The translations under genes and the position numbers were made by a program. A DNA stretch of 64,000 nt, taken from Nitrospirota bacterium. Lineage in GTDB: Bacteria; Nitrospirota; UBA9217. Position 1 is the stretch's first letter; every line of letters begins with the position of its first letter. The DNA is taken from NCBI GenBank assembly GCA_963741205.1, contig CAVUHW010000030.1, positions 32,001 through 96,000 of the forward strand. Direction: 5' to 3'. Under the pieces are notes generated by a model. That model was not told where the DNA came from. It saw nothing but the letters and a program-made list of their open reading frames with translations, and made no database searches. Shown piece by piece: positions 1 through 64,000 of this stretch.

Positions 1-2645
<2,645 letters not shown>

Positions 2646-2666
2646 GTGACTATCCTCCCTGGATAT

Positions 2667-2745
2667 GAGTCATCAGAATTTCAGAAGCCAGAAGTCAGGA
2701 GTCAGAAAAAAATTCTGACTCCTGGCTCCTGACTGCTGACTCCTG
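2667..2745. repeat. Intergenic imperfect palindrome built of ~7-nt units
   Basis: cagaagccagaagtcaggagtcagaa ... ttctgactcctggctcctgactgctgactc. Confidence 0.75.
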
Positions 2746-4819
2746 TCATTTCTCTTCAGTGCTCAACACCAGCCGCGAGAAATCCGCGATCTGCGAAAAG
2801 AGCCCCGTGATGCCGGCCAGGAGCGCCAGGCGGTTCGCCTTGAGCGCGGCGTCCTTGTCCATGACCATGACCGTATCGAAAAAAGCGTCGACGGTCCTGC
2901 GGAGTGAAGCAATGTCCGCAAGTGCGCCCCGGAAATCGAGCTTCTCGGTCTTTTCGACGACGCGGTCCTTGATTTCCGCGAACGCGGCGTAGAGCGCCTT
3001 TTCAGCGTCCTGCGTGAGCAGCCCCTCGCTGACGGCGCCGGCAAAACCCTTCGGCAGGATGTTGCCGGCCCGCTTGAGCGCCGTTACCAGCGGCTGGTAG
3101 TCCACCGAAACGCGCAGCGCGTCAAGTGCCCTGACCTTCTCGCGTCCGATGACCGGATCATCGAACCCGACGGACAGCGCGGCATCCACAATATCGGAAC
3201 GGAGCCCCTCGGACGCCAGCATGCCGGAAAGCCGCTGACGCAAAAAGTCCAGGGTCTCCGCCGCGACCCTGTCGGCCTTCTCAAGGCCGTATCCCTTGCA
3301 GGCCTCGGCGACGAGAGCCGAGAGCGATAGCCTGAGCCCCCGGTCAAGAAGCATAGTGAGGATGGCAACGGACTGCCTTCTAAGGCCGTAGGGGTCTTCG
3401 GACCCGCTCGGGATAAGCCCGGCCGAGAAGCACCCCGTGATCGTATCGATGCGGTCGGCAATCCCGACAGCAGACGCCTTCGAGCGAATTCGGAAGCTTA
3501 TCGCCGGCAAAACGCGGCAGATAGTGTTCGAGTATGGCGTCCGCCACAGCGGGGGCTTCGCCGGAGTTCAGCGCATAATGCCTGCCCATCACGCCCTGGA
3601 GCTTGGGAAACTCACCAACGACGCCCGTGAGCAGGTCCGCCTTGCACAACAGCGCCGCCCGTTCCGACGCCTGGATATCCGCCTTGAAGACGTCGGCCAG
3701 GTATCCGGCAAGCGCCTTCACGCGCATGGTCTTGTCGTAGAGCGTGCCAAGCTTCTCCTGGTACGTAACTTTTTTAAGACCATCTACCCGGTCGGCCAGG
3801 GGCAGTTTCACGTCGTGGTCGAAGAAGTATGCCGCGTCGGAAAGCCGCGCGGCGAGCACGCGCTCGTTCCCTGCCCGGACGATCTCCATGTCCTCGGCCC
3901 GCGTGTTGCTGATCGTGATGAAATAAGGGAGCAGGTTGCCGGTTTTGTCCACCACGCTGAAGTAGCGCTGATGCTCGCGCATGGCCGTGATCAGGACCTC
4001 TTTCGGCACCCGGAGGTAATCCTTGTTGAAGTCGCCCATGACCGCGACCGGATACTCCAGGAGGTTCGCTACTTCATCGACGAGACCGGGGTCGTCGAGC
4101 ACGATTCCGTTCCTCGACAAGGCCATTTCTTCGGTCTGCTTCGCAATGCGCTGCCTGCGCGCTTGCGGTTCGGCGATAACGAAGTTCGGTTCCAACTGGG
4201 AGTAATAGGATTTGAAATCCTTGACGAGGAATGCGCCGGGACTCATGAACCGGTGGCCGCGCGAGAGGGTGCCGCTCTTGATCCCGTTCAGCCGGAAGTC
4301 GACGACGGCGCCGCCCCACAGGGCAAGCAGCCAGTGGATGGGACGGGCAAACCGTATGTCCTTGTCCATCCAGCGCATGGACTTAGGGAACGGGATGGAC
4401 AGGATGAAGCCGGGCAGCGCCTGTTTGAGCCAATCACCCGTGTCGCCGCCTTTTTCATCAATCCGGGCAACTACGTAATCGCCCTTATCCGTAGACTTGA
4501 ACGTGAGCGCGTCAACGGGGACGCCGTTCTTCTCGGCGAAGACCGTCGCGGCCTTGGTCGGTTTTCCCTCGGCATCAAAGGCGACCTTCCTCGGCGGGCC
4601 GACCACTTCCTTCGAGATATCAGCCTGGCGCTCGTCCATGTCGGGGCAATACAGGACCAGGCGTCTCGGCGTGCCGAAGGCCCTCAGGTCTCCTCGCGAG
4701 GCAACACGTCCCGAGGCAAGGAGCGCGGCAAAAAGCTCCTTCATCTTCTCAAGCGCCGGATTGAGGAAGCGGGACGGGATCTCTTCGGTGCCGATCTCTA
4801 ATAAGAATTCTTTTCCCAA
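2746..4819 (-). CDS. glyS: Glycine--tRNA ligase beta subunit (frameshift near 3470, probably an assembly indel)
   Basis: [32 protein letters not shown] in ORF 3380-4852; [11 protein letters not shown] and the anticodon-binding C-terminus in ORF 2746-3510. TTG start at 4819 follows GGAGA. Confidence 0.95.
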
Positions 4820-4847
4820 AATATCTCCAAAGACAAAAATGATCGCA

Positions 4848-4934
4848 ACCACAGATGAACACGGATTAACACGGATAATAAACCTGAGAAAATTTCTGCT
4901 TTAAAAACCGTGCCCATCTGTGTTCATCTGTGGC
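4848..4934. repeat. Intergenic inverted repeat (9-nt unit type)
   Basis: accacagatgaacacggattaacacgg ... ccgtgcccatctgtgttcatctgtgg. Confidence 0.75.
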
Positions 4935-4940
4935 TACGCG

Positions 4941-5810
4941 CTATTTCTTCAGCATCGGAAAGCCCTTCGCCTCGCGGTCTGCTAGGTACGCGTGGGCGCA
5001 GAGCCTGGCGAGCTTGCGCACCCGGGCGATATAGCCCGTGCGCTCGGTCACGCTGATGGCGCCTGCTGCGTCCAGAAGGTTGAAGGTATGCGAACACTTG
5101 AGGCAGTAGTCGTAGGCCGGAAGAACGACGCCGGCCTTGACGAGCTTCTCGCTCTCCTTCTCATAAGACTCGAACTGCCGGAACAGCATGTCACGGTCCG
5201 AGAGCTCGAAGTTATATTTCGAAAACTGCACTTCGCTGTCGTGGTGGATATCGCCGTACTTGACGCCCCTGGTCCACTCGAGGTCGTAAACATTGTTCAC
5301 TCCCTGGAGGTACATGGCAAGCCGTTCGACACCGTAGGTCAGCTCGGCGGAAATGGGTTTCAGGTCGATGCCGCCCACCTGCTGAAAATACGTGAACTGG
5401 GTGACCTCCATGCCGTTCAGCCAGACCTCCCAGCCCAGACCCCAGGCGCCGAGCGTCGGAGATTCCCAATCGTCCTCAACAAAACGGATATCGTGTTTGA
5501 GGGGATTGATGCCGAGTTCGACGAGGCTTTCAAGATAGAGGTCCTGAACATTTTCCGGATGTGGCTTGAGGATCACCTGGAACTGGTAGTAATGCTGCAG
5601 CCGGTTGGGGTTCTCCCCGTAGCGTCCGTCAGTGGGTCTTCGCGAAGGCTGGACATAGGCGGCGCTCCAGGGTTCGGGACCGAGCACGCGAAGAAACGTG
5701 GCGGGATGAAAGGTCCCGGCGCCGACTTCGGTGTCGTAAGGCTGGTGAAGAACGCAGCCCTTCGAGGCCCAGAAACTCTGTAGAGTCAATATAAGATCTT
5801 GAAATGTCAA
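4941..5810 (-). CDS. glyQ: Glycine--tRNA ligase alpha subunit
   Basis: [52 protein letters not shown]. Confidence 0.98.
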
Positions 5811-5860
5811 TGATTGCCCCTGCCTGAGAAAAACAGGAAAAGATGGAAAAATAGAGTGTT

Positions 5861-5888
5861 ATTATACAAAAAAACGTTCTGTTGTCAA
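5861..5888 (-). promoter_or_regulatory. Sigma70 promoter of glyQS-ppdK
   Basis: Minus strand reads TTGACA-N16-TATAAT. Confidence 0.75.
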
Positions 5889-5967
5889 GAAAATATGCGG
5901 TTATTTAAAGGATTTATAAGGGAATTGAAGAGGAAAATAGGGGGATGCCTCGTACCCGGATATGTTG

Positions 5968-8173
5968 TCACACCTGCCACATCATGGCCTCGAAGTCGTC
6001 GGTCGGGACCTTGAACTGGATGTATCCGCGGTAGGGCCACTTTTCCACTTCCGATCCTGAGCGCTCTACCGTAATGAAAAACTGGACGTCCTCGTTCGGT
6101 TTGACGCCGAGCAGTTCGAAGGGAACGGCAAGTTCGATGATATCATTCGCCGCGACGGTATTGATCACGGCGGCCTGCCGGCGGTTCCCGTTCTCTCCCC
6201 GGAAGAGCAGCGCGCTCACGCGCCTGTCCTGCGGGAGGACGCGAATTTCCACATCGAACCCCTTGGGAGAGAGGAAGGTGATGAAAAAAGCGAGTTCCGC
6301 CACCTTCTCATCCTTCAGGCTGCCGCTTGGGTCGAGGCGGATGAACATATTCTTCAGATCAAACCCGTAGTAGATGTGAGTGATGACTGATGCGCCCCGG
6401 TGCATGGCGCCTCCGCCCTGGCTTACGTCATAGAACCCGGCCGAGAGCCACTCGAAGTAATTGGTCACGGTGCCGTCGATCGTCGGAGAGATAAAGGCGG
6501 TCAGTTCCACGGTGGGCAGCGCCTGCCGGTCCTCGCGGAGGATGGGGATCTGAAGTTCATCGGGCACGTCCAGGCCGAGGATGCGGTAGACATTCATCAG
6601 GTGCGTCCTGAACAGGAGGTCGAACTCCTCGTCGTTCTCGGAAAAGTGGTCGTCGCCGTACCACCAGCACCAGTCGCTCCCTTCGGCGATGTAGATCTCC
6701 TCCCAGGCCTTCGCGAGCTTCTCCGGGTCGCCGTTCCGCGAGGCATAATCCGTGAGCGCCTGCCGCGTCTGCGACAGCAGGTCCCACGCCTGGTTGTCCT
6801 CTTCATGCCCGATCCAGACGCGGAAATTCGCGTTGATCCAGGAGCCCGCGTGCAGCCGCTCGATGCTGTCCCGGGCCGGGTGCTCATTCAGGTATTCGCC
6901 CACGGTCACGCACCGGAGCCCCTGTTCGCTGCTCAGCCGTTCATAGAGATACAGGAAGAAGTCCCGGCCGTCGTTCTGATAATATTCCCAGGCGTTCTCG
7001 CCGTCCAGGATGATCGACACCAGATGCGGTCCCTCCGGCAGCCCCCGTCGGACCCGGTGGAGGCGGTCGATGAGGTCGTTGACCGCATTCTTGTAATCCC
7101 ATTTCGAATACACGAAGCCGATGAGATCCGAAAGCGTATGGTCGCGAAACACGATCGAAACCTGTTTGTCCCCCTTGCCGGCGAGATAGGGTTTGTAGAG
7201 TAACGCGGGATTTTTCATCACGCCGGCGAAATCCCGCTCGATATGGATGCCGAGAGAGCGGGCGAGCACCCCCTCGTCCGTCGCGATCCACGTAATGCCC
7301 GCGCCGGCCAGGAGCGGAATGATATCCTCCGACACCGATCCCTCGGCGGGCCACATCCCCCGTGGCCGCGAACCGAAGAGTTCCTCATGGTACGCAAGCG
7401 CGCGCTCGATCTGGGCCTTGGCGTCCTCGGGATGGGAAAAACGGTGCTGCCGGGAGACGGATGTCGGGAGAGGCCACCCTGGCGAGGTCCGTGTCGTACA
7501 GGAGCGGGAGAATCGGGTGATAGAACGGGGTGGTCGTCAGCTCGATCCGGCCCTTCTCGGCAAGTTTCTTATACTCCGGAATGATGAGCGCCATGATGTC
7601 GCGCTGCTTCTGGATCAGAAGGACCTTCTCCTTCTCGGTGAAACCCGACCCCTTCCGGATCAGTTCCTTGAGAAACGGATCGTTTTGCTTGAAGAGCGGA
7701 TCGAACCAGGTAAGGTTGAACCAGACCTGCAGATCAAGATAGTCCTGCGTCGTATAGTACCGCGTGGCGTTCCAGAGGTCGTTGGGGGAAACGCTGTAGC
7801 CCCTCCGGTCAAGAAGCTGCCAGTAGGCCGGATAGGGCTTGATCATGGTGTCCCAGTTCGCCATGAAGGAGTTCTTGAGCAGGAACAGCTTGTCGTCATC
7901 GTCGAGTTCGCTGGCCGGCTTGAGCGTCAGAGTGAGGAACTTGTCGGTCGCGCCGTTCTCCACGTAGTCGCGTATCTGCTTGAGCAGAGAAGGAACGAGA
8001 TTGAAGGTCTGGTGGATCCGGGGGAAATCCTCAAGGAGCGACGGCATGTCGTAATAATCCTTGATGCCGTGCATCCGGACCCACGGAAGGATATAGGAAT
8101 CCGAGATATCGTCCTTGTAGTATGGCTGGTGCATGTGCCAGACGAAGGCTATGTTAAGCGGGTAGTCGGACAT
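5968..8173 (-). CDS. Glycoside hydrolase family 57 (amylopullulanase-like), frameshift near 7400
   Basis: WHMHQPYY, PFYHPILPLL, WPAEG (nucleophile), ILDGENAWE (acid/base), AEGSDWCWW. Confidence 0.92.
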
Positions 8174-8303
8174 GGCGACAAGGACAAGCTCGAAGTTCTA
8201 AGCTCGAAACTCTAAATTACCGTTCAAGATTCAACGCTGCACTGAAATTTTGAATATTCGATATTATTTCAAATTCAGGATTTCGAATTTAGGATTTTTT
8301 TTC

Positions 8304-8630
8304 CTACGGTTCGCCATAATAGTACACTATCTCACCGGGACGCGCAAGCCCGAGTTTGTCCCGGGCGATTTTCTCCAGATGGTCGGGATCGCTTCTCAAG
8401 GCGCGGACGTCCCTGAGCAGCCTGGCATTGTCATGGTGGAGCGTTGCGATATCCTCGGTAAGGGAATTGAACCTCGCTTTCATCCGGTAATACTTGATCA
8501 GGCCCATCTCACCGAAGGTGAAGGACGCGAGGAGGTAGGCGCCGGCAAGGATGCCCGCGGCGATAAGCACTTTCCGGTTGCGGGAATGCCGGGAATTCCG
8601 GTCAGATTTTAAATAATTCCTCTTGCGCAT
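8304..8630 (-). CDS. FtsB/DivIC septum formation initiator family protein
   Basis: One TM helix, GEMG, coiled coil, LEKIARDKLGLARPGEIVY. Confidence 0.85.
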   Translation of the reverse strand: MRKRNYLKSDRNSRHSRNRKVLIAAGILAGAYLLASFTFGEMGLIKYYRMKARFNSLTEDIATLHHDNARLLRDVRALRSDPDHLEKIARDKLGLARPGEIVYYYGEP

Positions 8631-8696
8631 GACTCGACGTATGAAGCCGCGGTCGCCTGTTACGAAAAAGTCTCAACACGATGAAACATCAAACGG

Positions 8697-8777
8697 GTCA
8701 TTCCCGCAATGCCTTTGAGGGGAATCCATTTTATTCACTCCAAGATGGTTCCCCGATAGCGGCATTAGGGGATGACG
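8697..8777. repeat. RS3/REP-like palindromic element
   Basis: gtcattcccgc..gggaatcca ... tggttccccg..ggggatgac. Confidence 0.55.
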
Positions 8778-8802
8778 AACTATTTTGTATCGTCACCAGA
8801 TC

Positions 8803-8836
8803 CAAAAACAAAGCCACGAAGACCGGCTTCGTGGCA
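8803..8836 (-). terminator. Intrinsic terminator after Lys-rich micro-ORF B
   Basis: Stem gccacgaag/cttcgtggc, followed by TTTGTTTTT on the minus strand. Confidence 0.75.
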
Positions 8837-8888
8837 GTGTGTCAGCTATTCAGCTCATGGATTTTCCTATCCATACATTTTACATCAC

Positions 8889-8945
8889 TTATTTCTTTTT
8901 TGTGGTCTTCTTCGCCTTTTTTGCCGGGGCTTTCTTCGTCGCCAT
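8889..8945 (-). CDS. Lys-rich micropeptide B, MATKKAPAKKAKKTTKKK (18 aa)
   Basis: Strong SD in GGAAGGGGGTGATGAGTA-ATG, TAA stop, own terminator. Below the ORF-track cutoff. Confidence 0.72.
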   Translation of the reverse strand: MATKKAPAKKAKKTTKKK

Positions 8946-9077
8946 TACTCATCACCCCCTTCCTTTGCACGCTGGTTAGAGAATAAAATGTGAAGAATGA
9001 TGCCGCTGCACCGCATTTCATGAAGGGTCTTGAAATAGTAACGACTTATGAGATCGTACACGCTGTTTTTACTGTCG

Positions 9078-9111
9078 CTAAATACGCCGGGGGCATTCCT
9101 TGCCCCCGGCG
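9078..9111 (-). terminator. Hairpin terminator after Lys-rich micro-ORF A
   Basis: Perfect 11-bp stem cgccgggggca/tgcccccggcg, followed by TATTT on the minus strand. Confidence 0.65.
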
Positions 9112-9141
9112 GGCCCCACTACGGGACGCGATGTGCGAAAG

Positions 9142-9204
9142 CTACTTCTTTTTGGTGGCTTTCTTCTTGGTCGCCTTCTTCTTTGCCTTCTTCTTGGCTG
9201 CCAT
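9142..9204 (-). CDS. Lys-rich micropeptide A, MAAKKKAKKKATKKKATKKK (20 aa)
   Basis: SD in GAAAGGGGGTGGAGAGCTA-ATG, TAG stop, mixed synonymous codons, followed by a hairpin. Confidence 0.72.
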   Translation of the reverse strand: MAAKKKAKKKATKKKATKKK

Positions 9205-9251
9205 TAGCTCTCCACCCCCTTTCGGTATACCGCATTCGGACCCAAGCGGCC

Positions 9252-9713
9252 TTATCTTGAAACAAGCTGAGGAACATCGTTCAGCAGTGACATCTGCGAG
9301 TATTTCTCCCGGATCTTGCCGTTCACGAGTTCGAGGAATTCTTCGGCATCTTTGATCGCCTGCCCGGCCTCGTACCGGGAGATGATGCGGCCGGCTTCTT
9401 CCATGAAACTCTGATATTTTCTCCGCATCCGGTCGAATTTATTGATGAGGCTTTTATACTGCTCGCCGAGAAGCATCCCGGCCGCGGTCACCACGGTCTT
9501 TTGCGCGTCTCTGCCCCGGACCCCTTTGGGCCGGAATCCCTCGGAGAGGATAAGGGCCCTCGCCGAGCGGGCCATTGCAAGGTAGGCCGCCGCAAACGCC
9601 CACTCTTCGTCTTTGTCCTGAAGGAGTTTGCTCGTCGAGAGGTCCCGGTCCGCCCTGGTCACGAGAGCAATGATCTCCGTAATCTCCGGGGCGCGCTCCT
9701 CAACGATGCCCAT
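9252..9713 (-). CDS. HEPN-fold protein lacking the catalytic Rx4-6H motif
   Basis: WAFAAAYLAMARSARAL and AIKDAEEFL helices typical of HEPN; lies next to an MNT gene; no His anywhere in the protein. Confidence 0.75.
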   Translation of the reverse strand: MGIVEERAPEITEIIALVTRADRDLSTSKLLQDKDEEWAFAAAYLAMARSARALILSEGFRPKGVRGRDAQKTVVTAAGMLLGEQYKSLINKFDRMRRKYQSFMEEAGRIISRYEAGQAIKDAEEFLELVNGKIREKYSQMSLLNDVPQLVSR

Positions 9714-9725
9714 TCTTTCAGCGCT

Positions 9726-10292
9726 TCATAAGTCATCTTCCTTACCTACCAGGAAAATCTTTTTGCCTTTCAGTAACTCCCGGATAAAGGGGTCTTTCGA
9801 TTCCTTCCGTTTCCGGTACTCCTGCTCATCAAAAACCAGATAATCGATATCCCGCTTCAGCTTTTCCTCCAGGCCCATGACCATGTCGTTCAATTCCGTG
9901 ATGTTCGCCTGGCCGATGACCATGAGGTTGATGTTGCTGTCCTCTTTTTCCGCCCCCTTTGCATAGGAGCCGTAGATGAAGGCCACCTGGACTCCCTTCA
10001 GCCGGGACAGCGATGTCTTCATGGCGCCCTGAGCGCCGGTGGTCTTGAAGATCAGACCTTTCATCTCGGAGAAGATCGGAGAGTTTTTGTTCGCGAAGTA
10101 GTATTTCTGCACCCCCCGCTTCTCTTTTCCGAGAAGCCCGATCTTGACCAGTTTGTCAAGCTCCCGCTTGATCCCCGCCGCATCCTTGCCGATGTGTCGC
10201 GCTATCTCTCTCAGATAGAACCGGTCGTCCGGATTGTTAAAGAACAGGCCTAAAAGCTCCGCTCTCGTGGAAGAGAAGAGTTTTGTCAGCAC
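9726..10292 (-). CDS. Winged-helix + minimal nucleotidyltransferase (MNT) protein with degenerate active site
   Basis: N-terminal HTH (FYLREIARHIG..IKRELDKL); AFIYGSYAKGAEKEDSNINL where GS-x10-DxD is expected. Confidence 0.85.
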   Translation of the reverse strand: MLTKLFSSTRAELLGLFFNNPDDRFYLREIARHIGKDAAGIKRELDKLVKIGLLGKEKRGVQKYYFANKNSPIFSEMKGLIFKTTGAQGAMKTSLSRLKGVQVAFIYGSYAKGAEKEDSNINLMVIGQANITELNDMVMGLEEKLKRDIDYLVFDEQEYRKRKESKDPFIRELLKGKKIFLVGKEDDL

Positions 10293-10308
10293 TTGTATTC
10301 ACCTCGTA

Positions 10309-10343
10309 GACAAAATATACTACAAGAGTGTATATTTTGTCAA
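10309..10343 (-). promoter_or_regulatory. Promoter with overlapping 12-bp inverted-repeat operator
   Basis: gacaaaatatac-N9-gtatattttgtc overlaps minus-strand TTGACA...TATATT. Confidence 0.75.
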
Positions 10344-10832
10344 CACAAATATTAAAAAAATTATATTTCCGATGACTTAGACAATTTATCAACACCTGAA
10401 TCAACACAATTTAAAATACGACCAAATATTATTTTTTTATATGTTATTTTCCACTTATTTATTGTGCGAGCATGGCGCGTGAATTTCACACAGGACAGCC
10501 GCAGGCTCGGACGCTCTCCGGCGAAAATACACGCGCGCTGCTCCATGAAACGTCGAATGATGGCGTAAACAGCACCCTTCCTTCATTACCTGCGCCAAGT
10601 TCCACGGCGCAGGATAACACCGTGATGAGTATGCGAATGCGTTCATGGTCTCATCCGCGTCTTCATCCAGTGCCGCGGACGGACCTGCGTTGAGATAACC
10701 TCCATTCGGACCACGGCTGAAGACGCACACCGAGGCAATCGGCAGATTTCCCTTTTGCTCGGCAGGCCACTTATGGTATACTAAAAAAAATATTTCGTTG
10801 ACATATTGTCTTCAAAAAGACATCGGAGGAAA

Positions 10833-12084
10833 ATGGATTTCAGTGAACTGGATGTGCCCTACGAAGTGAAGCAAGGAATCGAGCACTCGGGCTTTTCCAT
10901 ATTGACGCCCGTTCAGGAGGCGGTGATACCGCGAGCGGTCCGCGGAGAAGATGTCGCCGCGCAGGCGCAAACCGGTACGGGCAAGACCGCCGCCTTCCTG
11001 ATCTCGCTCTTTGCCCGCATGATCAGGAACCCGGCCCTGGACCTCGGGAACTCGCCGCAGGCGCTGATCATCGCGCCCACGCGCGAGCTTGCGGACCAGA
11101 TCTACCACGAAGCCCTGCGGCTCGGAAAGTTCACGGGCTTTCATCTTCTCGCCGTCTACGGCGGCATCGATTACCAGAAACAGATGGATGAACTCCGGAA
11201 GGGCGTCGATGTGCTTGTCGGCACGCCGGGCAGGCTCATCGATTATTTCAAGCAGAACGTTTACAGCCTCAAGAAAACCCGGTACCTGATCATCGACGAG
11301 GCCGACCGCATGTTCGACATGGGATTCATCGACGACCTGCGGTATCTTCTGAAGAAGATGCAGCCCTACACGAAGCGGCAGTCGATGCTCTTCTCCGCCA
11401 CCCTTTCCTACCGCGTGATGGAGCTTGCCTACGAATTCATGAACCTCCCGGAAAAGATCTCGATCACGCCGGAGAAGATCACCGTCGAGCAGGTGGAGCA
11501 GGTCCTTTATCACGTGGGCAAGCACGAGAAGATACCGCTGCTCCTGGGCCTCCTCAGGAAGGAACAGCCCGTCCGCACCCTCGTCTTCGTGAATACGCGG
11601 CGCGCGGCCGACATGGTCGTCGAGCGCTTGAACCGCAACGGCTGGAAGGCCGACGCGATCACCGGCGACATCGTCCAGAAAAAGCGTCTCAGGCTCCTCG
11701 CGGACTTCAAGGAAGGAAAGCTCCCCATCCTCGTGGCCACCGACGTCGCGAGCCGCGGCATCCACGTCGAGGCCGTCTCACATGTCATCAACTACGACCT
11801 CCCGCAGGACGCGGAAGACTACGTTCACCGCATCGGCCGCACCGGCCGCGCGGGAGCCGCCGGCAAGGCGCTCAGCCTGGCTGACGAGGAGTATGTTTTT
11901 TCCCTCGAAGAGATCGAAAAATATATCGGCCAGAAGATCCCCGTGGAATGGGCCGAGGAAGCCATGTACGTCAGGGAGATCCGGCGGACTGCGGAAGAAA
12001 GACAGCGTGCGGCCGCGGCTGCGCCTCAGCGCCGTTATCCCTCCGAGAAACCGCGGTTCTCGCTCACGGACAAAGAAACGCTGA
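10833..12084 (+). CDS. rhlB: DEAD-box RNA helicase (RhlB-like); 3' end uncertain
   Basis: AQTGTGKT, PTRELA, DEAD, SAT, HRIGRTGR. The ORF-track extension to 12659 runs into fadD. Confidence 0.88.
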
Positions 12085-12302
12085 CCCACCTTCCGCCCGC
12101 CAATCAAGACCGACTCTTTCCCGCAACTCCATCCGCGCATCGCCGGCCTTCACGCGCATCGGGCTTTGCTCCACACCCGGCAAACGTCTTTACCCCAGCG
12201 TGTTATAATAGTATTAGAGATTTCAGAGTGTTTCTGTCTGAAATCTCTCCCGGATGGCGCGGAAAACCGAGGCGCCGATCATCCGGGAGGGAGACCGGTT
12301 CA

Positions 12303-14022
12303 ATGACTGCCGTCATGTCCTCTGAAAATGTCGAAAGGCCTTGGCTGAAATTCTATGAGGCCGGTGTACCCCCGGTCTCGCCTACCCCGAGATACACTCT
12401 CGGTGACTGTCCTTTCCCAAACCGCAAAGAAATTCCCGCGACCATACGCGCTCATTTTTTATGGCAAAAAAATCTCCTTCGCGGAACTCGACGGACTCGT
12501 CAACCGGTTCGCCCGCGCCCTTCTGCGTCTCGGCGTCAGGAAAGGCGACCGAGTGGCGCTCATGCTTCCGAACATCCCGCAGATGGTCATCGCCTATTAC
12601 GGAACACTGCGAACCGGCGCAATAGCCGTTCCGACCAACCCCCTCTATCACGAGCATGAACTGGACATCCAGCTCAATGACAGCGGGGCCGTGATCGCTC
12701 GTGGCGGTGGATATGTTCTATCCCGTCATCTCCCGCGTCCTGCCGATGACGCGCTGTGAAGCGCCTGATCCTTTGCGGCATCAAGGACTTCCTGCCCTTT
12801 CCCCTGAACCTGCTCTACCCCTTCAAGGCGAGAATGGACAAACAGTGGGTAAGCGTTAAACGCGTGCCGCCGCATATACGATTTTCTCGACCTCATCCGT
12901 CACGAATCGCGCCGCGGCGGTGGAGACGGCTTCGTGTCGCCCGACGACACCGCGCTGCTCCAGTACACCGGCGGGCACGACGGGCGTTCCGAAAGGAGCG
13001 GTCCTTACTCACCGCAACCTCGTCGTAAACGCGGTTCAGAGCAGGTCCTGGCTCACGCTTCGGAACGAAGGAGAAACGAGTATCCTCGCCGTCATTCCCT
13101 TTTTCCATGTCTACGGAATGACCGCAGCCATGAACCTCGGCATCCTCATCGGGGCCGAGCATGATCCTCCTCCCCAAGTTCCATACAAAAGAGGTGCTCC
13201 GACGTGATCGAGAAATACCGGCCGCACAATATTCCCGGGCATCCAGGCCATGTACCTTGCCATCAGCCACTATCCGAAGATCAAGAAGTATGATCTCACG
13301 TCGCTGAAGATCGCCATCAGCGGCGCGGGCCCGCTCATGCGCGAGGTGCAGGATCGAGTTCGAACAGTTGACCCCGGCGCGGATCGTCGAGGGCTACGGC
13401 CTTTCCGAAGCGTCCCCCGTGACCCACGCGAACCCCATCTTCGGCAGGCGCAAAGTCGGCAGCATCGGCCTTCCCTGGCCGGATACCGAGGCGTGCGATC
13501 GTGGACATCGAGAGCGGCAAGAAGGCCTGCCGCTTCGGCGAGGCCGGCGAACTCGTCATCAGAGGGCCGCAGGTCATGAAGGGATACTGGAACAAACCCG
13601 ACGAGACGGCGCTGGCCCTCAGGGACGGATGGCTCCATACGGGCGACATCGCGAGGATGGACGAGGATGGCTACTTTTATATAGTCGGACGGATCAAGGA
13701 TATGATCAAGACGGTGGGCGAGAACGTCTACCCGCGCGAGGTTGAGGAAGTGCTGTACACGCATCCGAAGGTCAAGGAGGCCGTGGTCGTTGGCCTTCCC
13801 CACGAGGAATTCCTGGGCGAGAAGATCAAGGCTTATGTCGTTCTCAAGGAAGGGCAGAGCGCGACGGCAGAGGAACTCATCCAGTACTGCAGGGAGCAAC
13901 TCTCGAAGTTCAAGGTGCCGAAGGAGATAGAGTTCCGCGATCAGCTCCCGAAGACCCTGGTGGGCAAGATGCTTCGGCGCGTGCTCAGGGATGAGGAGAT
14001 GAAGAAGGTGCAGGCAAAGTAG
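12303..14022 (+). CDS. fadD: Long-chain fatty acid--CoA ligase (several indels)
   Basis: [70 protein letters not shown], spread across frames. Confidence 0.92.
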
Positions 14023-14023
14023 C

Positions 14024-14129
14024 GGGGACACGGGAAGAACGGAAAGGGGAGAAATTGCGGACAAACCTTTCGAAAATATGCACGTTGTAAAATCCGCACC
14101 TTTCCGGTTTTTCCGCAGTTCCCGTGTCC
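14024..14129. repeat. Intergenic long imperfect inverted repeat
   Basis: ggacacgggaa..cggaaa..tgcgga ... tccgca..tttccg..ttcccgtgtcc. Confidence 0.65.
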
Positions 14130-14148
14130 AGAGATGTTGAGGTGTACC

Positions 14149-15433
14149 ATGAAAGACGTTGTCATCATAGACGGTTTCCGAACTCCTTACGCCAAGGCGG
14201 GAACGGCATTCAAGGACGTGCATGCCGTCGACCTCGGGGCAGTTATCGTCAAGGAGATCATAAGCCGGACAGATATCGACCGAGAACGGCTCGACGAAGT
14301 GATCATAGGGAATGCGGGCATGCCCGTCCGACGCCGCGAACATCGCGCGGGTAATCGCGCTCCGCGCCGGAATCCCCGAACGCATCCCCGCCTACAGCGT
14401 GCAGCGCAACTGCGCCTCCGGTATGCAGGCCGCGGCTGGCGCGTATACGCAGATCCTCGCAGGCATGAGCGAGATCGTTCTCGTCGGCGGCGTGGAATCC
14501 ATGTCAAACTATGCCTTCTCCATGAAGAAGAAGCTGCGTGACGCTATAACGGCGGTGCAGCGGTCCAAGACGTGTTATGCGAAGGCGCGCACCATCCTCT
14601 CGCTCAGGCCGAGAGATCTCCTCCCCGTCGTCGGTTTGACCGAAGGCCTTACCGATCCCGTGTCCGGGCTTATCATGGGAGAGACCGCCGAGGTGCTCGT
14701 CAGGGACTTCGGCATCACCCGGCGCGAGCAGGATGAGTATGCCCTCGACAGCCACCGGCGATGGACCGCAGCGAACGAATCCGGAAAGTTCAAGAACGAG
14801 ATCGTGCCGTTCTATGTGCCGCCCAAGTTCGAGGCAGTGGAAGAAGATATCGGGCCGCGCAAGAACCAGACCATGGAAGCGCTCGAGAAACTGCCTCCGT
14901 ACTTCGACAAGCGGTTCGGCACTGTCACGGCAGGCAATTCGTCGCCCATTACCGACGGTGCCGCTGCGGCGCTTATCATGAGCGCGGAAAAGGCAAAGGC
15001 CCTGGGATACAAGCCGCTCGGTCATATCAGGGCGGTTGCCTTCGCCGGCTTCGACCCGTCGCGCATGGGCATCAGCCCGCTGTATTCCTCGCACAAGGCG
15101 CTGAAGCTCGCGGGGATGACCATGAAGGACATCGAACTGATCGAGCTGAACGAGGCCTTTGCCGCGCAGATCATCGCCGTTGAACGGGCCGCGGTATCAA
15201 AGGAGTACTTTGCGAAGCATCTGCCCGGAGAAGAGCCGATCGGCGAATTCAGACGGGACATCATGAACGTGAACGGCGGCGCCATTGCCGTGGGCCATCC
15301 CGTGGGCTCGTCAGGTCTTCGGATCATCATCACGCTGCTCAAGGAAATGGAAAGGCGCGGCCTGTCCACCGGCCTTGCCACCCTCTGTATCGGCGGCGGA
15401 CAGGGCGGAACGATGATCGTGGAACGGAGATAA
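14149..15433 (+). CDS. fadI: 3-ketoacyl-CoA thiolase (FadI/FadA), frameshift near 14325
   Basis: RNCASG, NEAFAA, GGAIAVGHPVG, CIGGGQG. Confidence 0.9.
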
Positions 15434-15499
15434 ATGCTTAGATGAAATTGAAAATTGGATAGTTGAATCTTTAAATCCAAATTTGCATGAGAGTTTCCC

Positions 15500-17617
15500 A
15501 TGAACGCTTTCACCTACGAAATAGACAAAGATGGAATCGCTATCCTGACCTTCGACCTCCCCGGAGAAAAGGTCAATAAACTCACGACGCCGGTGATGCA
15601 GGAACTCGGACCCTTCTGGACGAACTCGCTTCGAAGAAGGAGATCAAGGCCCTCGTGTTCCGGAGCGGCAAGGAAGGGAACTTCATCGTCGGCGCCGATA
15701 TCGCCGAGATCAGGGGGATCACGGACACCGCAACCGGCGAACAGCTGTCGCGGCGAGGACAGGCCGTTTTAAGCAAGCTCGAATCGCTCCCCTTCCCGAC
15801 CGTGGCCGCCATCCACGGCCCTTGCATGGGCGGTGGCCTGGAACTCGCCCTCGCCTGCGCGTACCGCGTCATCAGCAACGATCCGAAAACAGCGCTCGCC
15901 CTTCCTGAGGTCAAACTCGGCATCATCCCCGGGTTCGGCGGGACCCAGCGCCTGCCGCGCCTCGTCGGCCTCACAAACGCCCTCGACATGATCCTGACAG
16001 GTAAGTCCGTCTACGCGAAGAAAGCGGGGAAGATCGGGCTTGCGGACGAGGTGACGTATAAGGAGATCCTGCTCGACCGGGCAAAAATCATGGCAAAGAA
16101 AGCCGTCGGAAAACCGCGGCCGACGAAAGTCAGGGCAAGAAGGCCGCTCGCGGTCACACTGATCGAGGGGAACTCCGCTTACGCGGCCCCTCGTCTTCCG
16201 CATGGCGGAAAAGAACGTGATCAGAGGAAACTCGCGGCAATTACCCTGCCCCGCTTGCGGCATTGGAGTCGGTCCGCTACGGATTTGCGCACACAAGGGA
16301 AGATGGATATCTGAAGGAAGCGAGGCTCCTGGCCGAACTCGCCCCGACCGAGGTATCGAAGAACCTCATCTCCGTCTTCTACCTGAATGAGACGCTCAAG
16401 AAAGACCCGCATCCTTCTTCGGTGAAAGTCTCTTCCGCGGGCGTATTCGGCGCAGGCGTGATGGGCGGCGGCATTGCCCAGCTCTTTGCGGAAAAGGGCA
16501 TTACGGTCAGGATGAAGGACATCAATACCAAAGCGGTGGGCTCAGGCTTGAAAGAAGCCTGGGAGATATTCGGAAAGAGACGAAACAAAGGGATCCTCAC
16601 CGCGATCCAGGCCCGCGACGGCTTCGACCGCATCACGGGGACCACGGACTACACAGGCTTCGGAAAGGCCGAGCTGGCAGTCGAGGCCGTGGTCGAAAAC
16701 ATGGACATCAAAAAATCCGTGCTGCAAGATTTCGAACAGATGCCGGGGACAGCGGCGATCTATGCATCGAACACCTCGTCCCTCTCCATAACCGAGATGG
16801 CGACAGCATCACAGCGGCCCGAACGCGTCGTCGGCATGCACTTCTTCAATCCCGTTGAAAAGATGCCGCTCGTCGAAGTGGTGCGGGGAAAGAAGACATC
16901 GGAGGAGACCGTTGCCGCCATTGCAACGCTCTCGACGGAGGCTCGGAAAGCTCCCGGTGATCGTAAACGACGGCCCCGGCTTCCTCGTGAACCGCATCCT
17001 GATGACATACCTTGAAGAAGCGGTCACGATGCTTGAACAGGGAGGGACTATCGAGGGCATCGACGGTCCGCTCCTCAAATTCGGCATGCCCATGGGCGCC
17101 TTCATCCTGCTCGACGAGATCGGCATCGACATCGCGCACAAAGTCTCCGAGATACTCTATAAGGGACTGGGTGACCGCGTCAAACCCGGCAGCCTCCTCG
17201 GAGCGCTTTATAAGGACGGATATCTCGGCAAGAAAAACGGGAAAGGCTTCTATATATATGAGGGAAGAAAAAGGGGCGGACCGGATGCTTCTGTGTACGG
17301 CAAGATATCGTCCCGGGGGAAAGAAACGATCAGTCCTGAAGAAATCGTTGACCGGGCCATGCTGCTCATGGTCAAGGAAGCCGCGCTCTGCCTGGAGGAG
17401 AAGATCATCGACAGGCCGGACCTCCTGGATGCCTCGCTCATCTTCGGCATAGGGTTCCCGCCCTTCCGCGGCGGCCTGCTCAGGTACGCGGACAAGATCG
17501 GCGCGAAGACCATCGTAGAAAAGCTCGAAGGGTTTGCGAAGAAGTACGGCGACCGGTTCACGCCGCCCGCAGTCGCTCGTGGAGATGGCGAAAACGGGGA
17601 AGGGATTTTATTCGTAA
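15500..17617 (+). CDS. fadJ: Fatty acid oxidation complex alpha subunit (enoyl-CoA hydratase/3-hydroxyacyl-CoA dehydrogenase), several indels
   Basis: GGGLELALAC, LPEVKLG, GAGVMGGGIA, ASNTSSL, GMHFFNP, GFLVNR, GFPPFRGG. Confidence 0.9.
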
Positions 17618-17808
17618 ATAAAAAGGATAATGTTCAAGACGTTCTCCGCGATCACTCGTCGGTGAGACTTTGACATTGCGCCCTCGTGAGAGAGCTGCCA
17701 AAAGCAAAGCTGGAATGCCGTTGTCGTAAAAGGAGGGTTCTCCTTGATGGTTACGATGATTAAAGGAAGTGTGACGGTATGTCAAGGAGATATTCGGGGA
17801 GATAACTA

Positions 17809-18213
17809 CTACGTTATCCATTCCACTGCCACGTCAGCGCCGAACTTCTTGAATTCCGGGTCGCCGGTCACGACCTTTGCTTTTTTCCGTACACCGAGAG
17901 CGGCCGCGAAACAGTCCGCGTAAGCGACGGCGTGTACGCCCTTGAGTCTCGCCGCTTCTCTGGTCATGTCCGTATCGGCGTCAACGATGGAGATCGGAAG
18001 CTGCTCCGCGATGAACCACACCTCGTCCGCTTGTTCGCGGCCCCGTTCCCGTAGCGTATTATAGTAGACCTCGCCGAGATTGATGACCGAGAGAAAGAGC
18101 TTCGTCTTGCCCGCCTGAGCCGCTTTCAGTATTTTTCTGACCTGCTCTCCGCCGGCCTCGTCTTCAAAATGCGCCAGCAGCGCATAGCTGTCCAGGACAT
18201 AGGCGCTATCCAC
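17809..18213 (-). CDS. vapC: PIN-domain toxin
   Basis: YVLDSYAL, INLGEVYY, AYADCF, VVTGDPEF. Confidence 0.9.
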   Translation of the reverse strand: MDSAYVLDSYALLAHFEDEAGGEQVRKILKAAQAGKTKLFLSVINLGEVYYNTLRERGREQADEVWFIAEQLPISIVDADTDMTREAARLKGVHAVAYADCFAAALGVRKKAKVVTGDPEFKKFGADVAVEWIT

Positions 18214-18442
18214 GCCTGGCCTCCTCGCGCCTGTCCTTGAGCAGGGCCTTTGTCAGAGACGTTTTTCCCTTCAATATGCCCCGGGATGCCTCGACCGGGT
18301 CGTCGGGGAGCGGTTTCAGCAGGATCACATTCCCCGCGCCTTCGGATATTGCGACCCGCGTGCCTTTTTTGATGTTGAACTTCTTCCTGAGCTCGGCAGG
18401 AATGATTACCTGTCCCTTGATAGTAGCCTTTGAGATGGTCAT
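18206..18442 (-). CDS. vapB: AbrB/MazE-type antitoxin
   Basis: KGQVIIPAELRKKFNIKKG; overlaps the vapC start. Confidence 0.88.
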   Translation of the reverse strand: MTISKATIKGQVIIPAELRKKFNIKKGTRVAISEGAGNVILLKPLPDDPVEASRGILKGKTSLTKALLKDRREEARRG

Positions 18443-18473
18443 GGTATACCTCCTCCCTGTTTGTTATACCATG

Positions 18474-18500
18474 ATACCTGAAAGGTATACGTTCTGTCAA
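18474..18500 (-). promoter_or_regulatory. vapBC promoter/operator
   Basis: TTGACA..TATCAT with the inverted repeat atacct-gaa-aggtat. Confidence 0.55.
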
Positions 18501-18599
18501 CGACATACATTACAGAATCGGAAGCACCAAAATACGGGGTGAAATTAATGAGGAGGGCGAGAGGCAGGCGACGGGGCGCGGGATTGCGCCCGACGCCCT

Positions 18600-18785
18600 T
18601 TATCCCTTCTCGATCGTGATGGCGTAGTAGGGACATACCAGGAGGACGCCCTTGTCCCTCTCGGCGTCGAACTTGTCGGCATTGATGACCCACGCCTTGT
18701 CGTCGCGCATCTCGAAGAACATGGGATACGCGTCGGCGCAGCCGCCGCATCCCTGGCATAAGCCGTAATCGATATTCGGGACCAT
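18600..18785 (-). CDS. Single-cluster ferredoxin
   Basis: CQGCGGC...CP, 61 aa. Confidence 0.85.
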   Translation of the reverse strand: MVPNIDYGLCQGCGGCADAYPMFFEMRDDKAWVINADKFDAERDKGVLLVCPYYAITIEKG

Positions 18786-18825
18786 GACCCGCCCTCGCTT
18801 TCTTCTGCCGCTGTTCCTCTCAGGT

Positions 18826-19047
18826 TCACTTCTTCGCTATCTTGACCTTCCAGACCGCCGGCCCCTGTTCGAGATACTCCCATTCGAACAGGCCTTCGCG
18901 CTCATGCAGGAAACTGTAGTAGAGCGGCTTCGGGTCATGATCGTTGACCAGAACGAACGCCTCGCCCTTCTTCATTTCGTCGAAGGTCGCAAAGATCACC
19001 GGGTGTCTTTCCTTTGGGATGATTACGGTAACATCTAACTCACGCAT
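18826..19047 (-). CDS. DUF2249 domain protein
   Basis: LDVTVIIPKERHPVIF, LVNDHDPKPLYY, FEWEYLEQGP. Confidence 0.85.
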   Translation of the reverse strand: MRELDVTVIIPKERHPVIFATFDEMKKGEAFVLVNDHDPKPLYYSFLHEREGLFEWEYLEQGPAVWKVKIAKK

Positions 19048-19147
19048 GGCTCGTCTCCTCTTGTTGTCGATGCGGCAAAACATCTCCGCATCAACAGAAT
19101 AGAATGATATATCTGGAATAACTATAGAACAAACAGAGGAGGTTCGC

Positions 19148-19163
19148 TATGACTCAGGTCATA
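19148..19163. promoter_or_regulatory. Crp/Fnr-family palindromic site
   Basis: TATGAC-tcag-GTCATA (TGA-N6-TCA), about 100 bp upstream of DUF2249. Confidence 0.55.
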
Positions 19164-19191
19164 TCCTTTTTATCGAGGCGGGAAATGGGAA

Positions 19192-19221
19192 GGTTGGGTT
19201 CCGGCATCACCGGACCCAACC
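19192..19221 (-). terminator. Hairpin downstream of the CBS gene
   Basis: ggttgggttccgg-catca-ccggacccaacc. Confidence 0.5.
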
Positions 19222-19255
19222 ACGGGACAAGACTCTATCGCTGGCTGAAGGATGC

Positions 19256-19725
19256 CTAAGCGGAAACGTACTCTCGTGAGTACTCGTTGCCCGCGATGTA
19301 GTTTTCGAGGTCGGCAATCGCTTTTTCCTGCTCCGACATGATCGTGTTGACCACGTCGCCGATACTCACGACGCCCCGAAGCAGATCATGATCCACAACC
19401 GGAAGATGGCGGATGCGGTTTATGGTCATCAGCACCATACAGTCCTGCATTGAAGCATCCATGCCGACGGAGATCGGCGGGCTGCTCATCAGTTCCCGCA
19501 CTGTCGTGCCCTTGGACGACTTGCCTTTGAGAATCACCTTGCGGGCATAATCCCGTTCCGAAAAAACGCCGATAAGCCTTCCATCCTCCACAACGAGCAG
19601 CGCCCCGATGTTCTTGTCCGCCATGATCTCCAAGGCGTCATACGTCGTTGCCTCGGGGCCGACTGCGATGAACCCCTGTCCTTCTTTGACCGCAACACCT
19701 GACTGACGGTAATGGCTGTGTACAT
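19256..19725 (-). CDS. CBS-pair protein (frameshift near 19650-19680)
   Basis: NIGALLVVE, GVFSERDYARKV, RIRHLPVV, VSIGDVV. Confidence 0.88.
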
Positions 19726-20041
19726 ATGCGTTCCCTCCTTTCGTTACTCGGAATGATACTGATGACTAAAAAGGCCGGGTATGCCTCAGATTCATGTCTT
19801 TCGGCAACTCGGCCTCCCTCCCCCCGGGGAAGATGCGTCCGCTGTTTTCACCCCTCTTGCGAAGGCGGTTTTATCGAGATAGGCCGTTCATTCTTGACAC
19901 ATCTATAACACTCGACAGTATCCCTGTCAAATTCTATTTAAGAACAGCATATTATCTCAATCTAGCTTTTGAGTTGTCTTTTGTAGTATCTGAATGCGGG
20001 AAATGGGGGCAGGTGATCATCAAACACAACATGCGGGAAAA

Positions 20042-20828
20042 TTAGGTATTCGGGTCCGGTCCGGGGGTTTGCTTATGATCCATACCGCTGAAAACGATTT
20101 TGCCGATGTATTCCTTGAGCTCGGTCGACGCCTTGAGGGCCGCCTGGATCACTGACGGATCGTAGACCCTCCCTGATGCCCGGACGATTTCCTCCAACGC
20201 GTCCTCGAACGAGACCGCCTCGCGGTAGGTCCGTTTTACCGTGAGCGCGTCAAGGGCGTCGGCCACGGCGAAGACCCTGGCCCCGTGCGGGATGTCGTCA
20301 CCCTTGAGGCCCCTGGGATAGCCTGTCCCGTCGAAATGCTCATGATGGCAGCGGATGATCTCGGGCGGCATGGGCAAAGTAGCCGATGTGGCTGATGATC
20401 CGAAAGCCGATTTCCGGGTGTCTGCGCATAATGATTTGCTCTTCGGCAGTCAGGGGCCCCGGTTTGTGAAGCACGGCGTCGGGGACGCCGATCTTGCCGA
20501 TATCGTGGAGCAGCGCGCCGCAGTACAGGTCCACAAGGTCCCTGCCGTGGACTTCGCAGGCGTTTGCGATGATGAGGGAGTACTCGGTCACCCGGAGGGA
20601 ATGGTTGCCGACCTCATGCTCGCGGGCGTCGATGGCGTTCACGAAGGCCTCGAGCGTCACGAGGTAGGCGGTATCGATATGATGGACGATGCCTTCGAGA
20701 TAGGTATCGCTGAAATAGCAGTGCTCGCAGCGGTAGGTGCCGTCCGGCCTCATGACGTACCGGTTCTCTTCGATCGGCCCCCCGCAGTTCGGGCATGAAT
20801 GGATGTGCTCCACTTCCGGTACGGGCAT
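20042..20828 (-). CDS. HD-GYP cyclic dinucleotide phosphodiesterase with N-terminal CxxC/CxxC (frameshift near 20375)
   Basis: NHSLRV, LLHDIGKIG, HHEHFDGTGYPRGL, AVADALDA. Confidence 0.9.
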
Positions 20829-20992
20829 GTTTTTAGCGTATCAGCGGCCGCATCGTTTGTCAATGGGAGGAAGTGCCCGTTTTTGCAAAAAGAAGACACA
20901 TCGACTATAATAGCAATACAGTCTCTAGAATTTTTGCACTTTCAATTTTCCAATTTTCAATTCTGCTTTCTTCGGGTTGGGGAAGGACATGC

Positions 20993-21250
20993 ATGCTTAT
21001 GGACACGATGGAAAGGATCAGGAGGCTTTTTATCGACCGGATCGACATCAGGGAAGAGCTGGTGAAGCCGGAGGTTACGCTGGAAAGCCTGGGCCTCGAT
21101 TCTCTGGATAAGATTGAGTTCCTGTTTTCCCTCGAGGAAGAATTCCACATCAAGATCGACGATCGGTCGAAGACGATAGCAACGATCCAGAACGTGGCCG
21201 ACCTGGTCGATACCATCGTGGCAGAGCAGCGGCCCGGGGTACGGGCATAA
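20993..21250 (+). CDS. Acyl carrier protein
   Basis: LGLDSLD phosphopantetheine site, LEEEFHI. Confidence 0.9.
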   Translation: MLMDTMERIRRLFIDRIDIREELVKPEVTLESLGLDSLDKIEFLFSLEEEFHIKIDDRSKTIATIQNVADLVDTIVAEQRPGVRA

Positions 21251-21260
21251 GGAGCCCATC

Positions 21261-22492
21261 GTGAAACGTGTCGCCGTAACAGGCGTGGGTGTCATCTCCC
21301 CTGTGGGAAATACCGCCGAGGTCTTTTTCCACAACCTTGCGGCCGGCAGGTCGGGCATCCGCAGGATTTCCTCGGATTTTGCGGACCGCCTCTCGGTCAC
21401 CGTCGCGGCGGAATCTACGTTCAGAGGAGAGGACTACTATTCGAAAAAGCAACTCGGCCTCCTCGACCGGGCGAGCCAGATGGCGCTGGCCGCCGCGTCC
21501 CAGGCATGGACCGATTCCGGCCTGGATCTCAGCGATGAGGAAAAACATCGCTCCGGCGTTTACATGGGAACGGGGATGGGCGGCGCAAACTCGCTCGATG
21601 AGATGTTCGGCAAATTATACAGAGAAGATGTTGCGCGGGTCAGCCCTCTTTTTGTCACGAAAATCATGTCGAATGCTCCCGCCTCCCACATTTCCATTCA
21701 GTACGGCCTCTCCGGCCCCTGCCTTACTTTTTCCACGGCCTGTTCCTCCTCCTCCGTGTCTATCGGCGAGGCCTTTCGTCAGATCAAGGCCGGTTACGCC
21801 GACATCATCCTCGCCGGCGGCGCCGAGAGCCTTCTAGCCTACGGGTCCTTCAAATGCTGGGAATCGCTCGGCGTACTCGCGCCCGAAGACGCGGAAAATC
21901 CGGCTGCCTCCTGCAGGCCATTTTCCAGGGACCGGGCCGGTTTTGTACTCGGTGAAGGAGCAGCCGTCGTGGTGCTGGAAGATATGGAGCGGGCAAGAAA
22001 GCGCGGGGCGGTCATCTATGCCGAACTTGCCGGCTACGGATCGACGTCGGATGCCCATCATATCACGAGCCCCTCCGTGGCGGGTCAGGCGCGGGCAATG
22101 CTGCGTGGCACTGGAGGAGGCGGAAACATCGACCGACGAGATCGATTATATAAACGCACACGGGACCGCGACGACCAAAAACGACATCGTGGAAACCCAG
22201 GCGATCAAGGAAGTCTTCGGCGCCCGGGCAAAGTCCATCCCGGCCAGTTCAACAAAATCCATGCACGGACATCTGCTGGGGGCAACAGGCGCGGTGGAAT
22301 TCGTGGCGGCCCTCCTCGCCATGAAACATCAAACAATCCCCCCCACGGCTTATCTCCGGGTACCTGACCCCGAATGCGATCTCGATTATGTACCGAATGT
22401 CGGGAAGGATGGGAGTGCGGGTGAGGACGATCATGTCCAATTCTTTCGCCTTCGGAGGAACGAATGCCGTGCTGGTTGCGAAGGCGGTATAA
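21261..22492 (+). CDS. fabF: Beta-ketoacyl-ACP synthase II family (indels near 22105 and 22410)
   Basis: RVAVTGVG, TACSSS, GFVLGEG, NAHGTAT, GHLLGA, NSFAFGGTN. Confidence 0.9.
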
Positions 22493-22515
22493 GCTGCGCA
22501 GATGCTGTTTTGCGC

Positions 22516-22617
22516 CTACCTTTTTCCCAGAAAATACGCATGGGCGGAGAGCCCTGCGCCGAAAGCGACCATGATGCACCGCTCTCAGGAGGCGATCCCC
22601 TTTCCGAGTTCCTGCGT
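22516..22617 (-). pseudogene. Decayed duplicate of the type III PKS 3' end
   Basis: Matches 23474-23576 (atacgcatgggc.gagagccc.gcgccgaa.gcgaccatgatgcacc.ctct). Confidence 0.8.
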
Positions 22618-22642
22618 ACTTGTCCTTAATCACGCAGGTTTT

Positions 22643-23377
22643 TCACGGGTTGATTGCCTCACGTGGAAGCAGCTTGGAGAAACGCGGATCGACGGAGAGG
22701 TCGGATTTAAGGACCTCATTGCGCAAATTCCTGAACGTCGTTTTCGGCCAGTCTTTTAGGAAGTAGTTAACGAGCCATTTCGGGATCCACCCTTTCGGGT
22801 CGCAGAGAAACTCCGCGTCGACCTTCGTTTTTGTGTCGTTCTCGGTAAAACTCAGGACAAAGGTCGCGTCGATCAGTTCGCCGCGAATATAGCTGGTACG
22901 TGGGGCAGAGGGGTCGTCTGATGGCTGATAATGGAAGGTCATCTCCCTCCTGGACTGATTGAAGCTCATGTTGATTTTCGACACAAAATCACGATCCCTG
23001 AAGAAGATCGGCATTCTAATGTGATCGTACTCAACGACATTGTCCTGGTCTTCCCAACGGATGATCCTGGTATCGACGAGGCCCTCGATCCATTCCCGCC
23101 GCCTGTCGGTATCAAAGATGATCGTCGCTACTAAGGGCAACGGCGCTTCGACGATGCCGACACCGCGAAATGCTATTAGCCTGTCGCCCATTTCCTTCTG
23201 AAAAATTTGAATGCCGTCGGTCGTTACGTCAACAGTGCTCCACTCGGCCCCGTGGGAAAGGTGAGCCAGGAGCACAAAAAGTGCGATACAGCCTGCCATC
23301 CGTCCCCAGCGACCACTCGAATCGCTCCAAGAGGATTCTCTAGGTGCTCTCCATTTTATAAGACGAGGGTCGCTCAT
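22643..23377 (-). CDS. START-domain lipid-binding protein, probably exported
   Basis: Hydrophobic N-terminal segment, AFRGVGIVEAPL, RDRDFV, DPKGWIPKWLVN. Confidence 0.8.
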   Translation of the reverse strand: MSDPRLIKWRAPRESSWSDSSGRWGRMAGCIALFVLLAHLSHGAEWSTVDVTTDGIQIFQKEMGDRLIAFRGVGIVEAPLPLVATIIFDTDRRREWIEGLVDTRIIRWEDQDNVVEYDHIRMPIFFRDRDFVSKINMSFNQSRREMTFHYQPSDDPSAPRTSYIRGELIDATFVLSFTENDTKTKVDAEFLCDPKGWIPKWLVNYFLKDWPKTTFRNLRNEVLKSDLSVDPRFSKLLPREAINP

Positions 23378-23473
23378 TTTGAGGCATTATGATCTTTTTC
23401 TTTCGAATAGGTTTTGTTCTTAAGAATTCCCGCTCTCGCCACTGTCCCGGGACAATCAGGCTGAAGCCCGGGC

Positions 23474-24540
23474 CTACCTTTTCTTTAGCAGATACGCATG
23501 GGCCGAGAGCCCGGCGCCGAAGGCGACCATGATGCACCACTCTCCGGGAGCGATCCCTCTTTTTTCGAGTTCCTGCAGGACGAACCAGACCGTGGGCGAC
23601 GACATGTTGCCGTGTTCGGAAAGGACCGTGCGCGTGGCCTGCACCTGCTCATCCGACAATCCGATTTCGTCGCGCACGGCATTGATGATCTTCTCTCCGC
23701 CGGTGTGAAGCGCCCAGTGATTGATATCCCGGGGCTGTGAGCGACCGGGGCGCCAGGAGGTCGGCAACGACCTGGGCCGCGGCTTTTCTGACATAGTCCG
23801 GCAGCCTGAGCGATAGCTGGTTGTAGAGCTGGCCCTTCTTGTGCACAAAACGTATGGAGTCGCGCTGCTCCGGCACATACCTGCTTGCAGATGCGACGAG
23901 TTCATATCCCTCGGGCTTCGTCCAGACCACGGCGGCCGCGGCGCCGTCCCCAAAAAGAGTATTCGACAAGAGCAGGCTCAAGTCGTCTTCCATCTGAAAC
24001 GTAGCGGTACAGATCTCCACGGACACGCTCACCACCACGCCGCCGTTCTGCCCTGCCAGAGAACCGGCGATCTCAAGGTTGGGGATAGCTCCGCCGCATC
24101 CGCTTCCCACGAGGTCGTATACTCGCGCGCTCCGGGAAAGGCCCAGCTTTTCGATCAGATAAGTCGAGATGCCGGGGCAGATGTACCCCGTGCAGGTGTT
24201 CACGACGAGACCTGAGACATCTCCGGCTCCCAGTCCGACTTGTTCAAGCGCCCGGTTGATCGCCTGCGCCGAAAGTTCCTGGGACCAGTGCGTGAACCGG
24301 GCAACGCGGGCATCGAGGTCTTCATCCACGAGATTTTCGACATTGTCGATCGCAAAGTTCCGCTGTCCTGATGCTCGGATGGGAAAAAAGGGCGTGGATG
24401 AGCGACAGGCTCCGGGAACTCAGCCTTCCTTTATAGTGCTTGTACGCCAGTTGTTGGAGCACGTCTTGACTCACCGCATGGGGGGGTGTTGCCGTAGCAA
24501 CGGACGCGATATGCGGACTGGACGTATTTGATGATTTCAT
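23474..24540 (-). CDS. Type III polyketide synthase (chalcone synthase-like), indels near 24350 and 23740
   Basis: Catalytic triad GSGCGG, ALHTGG, HGNMSS; also LFGDGAAA and AFGAGL. Confidence 0.9.
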
Positions 24541-24593
24541 GGTCAAAGCTCGGCCTCCGGCCGCAAGCAGACTCAGATTTCCATACTGCAAAC

Positions 24594-24686
24594 GTTACGG
24601 GTTGTTGGATTTTCGGGTTACGGGTTGCGAGGTGCGGGGTGCGGGTTAGAATCTAACGCGCAACACGCAAAGGGCAACTCGCAACT
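24594..24686. repeat. Heptamer-unit intergenic palindrome
   Basis: gttacgggttgcgaggtgcggggtgcgggtt ... aacgcgcaacacgcaa..gcaactcgcaac. Confidence 0.7.
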
Positions 24687-24737
24687 GATTTTCCTCACCG
24701 TGCAACTGACAATGAAAAGATTCGCTCGCACACTTCC

Positions 24738-26162
24738 TTATACATCCATACCGATAAACCTGAGTCCCCTTCTTATATGGCGCGTGTACCGCCAGAGCGG
24801 CGCTCTGAGGCCGAGCCAATGCCCCAGCCGCGTGATCTGCGGAAGATAAGGGAACGAGAAGGAATCGGAATTCACAAAGTTCATGTGACTTCCCATGGAC
24901 CTTCCCACTTCCCGCATGATCCAGTCCGCATCCACCTCGGGAGAGACGTAGAACACCGGTTTGAGCATGTCGGCCGGAGGTAGGGAAAGCAGGCCCTGGC
25001 CGCGCGCGATGGATTCGAGCTCCGTACCCGGATAGATCCGAATTCCGACGTTGAAGAGCGCTGTATCCTGCGGCCTGATGGCGGTCTCCGCGAAGCTCAG
25101 GGTTTCCCTCACCGTCTCCTGGGTCTCTCCCGGCCCCCCAAGCAGGAAGATCCACATGCACGGCAGCCGATGGCCTCTGACCACTGCCGCTGCCGCGTGG
25201 ACCTCGCGCGCGGTGAACCCTTTTTTAAGACTGCGGAGAACAGGGTCGGAAGCGCTCTCCACCGTGAGTCCGAACCCGACGAACCCGGCCCGTTCCATGG
25301 TTGACAGTAGCTCATGATCGAAGGAGGCCGGGTTCAGCTCAAGGCTCTGGAAACGGGCCTGCGGCTGCGCTCGTATAAGGGCCTCGCACACGGCAATCGC
25401 GTGGTCGTAGGGGGCGTTGAAGACATTGTCGACGAACTCGATATCGGTAAGCCCCGAGGACGCAAAGCTGAGGGCGGCCTCAGCCGCGCTCCCGGGGTCC
25501 AGCAGGCGGTAGATGCCGCCTTCGATCTTTCGGTACGTGCAGTAGACGCACTGGAATCGGCACCCGAGTTTCGTCTGAAGAGGGACCGTGGACAAATAAG
25601 AGCGGTATGCCTTCATGTTCAGCCAGCGCAGATAATCCGGCGCCGTACAAATACCGCACGATCCGCTTGCGGGCGGATTTATTCTGAAGACGCCGTCATC
25701 CAAAGAGGCAACGCCGGGCAGATCGTTGCATGGTTCGCGACTGGCCAGTTTTTCCAGCAGCCGCGGCATTACAACCACGCCGTCCCCGATCACCGCCCGG
25801 GAGACTCGCGTTGTCCTGAGTATCTCCTCCGGCATGACCGCCAGCGCGGTCCCGCCCATGATGATGGGCGCGTCCGTCTCCGCGCGGACTGCATCGACGA
25901 GGTTTATAAGGTCGTTGATGAAGTATCGCGGCCCTCCCATTTCGACATTGTCGATGTTCCGCACCGACAGTCCTATGACATCGTAAGTCGCCGCATTGAC
26001 CGTCTTTTTAATCGCTCGCAGAGGGTCGGCTTCGAACATCAGGTCAAGCAGCGAAACGGAGTGTCCTGCCCTCTCCGCGGCCTCGGCGATCATACATGCG
26101 CCAGACGGCAGGACGGGCACGGGATATTGGTTTCGATTTGTGCAGATGATCAGAATATTCAT
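24738..26162 (-). CDS. Cobalamin-binding radical SAM enzyme
   Basis: N-terminal B12-binding-like domain (IGLSVRNID, IIMGG); CRFQCVYC motif; FVDNVFN; GGPGET. Confidence 0.9.
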   Translation of the reverse strand: MNILIICTNRNQYPVPVLPSGACMIAEAAERAGHSVSLLDLMFEADPLRAIKKTVNAATYDVIGLSVRNIDNVEMGGPRYFINDLINLVDAVRAETDAPIIMGGTALAVMPEEILRTTRVSRAVIGDGVVVMPRLLEKLASREPCNDLPGVASLDDGVFRINPPASGSCGICTAPDYLRWLNMKAYRSYLSTVPLQTKLGCRFQCVYCTYRKIEGGIYRLLDPGSAAEAALSFASSGLTDIEFVDNVFNAPYDHAIAVCEALIRAQPQARFQSLELNPASFDHELLSTMERAGFVGFGLTVESASDPVLRSLKKGFTAREVHAAAAVVRGHRLPCMWIFLLGGPGETQETVRETLSFAETAIRPQDTALFNVGIRIYPGTELESIARGQGLLSLPPADMLKPVFYVSPEVDADWIMREVGRSMGSHMNFVNSDSFSFPYLPQITRLGHWLGLRAPLWRYTRHIRRGLRFIGMDV

Positions 26163-26381
26163 ACGCGGGATGCCTCCGGCAAGGAAAGAGCCGGGGCGGG
26201 CGAAACGCAACACCTTGTTTAATGATACAGCGCTAATCTGGCATGTCAACCCCGATGTTGCATTAATCAGTCCCCACAAACAGACACCACGATACGTTCC
26301 ATCTGCTTAACCCTCATTTCAGGACCTTCAACCACGGGGACTGCAAGCGCATGAGAAACTTGCCGAAAACCCGAAATTTGC

Positions 26382-26409
26382 TTGACTTTTTCGTAATTTA
26401 CGATATGCT
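26382..26409 (+). promoter_or_regulatory. Candidate cox operon promoter with palindrome in the spacer
   Basis: TTGACT-N16-TATGCT; the spacer holds tcgtaa-t-ttacga. Confidence 0.45.
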
Positions 26410-26689
26410 TAGGTAAGTGCACCTTGCGACTTTGTGCTTTGTCTGCCTAAGAGAAAAAGGGCCGTCAGGTCCTGATTTTCAACGATGGTCCATAGATGGA
26501 TCACACCGCCAGCGCGAAAGCTCAAAGTTGAAATGCTCACTATAAACTCGCCAACATGATGACAAGATGCAGCTTCTGATTTCTTTGATAAAGCGCGTCC
26601 ATCCCAGTCAATCGAGGTTAAGGGTATTTCAGGGTCAATGTTATCTCGCCCGGAATCTCCTCTTCAGGATGGATGCCCAAGGAGTTGCA

Positions 26690-27475
26690 ATGAACAGGTT
26701 TTTCGTCCCGATGTTGGCCGCAATAGCCCTTTCCGCGACCCCGGCGTTGGGTCACGAGACCACAGCTACGAAAGCGGATATAGCCTTGGAAGAAAAGCTG
26801 GGACAGTCTATTCCGGATGACCTCGTATTTACTGATGAATTCGGCAACCGGACGAAACTCAAGGATTGCCTCGGCAAGCCTGTTATTTTCGCCCCCGTCT
26901 ATCTTGGCTGCACGCACACCTGCCCTCTGCTCCTGTCGGGTCTGGCGCAGACGCTCGGACGACTTGAGTTCATCAAGCCGGGGAGGGACTTCACGGTAAT
27001 CGCGCTCAGCTTCAACGAGAAGGATACCCCGGCCATCGCCCGGGCAAAGAAACTGAACTATATCAAGTCCATGGAGAGGCCTTTTCCGCCGGAGACATGG
27101 AAGTTTTTGACCGGCGACGCTGCGAACATCAAAAAGTTTACCGATTCTATCGGGTACAAATTTCAGCGAGACGGCGAAGACTTTTCTCATCCCATAACGC
27201 TCATCGTCGTCTCCCCGCAGGGGAAGATCGTCCGCTACCTTGAAGGCTTGAACTTCCTGCCCTTTGACGTCACCATGGCGGTGAATGAGGCGGCCGTAGG
27301 AAGGGTCGGTTCAACCACACGCAGGGCGCTCACGTACTGTTTCAGCTACGATCCCCATAAAAAGTCGTACGTGTTCAACGTCCTCAAGATAACCGCGACC
27401 GTCATGGTCCTGTTCGTTGCCTCGTTCCTCGTGTACCTCGTTTTCACATCGAAAAAGAAACGGGAAACACAATAA
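26690..27475 (+). CDS. SCO1/SenC copper chaperone
   Basis: Signal peptide, CTHTCP (CxxxC), conserved His in FSHP, C-terminal TM. Confidence 0.9.
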   Translation: MNRFFVPMLAAIALSATPALGHETTATKADIALEEKLGQSIPDDLVFTDEFGNRTKLKDCLGKPVIFAPVYLGCTHTCPLLLSGLAQTLGRLEFIKPGRDFTVIALSFNEKDTPAIARAKKLNYIKSMERPFPPETWKFLTGDAANIKKFTDSIGYKFQRDGEDFSHPITLIVVSPQGKIVRYLEGLNFLPFDVTMAVNEAAVGRVGSTTRRALTYCFSYDPHKKSYVFNVLKITATVMVLFVASFLVYLVFTSKKKRETQ

Positions 27476-27567
27476 ACCCTAAGATTACAGTTGGTAGTTT
27501 ATAGTTTGTCGTAAACGAGAAACTCAAACTATAAACTCGAAACCCAGTTGTTCCGCGTTCGGAGAAT

Positions 27568-29160
27568 ATGAACATGGAAGCAAGTTTCTACCATACGCCG
27601 GGCAGATACCCCGGCATCTTCGGATGGATATTCACCACCGACCACAAGAGGATCGGCCTCCTCTACCTTGGTTCGACGCTGTCCTTTTTCGCTGTGGGTG
27701 TGTCGCTCGGACTCATCATGCGCCTGGAGCTCATTCGGTCCGGCATGCACTTCTTCAGCGCCCAGACCTATAACGCGCTCTTCACCCTTCACGGCGTGAT
27801 CATGATCTTTCTGTTTATCATCCCGGGCATTCCCGCGTCGCTCGGCAATTTCATCATGCCGCTTCAGCTCGGCGCAAAGGACGTCGCCTTTCCCAAGATC
27901 AATATTCTGTCCTGGTGGCTCTTCATTATCGGCGGCGCGCTGGCCGTGACGTCCCTGTTCACCGGCGGCGGTCCGCCGGACACGGGTTGGACCTTTTACG
28001 TGCCCTACAGCATCCGCACGGGTACGAACGTTTCCCTGGCGGTCTTCGGCGTCTTTCTGATCGGACTTTCTTCAACGCTCACGGGCATGAACTTCCTGAC
28101 GACGATCCACAGGCTGCGGGCACCGGGCATGACGTGGGGGCGCATGCCTCTTTTTACCTGGGCTATCTATGCCACATCCTGGGTCCAGCTGCTGGCCACG
28201 CCGGTCATCGCCATCACGCTCCTGCTCATCATCATTGAGCGATTTTTCGGTGTCGGCTTCTTCGATCCGGCAAAGGGAGGCGACCCCATTCTGTTCGAAC
28301 ATCTGTTCTGGATATACTCCCATCCTGCCGTGTACATCATGATCCTTCCGGCGATGGGAGTGGTCACCGACATCATCCCGGTATTTGCGCGCAGAAACAT
28401 CTTCGGATACAAGGCGATCGCCGCATCGAGCCTTGCCATCGCCTTTGTCGGGTATCTCGTCTGGGGACACCACATGTTCACGAGCGGCATGAGCGACACG
28501 TCACGGATCATTTTTTCCTTTCTCACCTTTCTCGTGGCCGTCCCGAGCGGCATCAAGGTCTTCAACTGGATCGCGAGCCTGTACAAGGGCTCAATCCGCG
28601 TGGATGCGCCCCTCCTCTACACGCTCGGCTTCATCTTTCTGTTCTCCATCGGAGGATTGACCGGCCTGATAAACGGCGCGCTGGCCACGAACCTGCACAT
28701 TCATGGGACCTATTTTATCGTGGGCCACTTCCACTACGTCATGTTCGGCGGCGCGGCCATGGGGTTCTTCGCCGGCCTCCATTACTGGTTTCCCAAGATG
28801 TTCGGCAGGATGTACGAGGAGCATCTGGCCAAACTGGCATGGGTCATCCTCTTCATCGGCTTCAACATGCTCTACTTCTCCATGCTGGTCGTCGGCTGGA
28901 AAGGAATGCCCCGGCGCTATTACGATTATCTGCCCACATTCAACGGGCCGAACCTGGTCTCGACCATCGGCTCCTGGGTCCTCGCGATGGGCCTGTTCAT
29001 CATGTTCTACAATCTGGTCAGGTCGTTGTTTGTAGGCGAGAAAGCGGGAGACAACCCCTGGGAGGCAGCGACCCTGGAGTGGCAGACGACCTCCCCGCCT
29101 CCGACAGAGAACTTTGAAGAGATCCCGATGGTCACCAAGGGACCGTATACGTTCAGGTAA
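27568..29160 (+). CDS. coxA: Cytochrome c oxidase subunit I (type A2)
   Basis: TTDHKRIG, TLHG, GWTFY, WIYSHPAVY, VWGHHM, HFHYV, GMPRRY. Confidence 0.97.
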   Translation: MNMEASFYHTPGRYPGIFGWIFTTDHKRIGLLYLGSTLSFFAVGVSLGLIMRLELIRSGMHFFSAQTYNALFTLHGVIMIFLFIIPGIPASLGNFIMPLQLGAKDVAFPKINILSWWLFIIGGALAVTSLFTGGGPPDTGWTFYVPYSIRTGTNVSLAVFGVFLIGLSSTLTGMNFLTTIHRLRAPGMTWGRMPLFTWAIYATSWVQLLATPVIAITLLLIIIERFFGVGFFDPAKGGDPILFEHLFWIYSHPAVYIMILPAMGVVTDIIPVFARRNIFGYKAIAASSLAIAFVGYLVWGHHMFTSGMSDTSRIIFSFLTFLVAVPSGIKVFNWIASLYKGSIRVDAPLLYTLGFIFLFSIGGLTGLINGALATNLHIHGTYFIVGHFHYVMFGGAAMGFFAGLHYWFPKMFGRMYEEHLAKLAWVILFIGFNMLYFSMLVVGWKGMPRRYYDYLPTFNGPNLVSTIGSWVLAMGLFIMFYNLVRSLFVGEKAGDNPWEAATLEWQTTSPPPTENFEEIPMVTKGPYTFR

Positions 29161-29234
29161 GGCGCAGAGCGCAAAGAGCATAGCGTAAAAGGATTGAAAC
29201 ACCATACCCGATGCGCCATACCCTCTGCAGACGA

Positions 29235-29858
29235 ATGAATACCCATATGAACGAACTCGCTCACGTCGAACACCGCGACTACACTGGCGCCAAACTCGGG
29301 ATGTGGCTCTTCCTGTTCACGGAGATCCTTCTCTTCGGCGGCATGTTCCTCCTCTATTCGATTTACCGAGACGAGCACTCGGCTGATTTCCATGCGGCGG
29401 GCATGGAAATGAGCGTGACCATCGGCGCCGTCAATACCCTCATTCTTCTGACCAGCAGCCTCACGATGGTCCTTTCAATCTCAGCAATCAAACGGGGCGC
29501 CGGAACCCGATCCATCCTCTTCCAGGCAATCACGATACTTCTGGGCCTTACCTTCCTTGGGAACAAATACATGGAATGGAGCGATCATATCCGGCACGGC
29601 TTCTACCCGGACTCGCCCGAGCTTCTTCTCATGAGCCACGGGAAAATACTCTATTTCGGGTTATACTACGTAATGACGGGCATCCACGGCGTTCATGTTT
29701 TGATCGGCGCCGGAGTCATCTGTTACACGCTCATCCTGACTATGCGCGGCAGGGTAACGAGCACTGATTACGTCAAACTGGAAAACACCGGTCTCTTTTG
29801 GCACCTGGTTGACGTTATCTGGATATATTTATTCCCGTTGTTTTATTTGATCACGTAA
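29235..29858 (+). CDS. coxC: Cytochrome c oxidase subunit III
   Basis: GMWLFLFTE, TGIHGVHV, FWHLVDVIW. Confidence 0.95.
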   Translation: MNTHMNELAHVEHRDYTGAKLGMWLFLFTEILLFGGMFLLYSIYRDEHSADFHAAGMEMSVTIGAVNTLILLTSSLTMVLSISAIKRGAGTRSILFQAITILLGLTFLGNKYMEWSDHIRHGFYPDSPELLLMSHGKILYFGLYYVMTGIHGVHVLIGAGVICYTLILTMRGRVTSTDYVKLENTGLFWHLVDVIWIYLFPLFYLIT

Positions 29859-29866
29859 ATTTGGTT

Positions 29867-29948
29867 GGTAGCCGCAAACTTCAGTTTGCGTAGTTCATCA
29901 GGTATGAGACGACCGTCACCTGTTCGCAGGAAAAAGCCTGCGGCTACC
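29867..29948. repeat. REP-like palindromic pair
   Basis: ggtagccgcaaacttcagtttgcg ... cgcaggaaaaagcctgcggctacc. Confidence 0.65.
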
Positions 29949-29984
29949 ACTAGGCGGTCACCCGTCTGGCATAAGAGGAACTCC

Positions 29985-30278
29985 ATGGAACAAAATAAAC
30001 CGCAGGAACATACCGCCGTGCCCGACCGGGTCTTCGTGTCCGTCTGGGTCGCCCTTCTCATTCTGACCGGAGTGACGATCAAGGCGGCGCAAATGCGCAT
30101 GGGCGAGTGGAGCATGATGGCCAACCTCCTGATCGCCTCCACCAAGGCGAGCCTGGTGCTCTGGTTCTTCATGCACCTCAAGTATGAAAAGAAGCTATTC
30201 AAAATGCTGCTCTTCGTCCCTATCGTAACGATAACGGTCATTATCGGGCTCACTTTTTTCGACATCTGGTACCGGTAG
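29985..30278 (+). CDS. coxD: Cytochrome c oxidase subunit IV
   Basis: KASLVLWFFMHLKYE, 3 TM helices. Confidence 0.9.
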   Translation: MEQNKPQEHTAVPDRVFVSVWVALLILTGVTIKAAQMRMGEWSMMANLLIASTKASLVLWFFMHLKYEKKLFKMLLFVPIVTITVIIGLTFFDIWYR

Positions 30279-30317
30279 CGCGCAGACACGAATTGGAAAT
30301 TCACCAAAGGTGACTCT

Positions 30318-31256
30318 ATGGTAACTGGCTGGCCGAACATGTCAAATCCCGCTGACGACACGTTCTTCTTTATCCTCGGGATCGCTGTCACACTCCTGGT
30401 CGTGAACACCGCGGTCATGATCTATTTCGTGATCCGGTACAACCGGAAGCGGAACCCGAACGCCGAGGACGTGAAGGAAAACCTTACTCTCGAGATCACC
30501 TGGACCGTGGTCCCCACCATCCTTGTTCTTGCCATTTTTTTCGTCGGCTGGAAGGGCTTCCAGTACATGCGCACGGTCCCGCCCGGCGCCATGCCGGTAA
30601 AAGTCATGGCGAGGCAGTGGTCGTGGACGTTCACCTACGAGAACGGCAAGGAAGACAGCGTGCTCAGGGTGCCGGCGCGAAAGCCGGTGAAGCTCTTGAT
30701 CACATCGGCGGACGTGCTCCACAGTCTTTTTATCCCCGCGTACCGGATCAAAGAAGATTGCGTCCCCGGCATGGAAACGTATCTCTGGTTCCTGCCTGAC
30801 GAACTGGGATCTTATGACCTCTTTTGCACGGAATACTGCGGCGTGGGGCACCATGAAATGATAACTAAGGTCGAGGTCATGCCGGAAAAGGATTTCAACG
30901 CCTGGTACGGGGGAGAGGCGAAGGCTTCCGGGGCCGAAGCAACAGCCGAACAGAAGAAGGAAAAGGCTCAACCCGGCACGGCGCTGCTGAATGTCAAAGG
31001 CTGCCTTGCGTGCCACACAGCAGACGGGTCCCCGAAGATCGGGCCGACCTTCAAGGGCATGTTCGGAAAGAAGGAAGTCGTGATCCGAAACGGCAAGGAG
31101 CGGGAGATCGTGGTTGACGAGGCTTTTATCAGACAGACTCTGCTCGAACCCGAACTCGACCGGGTCAAGGGTTTCCCCCCGATCATGCCGTCGCAGAAGG
31201 GACTTTTGACGGACAAGGAGATCGAGGAGATCATCGAATATTTGAAGACCTTGTAA
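30318..31256 (+). CDS. coxB: Cytochrome c oxidase subunit II with fused cytochrome c
   Basis: LEITWTVVP, DVLHS, CuA site CTEYCGVGHHEM, heme c site CLACH. Confidence 0.96.
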   Translation: MVTGWPNMSNPADDTFFFILGIAVTLLVVNTAVMIYFVIRYNRKRNPNAEDVKENLTLEITWTVVPTILVLAIFFVGWKGFQYMRTVPPGAMPVKVMARQWSWTFTYENGKEDSVLRVPARKPVKLLITSADVLHSLFIPAYRIKEDCVPGMETYLWFLPDELGSYDLFCTEYCGVGHHEMITKVEVMPEKDFNAWYGGEAKASGAEATAEQKKEKAQPGTALLNVKGCLACHTADGSPKIGPTFKGMFGKKEVVIRNGKEREIVVDEAFIRQTLLEPELDRVKGFPPIMPSQKGLLTDKEIEEIIEYLKTL

Positions 31257-31264
31257 AACCTTTT

Positions 31265-32134
31265 ATGACATTGTTAACGCCTTACTTCACACTCTGCCGT
31301 ATCTACATCTCCCTCTTCGCCGCCTGCTCCGCGGCCACGGGCTTTTTCCTCGCCCCGGGTCACCGGGCCGCCGGCGTTTTCATTCCCTCCCTGGCGGTCT
31401 TTATCCTGGCTTGCGGCGCGTCTGCATTGAACCAATTCCAGGAGCGGGACATCGACTCAAGAATGGAGCGCACCCGCGACCGTCCGGTCCCCTCAGGCAT
31501 CATCAGGCCCGGAGCGGCATTGTTTCTGGCTTTCGCCTTGATCATCACGGGACTTGCATTACTCTCGTATGACGGCGGATCAGGAGCCTCTGGTCTGGGG
31601 CTTGCCGCTCTTATTTGGTATAACGGCGTCTATACCGGGCTTAAGAAGGTCACGGCATTCGCGTCTTTGCCCGGCGCCGTTGTCGGCATGATCCCCCCCG
31701 CTATCGGCTGGACATCGGCCGGCGGCACGATCCTCGATGCGCGGCTTGGCGCGCTCTGCTTCGTCTTTTTTCTTTGGCAGGTGCCGCACTTCTGGCTTCT
31801 GCTCCTGACCCGTGGAGAAGAATACGAACGGGCTGGCCTCCCCTCTCTCACGAAGGTCTTGAGCAAGGCGCAGATCAGCCGGGTTACCTTTGCCTGGATC
31901 GTCGCGGCCTCTATTGCAAGCCTGGCCCTGCCTCTTTTCGGATCGGTGACGTCGCCGGCGGTCTGCCTTGCATTCGTTCCGCTTGCGGCCTGGCTGATAT
32001 GGAACGAACGGTTCCTGGCCGGAAGACGGCCCCTTTTGCCGCCGTCACCGGCCCCCTTCAGGAATATAAACATCTATCTTTTTTTGGTCATGTCCCTCCT
32101 GTCGATCGACAGGGTCTTGCTCAGTTTGCCATGA
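31265..32134 (+). CDS. cyoE: Protoheme IX farnesyltransferase (heme O synthase)
   Basis: NQFQERDIDSRMERTRDRP, YTGLKK, WQVPHFW. Confidence 0.93.
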   Translation: MTLLTPYFTLCRIYISLFAACSAATGFFLAPGHRAAGVFIPSLAVFILACGASALNQFQERDIDSRMERTRDRPVPSGIIRPGAALFLAFALIITGLALLSYDGGSGASGLGLAALIWYNGVYTGLKKVTAFASLPGAVVGMIPPAIGWTSAGGTILDARLGALCFVFFLWQVPHFWLLLLTRGEEYERAGLPSLTKVLSKAQISRVTFAWIVAASIASLALPLFGSVTSPAVCLAFVPLAAWLIWNERFLAGRRPLLPPSPAPFRNINIYLFLVMSLLSIDRVLLSLP

Positions 32135-32523
32135 TTGATGAGCGCACTGCCAAAGCGCAGAAGCTGAAGCAGCTTCTGGTCGAGTCTTCTCCCCTCATGG
32201 AAGAGTTCACGGCGATTGTCTGCCCGGATTGCGTTGACGTCTGCTGCAGGCAGAAGCACGGGCTGTACCGGGAAAGGGATATTCTTTATCTCGTGGCGCT
32301 GGGAGAGGATGTACCGGAGCGGGATGCGGCAAGGCCGCTCGACGGCCCCTGTGAGTCCATGGGATCGTACGGCTGTGTCCTGCCGCGCTGGATGAGACCG
32401 TTCAAGTGTACATGGTATTTCTGCGAGCCGCTCCTCGCGGCCCTCAATTCAAGCCCACCGAAAAAGCTCAGACAACTTTCCACCCTTCTGCAGGAAATGA
32501 CCGACCTTTACGGCATGTTGTAA
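32131..32523 (+). CDS. Cys-rich hypothetical protein (YkgJ-like metal cluster)
   Basis: ATGA overlap with cyoE; CPDCVDVCC..C..GC..RPFKCTWYFC. Confidence 0.7.
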   Translation: MIDERTAKAQKLKQLLVESSPLMEEFTAIVCPDCVDVCCRQKHGLYRERDILYLVALGEDVPERDAARPLDGPCESMGSYGCVLPRWMRPFKCTWYFCEPLLAALNSSPPKKLRQLSTLLQEMTDLYGML

Positions 32524-32994
32524 ACGTATTTCTTCCGACACTTGCGAGCCCCGACCCAAGGAAGATCCCTAAACACTTCTAGCATCAGGATTGTTCCATT
32601 CATGCACGTTGCCTTTCACTGCAATGTGTCCATCACAGCCTATAAGTGCGCAATTATTACTTTGTTGAGTTCACTTTGGTCAACGCGACCTACCGACTTG
32701 CACCAGTCAGAGCCGGTTGGGCCTGAGTCGAACGTTGGGTTAGGCCAGGATGAGTGGTCAGGATGTAATTCTCTTTTCTAAAAATTTTGAGCTATGGTTG
32801 TCCCGTTGGGAGCCCACACGCGTAACAGACTTGGAGTCGCTGCATGCAGGTCTTTCCTCCTTTTGCCTATTCGCACAATAATCTCCTTCGGGATTTTACT
32901 GTTTAATACAAAAGTAGACATGCGGACAGGTCTTGAAATATAAGAAACGGTCTTTTCAAGACTTGCCCCCACTTGTTCTCTCCTTCGACCGGGC

Positions 32995-33615
32995 CTACTT
33001 GTCCGGTTTCTCAGCCTTCGCTTCCCTGACGAACTTGTCTGCCATCATGGCCGCTGAATGCTTCAACATCGGCCTGATGTCATCACCTTTCGACGATCGG
33101 CTGCTGCCGGAGAGGAGCGAGTAACCGATCACCCGGCCCTTGGGGTATTCCACCACGTTGCCGTTTATGCTCACGTTGTAGGCGTCCGAGGTGTCGGTCG
33201 CCCGGGAGAACACGGTCCAGACCACGAAGAGATAGCGCACCTTGAGCTGCGCCTGCATGGCGTCCACTTTGGCCTTTTCTCCCTTGCCGAACCAGACCGG
33301 CTTGTCCGGATTCTCGGGCTTCCCTTCCTTGATGGTAACGGGATAATTCGCCAAGCGGAGGTCGATCTTTGCCTTGCTCCAGACCTTGAAGGTGCTCCGC
33401 TCCCTGAGCTCTTTGGTTAGCGCCGCCGCCAGCCGCATCGTCGCGTCGGAGCCGTCGGCGCTGATGACCGCGATCGTACCGCTTTTTATCAAGGTCGTTT
33501 CGTCGAAGAACTCGAAGGGCTTGTGGATCCCGCAGCCCGCGAGCGAACCAAACGCGGCCAGAAACAGTACAATGAGCCCAGCCTGGTTCATGTTTCTCAA
33601 TACATGTTTCATCAT
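32995..33615 (-). CDS. Hypothetical lipoprotein
   Basis: Lipobox LAGC; GGAGG upstream of MMKH. Confidence 0.7.
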   Translation of the reverse strand: MMKHVLRNMNQAGLIVLFLAAFGSLAGCGIHKPFEFFDETTLIKSGTIAVISADGSDATMRLAAALTKELRERSTFKVWSKAKIDLRLANYPVTIKEGKPENPDKPVWFGKGEKAKVDAMQAQLKVRYLFVVWTVFSRATDTSDAYNVSINGNVVEYPKGRVIGYSLLSGSSRSSKGDDIRPMLKHSAAMMADKFVREAKAEKPDK

Positions 33616-33770
33616 TTGCCTCCTCCTGCGGGCCAGCGCCAGCGACACTGCCCACTATGGAATGATTCAGCCGATTTTCTTCACATCAAATCCTGATCCT
33701 CGTCATGAGCATAATTGTAACTGCGCGTTAGAGAAGCTGAGTTGAGTTCAACTCGAAACCAAACACCTGT

Positions 33771-34680
33771 CTATCCCTTTGCCCTTCCGGACAAATCTAT
33801 TTCGCCGGCAATGACCATGATGATTCCTCGGATAAACTCGGGGATGAGCGTCATTCCCTGCTTCGAGGACCAACTCAGGGCTTTCATTAGGTATTCGCGA
33901 TAAAATTTCCCGGGGAAATAGAACCGGACAGTGATGATGATCATGATGATCAGGAAAAAGGCGAGAAGGAGCGTTCTCTTGATCTGCGGAAAGACACCGC
34001 GTACCCATCCCTGCGAGCGGCGGCGGTTGTTCGCTGCCTTGAGCCTCTCGAGGAGCGGCTCCTTCTTGATGTCGTCCTGGCCTACTTTCCAGGCATCGAA
34101 TACGCCGAGGATCCAGAGGACCGGCATGGTCGGCAGGGAGAGCAGGGACAGCAAAAGCACCACTTCGACGATGAGGCGGGAATCGGAGTTCTCCAGGGAA
34201 GGCCAGACCTGAAGGATTCCCAGGACTGAAATAAGGGAGAAGACGCCGAACGCTGCACAGATCGCGAACAAAGCGCCTTTGACCGGCTGACCGTTCAGGA
34301 ACTGGCCCCAGCCGGGAACGAGCAGGGAACAGAACAGTGGGTAGACGCGGCTTTTTACACCGGTGAATGGTGTTCGTCTGGCTTTGATTGCGGTGTGGTA
34401 GGCATCGCTTGCATTGGAGACCCAGAAGATCAGGAAGAACGAAAAGCAGGAACGCGGCAGCAAGCACCGCCTGGGCCGGGGAGATGCTGAAAAAGAAGAG
34501 ATAGGACGGGAGTTCCTCCTGGAACATGAACAGAAGGATCGCAAGGGCATTACTGTACAACACGAGGCCTATATAGTTCAGCCCTTTGGTGCGCTGTCCG
34601 TTGTACAACTGTCCGGCACCCCAGAATAAGAGCGAGAGCGTATATGCCAGGGCGGGGTCTACTTCAGCGAGGTCATTCAT
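33771..34680 (-). CDS. Hypothetical membrane protein with a duplicated 'SLL.(P/W)G.GQ..NGQ..KG' motif (frameshift near 34440)
   Basis: SLLFWGAGQLYNGQRTKG and SLLVPGWGQFLNGQPVKG; multiple TM segments. Confidence 0.65.
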
Positions 34681-35011
34681 CAGGAGGAGATACTTCTTCC
34701 GTAATCCGGGGGGAGGATCTGTCTTCCCTAATCCGTTGCTTCGCGCGGGGTTTCAGGTACTCATCAGGATCTTTTACAACCCAGACTTTATCCATGGTTC
34801 ATCCCCTGTCCGACCCCAACTAGACACGGTACAACTGCAACAACATTAGTCAGGTACAAATTAAATTCTTCCCAAAATGGAAATAAATTTTCACCACTAA
34901 GACGCAAGTCACAAAGAATGTCTTTCATTCATGTGATTTAAACAAACATTCAAGACTCAGTCATTTCTTCGTGTCTTCGTTCTGCATGATCCGGACTCAT
35001 AATCGCGTTCA

Positions 35012-35829
35012 TTAAGCATACTGCAAAGCATATAACGGTAAATCACCAACAATGAACTGCGGTTGTCCGCCATTTACGCCGAATGCAAGCCGGCTCGGCA
35101 GCTCATTGCAATGGATGTAATAACTCTGCGTTGGCGTTGCCTCGTTTTGAGCAAACATCACCCACCAGGCATCGTTACTGGATGGAGCCTCGCCTATGTT
35201 GGACAGCGCGCCGCCTTGCGGAACTTGTCCGCGTGGTCCATGCACGATATAGGGCTGAACGTGATCCTTCTCGGAAGGGGTACGGCTGCAAAGAACGGGG
35301 ACCACGTACCCGCACGCGGGCGAACCTCGATAGCAAACCGATGGCCTGCTGCAGCTCTGTCTCGATGTACTTGAATCGTGAACGGCTCAAGCTGAGGCTG
35401 CGCGAGAGACGGGGTTCGATCTTCGGCTGCAGCCTTAACCCGCTCCTTCCACTCCGGATCGGTAAGACTTACGTACAGACAAGTCCGATTTCCGGCAGGT
35501 ATTAAGCTGTTGTCAACGGGGCCGGGGAAAAGAGCAATGACAGGGAAATTGTTGCCTCGCCTGTTGAACGCGTGGTCGAGAGCGTATGAAAATTCCTCCT
35601 TACACGCTTTACTGCCAAGACTGTTCTGTGTGGCATAAATCAGCCAGGCATCTGACTCTGTCTCCTCTTGGATGAAACTTTCGATCTGTTCCCAAAGGCG
35701 CCTGCCTGCCCGTATATTCCAACGATCAAGTTTTACTTGAACGCCGACTCGAACTAATTCTTGCGCGACGAAATCCACATCACATTGCGTGTTGTCGTCC
35801 CAGGCATATGTAAGCCAGATAGTTGACAT
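35012..35829 (-). CDS. TIR-domain protein (frameshift near 35270)
   Basis: IWLTYAW, LDRWNIRAG, SLGSKACKEEF; C-terminus continues in ORF 35012-35305. Confidence 0.8.
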
Positions 35830-35842
35830 AGTTTCATTAGAT

Positions 35843-35882
35843 AAAAGAAGCGGGTGCCGAGGTCATGGCAACCCTCGGCACC
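35843..35882 (-). terminator. pal terminator
   Basis: Stem ggtgccgagg/cctcggcacc, then CTTCTTTT. Confidence 0.7.
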
Positions 35883-35899
35883 TTCAATACTCCGGACAT

Positions 35900-36451
35900 T
35901 TAGTCGGACACAACGGTAAAGTCATCTCTTCTGTTCTTCTGCCAGCAGCTTTCGGTACTCTCGGTACAACTCGACTTTTCCTTTCCGTAGCTGATAAGCA
36001 AAATACGCTGTCCGGAAATGCCCATATCGGTAAGATATCTTTTCGCGTTTGCCGCGCGACGCTGGCCGAGGGTCTGGTTATACTCAATAGTCCCCCGTTC
36101 ATCGCAATTACCCTCGATCCTAACCTTTATTTGCGGGTGAGCCTTGAGCCATTCCGCATTCGCCTTCATGATCTCACCGGCTGCAGCCTCGATAAAAGCC
36201 TGGTTAAAATCAAAATAGACAGGCCGAAGGCCGGCATGAGCGGAGGCTGCCCGCTCCTTGGCTTCTTCAGGCTTTGCTGCTTCCGACTTCTGCTCGGGTT
36301 GAGCCGTCGCTGTTGCAGCGGGCGTCTCTTCCCGTGGTGTTTCAGGTACAGCCGAAATCTCGGCCTTTTTTGGACACCCCCAGAGAGCCAGCATTCCAAT
36401 ACATAATACAAACGTCAAATACCACGCCTTCTTCCTGTTTATCCCGTTCAT
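35900..36451 (-). CDS. pal: Peptidoglycan-associated lipoprotein
   Basis: Lipobox LWGC, VYFDFN, IEGNCDERGTIEYN, ISYGKE, KNRR. Confidence 0.92.
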   Translation of the reverse strand: MNGINRKKAWYLTFVLCIGMLALWGCPKKAEISAVPETPREETPAATATAQPEQKSEAAKPEEAKERAASAHAGLRPVYFDFNQAFIEAAAGEIMKANAEWLKAHPQIKVRIEGNCDERGTIEYNQTLGQRRAANAKRYLTDMGISGQRILLISYGKEKSSCTESTESCWQKNRRDDFTVVSD

Positions 36452-36504
36452 GTCGAATCCTCCTATGATTTTCGATGCATGCAATGCATCTTATTACTGC
36501 TTTT

Positions 36505-36788
36505 AATAATGTCGTCCCTCACGGCGTCGGACTACCCCCAGGCGATCCAGTCCCATCCCCAGCATTTGCGAGAAAGGGAGTTGTCTTTGCTGATTACGGT
36601 CTACGGATTGTCAACTCACCCTTATCCGGCATGGTATGAAGTACGTTCCGCATCTTGCGGTTCACGCTGCGGACTCGGTTCAAATGGAGCCAGCGTTCGA
36701 TCGTAATGGCCATCCCGACCACAAACACGAGGAGGATCGGGTACATGAACAACTCGCCGTCAAGATAATAGTCGGTCATCGTTTTCAA
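36505..36788 (-). pseudogene. Decayed partial copy of the ExbB/AglR gene
   Basis: FMYPILLV..AITIERW..DKGE / SQMLGMGLDRLGVVRRRE aligns with the N-terminus of 39277-39975. Confidence 0.75.
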
Positions 36789-36884
36789 CCTCCTGAATAT
36801 TTGTTGTATGAATGCTTCGTAATACCTGCAAAAAGGTCCTTTTATCTTTTTCTGGAACCCGACTTCAGCCTTCAGCCTCAGGCA

Positions 36885-38277
36885 CTAGCCTCCGGGCAGG
36901 AAATCAATCGGGTACAGAATCGTGGTCTTGGAAACTTTCTCCTTCGGTCCGAAGTTGAACTTCTTGACACGCTCCACAATCTGGGCCACAAGCTCCGGCG
37001 AGGCCAGATCGCTCGAATTCACCGTACATGCGGAGACTTCGCCACCCGGCTCGATGGATATGCACAGGAGGATCTTGCCGCGCAGGGTCGGGTTCTTGCG
37101 CAGTTCGGCATTGTACATCCGATAGAGCGTCGCCTTGTATTTATCGAAGACGATCTGTATCTCTTCGTCGGTTCGTGACGGCCCGGGTCCGGAACTGAGC
37201 GGCCTCGCCCCTTCAGCCAGCCCCGCAACCGAACTTTCCACCCTGGTAAAGCCCACACCGCCGATACCATTGCCATTGCCGCGGCCGATATTGCGGCTGA
37301 CTGCCGCATTGCTGATACCGCCGCTGGAGCCACCGCCCGTTGACGGCATAGCGACTAATGACCTGCTGGCCCGGGCCTGACCTGCCGACACAGCCGACTG
37401 GTTGCTCAGACGTGCCTCAGCGCCGAGCCGCGCAGCGGGAGTTTCTTCCATCAAATCTTTAAAAGAATCTTTGAAGGCCAGGACCCCCGTGCTCTCCGCT
37501 TTGACGCGCGCAGCCTGTGTTTCTGTAGTGGTTGGCTTGGGTTGCTCCTCCTTCGCTTTCTCCGGCGTCTTTTCCTGATCTTTTTCGGGCTTCTTTTCTT
37601 CTTTGTGGCGTTTAGGCACCGGCTCGGGCTTGGGCCGTTCCTTTCTCAGCATGGAGACCAGGCGTTCCGGAACCACAGCCACGGCCGGGCGGACCGGCGG
37701 CGGCAGTTTCCAAATGAGAACCACACTGCTAAAACAGAAACACCATAATAAAGCGACAAGCAACGCCTTGCGGAAGCGTTTTTCGTTCTCAGCATCCCTG
37801 CTCCAAGGCATGATTACGACACGATAAGGAACGGGCGAAATCTCCCGCTCTATGACGTACTCTTCCTGTCGCCGTTCTTCACGGGCGTAGGCATCACGTA
37901 CTTCTTCGTCGAGGATGTTCAACTCATCGTTACACCGGTTGATCTGCCCCTGGAGAGATGATTGTTTTCCCAGAATCCCGCTGATCTCCCCCTCAAAACG
38001 GGCGAGCCGGCTCCTCGCCCGTTCCAGGTGCCCGGCGACGCTTTGAGCCTCCGCAACTCCTTCCCAAAAGAGTTCATCCGCTTTCAGTTCCCCCAGCTTT
38101 TCGAGCGAATTGCAGGCGTCCCGCAAGGCATCGAACCGCTGTCTATCGGCGGAGAACGTTTCCAGCTCTGCATCTACAGCGCGCAACTCACCTGCCAGCA
38201 CCTGCTGTTTTTGCTGGATTTGCTCGATCTGTGCGTTCAGTTGCGCCAATTCCTCTGCTAATATGGTTAGTATTCAC
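36885..38277 (-). CDS. TonB-like AgmX/PglI C-terminal domain protein (GltG-like)
   Basis: N-terminal coiled coil, one TM, Pro/Lys/Glu-rich linker, C-terminus RTDEEIQIVFD..YNAELRKNPTLRGK..YPIDFLP. Confidence 0.82.
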
Positions 38278-38287
38278 GGCAACCCCA

Positions 38288-38793
38288 CTATTTATTCGTT
38301 TCCTTCTGCATGACGGCGAGGGAAATCTTTCCGTATCCAGAGGCCGTGCAGGTCGACATTATTTTTTTAAGCACTTTGAACGGAATTGTCTTATCAGCAA
38401 GCAGACGTGATTTCCTTGCCTTCGGCAGCCATCTTGAGTGCTTGCCTCGTATAATGCTACCAAGCTGTTCCAGTCGCTCTCGTTATTTCATAAACTATCC
38501 CGATGCTGTCATCGTAAAGTTTAGGGGTGTTCGATCACGGCTTCGCCCTGAACCATTACTAATTCGGGGGTGACCACGATCGCCACTGTTTCCCTTGGCT
38601 TGGTCTCCACAACGGAAGCGGGCAGCGCGATCTGCGCATCCGGCAAGGTGCTGTTGAATGAGTGAAAAAGCAGGAAGAACACCAGAACGCAAAGAACATC
38701 CATCATCGGTATCAGGTTTATACCCAGACCTTTGACCACTCCGCTTTTCTTGTTGTTTCGCTCCATCCGTTTCATACGTCTGGTATCTTTCAT
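38288..38793 (-). CDS. ExbD/TolR family protein (AglS-like), with indels
   Basis: INLIPMMDVLCVLVFFLL; ADKTIPFKVLKKIMSTC. Confidence 0.85.
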
Positions 38794-39296
38794 GGCGCGT
38801 CTCCTATGGATACCTTTGGAAAGAGAACTATCTTACTGACCTCTGTGCTCCCTTCCGCCCGCACATCGGCTTCACGAACCGCATCCATGACCTGAATCAG
38901 ATAGTCGTATTCGATCTTCGGCTCCAGCAGAATTGTCGCATCTTCCTTCTGCGGATATTGGGCCTTCAGGCGAACGAGCATTTTGGACAGCAGCTCAAGA
39001 TCGTATTTATCATCTTTTTTCGGAATCGCGGCCTCCACGCGTGACCCGTTGGCAATTTCCAGCCCTGCCTTGCGGACAATCACCTCGATGGCGAAATTCG
39101 GCTGGCCGCAGCCGCTCCGCCGGCGCTGGTCGGGACACTCAATTCCATGGATCGTAATGCTCATAAAGACGGCGGTGATGAGCAGAAAGACCACCAGAAC
39201 GGTAAGAATATCCATCATCGGTGTCAGGTTCAAGAGGTGCATGATATCCGTATCGAACTCTTCTTTTTCCCTTCTTTTACGAAATCGTCTCGACAT
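38790..39296 (-). CDS. ExbD/TolR family protein (AglQ-like)
   Basis: LNLTPMMDILTVLVVFLL; YDYLIQVMDAVR. Confidence 0.88.
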   Translation of the reverse strand: MSRRFRKRREKEEFDTDIMHLLNLTPMMDILTVLVVFLLITAVFMSITIHGIECPDQRRRSGCGQPNFAIEVIVRKAGLEIANGSRVEAAIPKKDDKYDLELLSKMLVRLKAQYPQKEDATILLEPKIEYDYLIQVMDAVREADVRAEGSTEVSKIVLFPKVSIGDAP

Positions 39297-39975
39297 GATC
39301 AGCTCCTGTCAAATTGACGCTTGCTAAAATTGGAGAACTGTCAAATTGGCGCTTGCTGGAACTGGAGATAATATTGAGCGCCTTTACCGATACCATCTCC
39401 AGGCTGTTCACAATCTGACCCGTGGCTGTTGTCAGGCGGGCATGGAATAGGAGAAGCGGGATCGCGGACATCAGACCGAAGGCTGTGCAGTTCATGGCCT
39501 CCGAAATGCTGGCCGCGAGCAGGGCGGCCTTCTCGGCGGGGCTCGCAGTGGCAACGGCGCCGAAGGCCGAGATAAGTCCCATGATGGTGCCGAGCAGTCC
39601 AAACAGGGTGGCGATATTTGAGAGCAGCGCCAGGTACGGCGTGCGCTTTTCCAATTGAGGAATTATCTCCATCATGCTCTCTTCCATGGCGATTTCTATG
39701 TCTTCCCGTCGCCTGACCGCCCCCTGGCGCGCCAGCCCCATCCCCAGCATTTGCGCCAGACTGGATTTGTCCTCGTTGGCTATTTCCCGGGCTTTATCGA
39801 ACTCTCCCTTTTCCAGCACCGGGGACATCGAATCCCACAGGTTTTGGTTTGCGACCCTGATGCGTTTCAATTGAACCCAGCGTTCAAACGCGATGGCCAG
39901 ACCGACCGACAACGTCAGTAGAATCGGAAACATGAAGAACCCACCCCCCTGGAAAAACCTTACTAGTGTATGCAT
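39277..39975 (-). CDS. MotA/TolQ/ExbB proton channel (AglR-like)
   Basis: ATLFGLLGTIMGLI, ISEAMNCTAFGL. Confidence 0.92.
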   Translation of the reverse strand: MHTLVRFFQGGGFFMFPILLTLSVGLAIAFERWVQLKRIRVANQNLWDSMSPVLEKGEFDKAREIANEDKSSLAQMLGMGLARQGAVRRREDIEIAMEESMMEIIPQLEKRTPYLALLSNIATLFGLLGTIMGLISAFGAVATASPAEKAALLAASISEAMNCTAFGLMSAIPLLLFHARLTTATGQIVNSLEMVSVKALNIISSSSKRQFDSSPILASVNLTGADHVETIS

Positions 39976-40012
39976 CTTTTTTCCTCCTTTTTTCGCTAAC
40001 GAGATAACAAAG

Positions 40013-40303
40013 TTATTTCTTGGTACTGACCTCGAAAAAATCCAATTGCCGCTTAAAAACATCCCGATCCACTGGCACGGCACTATCGGTTAACAGCATG
40101 CTCAAATTTGTCTCCACGCCGATTTCAGAGCGTTTCCAGGGTACGATATACAGGGCTTTCGGGGCTTCATCGTTACCGATGATCGACATGCCCGAAAGTT
40201 CTTTGGCCGCCGGTTCTTTGGCCGCCGGTCCATTGTCCTCGGCCATGGCCGTGCTGAGCAATGCCAGAAGCAGACACAGCCAAAGCAATAGATTCCGATA
40301 CAT
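40013..40303 (-). CDS. Small exported protein (GltF-like position)
   Basis: Signal peptide; IIGNDEAPKALYIVPW. Confidence 0.7.
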   Translation of the reverse strand: MYRNLLLWLCLLLALLSTAMAEDNGPAAKEPAAKELSGMSIIGNDEAPKALYIVPWKRSEIGVETNLSMLLTDSAVPVDRDVFKRQLDFFEVSTKK

Positions 40304-40322
40304 ATTCCCTCCTTCCTTTCAC

Positions 40323-41030
40323 CTAATGTTTGAGCCGTATGTGCAGCTCGGCAATCCATATTTTGGCCTGCGCGTCCCGGGGCATCCCCTCGCTGTAAAT
40401 CTCGAATTGTTTGAGAGCGCATTCCGGGTCGTTGAGATACAGATCACAGAGAATCCCGAGATTTCTATGGACGGGAAGATAGTCCGGGAAACTCGCGAGC
40501 GACTTCTCATAGATCTCCCGGGCTTCTTTAAAGCGGCCGCCCTTGCGAAGCAGCAACCCGTATTCATTACTGGCCACGGGGTGATTGGGAACCAGTTCCA
40601 GAGCGGTTTTGAGGTTCTGCTCGGCCGGCTCCAACTTTCCGGTCCGCATGTAGGCCACTGCAATGTTGATATATGGCGCAGTGACGCCAGGTGACCGCTC
40701 GATCACCTTTGTCAGAAGTTCGATGGCCTTGTCATTTTTCCCGTCGTTCATCATGGCGACGGCGCGCTCGAATTCGCCGCGCGACTCAGCATCCATACCC
40801 GGGTTTTCCCGGATGACGAACCCTTGCCGGCCATCTTCGAGCCGCGCCACGGATGGCCCCTGATCTATAATGGGAACGGGCTGCTGCGTGACTTTGGCGC
40901 TGGTTGCACACCCGGAAACTACCGCGAGTACCATCACCAGCGCCGCCCACCCGGCCCGCCATCGCACTTTCGACCACCAGAACAGCTCTGCATTCTTGAT
41001 CTGCATAGCCCAGCTCCCTATTTCGTTCAC
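40323..41030 (-). CDS. TPR lipoprotein (GltE-like)
   Basis: Lipobox VSGC; TPR helices (NLGILCDLYL). Confidence 0.8.
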   Translation of the reverse strand: MNEIGSWAMQIKNAELFWWSKVRWRAGWAALVMVLAVVSGCATSAKVTQQPVPIIDQGPSVARLEDGRQGFVIRENPGMDAESRGEFERAVAMMNDGKNDKAIELLTKVIERSPGVTAPYINIAVAYMRTGKLEPAEQNLKTALELVPNHPVASNEYGLLLRKGGRFKEAREIYEKSLASFPDYLPVHRNLGILCDLYLNDPECALKQFEIYSEGMPRDAQAKIWIAELHIRLKH

Positions 41031-41037
41031 CTGAACC

Positions 41038-44000
41038 TTATTCCACCTTCACATCGGCCGGGGTACCCTTGTCGCCGCTGTCGCCCGCTCCCGGCGCCTG
41101 TTCTTCCGCCTTTGCTGCTTCTTTGGCCTCGGCCTGCTTGGCAGCCTGCATCGGTTCCGCGGCCTTCGCTACTTCTTTGGTCGCGGCCGGTTTGGCAGTG
41201 TGCTTCGGCTTTGCGACCGGCACCGCTTTTTTGGCTGCGGCCGGTTTTACAGCCTGCTTCCGTTTCGCAGTCGACACCGCTTTTTTGGACGCGGCCGGTT
41301 TCGCAGTCTGCTTCGCTTCCGCCGTTGCGTTCACCGCTTCTTTGGTCTCAGCCGGTTTCGCATCCTGTTTCGGTTCCACCACATTCACCGCTTCTTTGGT
41401 CTCGGTCGGGTTCACATCCGGCTTCGGTTCCACCGCGTTCACCACTTCATTGGTCTCTGCCGGCTTCACGTCTTGCTTCGGCTGTGCCGCTTCTGTGGCC
41501 TCGGCCGACGTCGGCCCTTGGGGCGTCTCCGGACGTTCAATGGCGAACAGGTAGCTATCCAACGAAGCGATGACGGGACTTTCCTCTTCCGGCTTGGCGT
41601 AGCGCGCGGGTACGAACATGGCCAGTTTCTCCAAACTCTTGTCGATCCACTCGTTGTAAATACCGACGGTCATCAGTTCAAGATTCTTTTCATGCATTTT
41701 GATGGCTTTATCCTCAAAGGGATAGGCCTGCTCCTCAATGGCAAGGTCATACTCTTCTTGTTCCAATGCGCTCAGTCCTGCGGGGCGTTCGGACTCCTTC
41801 AGGTCCTTGCTGAAGTGGGCATAGATCTCGGCCAGATAAAAGGTCGCCGCTGCCGTGACCTCGCCGACTTCATAATCGAGGAGTTTGTCAAACTGCTGGG
41901 TCGCAACCTTCATCAACTCCTTTTTCTTGCGCAGGTTGGTCTCGAATGGTTGGACCAGCTTGACTTCAGCGAACTGGTCGAAGGTTTGCTCGGCCAGAAC
42001 CATCGCGGCTTTGCCGGCAAGATAGCGGGTCCGTGGCGTACGCTCGCCCCCTGCGCCCGCATCAATGGCCACGATCTGCTTGAGCTCGGCGAGATAGATG
42101 TCTCGATCGTTTTTCTTCTTCAGAGCTTCCGCGATTTTGTTGCGCGTTTCCAGGTTGGTTTCCACCGGATGCGGGAAATATCCGACATAGCGCCGGTAAA
42201 CCTCGAGCGAGCGGTCGCTGTTGCCCGCCTGTTCATGCAGGTCCGCTGCGATCAGCAGTGCCTCCCGCCTTACCTCGTCATCCTGGGACTCTCTTTCTAT
42301 GCGTTCATACTCATTAGCGGCCTGCGTCAGCTGCCCATCCTCTTTATAGACGTAGGCGATCTTCTTGGTCACCTCTGGCTGCAATGCATGTCCGGGGAAC
42401 AGGTCCCGGAAGCCCGCCAGCACGGTGGCCGCCGTCTTCCAGTCCTTAAGCTGCATCAGGGCTGCGGCTGCATCGTACTCCGCGTTCACCCTGATTTTGG
42501 AGGCCGGAGCCATACGCCCCACCCGCAAAAAATGCTCGGCTGCTGCCCGATAATCCTTGCGGGCATTCGCTTGTTCGCCCTGCTTGTAAATCGATGCCGC
42601 AAGATTATCGATCAGAGCATCGCGGCTTTTGTCCCCGGCGGGGAGCAGCGCCAGCACATTCACGTAAGCGGTTTCAGCTTCGTCGTAGCGAGTGAGCTCG
42701 TAGGTTGAGTGGCCGACCACCAGCCAGGCTGCGCGCACGACCTCCACCTCGGCGCCGGGGAATGCCGACAGAAGCTTGCGTGCGGCCGCGACCGCCGGTT
42801 CATAATCCCGCATGTCGTACAGATCATCCGCAGCCGCCCCCAGAACAATCGCCGCCTTCTCATGCTCCGGATAGGTGTCGGCGAACTTCAGCGAGCTGCG
42901 TACGACCTCCCGCTTCACCTGATCTTTTGCCTCGGGCGCAACGCCGGCAAGATGTTGGCGATAGGCGTAAATTGCTGCGTAGCCGGCCTGCGGGGACTTT
43001 TCGTGACGCGGGTATTCATAGGCGGTCTTCTCGTATTCCACCGCCGCCAGATCAAAGGAGCGGTTTTCCAGGAACAGATCCGCCAACAGATAATTAACAG
43101 CCGGCGACTCGGGGTCCATCGGGAAGGAGGTGAGGAATTCCCGGTACCAATGCAGCGCTTCCTCGAAGTTTGCCTTCTTGTCCTTGATCTGCTGCGGACT
43201 CTGGTAAAGCGCATGATAATGTTTGGCCAGATCAGTAAGGTTCGTTTTGAGCCAGGCCAGAACTTCCGGACGGGCGCCGGTTCGAAATGCTGCCAGTATT
43301 CGGCCTTGAGCCCGTAATTGCGGGCAAATTGCTTTTTCGCGTCAATGACCAGGCTGGGGAACGCCCCGGCAAGATGGATTTCGATCACCCGCATGGCGAA
43401 TTGCGGCGATACCTTGTGGAACGGATTGCGGCTGACAAAGGCATTGTAGGTTGCTGCGGCGTCGGCGTAACGGCGCTTATCGAAGTAAAATTCCCCGAGG
43501 TTGCTGTAGACGCCGTCCTCGTAACTGCGCTTGCCGTGGCGGTTGAAGTACTCGACCACGGAGTTGGCGCCGCCGAGGTTGGAAAAACTCAGGCTGATGA
43601 CCCGGAAGGTGTCATCGATGCGCTTTCTTTCCTGCTCGTCCTTGGTCTGCGCGAAATCGTAGCCCATGGACACCTTGTAATCCAGCAGGGCAATGAACCG
43701 GTGCAGGGCCTCGTCATAGAGTTCCTGCTTGTAAAAGGTCCAGCCCAGCTTGTACAGGGCGAGCTGATAATAGGACGAAGAGACGCCCATGGCCACGATG
43801 CTGCCGTAGGCCTCCTCGGCATCCAGGTAATGCCTGCGGGTGAAGAAATATTCGGCGCGCCGGAACTGCACTTCATCCATATACCGGGATTTCGGATAAT
43901 CGCGCACCAGCCGGTTCATGACCCCCATGGCCTCGTCGACCTGCCCCAGTTCCTCATAGGCGCGGGACATCTGATACAGCACCTGATCGTTGCGCTCGTA

Positions 44001-44540
44001 CGCGGGATAATCGTTCAGCAGTTTCTTGTAGAGTTCGATGGCCTCAAGGGCACCGGCCCGCTTCAGGTCATCAGCACCTTCGGCAAGTCCGTCCGCAGCC
44101 GCGGCTGTGCCGGTCGCCGTGCTCTGAGCCGCCCTTTTCTCAAAATCGGCCTGCGCTTCACCCGGCGCTGGTGCAGGAACAGAGGAGCGCAAGGGCGCAA
44201 CCTCCGGACGCGCCGCACGTTCCGGAGAAGGCAAAGTCGCGGCGGAGCCCCTCCGCTCTGCTGCGGTATCGCCGGAAAGAACGCCATATTCCCTTTCGAC
44301 CTTCAGGTCTGCCAGGCGGCGAATAGCCTCCGGCTTCAGGGCCGCGTCCGGCGTTTCTTCCAGAAAGCGCCGGTAACCCTCCATGGCTTTCTCGAGTCCG
44401 CCTTCGATCTTCTCTTCCTTGATTTCGATCTGCATGGTTCGCAACGTGGCAATCGTATCCTTGCCGCCGACCGACTGACAGGCGCAGAGGAGCAGCGGCA
44501 GCGCGAGCACGCTCCATCGAAGACAATTCATTGTCCTCAT
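41038..44540 (-). CDS. Large TPR lipoprotein (GltD-like) with repetitive tail; frameshift near 43275
   Basis: Lipobox LCAC; many TPRs across ORFs 42915-44540 and 41038-43119. Confidence 0.82.
41100..41495 (-). repeat. About 7 tandem 18-aa (54-bp) Ala/Lys/Pro/Glu repeats
   Basis: PKQDVKPAETNEVVNAVE / PKPDVNPTETKEAVNVVE / PKQDAKPAETKEAVNATA... Confidence 0.8.
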
Positions 44541-46432
44541 TGCTCGGCCCCCTTCCGAAGTTGGGCCTTGCTGGCCCGGTCGTAACTGTCCGCCAGGGCG
44601 AAGCGCGCCTTGACCTGGAACTCTTCGAGCCGCTCGCGCCGCCTGGTGAGTTCATTCACGGCCATGACTTCAAGCATATGTCCCTGACGGGCCATCAATT
44701 CCTCCACTTTTTCCCGGGCGGCCGTGATCCGGGCCCGCAGGCGGCGGATCACCTCGTCATACCCTTCATAGCTTTGGGTGGCGGCCTGGCGGGTACGGAC
44801 AAAGGACGCGTACTGTTTGTGCAGCAAGTCGATGACGTGATTCAGATCTCGAAGATTTTTGTGCGCCTCCGTAAGGCGCTGGTCATATTCCGTATAAATC
44901 TTCCAGTCCAGCACTCCCCGCAGACGCCTGACGCGGCCCTTGACTTCGTCGCTTGTAGCCGCACCGCCTCTCGCGGACATGGCCTTCTCCAGCCGCGCGA
45001 TGCGTTCCCCGAAAATCCGCTCCGGCGCGGTCGCCAGGTAGTCGGGCCTCGGCGCCACCAGCATGGCCTGCAGCCGCTGTTCGATGCGGTCTCGCTGCTC
45101 CAGCCGCAACCGCATCTGCGAGTCGAGCCGCCTGAATTCCCGGTCGATCGCGGGCAGCAGCGGCTGGTAATACGCCCGGCGCTGCTCGATGATATCCTCG
45201 AAGGCGACCAGGTCCCCTGACCAGACCTCCAGTTTCTTGCGCAGCTGCTCAAGGTCGAGATAATTTTTCAGTGATTCCTGGAAATCATGGGAGGCCATCA
45301 AATCGAGCAGGTAGAATGTCTCGGGCGTTTCCGGCAGCTCGCGCAGCTTGACGACCCAGTTGGCATCCTGTTTCAGCTCTTCCCGGACGAGGGCTTTCAG
45401 AAATTTGCCTTCGCGGATACTGCTTGATCGAGGCGCCGAGCTTGTCAATCTCCTTGCCGAACGCCTCCAGTGCCCTGCCATACATCAGCGCCGCCTTGCT
45501 GTACACACCGAGCTTCCCATAGGCATAGGGGACGGCAAGCATGGCTTCCTGCACCGCCGGGTCCGTGACCTCGCGTTCGGCCAGGATGCTCCATGGCACC
45601 AGGGCATTTTCGAACCGTTCCCGGGAGGCGTCGGCCCAACCCGAACCGAGCAGCGCGCGGTTGGAAAACGGGCCGCTCAGGCGCACCCTGTCGAGCACCT
45701 CCTTGGCGCCCTCGAAATTATTTTCACTCATCAGCTTGTCGCCGAGAACGAGGTTCGATTTGTCCCTGATCGCCAGCGTGGCCGGATTGCCGCTCTCAAT
45801 CCGGCCGGTACGGTCGAGATACTCGCGCCCTTCCCGCACCTTCCCGCTCTTGAGCAGCGCGATCCCGAGGTTGTACGTGGTAAAACCTTCCAGGCTCTTC
45901 GCCCCTTGGAGTTCTTTCAGAATGCGGGCTGCATCGTCGAAGCGGCCGTTGGCCATGAAAATTTGCGCCCGCAGGAAAGCCAGATCATCGCGAATATCTT
46001 CGGGAACGGCGCCCTTGATGCGTTCCACGGCCTGCAGGGCGTTCTGCGGCTGGTCTTTCTGGAAGTAAATCCGGGCCAGGCGGAAAATGGCCTCGTTGCG
46101 CACCGGCTCCTCGACATTGCCCTCGATCACCGCCTTGATGGCGCGCCCGGCACGCTGGTGCATCCGGTATGCCAGTTCGAAATCACCCACGTCAAACTCC
46201 GCCTGGTTGATATGGTAATGAAGGGTGTCGCGTTCGGGTTCATCGACCCCATAGTGCTGCATAAGCTCGGTGTCGAGCCTGGCGACGGCATCGAACCAGT
46301 CCCCTTGAAATGCGTAATAAAGGGCCTCTCCGAAATAGAGATCCTTCAGTTCTTTCGGAGCGGACGAAGCCAGCCGCTCGCCGAAGACGCAGAGAATATC
46401 AGAATTGTCAATGATATAAGCAGCCTGTTCAT
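44537..46432 (-). CDS. Exported TPR/coiled-coil protein (GltC-like), with indels
   Basis: Signal MNRLLISLTILIFSAS; KDLYFGEALY; C-terminus ARFALADSYDRA. Confidence 0.75.
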
Positions 46433-46435
46433 GGT

Positions 46436-46952
46436 CTACCTGTCATGAAGGGTAATGCTTTGGGCGGCCAGAGATATTTCCACGATCTTGGGGCCCACAT
46501 CCTTGTTGACCTTGAAGCTCTCCGATTTTTGGAAATCGGTGCCTCCCCCGGTTTTCCCGATGACAACAGACCTGGAGATCATGCTCGCCGGACCGGACAT
46601 TGCCGGTATAGATGCGCTGCACCCCCCCCTTCTGCAAGGCTTCGAGTTCCTTGAAGGAGTAAAGGTGATGGGCAACCGGCTTGCCGTCCAACTGGATCTC
46701 GACCGAGTCGAGACGGAAGGTTTCGCCGCTGACCAGTGATACGAATACCGCGACCTGCGTATTGGACGGATACAGCAGCTTCTCTTCAAGCTGATTCAGT
46801 TCCGCCGCAATGCCCAGAACATCGCTCTTGATTTCCTGAACCTGCTCATCCAGGCCCTTGATCTGTTCCCGGGAGATTTCCTCCGCATAGGCAGGGAAGC
46901 CCAGCATCAGCACGGCAATGGACAGGATGAACCCTCGTAATATGTGGAACAT
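46436..46952 (-). CDS. Exported hypothetical protein (coiled coil + beta domain), indel near 46570
   Basis: Signal peptide; LEEKLLYP, HHLYSFKELEALQKGGVQRIY. Confidence 0.75.
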
Positions 46953-46984
46953 GGCTGCCTCCTGGTTCGAGTCAATTTCCTTTT

Positions 46985-49900
46985 TTAAAACTGCCCGACC
47001 ACATTGATGAACAGACCCCGCTGTCTGTAATCCAGTTGGGTCAGATCATCCGAAAAATCACTGAAGTTATAGCCGACACCCGCCTTGATATTGTTCCCCA
47101 CCTGCCGGTAGATCGCCGCCAGCACCCCGCTGCGTTTGTCTTTCGCATCGGGTAGATCGAGCAAGCGCCCTTCAAGCAAGGCGTCCCACTTTTGCACGAA
47201 ATGCCAATCCGCACGGAGAACGTAAAGGTGGGCCCGGCTATCGAAAAATTCCTGTGTCACGCGATCCTCGCTGATTTGCCCCAAGCGATAGGCGTATTTG
47301 CCGCCGATGGTCCAACGCTGGGTGAGGTCATACATCACATCCAGCGAGAAGATGTGGCTCTTCTGAATGAAATCCGCGGCCGTATTCGTGACCGTATTGG
47401 CGGCCGTATTGGTGACCGTATCGGTGACCTGACCGACGCTCGGGAGATTGTAAAAGTACGTATATTTGAACAAGGTGTTGAGGCGATCGTTCGTCACGGG
47501 CCGATAGCCGTAACCCAGGACTGCTTCCGTATAATCGCCGTCGTAGAAACTGCCGAGCGAGCTCTTGCTCTCGGCGTGATTCAGTTTTCCGAGGAGCCGC
47601 GACGCGGGGTCCATCTGGTATTTGAAAACGTTCTTGATCAACCAGCTGTCCCGATCCACCGTGCTCACGCTCAAGTCCGGGTTTATGGTGTCGGTCTTGT
47701 CCACGCGATACTCGAACGCGGTCGTCCAGGAAAATCTCTCGTCGCCGTAACCGACCCGCACGCCGGCCGCTTTGCGCTCGAGACGTGCGGCGGTGATGGG
47801 ATCTCGCAGCGTTCCGAAATCCACATTGACACCGAAGTTCCAGTGATCAAAAGGCGCAAGGTCGACGCCCGCGGAATGCGTGAGGCCCGTTGGCACCTTC
47901 CCGTGCGTATACTTTTCCTCTGCATACACGCTCGTGGTATCCGAGTACCGCGTCTTGACCCCGGTAACCATATTTCCCTTGTTCGAACGGATACCATTGT
48001 CCGGCGTCTCGTTGTCGTACGTGTAATTCAGGTATAAATTGGTCCGGTCGGAGTAGAGATACTCCGTACCGACCTTGCCCGCGCCGCCGAGATCGCCGGC
48101 CGACACTTCGCCAGTTACCTTGAACCGATCGGTGACGCGGTAAGCGCCGCCCGAACCCACGCGACCGTTTTCTTCGCGGTTGCCGGTCTTTTTGACCGTA
48201 TCCTGTGCGAAACCGTAGGCAGTCCATCTCTCCTTGGAATCGTAGGTCGCCCGCAGGGCCGCATCCGTGCGATCACCCTCCATCTGCGTCGGCGGCACGA
48301 CCGGCGAGTGATCCTCGCGGCTATCGAGCCTCACCCCCGGGCTCAGGGTCCAATGCTCAGTCAACTGATAATTGACATCGACCTCAGACGCATTGGTCTC
48401 GAGTCCCTGTTGCCGGCTTGTTTTGTCCGTCTTGGCGGTCACATTGACTCTGTCTGTCACCGGCGCATTCAAAGTACCGCCGTACTGCTTGGTATCCGTA
48501 GCCGTCGCCAGGCCCGGCGCCGAATAGCCCGCATCGATGTTCTGCGTGTAGAACGTCACCTGACCGTTCGCACCGTCGATGATGTCTCCGAAACCGATGC
48601 TGGTGTCGACCCGGTAAGCGCCGGCACTGCCCACGACTGGCGTTTCCGTCGAGCCGAACGTGAAGCCGCCATCGTTTGAAGAAAGGGAGGTCAGGCCGGG
48701 TCCTTTGCTCTTGGACGTCTCCACCTTGATCCACGACGCGGCGCTTTTCCTGAGGGTAAGATCGGCGGCATTGAGCCCGTTCGGGTTCTCCGAATCCTGA
48801 TCCTTGCTGGAGGTGATGCCCAGTTTCACGTAATCGTTCAGCCACACATGGGTACGACCGCCGAGACTCATGCTATTGGTGTCGCCGGCGCTCGGTACGT
48901 ATTCGTAGCGCACGACCAAAAAAACCGGATTGCCGCCAGCGGTGTCGCTGGCCACCAGCAGATTGTCGCTCGCCGTCGGCGACAGGGGTTGCGAAAGTGA
49001 AATGCGTCCCTGCAGGTAATCGACGGTGTAATCGAGAGTCGGCGTCAGATTCTTAACGGAGGTGACGATTCCCGAATCCTTGTCGCGCACCTCGATGCGC
49101 ACGCGCTCGGAGCCGGTAAGGATGTCAAGATGACGCAAGTAATAGAGCGAACCGCCGGTACCCAGAAACTCGTCCCGTGTTCCGACTGTGCCCGGCTGCG
49201 CGGCAAAGCCGTCAATCATGAACCGCTTCTCGCCGAAGCTCGTCGTCGACAGTGTTTGATAATGGGCATTTGCGCCGTACAATCCGCGATCCACGTGCGC
49301 CAGGTCGTTGTCGTTGTAGCCGATGTTGAAGTTGCCCCACAGGCCGTAGCTGTCGTCCTTCTTCATCTTCAAATAGAACTTGCCGAGCGTCGGCGCCCCC
49401 TCCTCCACGCTGCTGTCGTCACCGTAGGTAGGATAGAAATACTGCGGATCGATGCGCCGGAACAATGAGTCGGTCGACCTGTCTCCGAAGTTGTTGAAGA
49501 TATCCTTGACTGGCCCTTCGAGCGTGTCCGCGCTTGAGGTCAATTCCCAACCATTGCCAAACTTGCCCTTGGTGTAGAAGGCCAGCCGGCCATCGTAGCT
49601 GAAATCGTTGTTGTAGTGCGTCTGATCGTTGGTGACGAGCTTTGCCGGGCCGCTCGTGGAATCCCGGGCCACAGTGACATCGGCGATGCCGACGTAAAAC
49701 CAGTCGTTCTTTTTAAGATCGAGATCGCGCAGGAACAGGTCGCCGTTACCCGATTTATCGAGTATCGCCACCTCGACGGTGTGCATGCCCGGCGGGAGGA
49801 TTTCTTCGGTGACAAACTTGCCTTCATTCCCGACCGGCACTGCGCGGCCGGCCACGAACACCGAATGATCAGCCGGGACCTCGCTGCCAGTAGACCTTGA

Positions 49901-52123
49901 TCGTCCCGCCTTTCTTCGGAATATTGTCTACGACGAGGTGATTTTCGCCGTAGCCGACCAGCAACTCCCTTTCTCCGTCGTGGTCCTGAATATCCGCAGG
50001 CTGCCTGTCAATGATCCAGATCGGCAGCGGCTGGGTCTCGTCGAAATTGTTCGACGCGTCGTAGACACGCAGCACGTATTTCAATTCGCGCCCGGGGGCC
50101 TTGTATTCGGGGAAGGTCGGCTGCCACTCTGCGCGGCCATCCTTGTTGACCTCGATGACCGCAAGGGGTGTGTCGTTTACCGACTCCAGCGCGTCGAAGA
50201 TGCGAATTTCCGCTTTCTTGATAAAACTCGCGTAGTTCGTGTAGGTGCGGAACCGCATCAGGTTTTCCGGGTATTCGGTATTCGGGTCGTCCTGATAACG
50301 AATGGAATTCGGCCAGGCCGTCACATTCAGTCGGGGTTTCAGCTCAAGATTGTCGAATTTGAATTGCACATTCGCCTTGTCCAGGGCCACGTCGGTACAC
50401 CGCTCGATATCGGCGATGCTCTTGCCCGGATCGTCGACCGGCTTGCCGTCGACGGTGATGCGCATGAGGTTCAGCGCAAGGGGATCCTTCGGAGTGACCT
50501 CACGCGTGAAGCGCGTGATATCCAGTCCCTCGGTGCCGTCAAGAGCCAGCAGCTCGTCATACACGACCTGCACTTCGACGCGCGCCGTATCGGATTCGAC
50601 AAAGCCCGTATTGACCACGTCGTCCGATTGCACATAACCGCGTCCCTCGAACTCCACCTGACCATCCTTCAGACCCGACTGCTCTTCGACGGCATTCATG
50701 GCCCGGCGGGCACGGGCGGTCGAAAGACCGATATCGTCACCGTATACCGTCGCAGTGCGGCGATCGAGGCGCTCGTCGTTGGTATAACCGATGAAGCGGA
50801 GTCGCACCTTCTCTTTGTCGCGAATCTCATCCATGCTGCTGATCAGGCGCTCCAGGTGTTCCGACGTAATGACCGGCTTCCCCTGCTCAAACAGGATCGG
50901 CTTGACGCCGCCGGACGGCGAATCGTAAACGCGAGTCACTGTTTCCACACCCACGGCTTCCGGGCACATCTGCGGCTCGTCCGACAGCTCCTGCAGGGCG
51001 TCGTCATACCAGAATTCGACTTCGATGCGTCGATTGAGCGCCCGGCCTTTCTCGGTGTCGTTCGAGGCGATGGGATTGGCCGCGCCCTTGCCGTCCACGT
51101 CGATCTCCGACGTCGGGAGTTTCAGCGCATCCTGAACGGCGAGCGCCGCCCGCCGCGCCCGCGCCTTCGACAAGGCCACCACGTTACCGTAAATTCGCTC
51201 GGTCCGCCCCTCAAGTGGCAGGTTGTCGGTGTATCCGGTGAATTTGACTACGAGGTGCTCCTTCGCCCCCAGGTTGGTGAGCGCCTGCCGCACCTTTTGG
51301 ACGAATTCCCCGGGGACGGCCGTCGTGTCATCGTCGAAGTGGAGCGGCTCCACCAGGTTCTTGATGCGGGCGCGCTTTGAGTGCCCCTCCTTGTAGCGCA
51401 ACTTGCACACCGTCTCGACGCGGCACACCTTTACGCGATTCATCTGCTCCGCAACGACCACCTCTTTGTCCACCAGTTTATCGGTGATCTCGTCGTACCA
51501 GACCTCGACTTCGACCCGCCTATTGAGCGCCTTGCCTTGCTCGGTGGCGTTGTTCGCTACCGGCTGGGATTCGCCCATGCCCTCGTAAGTAATCGACTCG
51601 GGCGGAAGATGGAGGGCCTTCTGGAAATACTCGGCGGTGACTCCCGCGCGTTCTCGCGATAAGCGTGAGATTGTCGCCGTACTTTTGCTTCACTTCTCTG
51701 AATAGCTGCGCGTTGTCCGAGTGCCCCACGAAATGCAACCGGACGTTGTTGCGTCCTTTCATGCCGTCGAGCACCTCGCGCAGACGCTGGACATAACCTA
51801 TCGGGAATCTCCGCTTCTCCGGATGCAAAGTGAATCGGCGGAACGAGGTTCTGCACTTTGATGGTCTTGACCGCTTTTTCCAGAACCTTCTTCACTTCGA
51901 CTTTGTCTCCCTGCTTATCGTCCCCGTCCCCACCGTGCACCCATAAGGTGCGCGGCTCATCGGTTCCCGCTTGTTTCTCGACCGCCTGGCCGAGAGCAGG
52001 CGCCTGCATCACGCCTGTTTCCGCAGCCATCAGCGGGGCCGAAACAGCAGCCGTGTTCGTTTCCGCCATCGCCACGGCGGAAACGAGACACGAAACACCG
52101 ATGAGTGAGATCCGCTTCAGCAT
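46985..52123 (-). CDS. Large outer-membrane protein: signal peptide, ~3 OmpA-like domains, C-terminal beta-barrel (indels near 51800, 51650, 49870)
   Basis: FVGHSDN..NRRVEV, FTGYTDN..NRRIEV, FIGYTND; amphipathic strands ending GLFINVVGQF. Confidence 0.85.
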
Positions 52124-52161
52124 ACCCCTTGATTTCCCTTAAAAAAACATCGTAACGACCG

Positions 52162-55100
52162 TTATTGCCCGTTGTTCTCCACCGAACTTCTCGCGGGAGG
52201 TCCACCACGCCGCCAGAAGATTTCGGTCTCGATCGTCAATTCGTAGCTTCCTTGCTCCCATCGATCCGTGATTTCACGCTTGAGCGCCTCGGTGCGCGCC
52301 TTCACAACTGCCTGATCCTCCACATCCGCGAGGTACGAGATACGGAGAATGGCCGGCGCTTTGCGCAATTCGCCGAGCAGCATCTCGATTCTCGGTTTCC
52401 ATTGCGGCCGCATCTCGGTGGATCCCGGCTCGAACACGCCATCCGCGATGTCCAGGCTCACGACGCGGTGCAGCGTCGCGCCGAAGTTGAACTTTATCGC
52501 CTTACCTCGGGTCAGGCGCTGCACGAGCGGGTTCTGGGTGGTGACGCGATAACCCGTCGGCAGCGTGCGGTCATCGAGTTTCAAGATGAAGTTGCTGCCC
52601 CGATCCTCGTTGGGGACCGCGGCGCAAGTGATGTGGAAACGACCGTCCTTGTCCGTCGTCACAATGAGACCCCGCGCGCTCACGATCCGCACCCCGCCCA
52701 GGCCTTTTTCTCCCTCATCGGGGTAGCCGTTGGCGTTGGCATCATCGAACACCTTTCCGATGATGTCCGTACAATCGAAGGTGGGATCGGGAACGATGCG
52801 CACTCTCGCCGTCGCCACGGTGGTCATGGCTTCACCCGTAGTGCTGCTAAGTACCTGCGCGCTGTTGTCGTAGTTACCTTCCTTAACGCCCGCGCCCACG
52901 ATGAGCAGCAGCTTGATTGTGTGATCGCCGTCCGTGAGCTGGAGATTGTCCCAGCGCAGGTCGCTCGTGGTTTTCACGGGCTCGAGCCGGTTGCCGTCGA
53001 ATCGGGCGGAACCGTCGACATATTTGAATCCGGGCGGGAAGCGATCCACGATGGTGAGATTCGACAGAGTCGCGCCCAGTGTGTTCTTGACCGTGATCGT
53101 GTACGGCACCATCTGCCCACGCGAAACATTGAGTAGCAACGCCGTCTTCGTGATCGTGACTCCGGTGTTCAACGGGGGGTCTACGGCAATGTGATTATTG
53201 AAGAGCTCGATACCGCCTGCGGCGGAGTTGCTCAGCATGAAGTGCAGGTAGTACTTCGTGCCCACCGAATTCGCCGGGACGCTCGGCGCGGGGGCGAACT
53301 CGGACGGCTGCGCTTCGCAGTAAGATGTCGTCGCCGGAATGGCATCGTCAGCGGTGCCGGGGCATCCCGGGACTGAAAACGGCGGTGTAGGATCGGTTGG
53401 TGCAATAATGCCAGAAGGCGTGGGGCGGTACCCATTCGGCGGCGTGACGCGAATGACGTAGTCGGCCCCCGCCGGGCAGGATGGGTCGCTGAAGTTCAGA
53501 TCGAACTTGTAGTAGCCCGGCGCGAGCGTCACCTGGTTCTGCTGCGCCGGATCATTAAAGCAGCTCGCCGGAAGCGCACTGTTCGTCGATGCCCGCACCA
53601 TGGTTACGGTGGCGCCGGCAATCGGGGTGCGCCGGACCGAATCGTAAATAACGCCGCTAGGATCGATCGGCAGATTCAGATTCTGGAGATTACGGCCCGA
53701 AACCGCCGTGATACCGGAGATCCGTTGCAAGCCATTGGTGAATGCCGAGTCGGCGAGACCCAAGAGCGCCGTGCTCGTGGTAGCGCCGGGCGCACTGAAT
53801 CGGATTTCGTACTGATCGGCGGCGGTCATCGTGGGTGCGAGGCCTCTAAAACCGTACGCGCCGTCGGTGTCAGTAGGCATGCTCGCCAGCAGCTGGCTGT
53901 TCCGGTAGACCTGAACAGTCCAGCCGGCCAATTCCCTTTCATTGCTTTCACACGTTTTGTTGAAGTTCGCGTCGTGCCAGACACTGCCGTTCAGCATTAC
54001 GCTGCCGGGCGTGCCGCCGATATCCACGGAAGCGTTACTCGAGGCGTTCTGGTTGGGTGTGTTCCACGTGACTTGCGCCGTATTGGTCAGCGTCGTACCG
54101 ATCGTTCCCGACACGAGCTTGGCGTGGAATCGCAAGATCGCGGTTCCATTCGCGGGCAGGCTTCCATAGACCGACGAGTAATCCGCTATGATTACTGAAC
54201 CTGCGACAGTGATCCCGGCGCCCGAACTATTCAGCACCGCTGATCCCGGCACATAAGAGAGTTGGCCAGGCAGGGCATCGGTGATCACCACGTTGGTCGC
54301 CGGCACCGTGCCGATATTGGTCACGCGCACTGACATATTCGAGCTCGGCGCCGACTACGGCGGTTCCGCCACCAACGACTGCGACTTGCTTCGTGATCGT
54401 GAGCTGTTGCGCGTTACCTACCGCGATAACGGTCGGCTGGTAACCGTTGGTCGCGTTGCCATCCGAGTCAGTCAAAAGCGTCGGCAACTGCGTGGTCGAC
54501 GCACTGCCTTGGTTGCTGATGATCGTTCCGGAGGGCACGCCCGCGTTGACCTGTAGTCTGAAGGTCACGATGCCCGTGCCGCCTGTCGCCAGGGTGCCAC
54601 CGACCGACGGGGACGGCGGCGGGGTTTGGTCGGAGGAAACGACGCCGATGCCGCCTATGAGGGGCGATACGCCGGCGCCGGGATCTCCCACTGTCCGGCC
54701 GTTCATCACCAGCGAATTGGCCACATAGGTGGTATTGGCAGGAACGGCGTCCGCGAGCACCACGCCCGTCGCCGGAGTTGCCCCCGAGTTGGTCACGATG
54801 ATGGTGTACTGGAGCACATCGCCCGGATCGACGAGTCCATTATTATTGTTGTCCACGGCGAGCTGGACGGTCTTCAGCGCGTAGACCAATGGCAAGTTAC
54901 CCACAACGACCCTGGTCGGATCGTTCAGTACAGGGGTCGCTGGATTGTCGGAGGGTTGTTCGGGGAACGGTACCACTGCCTGCGCCGGAACCGTTTACAA
55001 AGCCCTGGTTGGAGATGATGGTGCCGTTAACGACGTTGGTGCTGATGCGCACGTCAAACGTGACCGTGGCCACATTTGTCGTAGCCGCGCTCGCGTCCGC

Positions 55101-58100
55101 GCGCATGGCACCCGCCGCCGTGTCAACGGGCGAGTTGATCGACATGCCGTTTTGCAGCGCGCTGACACCGGCCGGTATCCGCCACGGCCAGCGCCATTCA
55201 GCTTGGTGCTGTTGGCCACGTAGCTCGTGTTAGCCGGGATCTGATCGCGCAACGTCACGCCCGCTGCATTCTCGTTGCCGATGTTCTTCACCGTGATGGT
55301 GTAGCGCAAGGTATCGCCAGCCATGATGGTTGAGGTACCGGACGTAATGTCTTGCGCCGTTTTCAGCACACGGAAGACCGGCGCCGACGTGATGATCGTG
55401 CGGGTCGGATCGCTGGTTCCGGGTGAGGGACGGATCATCGCTCAACTGTGTCGGCAATGTGGACGAGCCGATCTGCGCCTGGTTCAGCACTGCGGAGCCG
55501 CTGGTGATCACCGGCACGAGCGTGGCCTGGAACTCAATGACCAGCTTGTCGTTGCCGCCGCCCTGCGGGTCGATACTCAGGTTGCTGATACTCACCAGAC
55601 CCGTGCCCTTGGTCCCGCCGGTCGCCGAGGTCAGTGTGGTGTTCGCGCCTGCCGGAACGGTGACGAGCGTCAGGCTGCCGGGCACGAACATGGCGGTCGT
55701 ATTCAGCTTGTCCAGCTCGTCCGTCAGCGAGAAGTTCGTCGCGCCCACCGTGCCGCTGTTCTGGATCGTCAAGGTGTACTTCAGCGTGTCGCCGGGTTTG
55801 GCGTTGGCGCCGGGCTGGCCGGTGGTCGCGTCATAGAGTACGGTCTTGGTGAAGGTCAGCACCGGCAACTTCGTGATAATGCTGGCAGATATCGGGCCGA
55901 GGAAATAGTCATTGACCGCCGGTGTGCCACTGCCCGTGCGTTCATCGTTGTTGACCCCATTCTGGCCGGTCCACTGGGCCGAGGTGCTGGCCGCGAGTGT
56001 CTGTCCGGACTGTACGTTGATCAGGACCTTCGCATCGTAAGTAGACAGTGACCGTTGTCCCCTCTCAGGAATATCTATGTTGGAGCCGGCCGATCCCCAG
56101 CTGAGTGACTGCGGAGTGGTAATACCATCGCCCGTAATGATCGGCGCCGAGATGGTATTGCCGGCGCCGGTGACGGTGACGTTACCGTTATAGGCAAGGC
56201 CAAGCGAGAGCGCTTCGGCAATGCTCAGATCAAATGCGCTGGAGTAGCTGTCGGTAGCTGGGTCCGCCCGCTGCTTGAAACACGAGCGTATAGCGCAGGA
56301 TGTCGCCGACGGTTGGTGCAACGCCGGGATTTGTCTGGTTACTCACGCTCTTGGTGAGCGTCACAACCGGCTCGATGATTCGCAGCGGCTGGGCAGTGGT
56401 GCCGGTGCCGCCATTCTTCTTCGCGCCGCCCGCGGTGTCGGCGTACGTGTAGGAGGCACTATTTTGGAAACTCACCCCGGCATTCGCCGCGCTGTTATTG
56501 GCGACGCGGGCATGCACTTCGATGATCGCCTGCTTACCTGCCGGGATCTGCGCCAGGGTGAGATTCACCTGGCCGGGTGCAACGCTGCTGTCGCTCAGGG
56601 TGAAATTATTGCCGCTCACATCAGTCGCGCTGACATACACCAGCGAGCTGTTGAGAGTATCGGTCACCGTCACGTCATAAAGCGCGGCATTAATTATCGT
56701 CGTTGGCACCGTAATGCGATAGACCACTGCATCGCCGATCGTCGCTTCACCGCTCGCTGGTGAGATAGAGCGTCTTGGACGGCTGGGAAATGGTGGCGCT
56801 GTTGGTCATCGTGAAGATGGCCGGACCAAGCGCTCCATACTTTTGTCCCGACTGCAGCGGCAGTGACCAGTACTCGGCGAGAGTGACGCTGTTATTCCAG
56901 GTCTGGTTGGAGCCGAAGTCGGTATAGAAACCGATATTGTAATCGATGGTGACGCATTGACCCGGATTGACCGGCGTACTCAGCACAAAGGTCATCGTGC
57001 CGCCGCGCACTGCAGGCGGTGTATAGGTGTAATCGGTCCCGGCAGTGAGGAGCGTACCGCCGACACTCACGGCGGGCGGGGTGATGGTTGTTTGGTTCAA
57101 CTGGCTCGCCAGCAGGTCGGTGAACTTGACGCTGTAAGCCGGCGCGGTTCCGTTATTGCACGACCCCAGGCGGAACTGCATAGTATCAGTAGTGACATTG
57201 ACCTGTAACGGACTGGCGCGAAGGGCACGATCGATCTTCGTCGGCGTGCTCATGATCGGCTGCCAGCACCGTGATGTTGGCGCTGCTGCTAAGGAGAGCG
57301 CTGCCGGTGTAAGCAAGCTTGACGGTGTTGCCCAGATTCGTGGCGGGCTGCTGTGTCAGCGTGTTCGTAACCACGCGTGCGCGGTATTGGATGACGAAGG
57401 TGTTGTTGGCGGAGTTGTTGTCGATGGCGTTGGTGATGTTGCCAAAGTTCCAGATAACGGTATTGCCGCTGACCGTAGGTGCAGTGAAATCGGTATAGGT
57501 AAACGGCGCGGTCTGGCTGAACGGCGCGGAGGTGTCGCCATTGATGCTGACAACGCTGTCGAAGGCAAGGCCCGCGGGTAGCGTATCGGTGACCACTACA
57601 TTCTGGAGCTGCCCTTCGCGCAGGGTCAGAGCGAGACGGTAAACGACAGTGTCGCCGACGCGCAGAATCGAGTCGGTGCCGGTGCTGGGTGCAGTAGTCC
57701 AGGAATCGGAGACCACCGATTTGGCAATGGTGGTGGGATCGAACGTGGGGACCGTGGCAGAGGCCGGGCCGTAGCAATAGTTGTTTGGCGAGGTAATGGT
57801 CGGGCAACCGGCGCCGGTGCGCTCTCCGCTCTGCGCGTCCTGCAGCGAGGTCCAATCCACATAGACGCTGTTGTTGATCGGCAAGCCGTTGACCGACACC
57901 ACCGTCACGCGATAGGTCAGCACGAGCGACTGGCCAGCGGGGATGTCGAGCGTGCCGTCATTGTTCTGGCGGCCCCAAGCCAGGGCGCCGCTGGGCAGTG
58001 TGGTTGGATTCGCTACAAAACCAGTGACCGGAACGCCGTTGATCTGCGCTGTGGCGGAACCGGGGACCAGCGATACGTTCACCGGCAGCGTGTCGACGAC

Positions 58101-60665
58101 ATTGGTATCAAACGCGGTGGAGCTACCACTATTGGGAATGGTGATCACATATTGGAGGACGTCACCTTGCGCGGCAGGATCGGTTGCCTGCTTGCCGGCC
58201 GAGACGTTGCTGACCGTCTTGGTGCCGCCGTTACTGCGGCTCGACCACCGTCATGGTGGAGGCGACACCTGCGCCGCCGGTCGCTTGCGTCGAGCTATTG
58301 CCGTTTACCTTGTCGTAGGTGTACGACGCGCTGTTTGTGAACGACACGCCACTGTGGTTGGTGGTGGTGTTCTGCAAGGCTACCGTAACCCTGATGACCG
58401 CCTGGCCGCCCGCGGGGATATCGATACCGGTGTTCAGTGTCTTGTAGAATGAGATTGGTGGCAGTGCCGGTATTGCTCAGGTTCCACGTGCCGCCGGATA
58501 CGACCTGTGCGCTCACAAAGCTCACGTTGGCCGGGAGATTGTCCAGGATCTTCACATCGTACAAGGGCACATTGACCGGGGTCTGCGGGCACCGTGATGA
58601 GGTAACTGAACTGCTGGCCGATCGTCGCAGTGCTCTGGGTATTCGTCTTCGACAGCGCTCCGGGCGCCTGGATCGTCACCGTGGTGGGATCCGCGTCGTA
58701 CCGAGCAGTGCCGGGCCGTTGACGTACGGGTCATCACTGACGCCGGACACGCTGCCGCTCGAGTGGTGCCGGAGATACTCGCCTGATTGGTGGCGATAGC
58801 GCCGTTCGTGAGGGGGTGCCGAGGCCAGGGTGACATCGAACTGGATCTGGTACTGCGGTGTTGGAAGCGCAGATTCAGACTGGTGATCGTAATGAGAGCC
58901 TGTGCCATTCGTGCCGCCAGTGGGAGTGACAGTAACTGTGGCGGTCGGAGGGAAGGTACTACTGCCGCAACGAGAGAGACGAGCCCGGGACGAAGGCCGC
59001 CGACGTGTTCAGGCCCAGGTCGTCGGTTATCGTAATGTTATTGAGCGGGGGGATGTTAAAGTTCTGGAGCTGCAGCGTGTAGCGCAGCCTGTCACCCGGA
59101 AAGGCCGCGGTGGCCGGGTTAGCGCCGGTGGTCAGGTCCTGGACCGACTTCAGAAAGTAATAGCCCGCCACCGTAGCCGTAACGGTGTAGGCGTCCTGGA
59201 AATCCAATACGCCCGGCGTGCCGTCGGTGATGCGTCCTGTCGTATTCGCGACGGCCGGTATAGCTGCTGTGCGGCACTGAACCACTTGGTAGCGCCGGCA
59301 ACGTTGGTAAGCGTGTCCGGACGAGATACCGGCGTCGAGCATGGCCTGGTAGTTGATGATCAAGCGCTGATTGGGCCCGATCTTGGCTGCGGCCGTAAGC
59401 ATGGTCAGGCTGAGCTGGCACGCAGACGCGGTACCGCCGTTCCAGGTGACCGAGAAGTCGGTGCCATTGACCAGCGGACCTGAGACCGGGGTGACGCCAT
59501 CCGCCGCAAAGATCTGAGCGGTGACCGTGGCCCTGGGATCGTAGGTGCACATGCCGGCGGGAAGATTGTCGGTGATCGTGGCGTTCCACGCATCGCTGCC
59601 GCCGATATTCTGGACGTTGATGGTGTAGGGCGCCTTGGTCCCCACATTCAGGTTAGACATCGAGCTCGTCTTTGTGACCGCGAGATTGGGCTCGGCGATG
59701 GCCATCGGCGACGAAATGCCCGACTGGCCCGGGAGGGGGACATAGTACCCCGTCGATAAGCCTCCCGAACTACCACGGGGCGGTGTTGATGAACGCCTTC
59801 CAACCGCGTTTGTCGGTGTGTTATCGAGGACGACCGTGATCTCGATCACGATCTGCGATCCGGCCGGGATGATGCGGGAAGTTAGCTGAAGGTCGAGGTG
59901 CTTCGTTGTCACCGATTGGTGAATGTACGCGGCACTGGAGGTGCCGCTGCCCTTCAGTAGGCGACTGATAGCTCACAAAGGTGAGATCCGCACCCGTCGC
60001 GGTGAGATTGTCCGTGACACGTGATGATGTCGCAAGTAGTTGGGCGATCCGACTGTTGTTGATGACGGTGCCCGTGGCCGGGTCATACATGACCGGGATC
60101 GTGAGCGTGTACGTGAAGGGCACGCCGATGGCTGGCCGTGGCTGCGGGGGACTGCTTGTGCGATGGTCTCTACGGGTATGAAAAGACCCTGACAGCTGTT
60201 ATTGGGGGCATATATCGCGCCGGGGTTAACAAACCAGATCTTGGTGGTAGTAGTGGCGCACGCCATATTACCGCTGTAGTAAATATTATTAAAAATCGCC
60301 AAGAACCCATCAGATTTAAAATTGAGGGTGGAAGTCAGCCCCTGCGGCCATTTGGCAGATATCGGAAAGTTCTCGAACGTACAATTAGCATCGATCCCGA
60401 TCGAGGAAGGAAGAGTAAAAGGAGTAAGAGTGGGATCATTACCGTCGATTATGTGGGAACCATTCACGAGGGGGTAGCCACTGCACAAATCCGTCCCCGC
60501 CTGCGCGGAGTAAGCCGCGCCCAGCACCAGGGCGAGGAGGAGCAGCAGCGGGAAACCGAGCCTGGAGCCGCGTGCCGTCAGGGCCGTAAGGAAACTTACC
60601 AACTTCCAGGCTTTTGGGTTCGAACACATCCGGAGCTTTTCCTCCTTTCTCATGGGCTGTAGCAT
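52162..60665 (-). CDS. Giant DUF11/pilin-like repeat surface protein (~2800 aa) with SdrD-B-like domains; many indels
   Basis: Signal-like LLLLLALVLGAAYSAQA; about 13 repeats of K(T/S)V..GD.L.Y(T)ITV.N.G..A.NV...D.LP; GKVFDDANANG..DEGEKG; Thr/Ser/Asn-rich. Confidence 0.8.
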
Positions 60666-60676
60666 AGCAACGTGCG

Positions 60677-60792
60677 GTGATCGGGAAAGTCCGTGACGAG
60701 ATAACGCTAGCAGAGACCGATCACTCCTGTCTCGGCTTTTTATGACGTGCTCTCGGCTTTTTATGCTTTTTTGATAAAATAAATCACTTTCG
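60677..60792 (-). promoter_or_regulatory. Copy 1 of a triplicated ~110-bp element with tandem AraC-type boxes
   Basis: tctcggctttttatg at 60730 and 60751 (21-bp period), directly upstream of the giant gene. Confidence 0.75.
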
Positions 60793-60869
60793 AGACAGTA
60801 GCCCTCGAGAACTGGCTACGAGCCGCCTCCCCGACCGTATACCCCTTCATCTCCTGTCCTCAGCAAGGT

Positions 60870-60990
60870 CCTGCTGCCTGCACTGCTGTGATCGGGACAA
60901 GTCCACGATGGGATAACGCTAGCAGAGACCGATCACTCCTGTCTCGGCTTTTTATGACGCGCTCTCGGCTTTTTATGCTTTTTTGATAAA
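60870..60990 (-). repeat. Copy 2 of the triplicated element
   Basis: Near-identical to 60677-60779. Confidence 0.85.
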
Positions 60991-60995
60991 AAAAA

Positions 60996-61514
60996 TTACT
61001 TTCGGGCCAGGCTTCTGTAAGCGGAAGGCGTCTGGCCGGTCAGCTTCTTGAAGATTCGGCCGAAACCGGTTGCATCGGCAAAACCCAGGGAGACGGCGAT
61101 TTCGGTTATACTCTGGGGGCTGCTGCAGAGAAGGTTCTTTGCCTTCGTGATTCTGCGGCTGTTGAGATACTCCTGATAGGACAAGCCCATCACCTTTCTG
61201 AATATTCTCGAAAAGTGGGATGGGGACATGCCGGCCTCCTTGGCAACGGCGTCGAGACGGATATCGTTCCGGTAGTTATTATTGATATAACGAGCGGCCT
61301 GCTGGATCTTGTGATACTGGCTGAGGGTGACGGTGGAAGGCGGCATTCCCGGCTGGACCGACGTCTCGGACCCGGGAAGGATGTTCTTTCTGAAGGGCTG
61401 CTTAAGGTAATTGCGAGCGCCGTTCCTGATTGCCTCGACCGCCGCCTCCTCGTCGCCGTGTGCCGTGACGACGAGAACGAGAACGGAGTGCGCAACGTCC
61501 TTACTTTCTTTCAT
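60996..61514 (-). CDS. AraC regulator, truncated paralog of 61782-62663
   Basis: Intact AraC HTH (MSPSHFSRIF, SITEIAVSLGF, TPSAYR); receiver domain partly deleted. Confidence 0.75.
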   Translation of the reverse strand: MKESKDVAHSVLVLVVTAHGDEEAAVEAIRNGARNYLKQPFRKNILPGSETSVQPGMPPSTVTLSQYHKIQQAARYINNNYRNDIRLDAVAKEAGMSPSHFSRIFRKVMGLSYQEYLNSRRITKAKNLLCSSPQSITEIAVSLGFADATGFGRIFKKLTGQTPSAYRSLARK

Positions 61515-61657
61515 GATGCAATATCCTCGATTTATATCATGACATCGACGCCGACATGTCGGGCAGCCGGAATGCTATGACCGCGAGATCAATGTCGCAG
61601 CGCATGCTTCACCTGTTCGATCGCACGGACAACTTGCCGTGACGAATCGGCAGGGTA

Positions 61658-61778
61658 CTGCTGCCTGCACTACCGTCATCGGGAAAGTCCGCAATGGGGT
61701 AACGCTAACAGAGATCGATTGTTCCTGTCTCGGCTTTTTATGACAGGCTCTCGGCTTTTTATGCTTTTTTGATAAAAG
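61658..61778 (-). repeat. Copy 3 of the triplicated element
   Basis: ctgtctcggctttttatgacaggctctcggctttttatgcttttttgataaaa. Confidence 0.85.
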
Positions 61779-61781
61779 AAA

Positions 61782-62663
61782 TCACTTTCGGGGCAGGCTT
61801 CTGTAGGCGGAAGGCGTCTGGCTGGTCAGCTTCTTGAAGATTCGGCCGAAGCCGGTTGGGTCGGCAAAACCGAGGGAGACGGCGATTTCGGTTACGCTCT
61901 GGGCGCTGGTGCGGAGAAGGTTCTTTGCCTTCGTGATTCTTCGGCTGTTGAGATAATCCTGATAGGACAAGCCCATCACCTTCTTGAATATTCTGGAAAA
62001 GTGGGCCGGGGACATTCTGGCCTCCCAGGCGACGGCGTCGTGGCTGATATCGGTTCGGTAGTTGTCGTTGATAAAACGAACGGCCTGCTGGATCTTATGG
62101 TACTGGCTGAGCGTGACGGCGGCATGTGGCATTCCCGGCTTGGCCGGCGTCTCGGACCCGGGAAGGATGTTCTTTCTGCGCTGTTTATCCGCGTGCCTGA
62201 GGGCGAGATAGAAGTCGATCTTCGTGGAAAGCTCGGATATGCTGAAGGGTTTCTTGAGGTAATCGCGGGCGCCGCTTCTAAATGCCTCGACCGCCACCTC
62301 CTCGTCGCCGTAAGCCGTGGCGATAAGAACGAGAACGGAGGGCTCGACGTCCTTGATCTCTTTCATGACGTCGATACCGGACATGTCTGGCAGTCGGTAT
62401 TCAATGACTGCGAGATCGATGTCGCTGCGCCGCTTCACCCGCTCGATCGCAGCCCCGCCGGTCTGGGTCGTAACGACTCGATAGGCGTCGGAAAGACTCT
62501 CGACATACCGATCGAGGAGAGTAGTATCTTCGTCAACGATCAATATCTGAGAAGGTACGGTGTTTTCCACGGCGGGCGGATGTGCCTTGTTTCCACCCTT
62601 CCGACGATGCTTCGTGTCAGGGTTTCCCGATGGTTTGTCAATCCTTTTTGTCATACAGCCCAC
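61782..62663 (-). CDS. Receiver + AraC response regulator (atypical, phospho-Asp replaced by Glu)
   Basis: ILIVDED, DLAVIEYRLPDMSG, ATAYG, YLKKP; C-terminal AraC HTH. Confidence 0.9.
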   Translation of the reverse strand: MGCMTKRIDKPSGNPDTKHRRKGGNKAHPPAVENTVPSQILIVDEDTTLLDRYVESLSDAYRVVTTQTGGAAIERVKRRSDIDLAVIEYRLPDMSGIDVMKEIKDVEPSVLVLIATAYGDEEVAVEAFRSGARDYLKKPFSISELSTKIDFYLALRHADKQRRKNILPGSETPAKPGMPHAAVTLSQYHKIQQAVRFINDNYRTDISHDAVAWEARMSPAHFSRIFKKVMGLSYQDYLNSRRITKAKNLLRTSAQSVTEIAVSLGFADPTGFGRIFKKLTSQTPSAYRSLPRK

Positions 62664-63299
62664 CCGTCTGTCCAGACTCCGCTATAGAATGGCCTCGGAG
62701 ATATGTTCGGAGTAACCCCTTCGACCTGGCGACGCTTGAGGATATCAACTTTTCCTCGGATGTATAGTTGTGCCGGTTCTTTCGGATGGGGTTTCCTCCG
62801 TTCGAGATAAGTTTATCTCAAATCGGCTGAAAGTCCAACTCTTGCTGAGCCAAAACAGACATAGCCCTGAGAATATTCCGCCCGCGTTTTCGTAAGAGTA
62901 GGATGCTCATAGTTTAAAGTTCAGAGTTAACCACGGTTGTTCTCCAAATGAAGAGAGCGTACTCTATTTTAGAGAATGGGGCAAGTGAAATTACGGGACC
63001 TGCAACAAAGAAGCTCGACGACAACAAAGAGGATGGTAGGTTAGCGAAGTAACCCGACGCATATGAAAGCAGCAGAATCTCTTCACAACAATTGCTTCTA
63101 AAGACGTAAGAAATCCCCACATTGGCTCAATAGCAAGAGTAATGAAACTAAGGTTCTATTGATTCCTGACGCGATTTGGCAAATAATAATAGTAGACACA
63201 TGCCGCTCGACAAGAGAATGACGTGAGCACCCGCTATGAGAGAGCATCAGAGTAGTGCTTTAGCTAAGTGATCAGTTGGCGGGAAGAGGAGGTATAAGG

Positions 63300-63830
63300 A
63301 TGAAAACATACAGAAGAGCAATCCACATCGCTGTGTACATGGTTTTGTTGGGGGCATGGGTAGTTTCGTGCGGAGGAGGTGGAGGCGGAGGGATGTATGG
63401 ATCAGCCCAACCTGCATCGAACCAACCTGCGCCAAAATTAAACACGGGGACCTTGAACGTATCGACTTTGAAGTCCAACGGATATTACTTCAACGTCCAT
63501 ACTGCCGCATTTCCGAACGGCGAGATACGGGGACAGATCCACGTAGATCCGGCAGCTACGGGAACAGTTACGATTACGACGCCCCTGTCTGGATCGGAGG
63601 AAGTGCCGCCTACGATGTCGGCAGGCACGGGTTCCGGAATGCTGACTGTGGACCTTGCAACGGGAACGGCCACGAACATATCGGTGACCTTTTCAGGACT
63701 GTCGGGAACGGCAACTCTGGCGCATATTCATGAAGCACCTGCCGGAGCAAACGGACCAATCGTCATACCCATCAGCCTCGGCAGCAGCCCAGCTCCGCCG
63801 GTAGCACCTACTACCATGCCAACCTATTAA
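63300..63830 (+). CDS. CHRD-domain lipoprotein
   Basis: Lipobox VVSC followed by poly-Gly; YFNVHT..PNGEIRGQI; LSGSEEVPP; AHIHEAP. Confidence 0.85.
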   Translation: MKTYRRAIHIAVYMVLLGAWVVSCGGGGGGGMYGSAQPASNQPAPKLNTGTLNVSTLKSNGYYFNVHTAAFPNGEIRGQIHVDPAATGTVTITTPLSGSEEVPPTMSAGTGSGMLTVDLATGTATNISVTFSGLSGTATLAHIHEAPAGANGPIVIPISLGSSPAPPVAPTTMPTY

Positions 63831-64000
63831 GCCTGGAGCCGGCGTCCCTTCGCGTGCGAAAAGACGTCGGCTTTTTGGAAGTCCACGGATCAGAATGGAG
63901 CCTTAGTCAAAAAGCATCATGTCTCCATTTTTTTCTGAGAGACTACCCACCCGTAGCGATGAATTTGAGGTTATGTGAAGAACCAGCCACTGTAATGTGC

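Follow-up and report, generated by a model that had tools for sequence, protein, structure and literature searches.

Can reading frames of about twenty codons, written mostly in lysine, be genes, and if so, what would their products do? The question is raised by two mini-ORFs, here called kA and kB, which lie 197 nt apart on the minus strand of the window, i.e. the whole stretch of 64,000 nucleotides of Nitrospirota DNA that was analysed. kA (MAAKKKAKKKATKKKATKKK, 20 aa and a TAG stop) occupies 9204..9142, with its ATG at 9204..9202 and its stop at 9144..9142; kB (MATKKAPAKKAKKTTKKK, 18 aa and a TAA stop) occupies 8945..8889, with its ATG at 8945..8943 and its stop at 8891..8889. An initial annotation had pointed to two micro-ORFs here with 50-60% Lys, no acidic residue, mixed synonymous codons and a strong Shine-Dalgarno (SD) each, and this description is accurate: 12 of the 20 residues of kA (60%) and 9 of the 18 of kB (50%) are Lys, encoded by a mixture of AAG and AAA in both ORFs; Asp and Glu are absent from either, and the predicted net charge of the peptides is +9 to +12. 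With Met included, the predicted masses are about 2.2 kDa for kA and 2.0 kDa for kB.

The SD of kA, GAAAGGGGGTGG, is located at 9223..9212, 7 nt 5' of the ATG, and that of kB, GGAAGGGGGTGAT, at 8963..8951, 5 nt 5' of the ATG. The 16S rRNA 3' end of the genome is the ordinary ...GGATCACCTCCTTTCT, so that each of the two SDs pairs with it over 12-13 nt with one G.U; this is an unusually long SD/anti-SD pairing, and AAAGGGGGTGG within the kA SD does not change at all across the 20-locus alignment described below. Between the stop of the preceding, HEPN-like gene and the kA SD there is a small leader hairpin (GCCGC...GCGGT, 9229..9250, minus strand), the arms of which are nearly invariant in the same alignment and so offer no covariation. 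Past the kA stop follows a 3' element (9079..9127, minus strand) made up of a stem P1 (9127..9113), an 11-bp GC stem P2 (9111..9085) and the tail TATTTA; nine pairs of P2 could be followed in 53 sequences, with compensatory double changes in four of them and near invariance in the others. kB is followed by a canonical intrinsic terminator (8803..8835, minus strand), a GC-rich 9-bp stem (8835..8813, 6 GC pairs) and then the U-run TTTGTTTTTG, and stem and T-run are kept in all 19 loci that extend that far. The earlier claim that each ORF has a terminator of its own thus holds fully for kB; at kA, a strong, conserved stem is followed by a tail of only three U (TATTTA). The spacer between the two ORFs (8946..9078) is not conserved, only 1% of its columns being invariant among the 20 loci. 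A scan for sigma-70 promoters over 8500..9800 returned 0 sites against 0.5 expected, and none could be placed there by eye; Rfam covariance models, applied to both strands of 7000..12000, matched nothing up to E = 1.

The two frames are not due to chance. The whole genome (4,265,302 bases, 56.3% GC) was scanned for ATG-initiated ORFs of 10-60 aa in which Lys makes up at least 40% and Asp and Glu are missing; four were found, of which kA and kB alone are longer than 10 aa (there are no others of at least 18 aa). The sole long, Lys-rich, acid-free ORFs in 4.27 Mb are therefore neighbours, which argues against coincidence. Using blastn, the 521-nt region was matched in all 36 genomes of the same family (f1), in 34 of them at E ≤ 6.1e-15, whereas 24 genomes outside f1 gave merely E 2.1e-8 to 1.27. 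Among the best 20 loci found in this way at the DNA level, kA is present in 20 and kB in 19, the remaining one being cut by a contig end. Fifty-two loci were reached independently via the HEPN-like protein; 51 of these have a kA-type ORF and 48 have kB, and the lone locus without kA stops 70 nt past the HEPN-like gene. Two mini-ORFs are found in 45 of the 52 loci, three in 3 and one in 3.

The way in which these loci differ from each other is that of coding sequence. When the 20 DNA-found loci are aligned, the variable columns at codon positions 1/2/3 number 3/1/12 in kA and 2/2/17 in kB, gaps measure 3 or 6 nt in kA and 3 nt only in kB, and Ala codons wobble between GCA, GCG and GCC while GC stays fixed; third-position variation, gap lengths and Ala wobble together point to selection on the Lys reading frame. 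Alternative frames are open as well, because AAG repeats hold no stops; wobble changes of the Lys frame are non-synonymous in these alternative frames. As judged from the sequences, kA and kB are thus real paralogous genes, as the initial annotation had proposed; they are under purifying selection on the Lys frame, and we strongly infer that both are translated. A hydrophobic Leu/Phe peptide on the opposite strand was considered separately and rejected; it has no conserved SD or start, and the wobble of the Lys frame would alter it.

Contigs assembled from metatranscriptomes also touch the two genes. In 4 of 4 runs, from four studies, they cover all or part of 9084..9299 (kA hairpin, ORF and leader), and in 3 of the 4 runs (not X5) they cover 8892..8987 (kB and its SD); these contigs represent relatives at 85% likeness, may derive from DNA, pool strains in conserved segments, and their depth at kA and kB cannot rank genes. 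They hint that kA and kB may be transcribed. The spacer segment 9012..9059 is uncovered because it is not conserved and relatives cannot map there; 8700..8795 likewise has no contig coverage. Contig ends near 9271-9273 were considered as a transcript start and rejected, as they coincide with a variable wobble site.

The block to which kA and kB belong begins with a gene for a 188-aa wHTH-nucleotidyltransferase (MNT-like; 9726..10292, minus strand), whose matches to Pfam Polbeta/NTP_transf_2 and NCBIfam MntA are sub-threshold and which is present in 51 of the 52 loci at 81-99% identity. The gene for the HEPN-like protein (153 aa; 9252..9713, minus strand; Pfam HEPN, E 9e-10) lies directly upstream of kA; its presence in 52/52 loci follows from the construction of that search. 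Over its final 52 nt, the HEPN-like gene has 71% invariant columns against 35% further up, and synonymous sites are conserved too, which suggests that a signal for kA is embedded in the 3' end of the gene. The idea that kA is a split-off tail of the HEPN-like protein was discarded, since the reading frame differs. On the 3' side of kB lies FtsB/DivIC (8630..8304, minus strand), and beyond it on the minus strand follow GH57, glyQ, glyS and pyruvate phosphate dikinase; on the other side, a divergent gene at 10806 encodes a DEAD-box helicase. In f1, FtsB is found downstream in 43 of 52 loci, and the block MNT-HEPN-kA-kB persists in 6 loci that have another downstream gene.

The MNT-like and HEPN-like proteins are reminiscent of a type VII toxin-antitoxin (TA) pair, and were compared with the motifs that such enzymes carry. 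The catalytic GSx(9-13)DxD of the NTase is not present in the upstream NTase: the DxD position reads N-I-N or N-V-N in all 40 readable f1 loci (12 of the 52 were unread by the pattern), and DVN, DIN, TID, EIE, EID and DID (twice) in other families in which the gene is linked to mini-ORFs; in three readable pairs without a mini-ORF (L181, L183, L184) it is DID or DVD. At the position of the Rx4-6H RNase motif of HEPN proteins, 55 sequences read RMRRKY (48), RMRRKH (3), RMRRKQ (1) or LMRRRR (3), so that His occurs in 3 of 55, and there is no invariant His in the HEPN alignment. By these motifs the upstream NTase/HEPN pair looks catalytically dead. Searching the PDB with the sequence of the MNT-like protein and a profile of the HEPN-like protein gave 0 matches. 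Thr-AMPylation of the peptides by the NTase was considered and rejected, as many orthologues of the peptides have neither Thr nor Ser and the NTase motif is degenerate.

How far do such genes reach beyond f1? A strict kA pattern occurs in 42 of 63 f1 genomes and in 0 of 337 genomes from other families. A broad pattern, in which a strong SD is followed after 3-8 nt by a start codon and M-A-(T/A)-K-K, was found in 186 of 401 Nitrospirota genomes, with one match in the reversed control. The check that had been suggested for the two genes, i.e. whether SD, start, Lys-rich stretch and stop are conserved in relatives, thus comes out positively in f1, and in this wider form also in the phylum. Families with full or nearly full occurrence are f9 (73/76), f4 (7/7), f6 (3/3), f15 (3/3), f19 (3/3) and f25 (4/4); occurrence is partial in f26 (9/13), f27 (5/9), f17 (11/40) and f11 (10/35), and by this search the pattern is absent from f10 (0/28), f16 (0/14), f24 (0/14), f3 (0/12) and f8 (0/11). 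Given these five families, the mini-ORF is not a universal component of the phylum.

The family f9 corresponds to the Nitrospiraceae, going by the source protein names. There, the region of SD, ORF and terminator is matched in 50 of 61 genomes (49 of 60 when one genome flagged as unpublished is left out), and the mini-ORF is present in 30 of 30 fetched loci, with a TTG start in 28. The 12-aa peptide MATKKAAKKKKK is encoded in 17 of the 18 f9 loci with a 12-codon ORF, other forms in this family having 11-18 aa. The 18 distinct 12-codon loci have 0/0/9 variable columns at codon positions 1/2/3, with 13 columns per position, and 36 of 40 columns upstream of the ORF are variable, mainly outside the SD. 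From nine other families, 20 pattern matches were fetched; each of them is a stand-alone ORF, of 11-52 aa, with a strong hairpin behind it. Across the families the start codon swaps between ATG, TTG and GTG at the same spacing from the conserved SD; the peptides begin with M-A-(T/A/P)-K-K and continue with nearly only Lys, Ala, Thr and Pro, and the long members are repeats of KKKAPA-type units, giving a length spread of 11-52 aa. In five further families, orthologues of the MNT/HEPN pair (MNT identity at least 47%) are directly followed by 1-3 Lys-rich mini-ORFs at 10 of 10 loci: three in each of 3 genomes of f6, two in f14, one in f38, and one in each of 5 genomes of f2, where the start is GTG or TTG. 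At seven weaker or paralogous MNT/HEPN loci (L181-L187) no mini-ORF passed the filter, an absence that is soft because the pattern does match somewhere in the genome of L181 (G172). Going by pattern and reading frame, kA and kB are members of a previously undescribed, Nitrospirota-wide micro-gene family that includes the Nitrospira nitrifiers.

Two further conserved Lys-rich mini-ORFs with a strong SD were observed in the same genome: one at C15:138224-138286 (MAASRQGAKKEVKKPKSKKK), matched in 19 of 24 family genomes, and one at C6:78413-78490 (MACGSKCGAKKSAKKTTATKKTTKK), matched in 6 of 24. The lineage may thus have a wider set of such peptides.

The surroundings of the mini-ORFs change from family to family within a constant frame. 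In the Nitrospiraceae, a gene for a 171-aa HARE-HTH protein lies upstream of the mini-ORF in 23 of 30 loci, and the next gene downstream is a convergent lpxC in 28 of 30; among the 20 loci of the nine other families, the upstream position is taken by HARE-HTH in 10 and by an MNT-like gene in 5, and lpxC is convergent in 13. Convergent lpxC is also found in f6, f14 and f2, which makes 9 of the 10 mini-ORF loci with MNT/HEPN orthologues, and is missing from the f38 locus L175. The ORF is followed by a strong, mostly terminator-like hairpin in the case of kB, in 30/30 Nitrospiraceae loci and in 20/20 loci of the nine families. The upstream HTH proteins are basic, with a pI of 8.9-9.8, and the idea that they are acidic chaperones of the peptides was dropped for that reason; the 120 HARE-HTH homologues, judged on length alone, have 169-206 aa, all close to the 171-aa query, which likewise speaks against a mini-ORF split off as a tail of the upstream gene. 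The constants of the locus are thus a gene for a basic HTH protein upstream, a terminator-like hairpin at the end and, as last cistron before it, one or more mini-ORFs; such neighbours are missing from some mini-ORF copies elsewhere in the genomes (for example L201, L205 and 4 of the 20 fetched matches). Both the span over the phylum and the tie to an upstream HTH-protein gene go beyond what the initial annotation had noticed.

On balance, we favor the view that kA and kB are translated micro-genes making free Lys/Ala/Thr/Pro polycations that bind polyanions; the products are probably free polycations resembling histone tails. Each mini-ORF would be driven by its unusually long SD, and those at this locus close a transcription unit whose preceding gene encodes a basic HTH protein, represented by a catalytically degenerate wHTH-nucleotidyltransferase/HEPN pair here and by a HARE-HTH protein in the Nitrospiraceae. 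Removal of Met would then leave a free, disordered polycation that could bind electrostatically to DNA, to RNA or ribosomes, or possibly to polyphosphate, in the way of a detached C-terminal tail of histone H1 or of a protamine, so that the polymer would be neutralised and compacted or bridged. In favor of the peptide itself being the product are the terminal position in the operon and the conserved non-Lys residues with free wobble, as well as the interchange of start codons and the repeat-driven variation in length. The proposed binding is an inference, and there are points against this explanation: a 3-base periodicity with free third base would also be expected of an RNA motif of the (A-R-N)n type, and Hfq is encoded in the genome; a peptide of 11-12 aa may be too short or too unstable to act alone; and none of the results points to a binding target. 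A search for PPK1 (PF02503) found nothing in the genome, which is 84% complete, and this carries no weight either way.

The mini-ORF might instead act in cis, such that its translation matters, through ribosome occupancy, slow decoding of poly-Lys or sensing of Lys-tRNA, and the released peptide does not; in the same unlikely scenario, this translation would govern how stable the operon RNA is, where it terminates or whether it is read through, for example at the kA hairpin into kB. A very strong SD, combined in many lineages with a TTG start that is weak, would suit such a role, as would the conserved stems 14-30 nt past the kA stop with their short U tail and the conservation at synonymous sites of the final ~50 nt in the upstream gene. 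However, kB and the Nitrospiraceae ORFs are last cistrons with a terminator-like hairpin and mostly a convergent gene behind, leaving nothing downstream to regulate; the identities of Ala, Thr and Pro are conserved while the wobble varies; a length spread of 11-52 aa is unexpected of a tuned stalling leader; and folding gave no evident alternative anti-terminator pairing. The poly-Lys stalling sensor, which the initial annotation had offered as one possible function, is weakened by this position at the end of transcription units, by the hairpins and by the drift in length.

We are more doubtful still that the peptides are lineage-specific, ribosome-associated micro-proteins like bTHX, bL37, bS22 and eL41 that fill grooves in the rRNA. 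Their size, charge and strong SD would fit, the same A[AG]GGGGGTG SD also precedes ribosomal protein S21 in this genome, and passages in PMC6133939 and PMC10085706 relate that small basic ribosomal proteins of other phyla were found only by cryo-EM. On the other hand, there is no match to a ribosomal family in Pfam or NCBIfam, the number of repeats and the length vary widely, with 1-3 copies per locus, and many Nitrospirota families gave no match to the pattern. The known ribosomal micro-proteins, by comparison, are fixed and non-repetitive.

Could the peptides be an effector or substrate, i.e. the third component, of a domesticated MNT/HEPN module of type VII TA ancestry, dependent on the upstream proteins? 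In its favor, the mini-ORFs directly follow MNT-HEPN orthologues at all ten loci of the five further families, the filter found none after the three pairs with a canonical DxD (L181, L183, L184) or at four weak loci, and the block is intact in the six loci with a differing downstream gene. We nonetheless regard such a dependence as improbable. The mini-ORF is found in 73 of 76 Nitrospiraceae genomes, yet a HEPN-like match in 0 of 76, with the HARE-HTH gene upstream instead, and the peptide therefore appears to be independent of the MNT/HEPN pair; f15 and f11 loci have MNT and no HEPN match; Thr is not conserved in the peptides, which makes nucleotidylylation of Thr unlikely; the catalytic motifs of NTase and HEPN are degenerate; and a location beside lpxC that is common to the families points to synteny by descent. 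The least probable reading is an RNA element with an incidental ORF, in which AAG/AAA would be (A-R-N)n sites of an abundant small RNA for the distal face of Hfq (passages in PMC3936774 describe its binding of A-rich and A-R-N RNA) or for another protein: Lys codons are indeed perfect A-R-N triplets, for which freedom at the third position is expected too, the genome has three Hfq-domain matches and the stems at both ends of the kA RNA are conserved, but the fixed spacing of the SD, the interchange of ATG, TTG and GTG, the in-frame stop and the conserved GCN, ACN and CCN codons are left unexplained, and Rfam gave no match at E up to 1.

Returning to the peptides as free polycations, we speculate, with some reserve, that Nitrospirota encode oligolysine, as an abundant protamine- or polyamine-like counter-ion for nucleoid, ribosomes or polyphosphate, or as an undiscovered ribosomal protein. 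If this is true, the genes, with 11-12 codons in Nitrospira, would be the shortest conserved protein genes yet seen, and the size floor for conserved genes in bacteria would move down to 11-12 codons if the peptides are made. There would then be a deeply conserved, unannotated gene family in the phylum to which comammox bacteria and the main nitrite oxidisers of soils and wastewater plants belong, and a new class of polycations beside nucleoid proteins, polyamines and Mg2+. Such genes would have been invisible so far because gene callers skip short ORFs and trypsin destroys the peptides, a blind spot common to gene callers and tryptic proteomics. In the nearest genus, the gene upstream of the mini-ORF (genome G052) encodes a protein with 98% identity to one from Nitrospira defluvii; the family is thus present in cultured Nitrospira, and directly testable. 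The peptide strings were not found in the open-access papers searched, and nothing relevant on lysine-rich proteins of Nitrospirota or unannotated small proteins of Nitrospira was found in the open-access literature.

Compared with known systems, the upstream pair has the NTase-then-HEPN order of HepT-MntA type VII pairs, both proteins are likewise small, and the NTase has an N-terminal wHTH; it differs in its degenerate motifs, in being single-copy and syntenic within the lineage, and in being followed by Lys-rich mini-ORFs. With attenuator leaders and arrest peptides, the mini-ORFs share the tiny size, the dominance of one residue, the strong SD and the hairpin downstream; unlike these, they are variable in length and no regulated gene follows kB or the Nitrospiraceae ORF, kB being followed by its terminator and kA having kB as its only downstream gene.

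Charge neutralisation is the presumed mode of action of protamines, the C-terminal domain of histone H1 and Coxiella ScvA, all of which are very small, disordered and strongly basic. Protamines, however, are eukaryotic and rich in Arg, and ScvA is an Arg/Gln-rich, DNA-binding peptide of ~30 aa from the Coxiella small-cell variant; the likeness to kA and kB is thus one of properties only, with no sequence relation expected. Known ribosomal micro-proteins have Arg/Lys sequences of fixed length and without repeats, in contrast to the repetitive family described here with its 11-52 aa and variable copy number. Passages in PMC6133939, PMC10085706 and PMC10081302 portray bTHX, bL37, bS22 and eL41 as very basic proteins of 20-35 aa that were missed by annotation and found late.

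The closest likeness is to bacterial histone-H1-like proteins. kA itself matches 0 families of Pfam and NCBIfam at E up to 1, and longer relatives score 13.9 bits against Pfam PF07382 (HC2; cut-off 40) and 10.3-12.9 bits against NCBIfam NF038053 (cut-off 80); a homologue search with a natural 52-aa relative gave one match (E 8.8e-4), which is uninformative. The nearest clusters in the ESM Atlas are small hypothetical proteins, one set having PF07382 HC2 in 17% of its members. Of the earlier description of the peptides as histone-H1-like, the part that concerns composition therefore stands, the composition being that of an H1 tail, but the family models return sub-threshold matches only: Lys/Ala/Pro/Thr repeats, absence of Asp and Glu, and length variation by repeat number constitute a likeness and not a membership. 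Chlamydia Hc1/Hc2, Pseudomonas AlgP, the Burkholderia-type NF038053 proteins and the N-domain of Streptomyces DdbA have the same low complexity in Lys/Ala/Pro/Thr, with AKKK- or PAKK-type repeats and variation in length by repeat number, as in the mini-ORF family. Passages in PMC2848022 describe how Hc2 varies in size by Lys-rich pentamers, and parts of PMC2848022, PMC9239181 and PMC3643593 describe the binding of polyanions by histone-H1-like bacterial proteins, i.e. DNA, and polyP granules in the case of AlgP. These proteins have ~100-350 aa and are encoded by single genes, whereas the mini-ORF products have 11-52 aa and come from 1-3 tandem genes. What is new here is that histone-H1-like polycations are predicted as stand-alone gene products of 11-52 aa, conserved across a phylum.

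The genome holds a further Lys-rich mini-ORF of 20 aa on contig C15 (MAASRQGAKKEVKKPKSKKK; 138224-138286, minus strand, corresponding to 1725-1787 of locus L104), with the Shine-Dalgarno (SD) AAAAGGAGGTG; upstream of it lie an ORF of 81 aa and a gene for an RRM-domain protein. Its region has matches in 19 of 24 genomes of the same family, some of them with two copies; it is a third conserved Lys-rich mini-ORF of this genome. A 25-aa mini-ORF rich in both Cys and Lys (MACGSKCGAKKSAKKTTATKKTTKK) lies on contig C6 (78413-78490, plus strand; locus L103) flanked by ribF and a gene for a class-I (W/Y) tRNA synthetase, ~2 kb ahead of the 16S rRNA. It has matches in 6/24 family genomes, and its MACGS..CG..KK pattern is kept at five of the six loci, the sixth (L109) having a looser form that is still rich in Cys and Lys. 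It carries the same SD, GGAAGGGGGTG.

In Nitrospiraceae, the 12-codon mini-ORF of loci L188-L217 begins with TTG in nearly all genera, preceded by a perfect GAAGGGAGGTGAG SD. In the pattern search for a strong SD followed by a start codon and M-A-(T/A)-K-K, many genomes of one genus (g27) had a second site elsewhere, an SD and MATKK with an ATG start; in both loci read (n=2), this is an 18-aa ORF, MATKKAAKKPAKKAAKKK.

Domain matches to Hfq number three, at C34:110978-111163 and C45:76870-77247, with C45 carrying a tandem pair.

As to assembly quality, GH57 (window 5968-8173) is broken into two ORFs (7385-8173 and 5968-7356), glyS (2746-4852) into two that overlap one another, and the DEAD-box ORF (10806-12759) extends in frame across the beginning of an AMP-binding enzyme ORF; several frameshifts within one window suggest indel errors. 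A homopolymer of several hundred A/T at C37:17098-17988, which gives poly-Lys when read in any of three frames, probably arose as an artefact of assembly.

Directly upstream of kA, the window's 20-aa mini-ORF, the HEPN-like gene is conserved over its final ~50 nt (9252-9300, minus strand) at synonymous sites too, with 71% invariant columns vs 35% upstream. A promoter or leader signal for kA likely overlaps this 3' end; none was identified. The MNT-like/HEPN-like pair itself (9252-10292, minus strand) is single-copy, syntenic across the lineage and highly conserved, with 81-99% identity for the MNT-like protein. This protein lacks the catalytic DxD, having N-x-N at the motif position, and the HEPN-like protein lacks the Rx4-6H motif; the two genes therefore resemble a toxin-antitoxin-type pair with a wHTH that has been domesticated and probably has no enzymatic activity.

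Follow-up and report, generated by a model that had tools for sequence, protein, structure and literature searches.

The locus described here joins two sets of genes, a motor driven by the proton-motive force (PMF) and a giant adhesin with an outer-membrane barrel partner, and we lean towards the reading that they make up one envelope-spanning machine of two modules, in which the motor acts on the adhesin–barrel unit. The model is based on gene content, domain identities, a structural model of the barrel, a natural gene fusion and linkage that is conserved in rearranged gene orders. No published description of a system of motor, adhesin and barrel was found in the literature. The locus occupies positions 36885–60665 on the reverse strand of the window, the 64,000-nucleotide stretch of DNA that was analysed, and belongs to a Nitrospirota MAG (G000) of 50 contigs with an estimated completeness of 84%.

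All 11 genes of the preliminary description were confirmed from their open reading frames, domain matches and intact relatives; they are co-oriented and stand in the order that it had given (Table 1). The same 11 genes are intact and identically ordered in three relatives (G024, G014 and G019), and two others (G001 and G002) keep the order with genes 1 and 2, encoding the adhesin and the OmpA-barrel protein, fused. In G024, G001, G002 and G014 the adhesin is immediately preceded by an ORF of 286–293 aa that begins with the N-terminal sequence of the upstream response regulator. At the other end, the Pal-like lipoprotein is one of three Pal-like genes above the cut-off in G000; in two relatives, G001 and G014, the TonB-like gene is followed by a lipoprotein ORF of 196–209 aa, which is absent there in G024. 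The Pal-like lipoprotein is possibly associated with the system, its position being shared by near relatives only. The ∼170 aa exported protein matches no Pfam or NCBIfam family; it opens the core block in each of the three gene orders discussed below and is also present in Thiobacillus, Methylibium and core-only loci. Domain searches of the locus and its flanks matched no T1SS, T2SS, T5SS or T9SS family, which agrees with the earlier impression that hallmarks of these systems are absent nearby.

Table 1. Genes of the locus and its immediate neighbours (window coordinates).
Feature	Position	Strand	Evidence
Receiver + AraC-type HTH response regulator, 293 aa	61782..62663	-	NCBIfam receiver and AraC-family matches; directly upstream of adhesin
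Giant Sec-exported beta-sandwich repeat protein ('adhesin'), ~2800 aa	52162..60665	-	DUF11, DUF7507, SdrD_B, TIGR04226
OmpA x3 + barrel outer-membrane protein, ~1715 aa	46985..52123	-	Pfam OmpA; TIGR03350 in three stretches
Small exported protein, ~170 aa, coiled-coil N-terminal part	46439..46952	-	tblastn to G024, 64-68% identity, two frames
TPR protein, ~630 aa, GltC position	44537..46435 (46435 approximate)	-	TPR families; 72-74% identity to G024
TPR lipoprotein, ~1070 aa, GltD position, CpoB/YbgF-like repeats	41038..44540	-	68-70% identity to G024
TPR lipoprotein, 235 aa, GltE position	40323..41030	-	TPR families; lipobox-like VSGC in sequence
Small exported protein, 96 aa, between GltE-like and AglR-like genes	40013..40303	-	Intact ORF, signal-peptide-like N-terminus; 74% identity to G024
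MotA/TolQ/ExbB-family proton channel (AglR-like)	39277..39975 (39975 approximate)	-	PF01618, 87 bits
ExbD/TolR paralogue 1 (AglQ/S-like)	38790..39296	-	PF02472, 56 bits
ExbD/TolR paralogue 2	38303..38793	-	PF02472, 29 bits on N-terminal piece; tblastn to G024 ExbD2, two frames
TonB/TolA-type transducer (GltG-like)	36885..38267	-	NF033768, AgmX/PglI C-terminal domain
Pal-like OmpA-domain lipoprotein, directly downstream of TonB-like gene	35900..36484	-	TIGR02802, 126 bits vs cut-off 125.35

From their sequences, the nine genes that follow the pair appear to make up the Agl-Glt core complex (GltC-, GltD- and GltE-like TPR proteins, an AglR/Q/S-like stator and a GltG-like transducer) together with two small exported proteins. 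The excerpted text of Luciano et al. (2011; PMC3169522) gives this core complex as the Group B genes gltC, gltD, gltE and gltG with aglR, aglQ and aglS; the function of the complex outside the myxobacteria is stated in the literature to be unknown. The same excerpt assigns the core complex an additional gene and lists Mpe_A1224–1231 of Methylibium petroleiphilum as a core complex, a list from which A1227 is omitted. Judged by its position, the 96 aa exported protein corresponds to this additional gene. The whole nine-gene block is present in Methylibium rhizosphaerae, another species of the genus, at 32–52% protein identity.

The ExbB-family channel gene and the two ExbD paralogues that follow it are adjacent. 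The TonB-like protein, examined in an alignment of 18 orthologues, has a cytoplasmic coiled coil, one transmembrane helix, a Pro/Lys/Glu-rich linker and an AgmX/PglI C-terminal domain. It scores 59.6 bits (window), 60.9 bits (G024) and 63.1 bits (genome search) against NF033768, with a cut-off of 40, and this is the single match above the cut-off in the genome; 14 control genomes gave none. The TPR proteins (∼630, ∼1070 and 235 aa) follow one another in an order like that of the Marinobacter core (648, 952 and 189 aa), a comparison made through Table S3 of that study. The excerpted tables of Luciano et al. (2011; PMC3169522) map these Marinobacter proteins to MXAN_2541 (gltC), MXAN_4870 (gltD) and MXAN_4869, and TPR proteins of 939–952 aa to MXAN_4870 (gltD). 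The resemblance to the Agl-Glt core put forward in the preliminary description is thus carried by the AgmX/PglI domain and the Methylibium block, but does not reach the level of the equivalog models: the 235 aa lipoprotein scores 23 bits against GltE (cut-off 225) and the transducer scores 42.6–47.2 bits against GltG (NF033760; cut-off 650), with the C-terminal part alone covered, and no other protein of the locus attains either cut-off. The NCBIfam Glt models with matches in the locus were GltG, GltJ (tail only) and, weakly, GltE. GltF, which had been counted among the core members, has to be removed from the list, as it is a Group A gene confined to Myxococcales and Bdellovibrionales (Luciano et al., 2011; PMC3169522, excerpted text).

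The locus shares with the published core an ExbB/TolQ-type channel, two ExbD/TolR paralogues, an AgmX/PglI TonB-like protein, three size-matched TPR proteins and the extra small gene, all in one operon. It differs in that the core, as described in the excerpted text of PMC3169522, comes without the adhesin, the OmpA-barrel protein or the 170 aa exported protein, in that the GltG-like protein here is 454–478 aa long with a cytoplasmic coiled coil (∼324 aa in Marinobacter and Saccharophagus) and in that only one core clade is linked to the pair. According to the available portions of two reports (PMC11761067; 10.1101/2020.07.22.216333), GltC couples the Glt machine of Myxococcus to a barrel platform in the outer membrane, and this platform presents an adhesin. 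The features that machine and locus have in common are a motor driven by the PMF, a transducer of the TonB-like kind, a scaffold of TPR proteins and one or more outer-membrane barrel proteins that present an adhesin, in this locus putatively. Unlike in Myxococcus, no homologues of GltA, B, F, H, I, J or K or of CglB and no cytoplasmic platform genes were seen in the locus, and no FHA family matched the transducer or any other part of it; the adhesin is a giant repeat fibre rather than the vWA lipoprotein CglB, and the predicted barrel has ∼40 strands and is accompanied by OmpA domains.

On the sequence evidence, the adhesin and the barrel protein belong together. Intact orthologues of the adhesin have 3077 aa (G024) and 2887 aa (Methylibium), and 31 further loci, which come from several phyla, share its last ∼230 aa with the window at 58–87% identity. 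Its domain matches include the isopeptide-forming TIGR04226, SdrD_B and DUF11/TIGR01451, and a paralogue carries Big_1/Invasin_D3 domains. Isopeptide-forming domains suit a load-bearing fibre, as in Gram-positive pilins. The barrel protein, intact at 1702–1719 aa in relatives, has a signal peptide, a conserved N-terminal motif, three OmpA-like domains (PF00691, 55–73 bits; the three stretches of TIGR03350 are on the window fragment), a beta-sandwich region and a predicted C-terminal beta-barrel of ∼900 aa, and its sequence ends in ...VVGQF. It is a member of a large family that has no Pfam model; among the best 150 cluster representatives, 26 are at least 1900 aa long, and all 26 carry the barrel at their very C-terminal end. 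The search with the barrel found 80 loci: in 65 of them the sequence immediately upstream matches the adhesin, and in the other 15 hardly any upstream sequence is available. The two proteins are merged into a single open reading frame in G001 (4553 aa) and in G002 (4442 aa; both lengths refer to the longest open frame), with the signal peptide of the barrel protein deleted at the junction.

AF2 modelled the last 958 aa of the barrel protein as an all-beta domain of ∼42 long strands (pLDDT 84.6, pTM 0.77). The top 50 matches listed by VIA-align are all beta-barrel membrane proteins, nearly all of them from bacterial outer membranes (Z 8.8–12.4), and many span residues 52 to 958 of the modelled domain. 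Matches to small porins cover this same range, which is what pairing between the first and the last strand would lead one to expect. The model and its structural matches agree with the suggestion that the C-terminal region is likely to fold as a barrel.

Two known arrangements invite comparison with the pair. In type V secretion, likewise, a large repeat passenger and an outer-membrane barrel are either encoded together or joined in one chain with the barrel at its C-terminal end, so that split and fused forms exist, and the Big_1/Invasin_D3 paralogue is a further likeness; here, however, the barrel is about three times larger, peptidoglycan-binding domains lie between passenger and barrel, and a PMF motor is linked. 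No Pfam match to Autotransporter (PF03797) or ShlB/POTRA was obtained, and VIA-align listed the beta-domains of NalP, Hbp and BrkA solely as part of its generic set of barrel matches. In the T9SS, too, a giant adhesin at the surface (the gliding adhesin SprB) goes together with a PMF motor and a very large barrel made of one chain (the translocon SprA). The SprA barrel has 36 strands. SprA is among the structural matches, but the match is weak (TM 0.21), and the locus has no T9SS families or C-terminal sorting domain and its hosts are not Bacteroidota.

The preliminary description would have been refuted if the adhesin and OmpA genes rarely accompanied the core in other genomes; they do accompany it in one core clade, across phyla (the labels of single MAG contigs, from Gemmatimonadota and Myxococcota, could reflect binning errors) and despite rearranged order. 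In a sample of 301 Nitrospirota genomes, 22 have close orthologues of the core and the pair, and in 20 of these they lie within 6 kb on one contig. All 15 proteobacterial genomes with the barrel have a GltD-like orthologue (51–57% identity), which by coordinates is 15–22 kb from the barrel gene in 14 of them; the order is core–adhesin–barrel in 12 and divergent in two. Carriers available in culture include Methylibium, Thiohalomonas denitrificans, Sulfurifustis variabilis and Pseudomaricurvus hydrocarbonicus. All five same-contig, high-identity core/barrel pairs of the class sample are linked as well. Three gene orders (adhesin–barrel–core, core–adhesin–barrel and divergent) hold the same 11 genes together, which is difficult to account for unless co-inheritance is selected for.

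The link is not universal, however. Barrel relatives of 40–44% identity occur in G095 (one contig), G077, G205 and G233 with no GltD-like match at E ≤ 1e-20, and among these four an upstream adhesin was seen in G095 only. In the class sample, six of the 11 genomes with a barrel of the 1200–1450 aa type have no GltD-like match, nor has G509, with a frame of 2444 aa. Conversely, G018, G141 and G239 carry close core orthologues amid unrelated genes, with no barrel orthologue found; most gammaproteobacterial cores (30–43% identity to the GltD-like query) are never near a barrel gene on their contig, and in the two that were inspected the exported proteins encoded upstream form another set. In G602 the long-form pair is 67 kb from a divergent core. 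Such cases would suit two independent systems, namely a self-sufficient, type-V-like, BAM-assembled adhesin/barrel unit and a separate core (serving, for example, envelope maintenance), which became neighbours through transfer and through regulation as one island. Block transfer is indeed shown by the identity between Nitrospirota and Proteobacteria, which is 55–67% for the barrel protein and in the range given above for the GltD-like protein. We nevertheless consider this account unlikely: the linkage frequencies and the persistence of the 11 genes through three rearrangements count against it, and core-linked barrel proteins have extra N-terminal OmpA domains that a stand-alone form of 1424 aa does not. 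For this clade, functional coupling of the core and the pair is well supported at the level of sequence by linkage in rearranged orders, even though relatives of the pair and other cores also occur alone.

The locus also recalls Tol-Pal: its stator resembles TolQ/TolR and its transducer TolA, its TPR repeats are CpoB-like, and its outer-membrane proteins have peptidoglycan-binding domains of the OmpA type. The scores are far below the cut-offs for TolQ (70–76 bits; 221), TolR (39; 127) and TolA (31; 59), the locus lacks a TolB-like gene, and two ExbD paralogues and three TPR proteins are present. Among the Tol-Pal models, the YbgF cut-off is exceeded by the summed score of the GltD-like protein (TIGR02795, 129 bits over four stretches of the intact G024 orthologue), while the single-domain cut-off is reached by the Pal-like gene only. 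It is conceivable that the barrel and DUF11 proteins tether the outer membrane to peptidoglycan, with the repeat protein periplasmic or on the inner face of the outer membrane and the core remodelling or positioning the links, and that nothing is secreted. The YbgF-like repeats, the match of the transducer to TolA, TolQ as the best match of the channel and the neighbouring Pal-like gene are all consistent with this. So are the fusions, which have lost the internal signal peptide and carry the repeats on the N-terminal side of the periplasmic OmpA domains; with these domains between repeats and barrel, surface exposure of the repeats needs one more membrane crossing, and the fibre may also be wholly periplasmic. 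Even so, a tether of this kind seems quite improbable to us. Judged from the domain count, ∼3000 aa of tandem Ig-like domains would far exceed the width of the periplasm; SdrD-B, isopeptide-forming and (in the paralogue) Big_1/Invasin_D3 domains are types found in surface adhesins; a barrel of ∼40 strands is far bigger than an anchor requires; and the lack of TolB noted above also speaks against it.

Because a TonB-like transducer and ExbB/ExbD adjoin an outer-membrane barrel, the giant barrel could instead be a TonB-type gated channel that imports a large substrate captured at the surface by the fibre. TonB-dependent transporters are among the structural matches, and the barrel protein has a conserved short motif at its mature N-terminus, although this is unlike the TonB box. 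We regard import as very doubtful: no Plug or TonB_dep_Rec Pfam match was found in the window or in the G024 protein, the barrel is about twice the size (∼42 modelled strands against 22), TM-scores to the transporters are 0.27 or less, and the operon has no periplasmic binding protein or ABC importer.

The adhesin gene in the window is broken into at least ten ORF pieces across three frames, and the ten other genes have at least eight frame changes. Those mapped outside the adhesin are in the OmpA-barrel gene (three, near 51800, 51662 and 49890), the genes for the ∼170 aa protein (one), the GltC-position TPR protein (one, near 45424) and the GltD-position TPR protein (one, near 43280), and the gene for ExbD paralogue 2 (one, near 38500); many more are in the adhesin. 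Contigs from four other public runs, 90–99% alike to the window, have one-base indels at six of these seven sites (43275, 45423, 46565/46567, 49890, 51663 and 51800). At the seventh, in ExbD2, a stretch is replaced in these contigs (96 window letters against 92), beside a one-base difference at 38406. The breaks are therefore most likely to be long-read assembly errors rather than decay. That the frameshifts are genuine and the system non-functional in its host is hardly credible despite their number, given the one-base differences exactly at six of the seven sites, the intact orthologues of relatives, the incomplete MAG from which the window comes and several sister assemblies with in-frame stops of the same kind.

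In the two-module machine that we favour, the first module would be an outer-membrane display unit, consisting of a Sec-exported fibre of ∼3000 aa built from Ig-like repeats (DUF11, SdrD-B and isopeptide-type) and its 1715 aa partner, which would be held to peptidoglycan by the three OmpA-like domains and end in the predicted barrel. The fibre would keep its C-terminal end next to the OmpA domains on the periplasmic side, and its repeats would pass through the giant barrel, or beside it, to the surface. In the second module, the Agl-Glt core, a TolQ/TolR-type stator (AglR and two ExbD paralogues) would turn proton flow into movement of the GltG-like TonB/TolA-type transducer, which would act on the periplasmic and outer-membrane TPR scaffold (GltD/C/E-like). 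Force from the motor may then be applied at the base of the adhesin–barrel unit, where it would drive or gate extrusion of the fibre, or else put the fibre under tension, pull it back or move it. Surface exposure of the fibre, its passage through the barrel, contact between motor and barrel and the effect of force are what we infer, and with them motor-driven export or display of the adhesin. The machine would be the equivalent, outside the myxobacteria, of the outer-membrane platform on which Myxococcus presents the adhesin CglB. With the core, a giant fibre and a large barrel kept together across distant groups, it offers a concrete, testable candidate for the long-unknown original job of the motor.

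The motor part of the locus is, on its sequence, an Agl-Glt core complex, with membership assigned at the level of the family only. The eleven genes of the preliminary description were recovered exactly, as long ORFs all on the minus strand at 36885-60665; nine of them form what we call the core, and the giant DUF11 repeat protein (the adhesin) and the OmpA-barrel protein form the pair. Group B of the gliding genes comprises seven, gltC, gltD, gltE and gltG with aglR, aglQ and aglS, and its clusters are listed for several Gammaproteobacteria, one betaproteobacterium, Geobacter and Fibrobacter (Luciano 2011; PMC3169522). The authors of that study named the cluster the core complex, noted one additional gene and stated the function to be unknown, as does the available text of a 2020 preprint (10.1101/2020.07.22.216333). 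The supplement names Mpe_A1224-1231 of Methylibium petroleiphilum and, for Marinobacter, assigns TPR proteins of 648, 952 and 189 aa to gltC, gltD and gltE, respectively, and a 324-aa protein to gltG, with an ExbB of 235 aa and ExbD proteins of 166 and 170 aa (PMC3169522). Gene sizes and order in the window agree with these lengths, and Methylibium rhizosphaerae has the same nine-gene block with 32-52% protein identity. The TonB-like protein scores 59.6 bits with NF033768 (cut-off 40); the genome has no other such match, and all 14 control genomes stay below the cut-off. On the locus proteins the equivalog models for GltG and GltE fall far short of their cut-offs. The 96-aa gene, placed after the GltE-like and before the AglR-like gene, corresponds by position to the 'additional gene' of the core complex. 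GltF had been counted in the core and is to be removed from it, being a Group A gene given only for Myxococcales and Bdellovibrionales (PMC3169522). Myxococcus GltG has FHA domains, whereas the window's transducer has a coiled coil in the same place. Set against Tol-Pal, the GltD-like protein is made of CpoB/YbgF-like repeats, the channel is most like TolQ and the transducer matches TolA too.

Features of the locus and its flanks (window positions)
Feature	Coordinates	Strand	Remarks
CHRD-domain protein	63276-63830	+	PF07452, 95 bits; strand opposite to the regulator
Receiver and AraC-type DNA-binding response regulator			Upstream of the adhesin; position kept in relatives
172-aa ORF	60996-61514	-	AraC-type DNA-binding domain alone; between regulator and adhesin
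Giant repeat protein (adhesin)	52162-60665	-	At least 10 ORF pieces, three frames
OmpA-barrel protein	46985-52123	-	Three OmpA-like stretches, 958-aa C-terminal piece, three frame changes
Exported protein, ~170 aa		-	After the OmpA-barrel gene
TPR proteins, ~630, ~1070 and 235 aa		-	
Exported protein, 96 aa	40013-40303	-	ORF intact
ExbB and two ExbD		-	Before the TonB-like gene
TonB-like protein, 454 aa		-	Last gene; AgmX/PglI C-terminal domain, NF033768
ExbB-start match	36518-36770	-	Between TonB-like and Pal-like genes, two frames
Pal-like lipoprotein	35900-36484	-	TIGR02802, 126 bits, barely above cut-off; directly downstream of the operon
TIR-domain protein	35194-35829	-	PF13676, 47.7 bits
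ORF without family matches	33748-34680		Adjoins the TIR-domain gene
ORF without family matches	32995-33648		Adjoins the TIR-domain gene

No family of the known secretion systems was matched in the locus or its flanks, which bears out the earlier impression that their hallmarks are absent nearby. The ORF with the AraC-type domain alone may be a truncated duplicate or the second piece of an indel-broken regulator. The ExbB-start match covers the first ~90 residues with 45-52% identity to the ExbB of G024, a relative with an intact 11-gene locus, and appears to be a leftover or a truncated copy of the channel gene. The window's genome has three Pal-like genes above the cut-off; a similar lipoprotein gene lies 3' of the operon in two of the genomes compared (G001 and G014) and is not found there in G024. 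The TIR-domain gene and its two neighbours are possibly a small defence island. Cytochrome oxidase subunits I and II and a UbiA-type prenyltransferase are encoded past the low-coordinate flank (27535-32131); neither they nor the CHRD protein bears on the finding.

The adhesin and the OmpA-barrel protein occur as a pair. A scan with the barrel alignment over one genome per species confirmed 266 of 294 candidate stretches; among the best 80 of these 266 loci, 65 have an adhesin match directly 5' of the OmpA-barrel gene and the remaining 15 have hardly any upstream sequence. The two can also be one protein: four species in the genus of the window have an open frame of 4291-4655 aa running through the barrel, and in G001 and G002 the adhesin runs straight into the mature OmpA-barrel protein, the signal peptide of which is deleted at the junction. 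A fusion is apparent too in a Myxococcota-labelled locus. Within the best 150 of 4187 barrel relatives, 26 representatives have at least 1900 aa, and those of the 26 that were scanned carry DUF11, SdrD_B and SpaA repeats ahead of the barrel. The natural fusion shows that the adhesin C-terminus and the OmpA domains share a compartment, which for OmpA domains is the periplasm. Across 31 other loci from several phyla, the adhesin's final ~230 aa share 58-87% identity with those of the window and finish in a conserved ...ETE[IV][FY]WRRGGPP. The final ~100 aa were considered as a possible fourth OmpA-like domain in degenerate form; hhalign gave the expected register, with a probability of 1.75% and an E value of 0.028, and in a PDB profile search with the adhesin end the upstream SdrD-B repeat was the sole match.

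Many proteobacterial adhesins (loci L041-L098) have a Cys-Cys pair (...NCCY...) ~25 residues before the ETE-x-FWRRG end, which the Nitrospirota adhesins, including the window's, do not have. At its N-terminus (60500-60665, minus strand) the window's adhesin has an unusually long two-part signal region of ~55 aa, with an amphipathic or hydrophobic stretch, a basic patch and a hydrophobic core ending ...SAQA; it is present in G001 and G002 too and is reminiscent of the long signal peptides on large type V passengers, with no Pfam family match. A paralogous locus on another contig of G024 (L112, 8849-16920) has no core close by; two near-identical exported proteins of 205 aa and a related protein of 207 aa come first, then a 1985-aa protein with Big_1/Invasin_D3, DUF11, SdrD_B, OmpA and Glucodextran_B matches and a barrel that belongs to the same family with 25-27% identity, followed by sensor and regulator genes. 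Many Nitrospirota and gammaproteobacterial genomes encode similar proteins of ~2000 aa.

A profile search against 1.84 billion cluster representatives gave 4187 barrel relatives (clusters at 50% identity) with E <= 0.001, of which 1515 have E <= 1e-30; among the best 150 of the 4187 the match is always C-terminal in the protein. The family is without a Pfam model, the 958-aa C-terminal piece in the window is without a Pfam match, and members are named 'OmpA family protein', 'flagellar motor protein MotB' or 'MotB' in the sources. An AF2 model from 41 close sequences was poor (pLDDT 57) and was superseded by one from a 77-row alignment that included 69 cluster representatives (pLDDT 84.6, pTM 0.77). 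This prediction, proposed as a check in the preliminary description, is all-beta, with an estimated ~42 long strands over residues 55-957. Foldseek returned large outer-membrane barrels only (SlpA, TonB-dependent transporters, LptD, MtrB and SprA; TM <=0.27). With VIA-align against 48,161 chains the top 50 are all beta-barrel membrane proteins, nearly all from bacterial outer membranes (Z 8.8-12.4); small porins align over barrel residues 52-958, as would be expected if the first and last strands of the modelled barrel adjoin.

The pair and the core are closely linked in one clade of each. Among 301 Nitrospirota genomes the GltD-like protein was found at >=55% identity in 27, the barrel at >=54% in 23 and both in 22; in 20 of the 22 the genes lie <=6 kb apart on one contig, and in the remaining two a contig end falls between them. 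In Proteobacteria the core is absent downstream of the barrel and lies instead 5' of the adhesin, past the 10-kb flank. The GltD-like orthologue is present in all 15 proteobacterial genomes reached via barrel loci (51-57% identity), 15-22 kb from the barrel by coordinates in 14 of them; twelve of the 14 have a co-oriented core-adhesin-barrel order and two are divergent. Full gene sets were confirmed in two fetched proteobacterial loci, from Thiobacillus and Methylibium. In a sample of 400 genomes from the class of a Cellvibrionaceae genome, five have high-identity copies of both core and barrel on one contig, all 15-22 kb apart on the same strand, and a sixth has both on different contigs. The same 11 genes are thus together in three gene orders, in Nitrospirota and in beta- and gamma-proteobacterial lineages; one Gemmatimonadota-labelled and one Myxococcota-labelled contig carry them too, each a single MAG contig that may be mis-binned.

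The expectation that pair and core co-occur holds for one clade of each, and each module is also found apart. Three genomes (G018, G141 and G239) have close core orthologues between unrelated genes, and a search of these genomes for a barrel orthologue found none. Conversely, G095 (one contig), G077, G205 and G233 have barrel proteins of ~1430 aa (a frame of 1032 aa in G205) with 40-44% identity and no GltD-like match at E <= 1e-20; that of G095, the one inspected, has one OmpA domain and lies behind an adhesin gene. GltD-like proteins occur in 77 genomes of the class sample of 400, mostly with 30-43% identity, and none of the divergent cores has a barrel-family gene near it on its contig; the two inspected are preceded by another conserved group of genes for exported proteins and have a shorter transducer. 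In these two (G455, L116 and L117; G467, L118 and L119) the GltD-like protein has ~40% identity, the transducer 314-327 aa, and the co-oriented upstream set comprises a lipoprotein of ~900-980 aa and then exported proteins of ~260, 215, 175 and 350-380 aa; this set may be the partner module of the divergent core type. G602 has a long-form pair and a divergent core separated by 67 kb. Because core and pair each occur separately, the core acts as a module with varying partners and the pair as one able to work alone.

A short conserved motif, approximately LG-x-x-VE-[KR]-[QH] followed by a tryptophan, lies where the mature barrel protein begins in 45 loci; the adhesin-barrel fusion junction retains it, and it is a candidate docking site. 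The strict pattern is found in 66 of the 108 near relatives with lengths of 1650-1899 aa and in 2 of the 150 diverse representatives, the misses being motif variants by eye. A complex prediction with residues 340-454 of the GltG-like protein (18 rows) and the 75-aa N-segment of the barrel protein (31 rows) scored 0.00 in two runs without controls and is uninformative either way. As a marker solely of core-linked barrel proteins the motif was rejected, since there is no clean correlation and related motifs occur in other long barrel forms, including the non-adjacent G602 type.

We consider it slightly more probable than not that the pair is an outer-membrane display unit with a Glt-type motor acting on its base. 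The C-terminal end of the fibre would stay in the periplasm next to the OmpA domains with the repeats outside; the motor would act on the base by way of its GltG-like transducer and TPR proteins as scaffold, and would drive or gate extrusion of the fibre, or else tension or move it. Isopeptide-forming domains confer mechanical strength in Gram-positive pilins, and the adhesin fibre has matches to such domains; together with the linkage and the model of the Myxococcus CglB platform, they are the grounds for this reading. That model ties GltC and GltD to the outer-membrane barrel platform on which the adhesin CglB is presented (PMC11761067). The most serious alternative is that two independent systems share one island, as the separate occurrences of each module would allow and the linkage in three gene orders makes less probable. 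The fibre could also be periplasmic, in a Tol-Pal-like tether; the OmpA domains between repeats and barrel in the fused proteins favour this. An uptake channel appears less probable again; TonB-dependent transporters are among the structural matches.

Decay of the locus is the weakest alternative, since contigs from other runs differ at the frame breaks and the orthologues of relatives are intact, and we read the breaks as probable assembly errors. Tblastn with intact orthologues located seven frame changes in the genes other than the adhesin; contigs from four other public runs, 90-99% alike, have one-base indels at six (43275, 45423, 46565/46567, 49890, 51663 and 51800), and the seventh is inside a stretch replaced in those contigs. 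The genome comprises 50 contigs and 4.27 Mb, with an estimated completeness of 84%. Contigs of one metatranscriptomic library, a kind that can contain DNA, cover all 30 bins of 38000-52200; run shares of ~0.2 in sediment and soil metagenomes are too small for naming a habitat.

No description of the association of the adhesin-barrel pair with the core was found in the full-text literature searched; neighbouring genes drawn in Figure S1 of PMC3169522 may bear on this. In the T11SS paper 'DUF1194' is the sole overlap, a Fibrobacter proteomics paper, in its available text, treats a TonB/ExbB/ExbD cluster, different from the window's locus, as an uptake system, and Glt is absent from the available text of a 2025 force-transducer paper. 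We rate the locus as a known motor family with a previously undescribed outer-membrane module. The fused and split adhesin-barrel forms suggest a general route of adhesin display unmatched by the secretion-system families tested, and the finding points to a large barrel family in want of a Pfam model. The core complex is widespread outside gliding bacteria, and its conserved association with a giant adhesin and a giant barrel of its own, kept through rearrangements of gene order, gives a concrete functional hypothesis; the whole set is present in the cultured, harmless bacteria Methylibium, Thiohalomonas, Sulfurifustis and Pseudomaricurvus, and interest is high because core-complex function becomes testable in cultured bacteria. 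More tentatively, and with greater doubt than attaches to the display unit itself, the original job of the core may have been to power an adhesin, in a new proton-motive-force-driven secretion or display pathway at the origin of gliding. A Tol/Ton-type proton motor would pull, via a TPR scaffold, on a peptidoglycan-anchored outer-membrane barrel of ~40 strands, exceeding every solved single-chain barrel in size, and the pull would extrude, tension or move a giant isopeptide-stabilised fibre with a periplasmic C-terminus. If true, this would be the starting point of myxobacterial focal-adhesion gliding, with the adhesin-barrel module later replaced by GltABHK and CglB.
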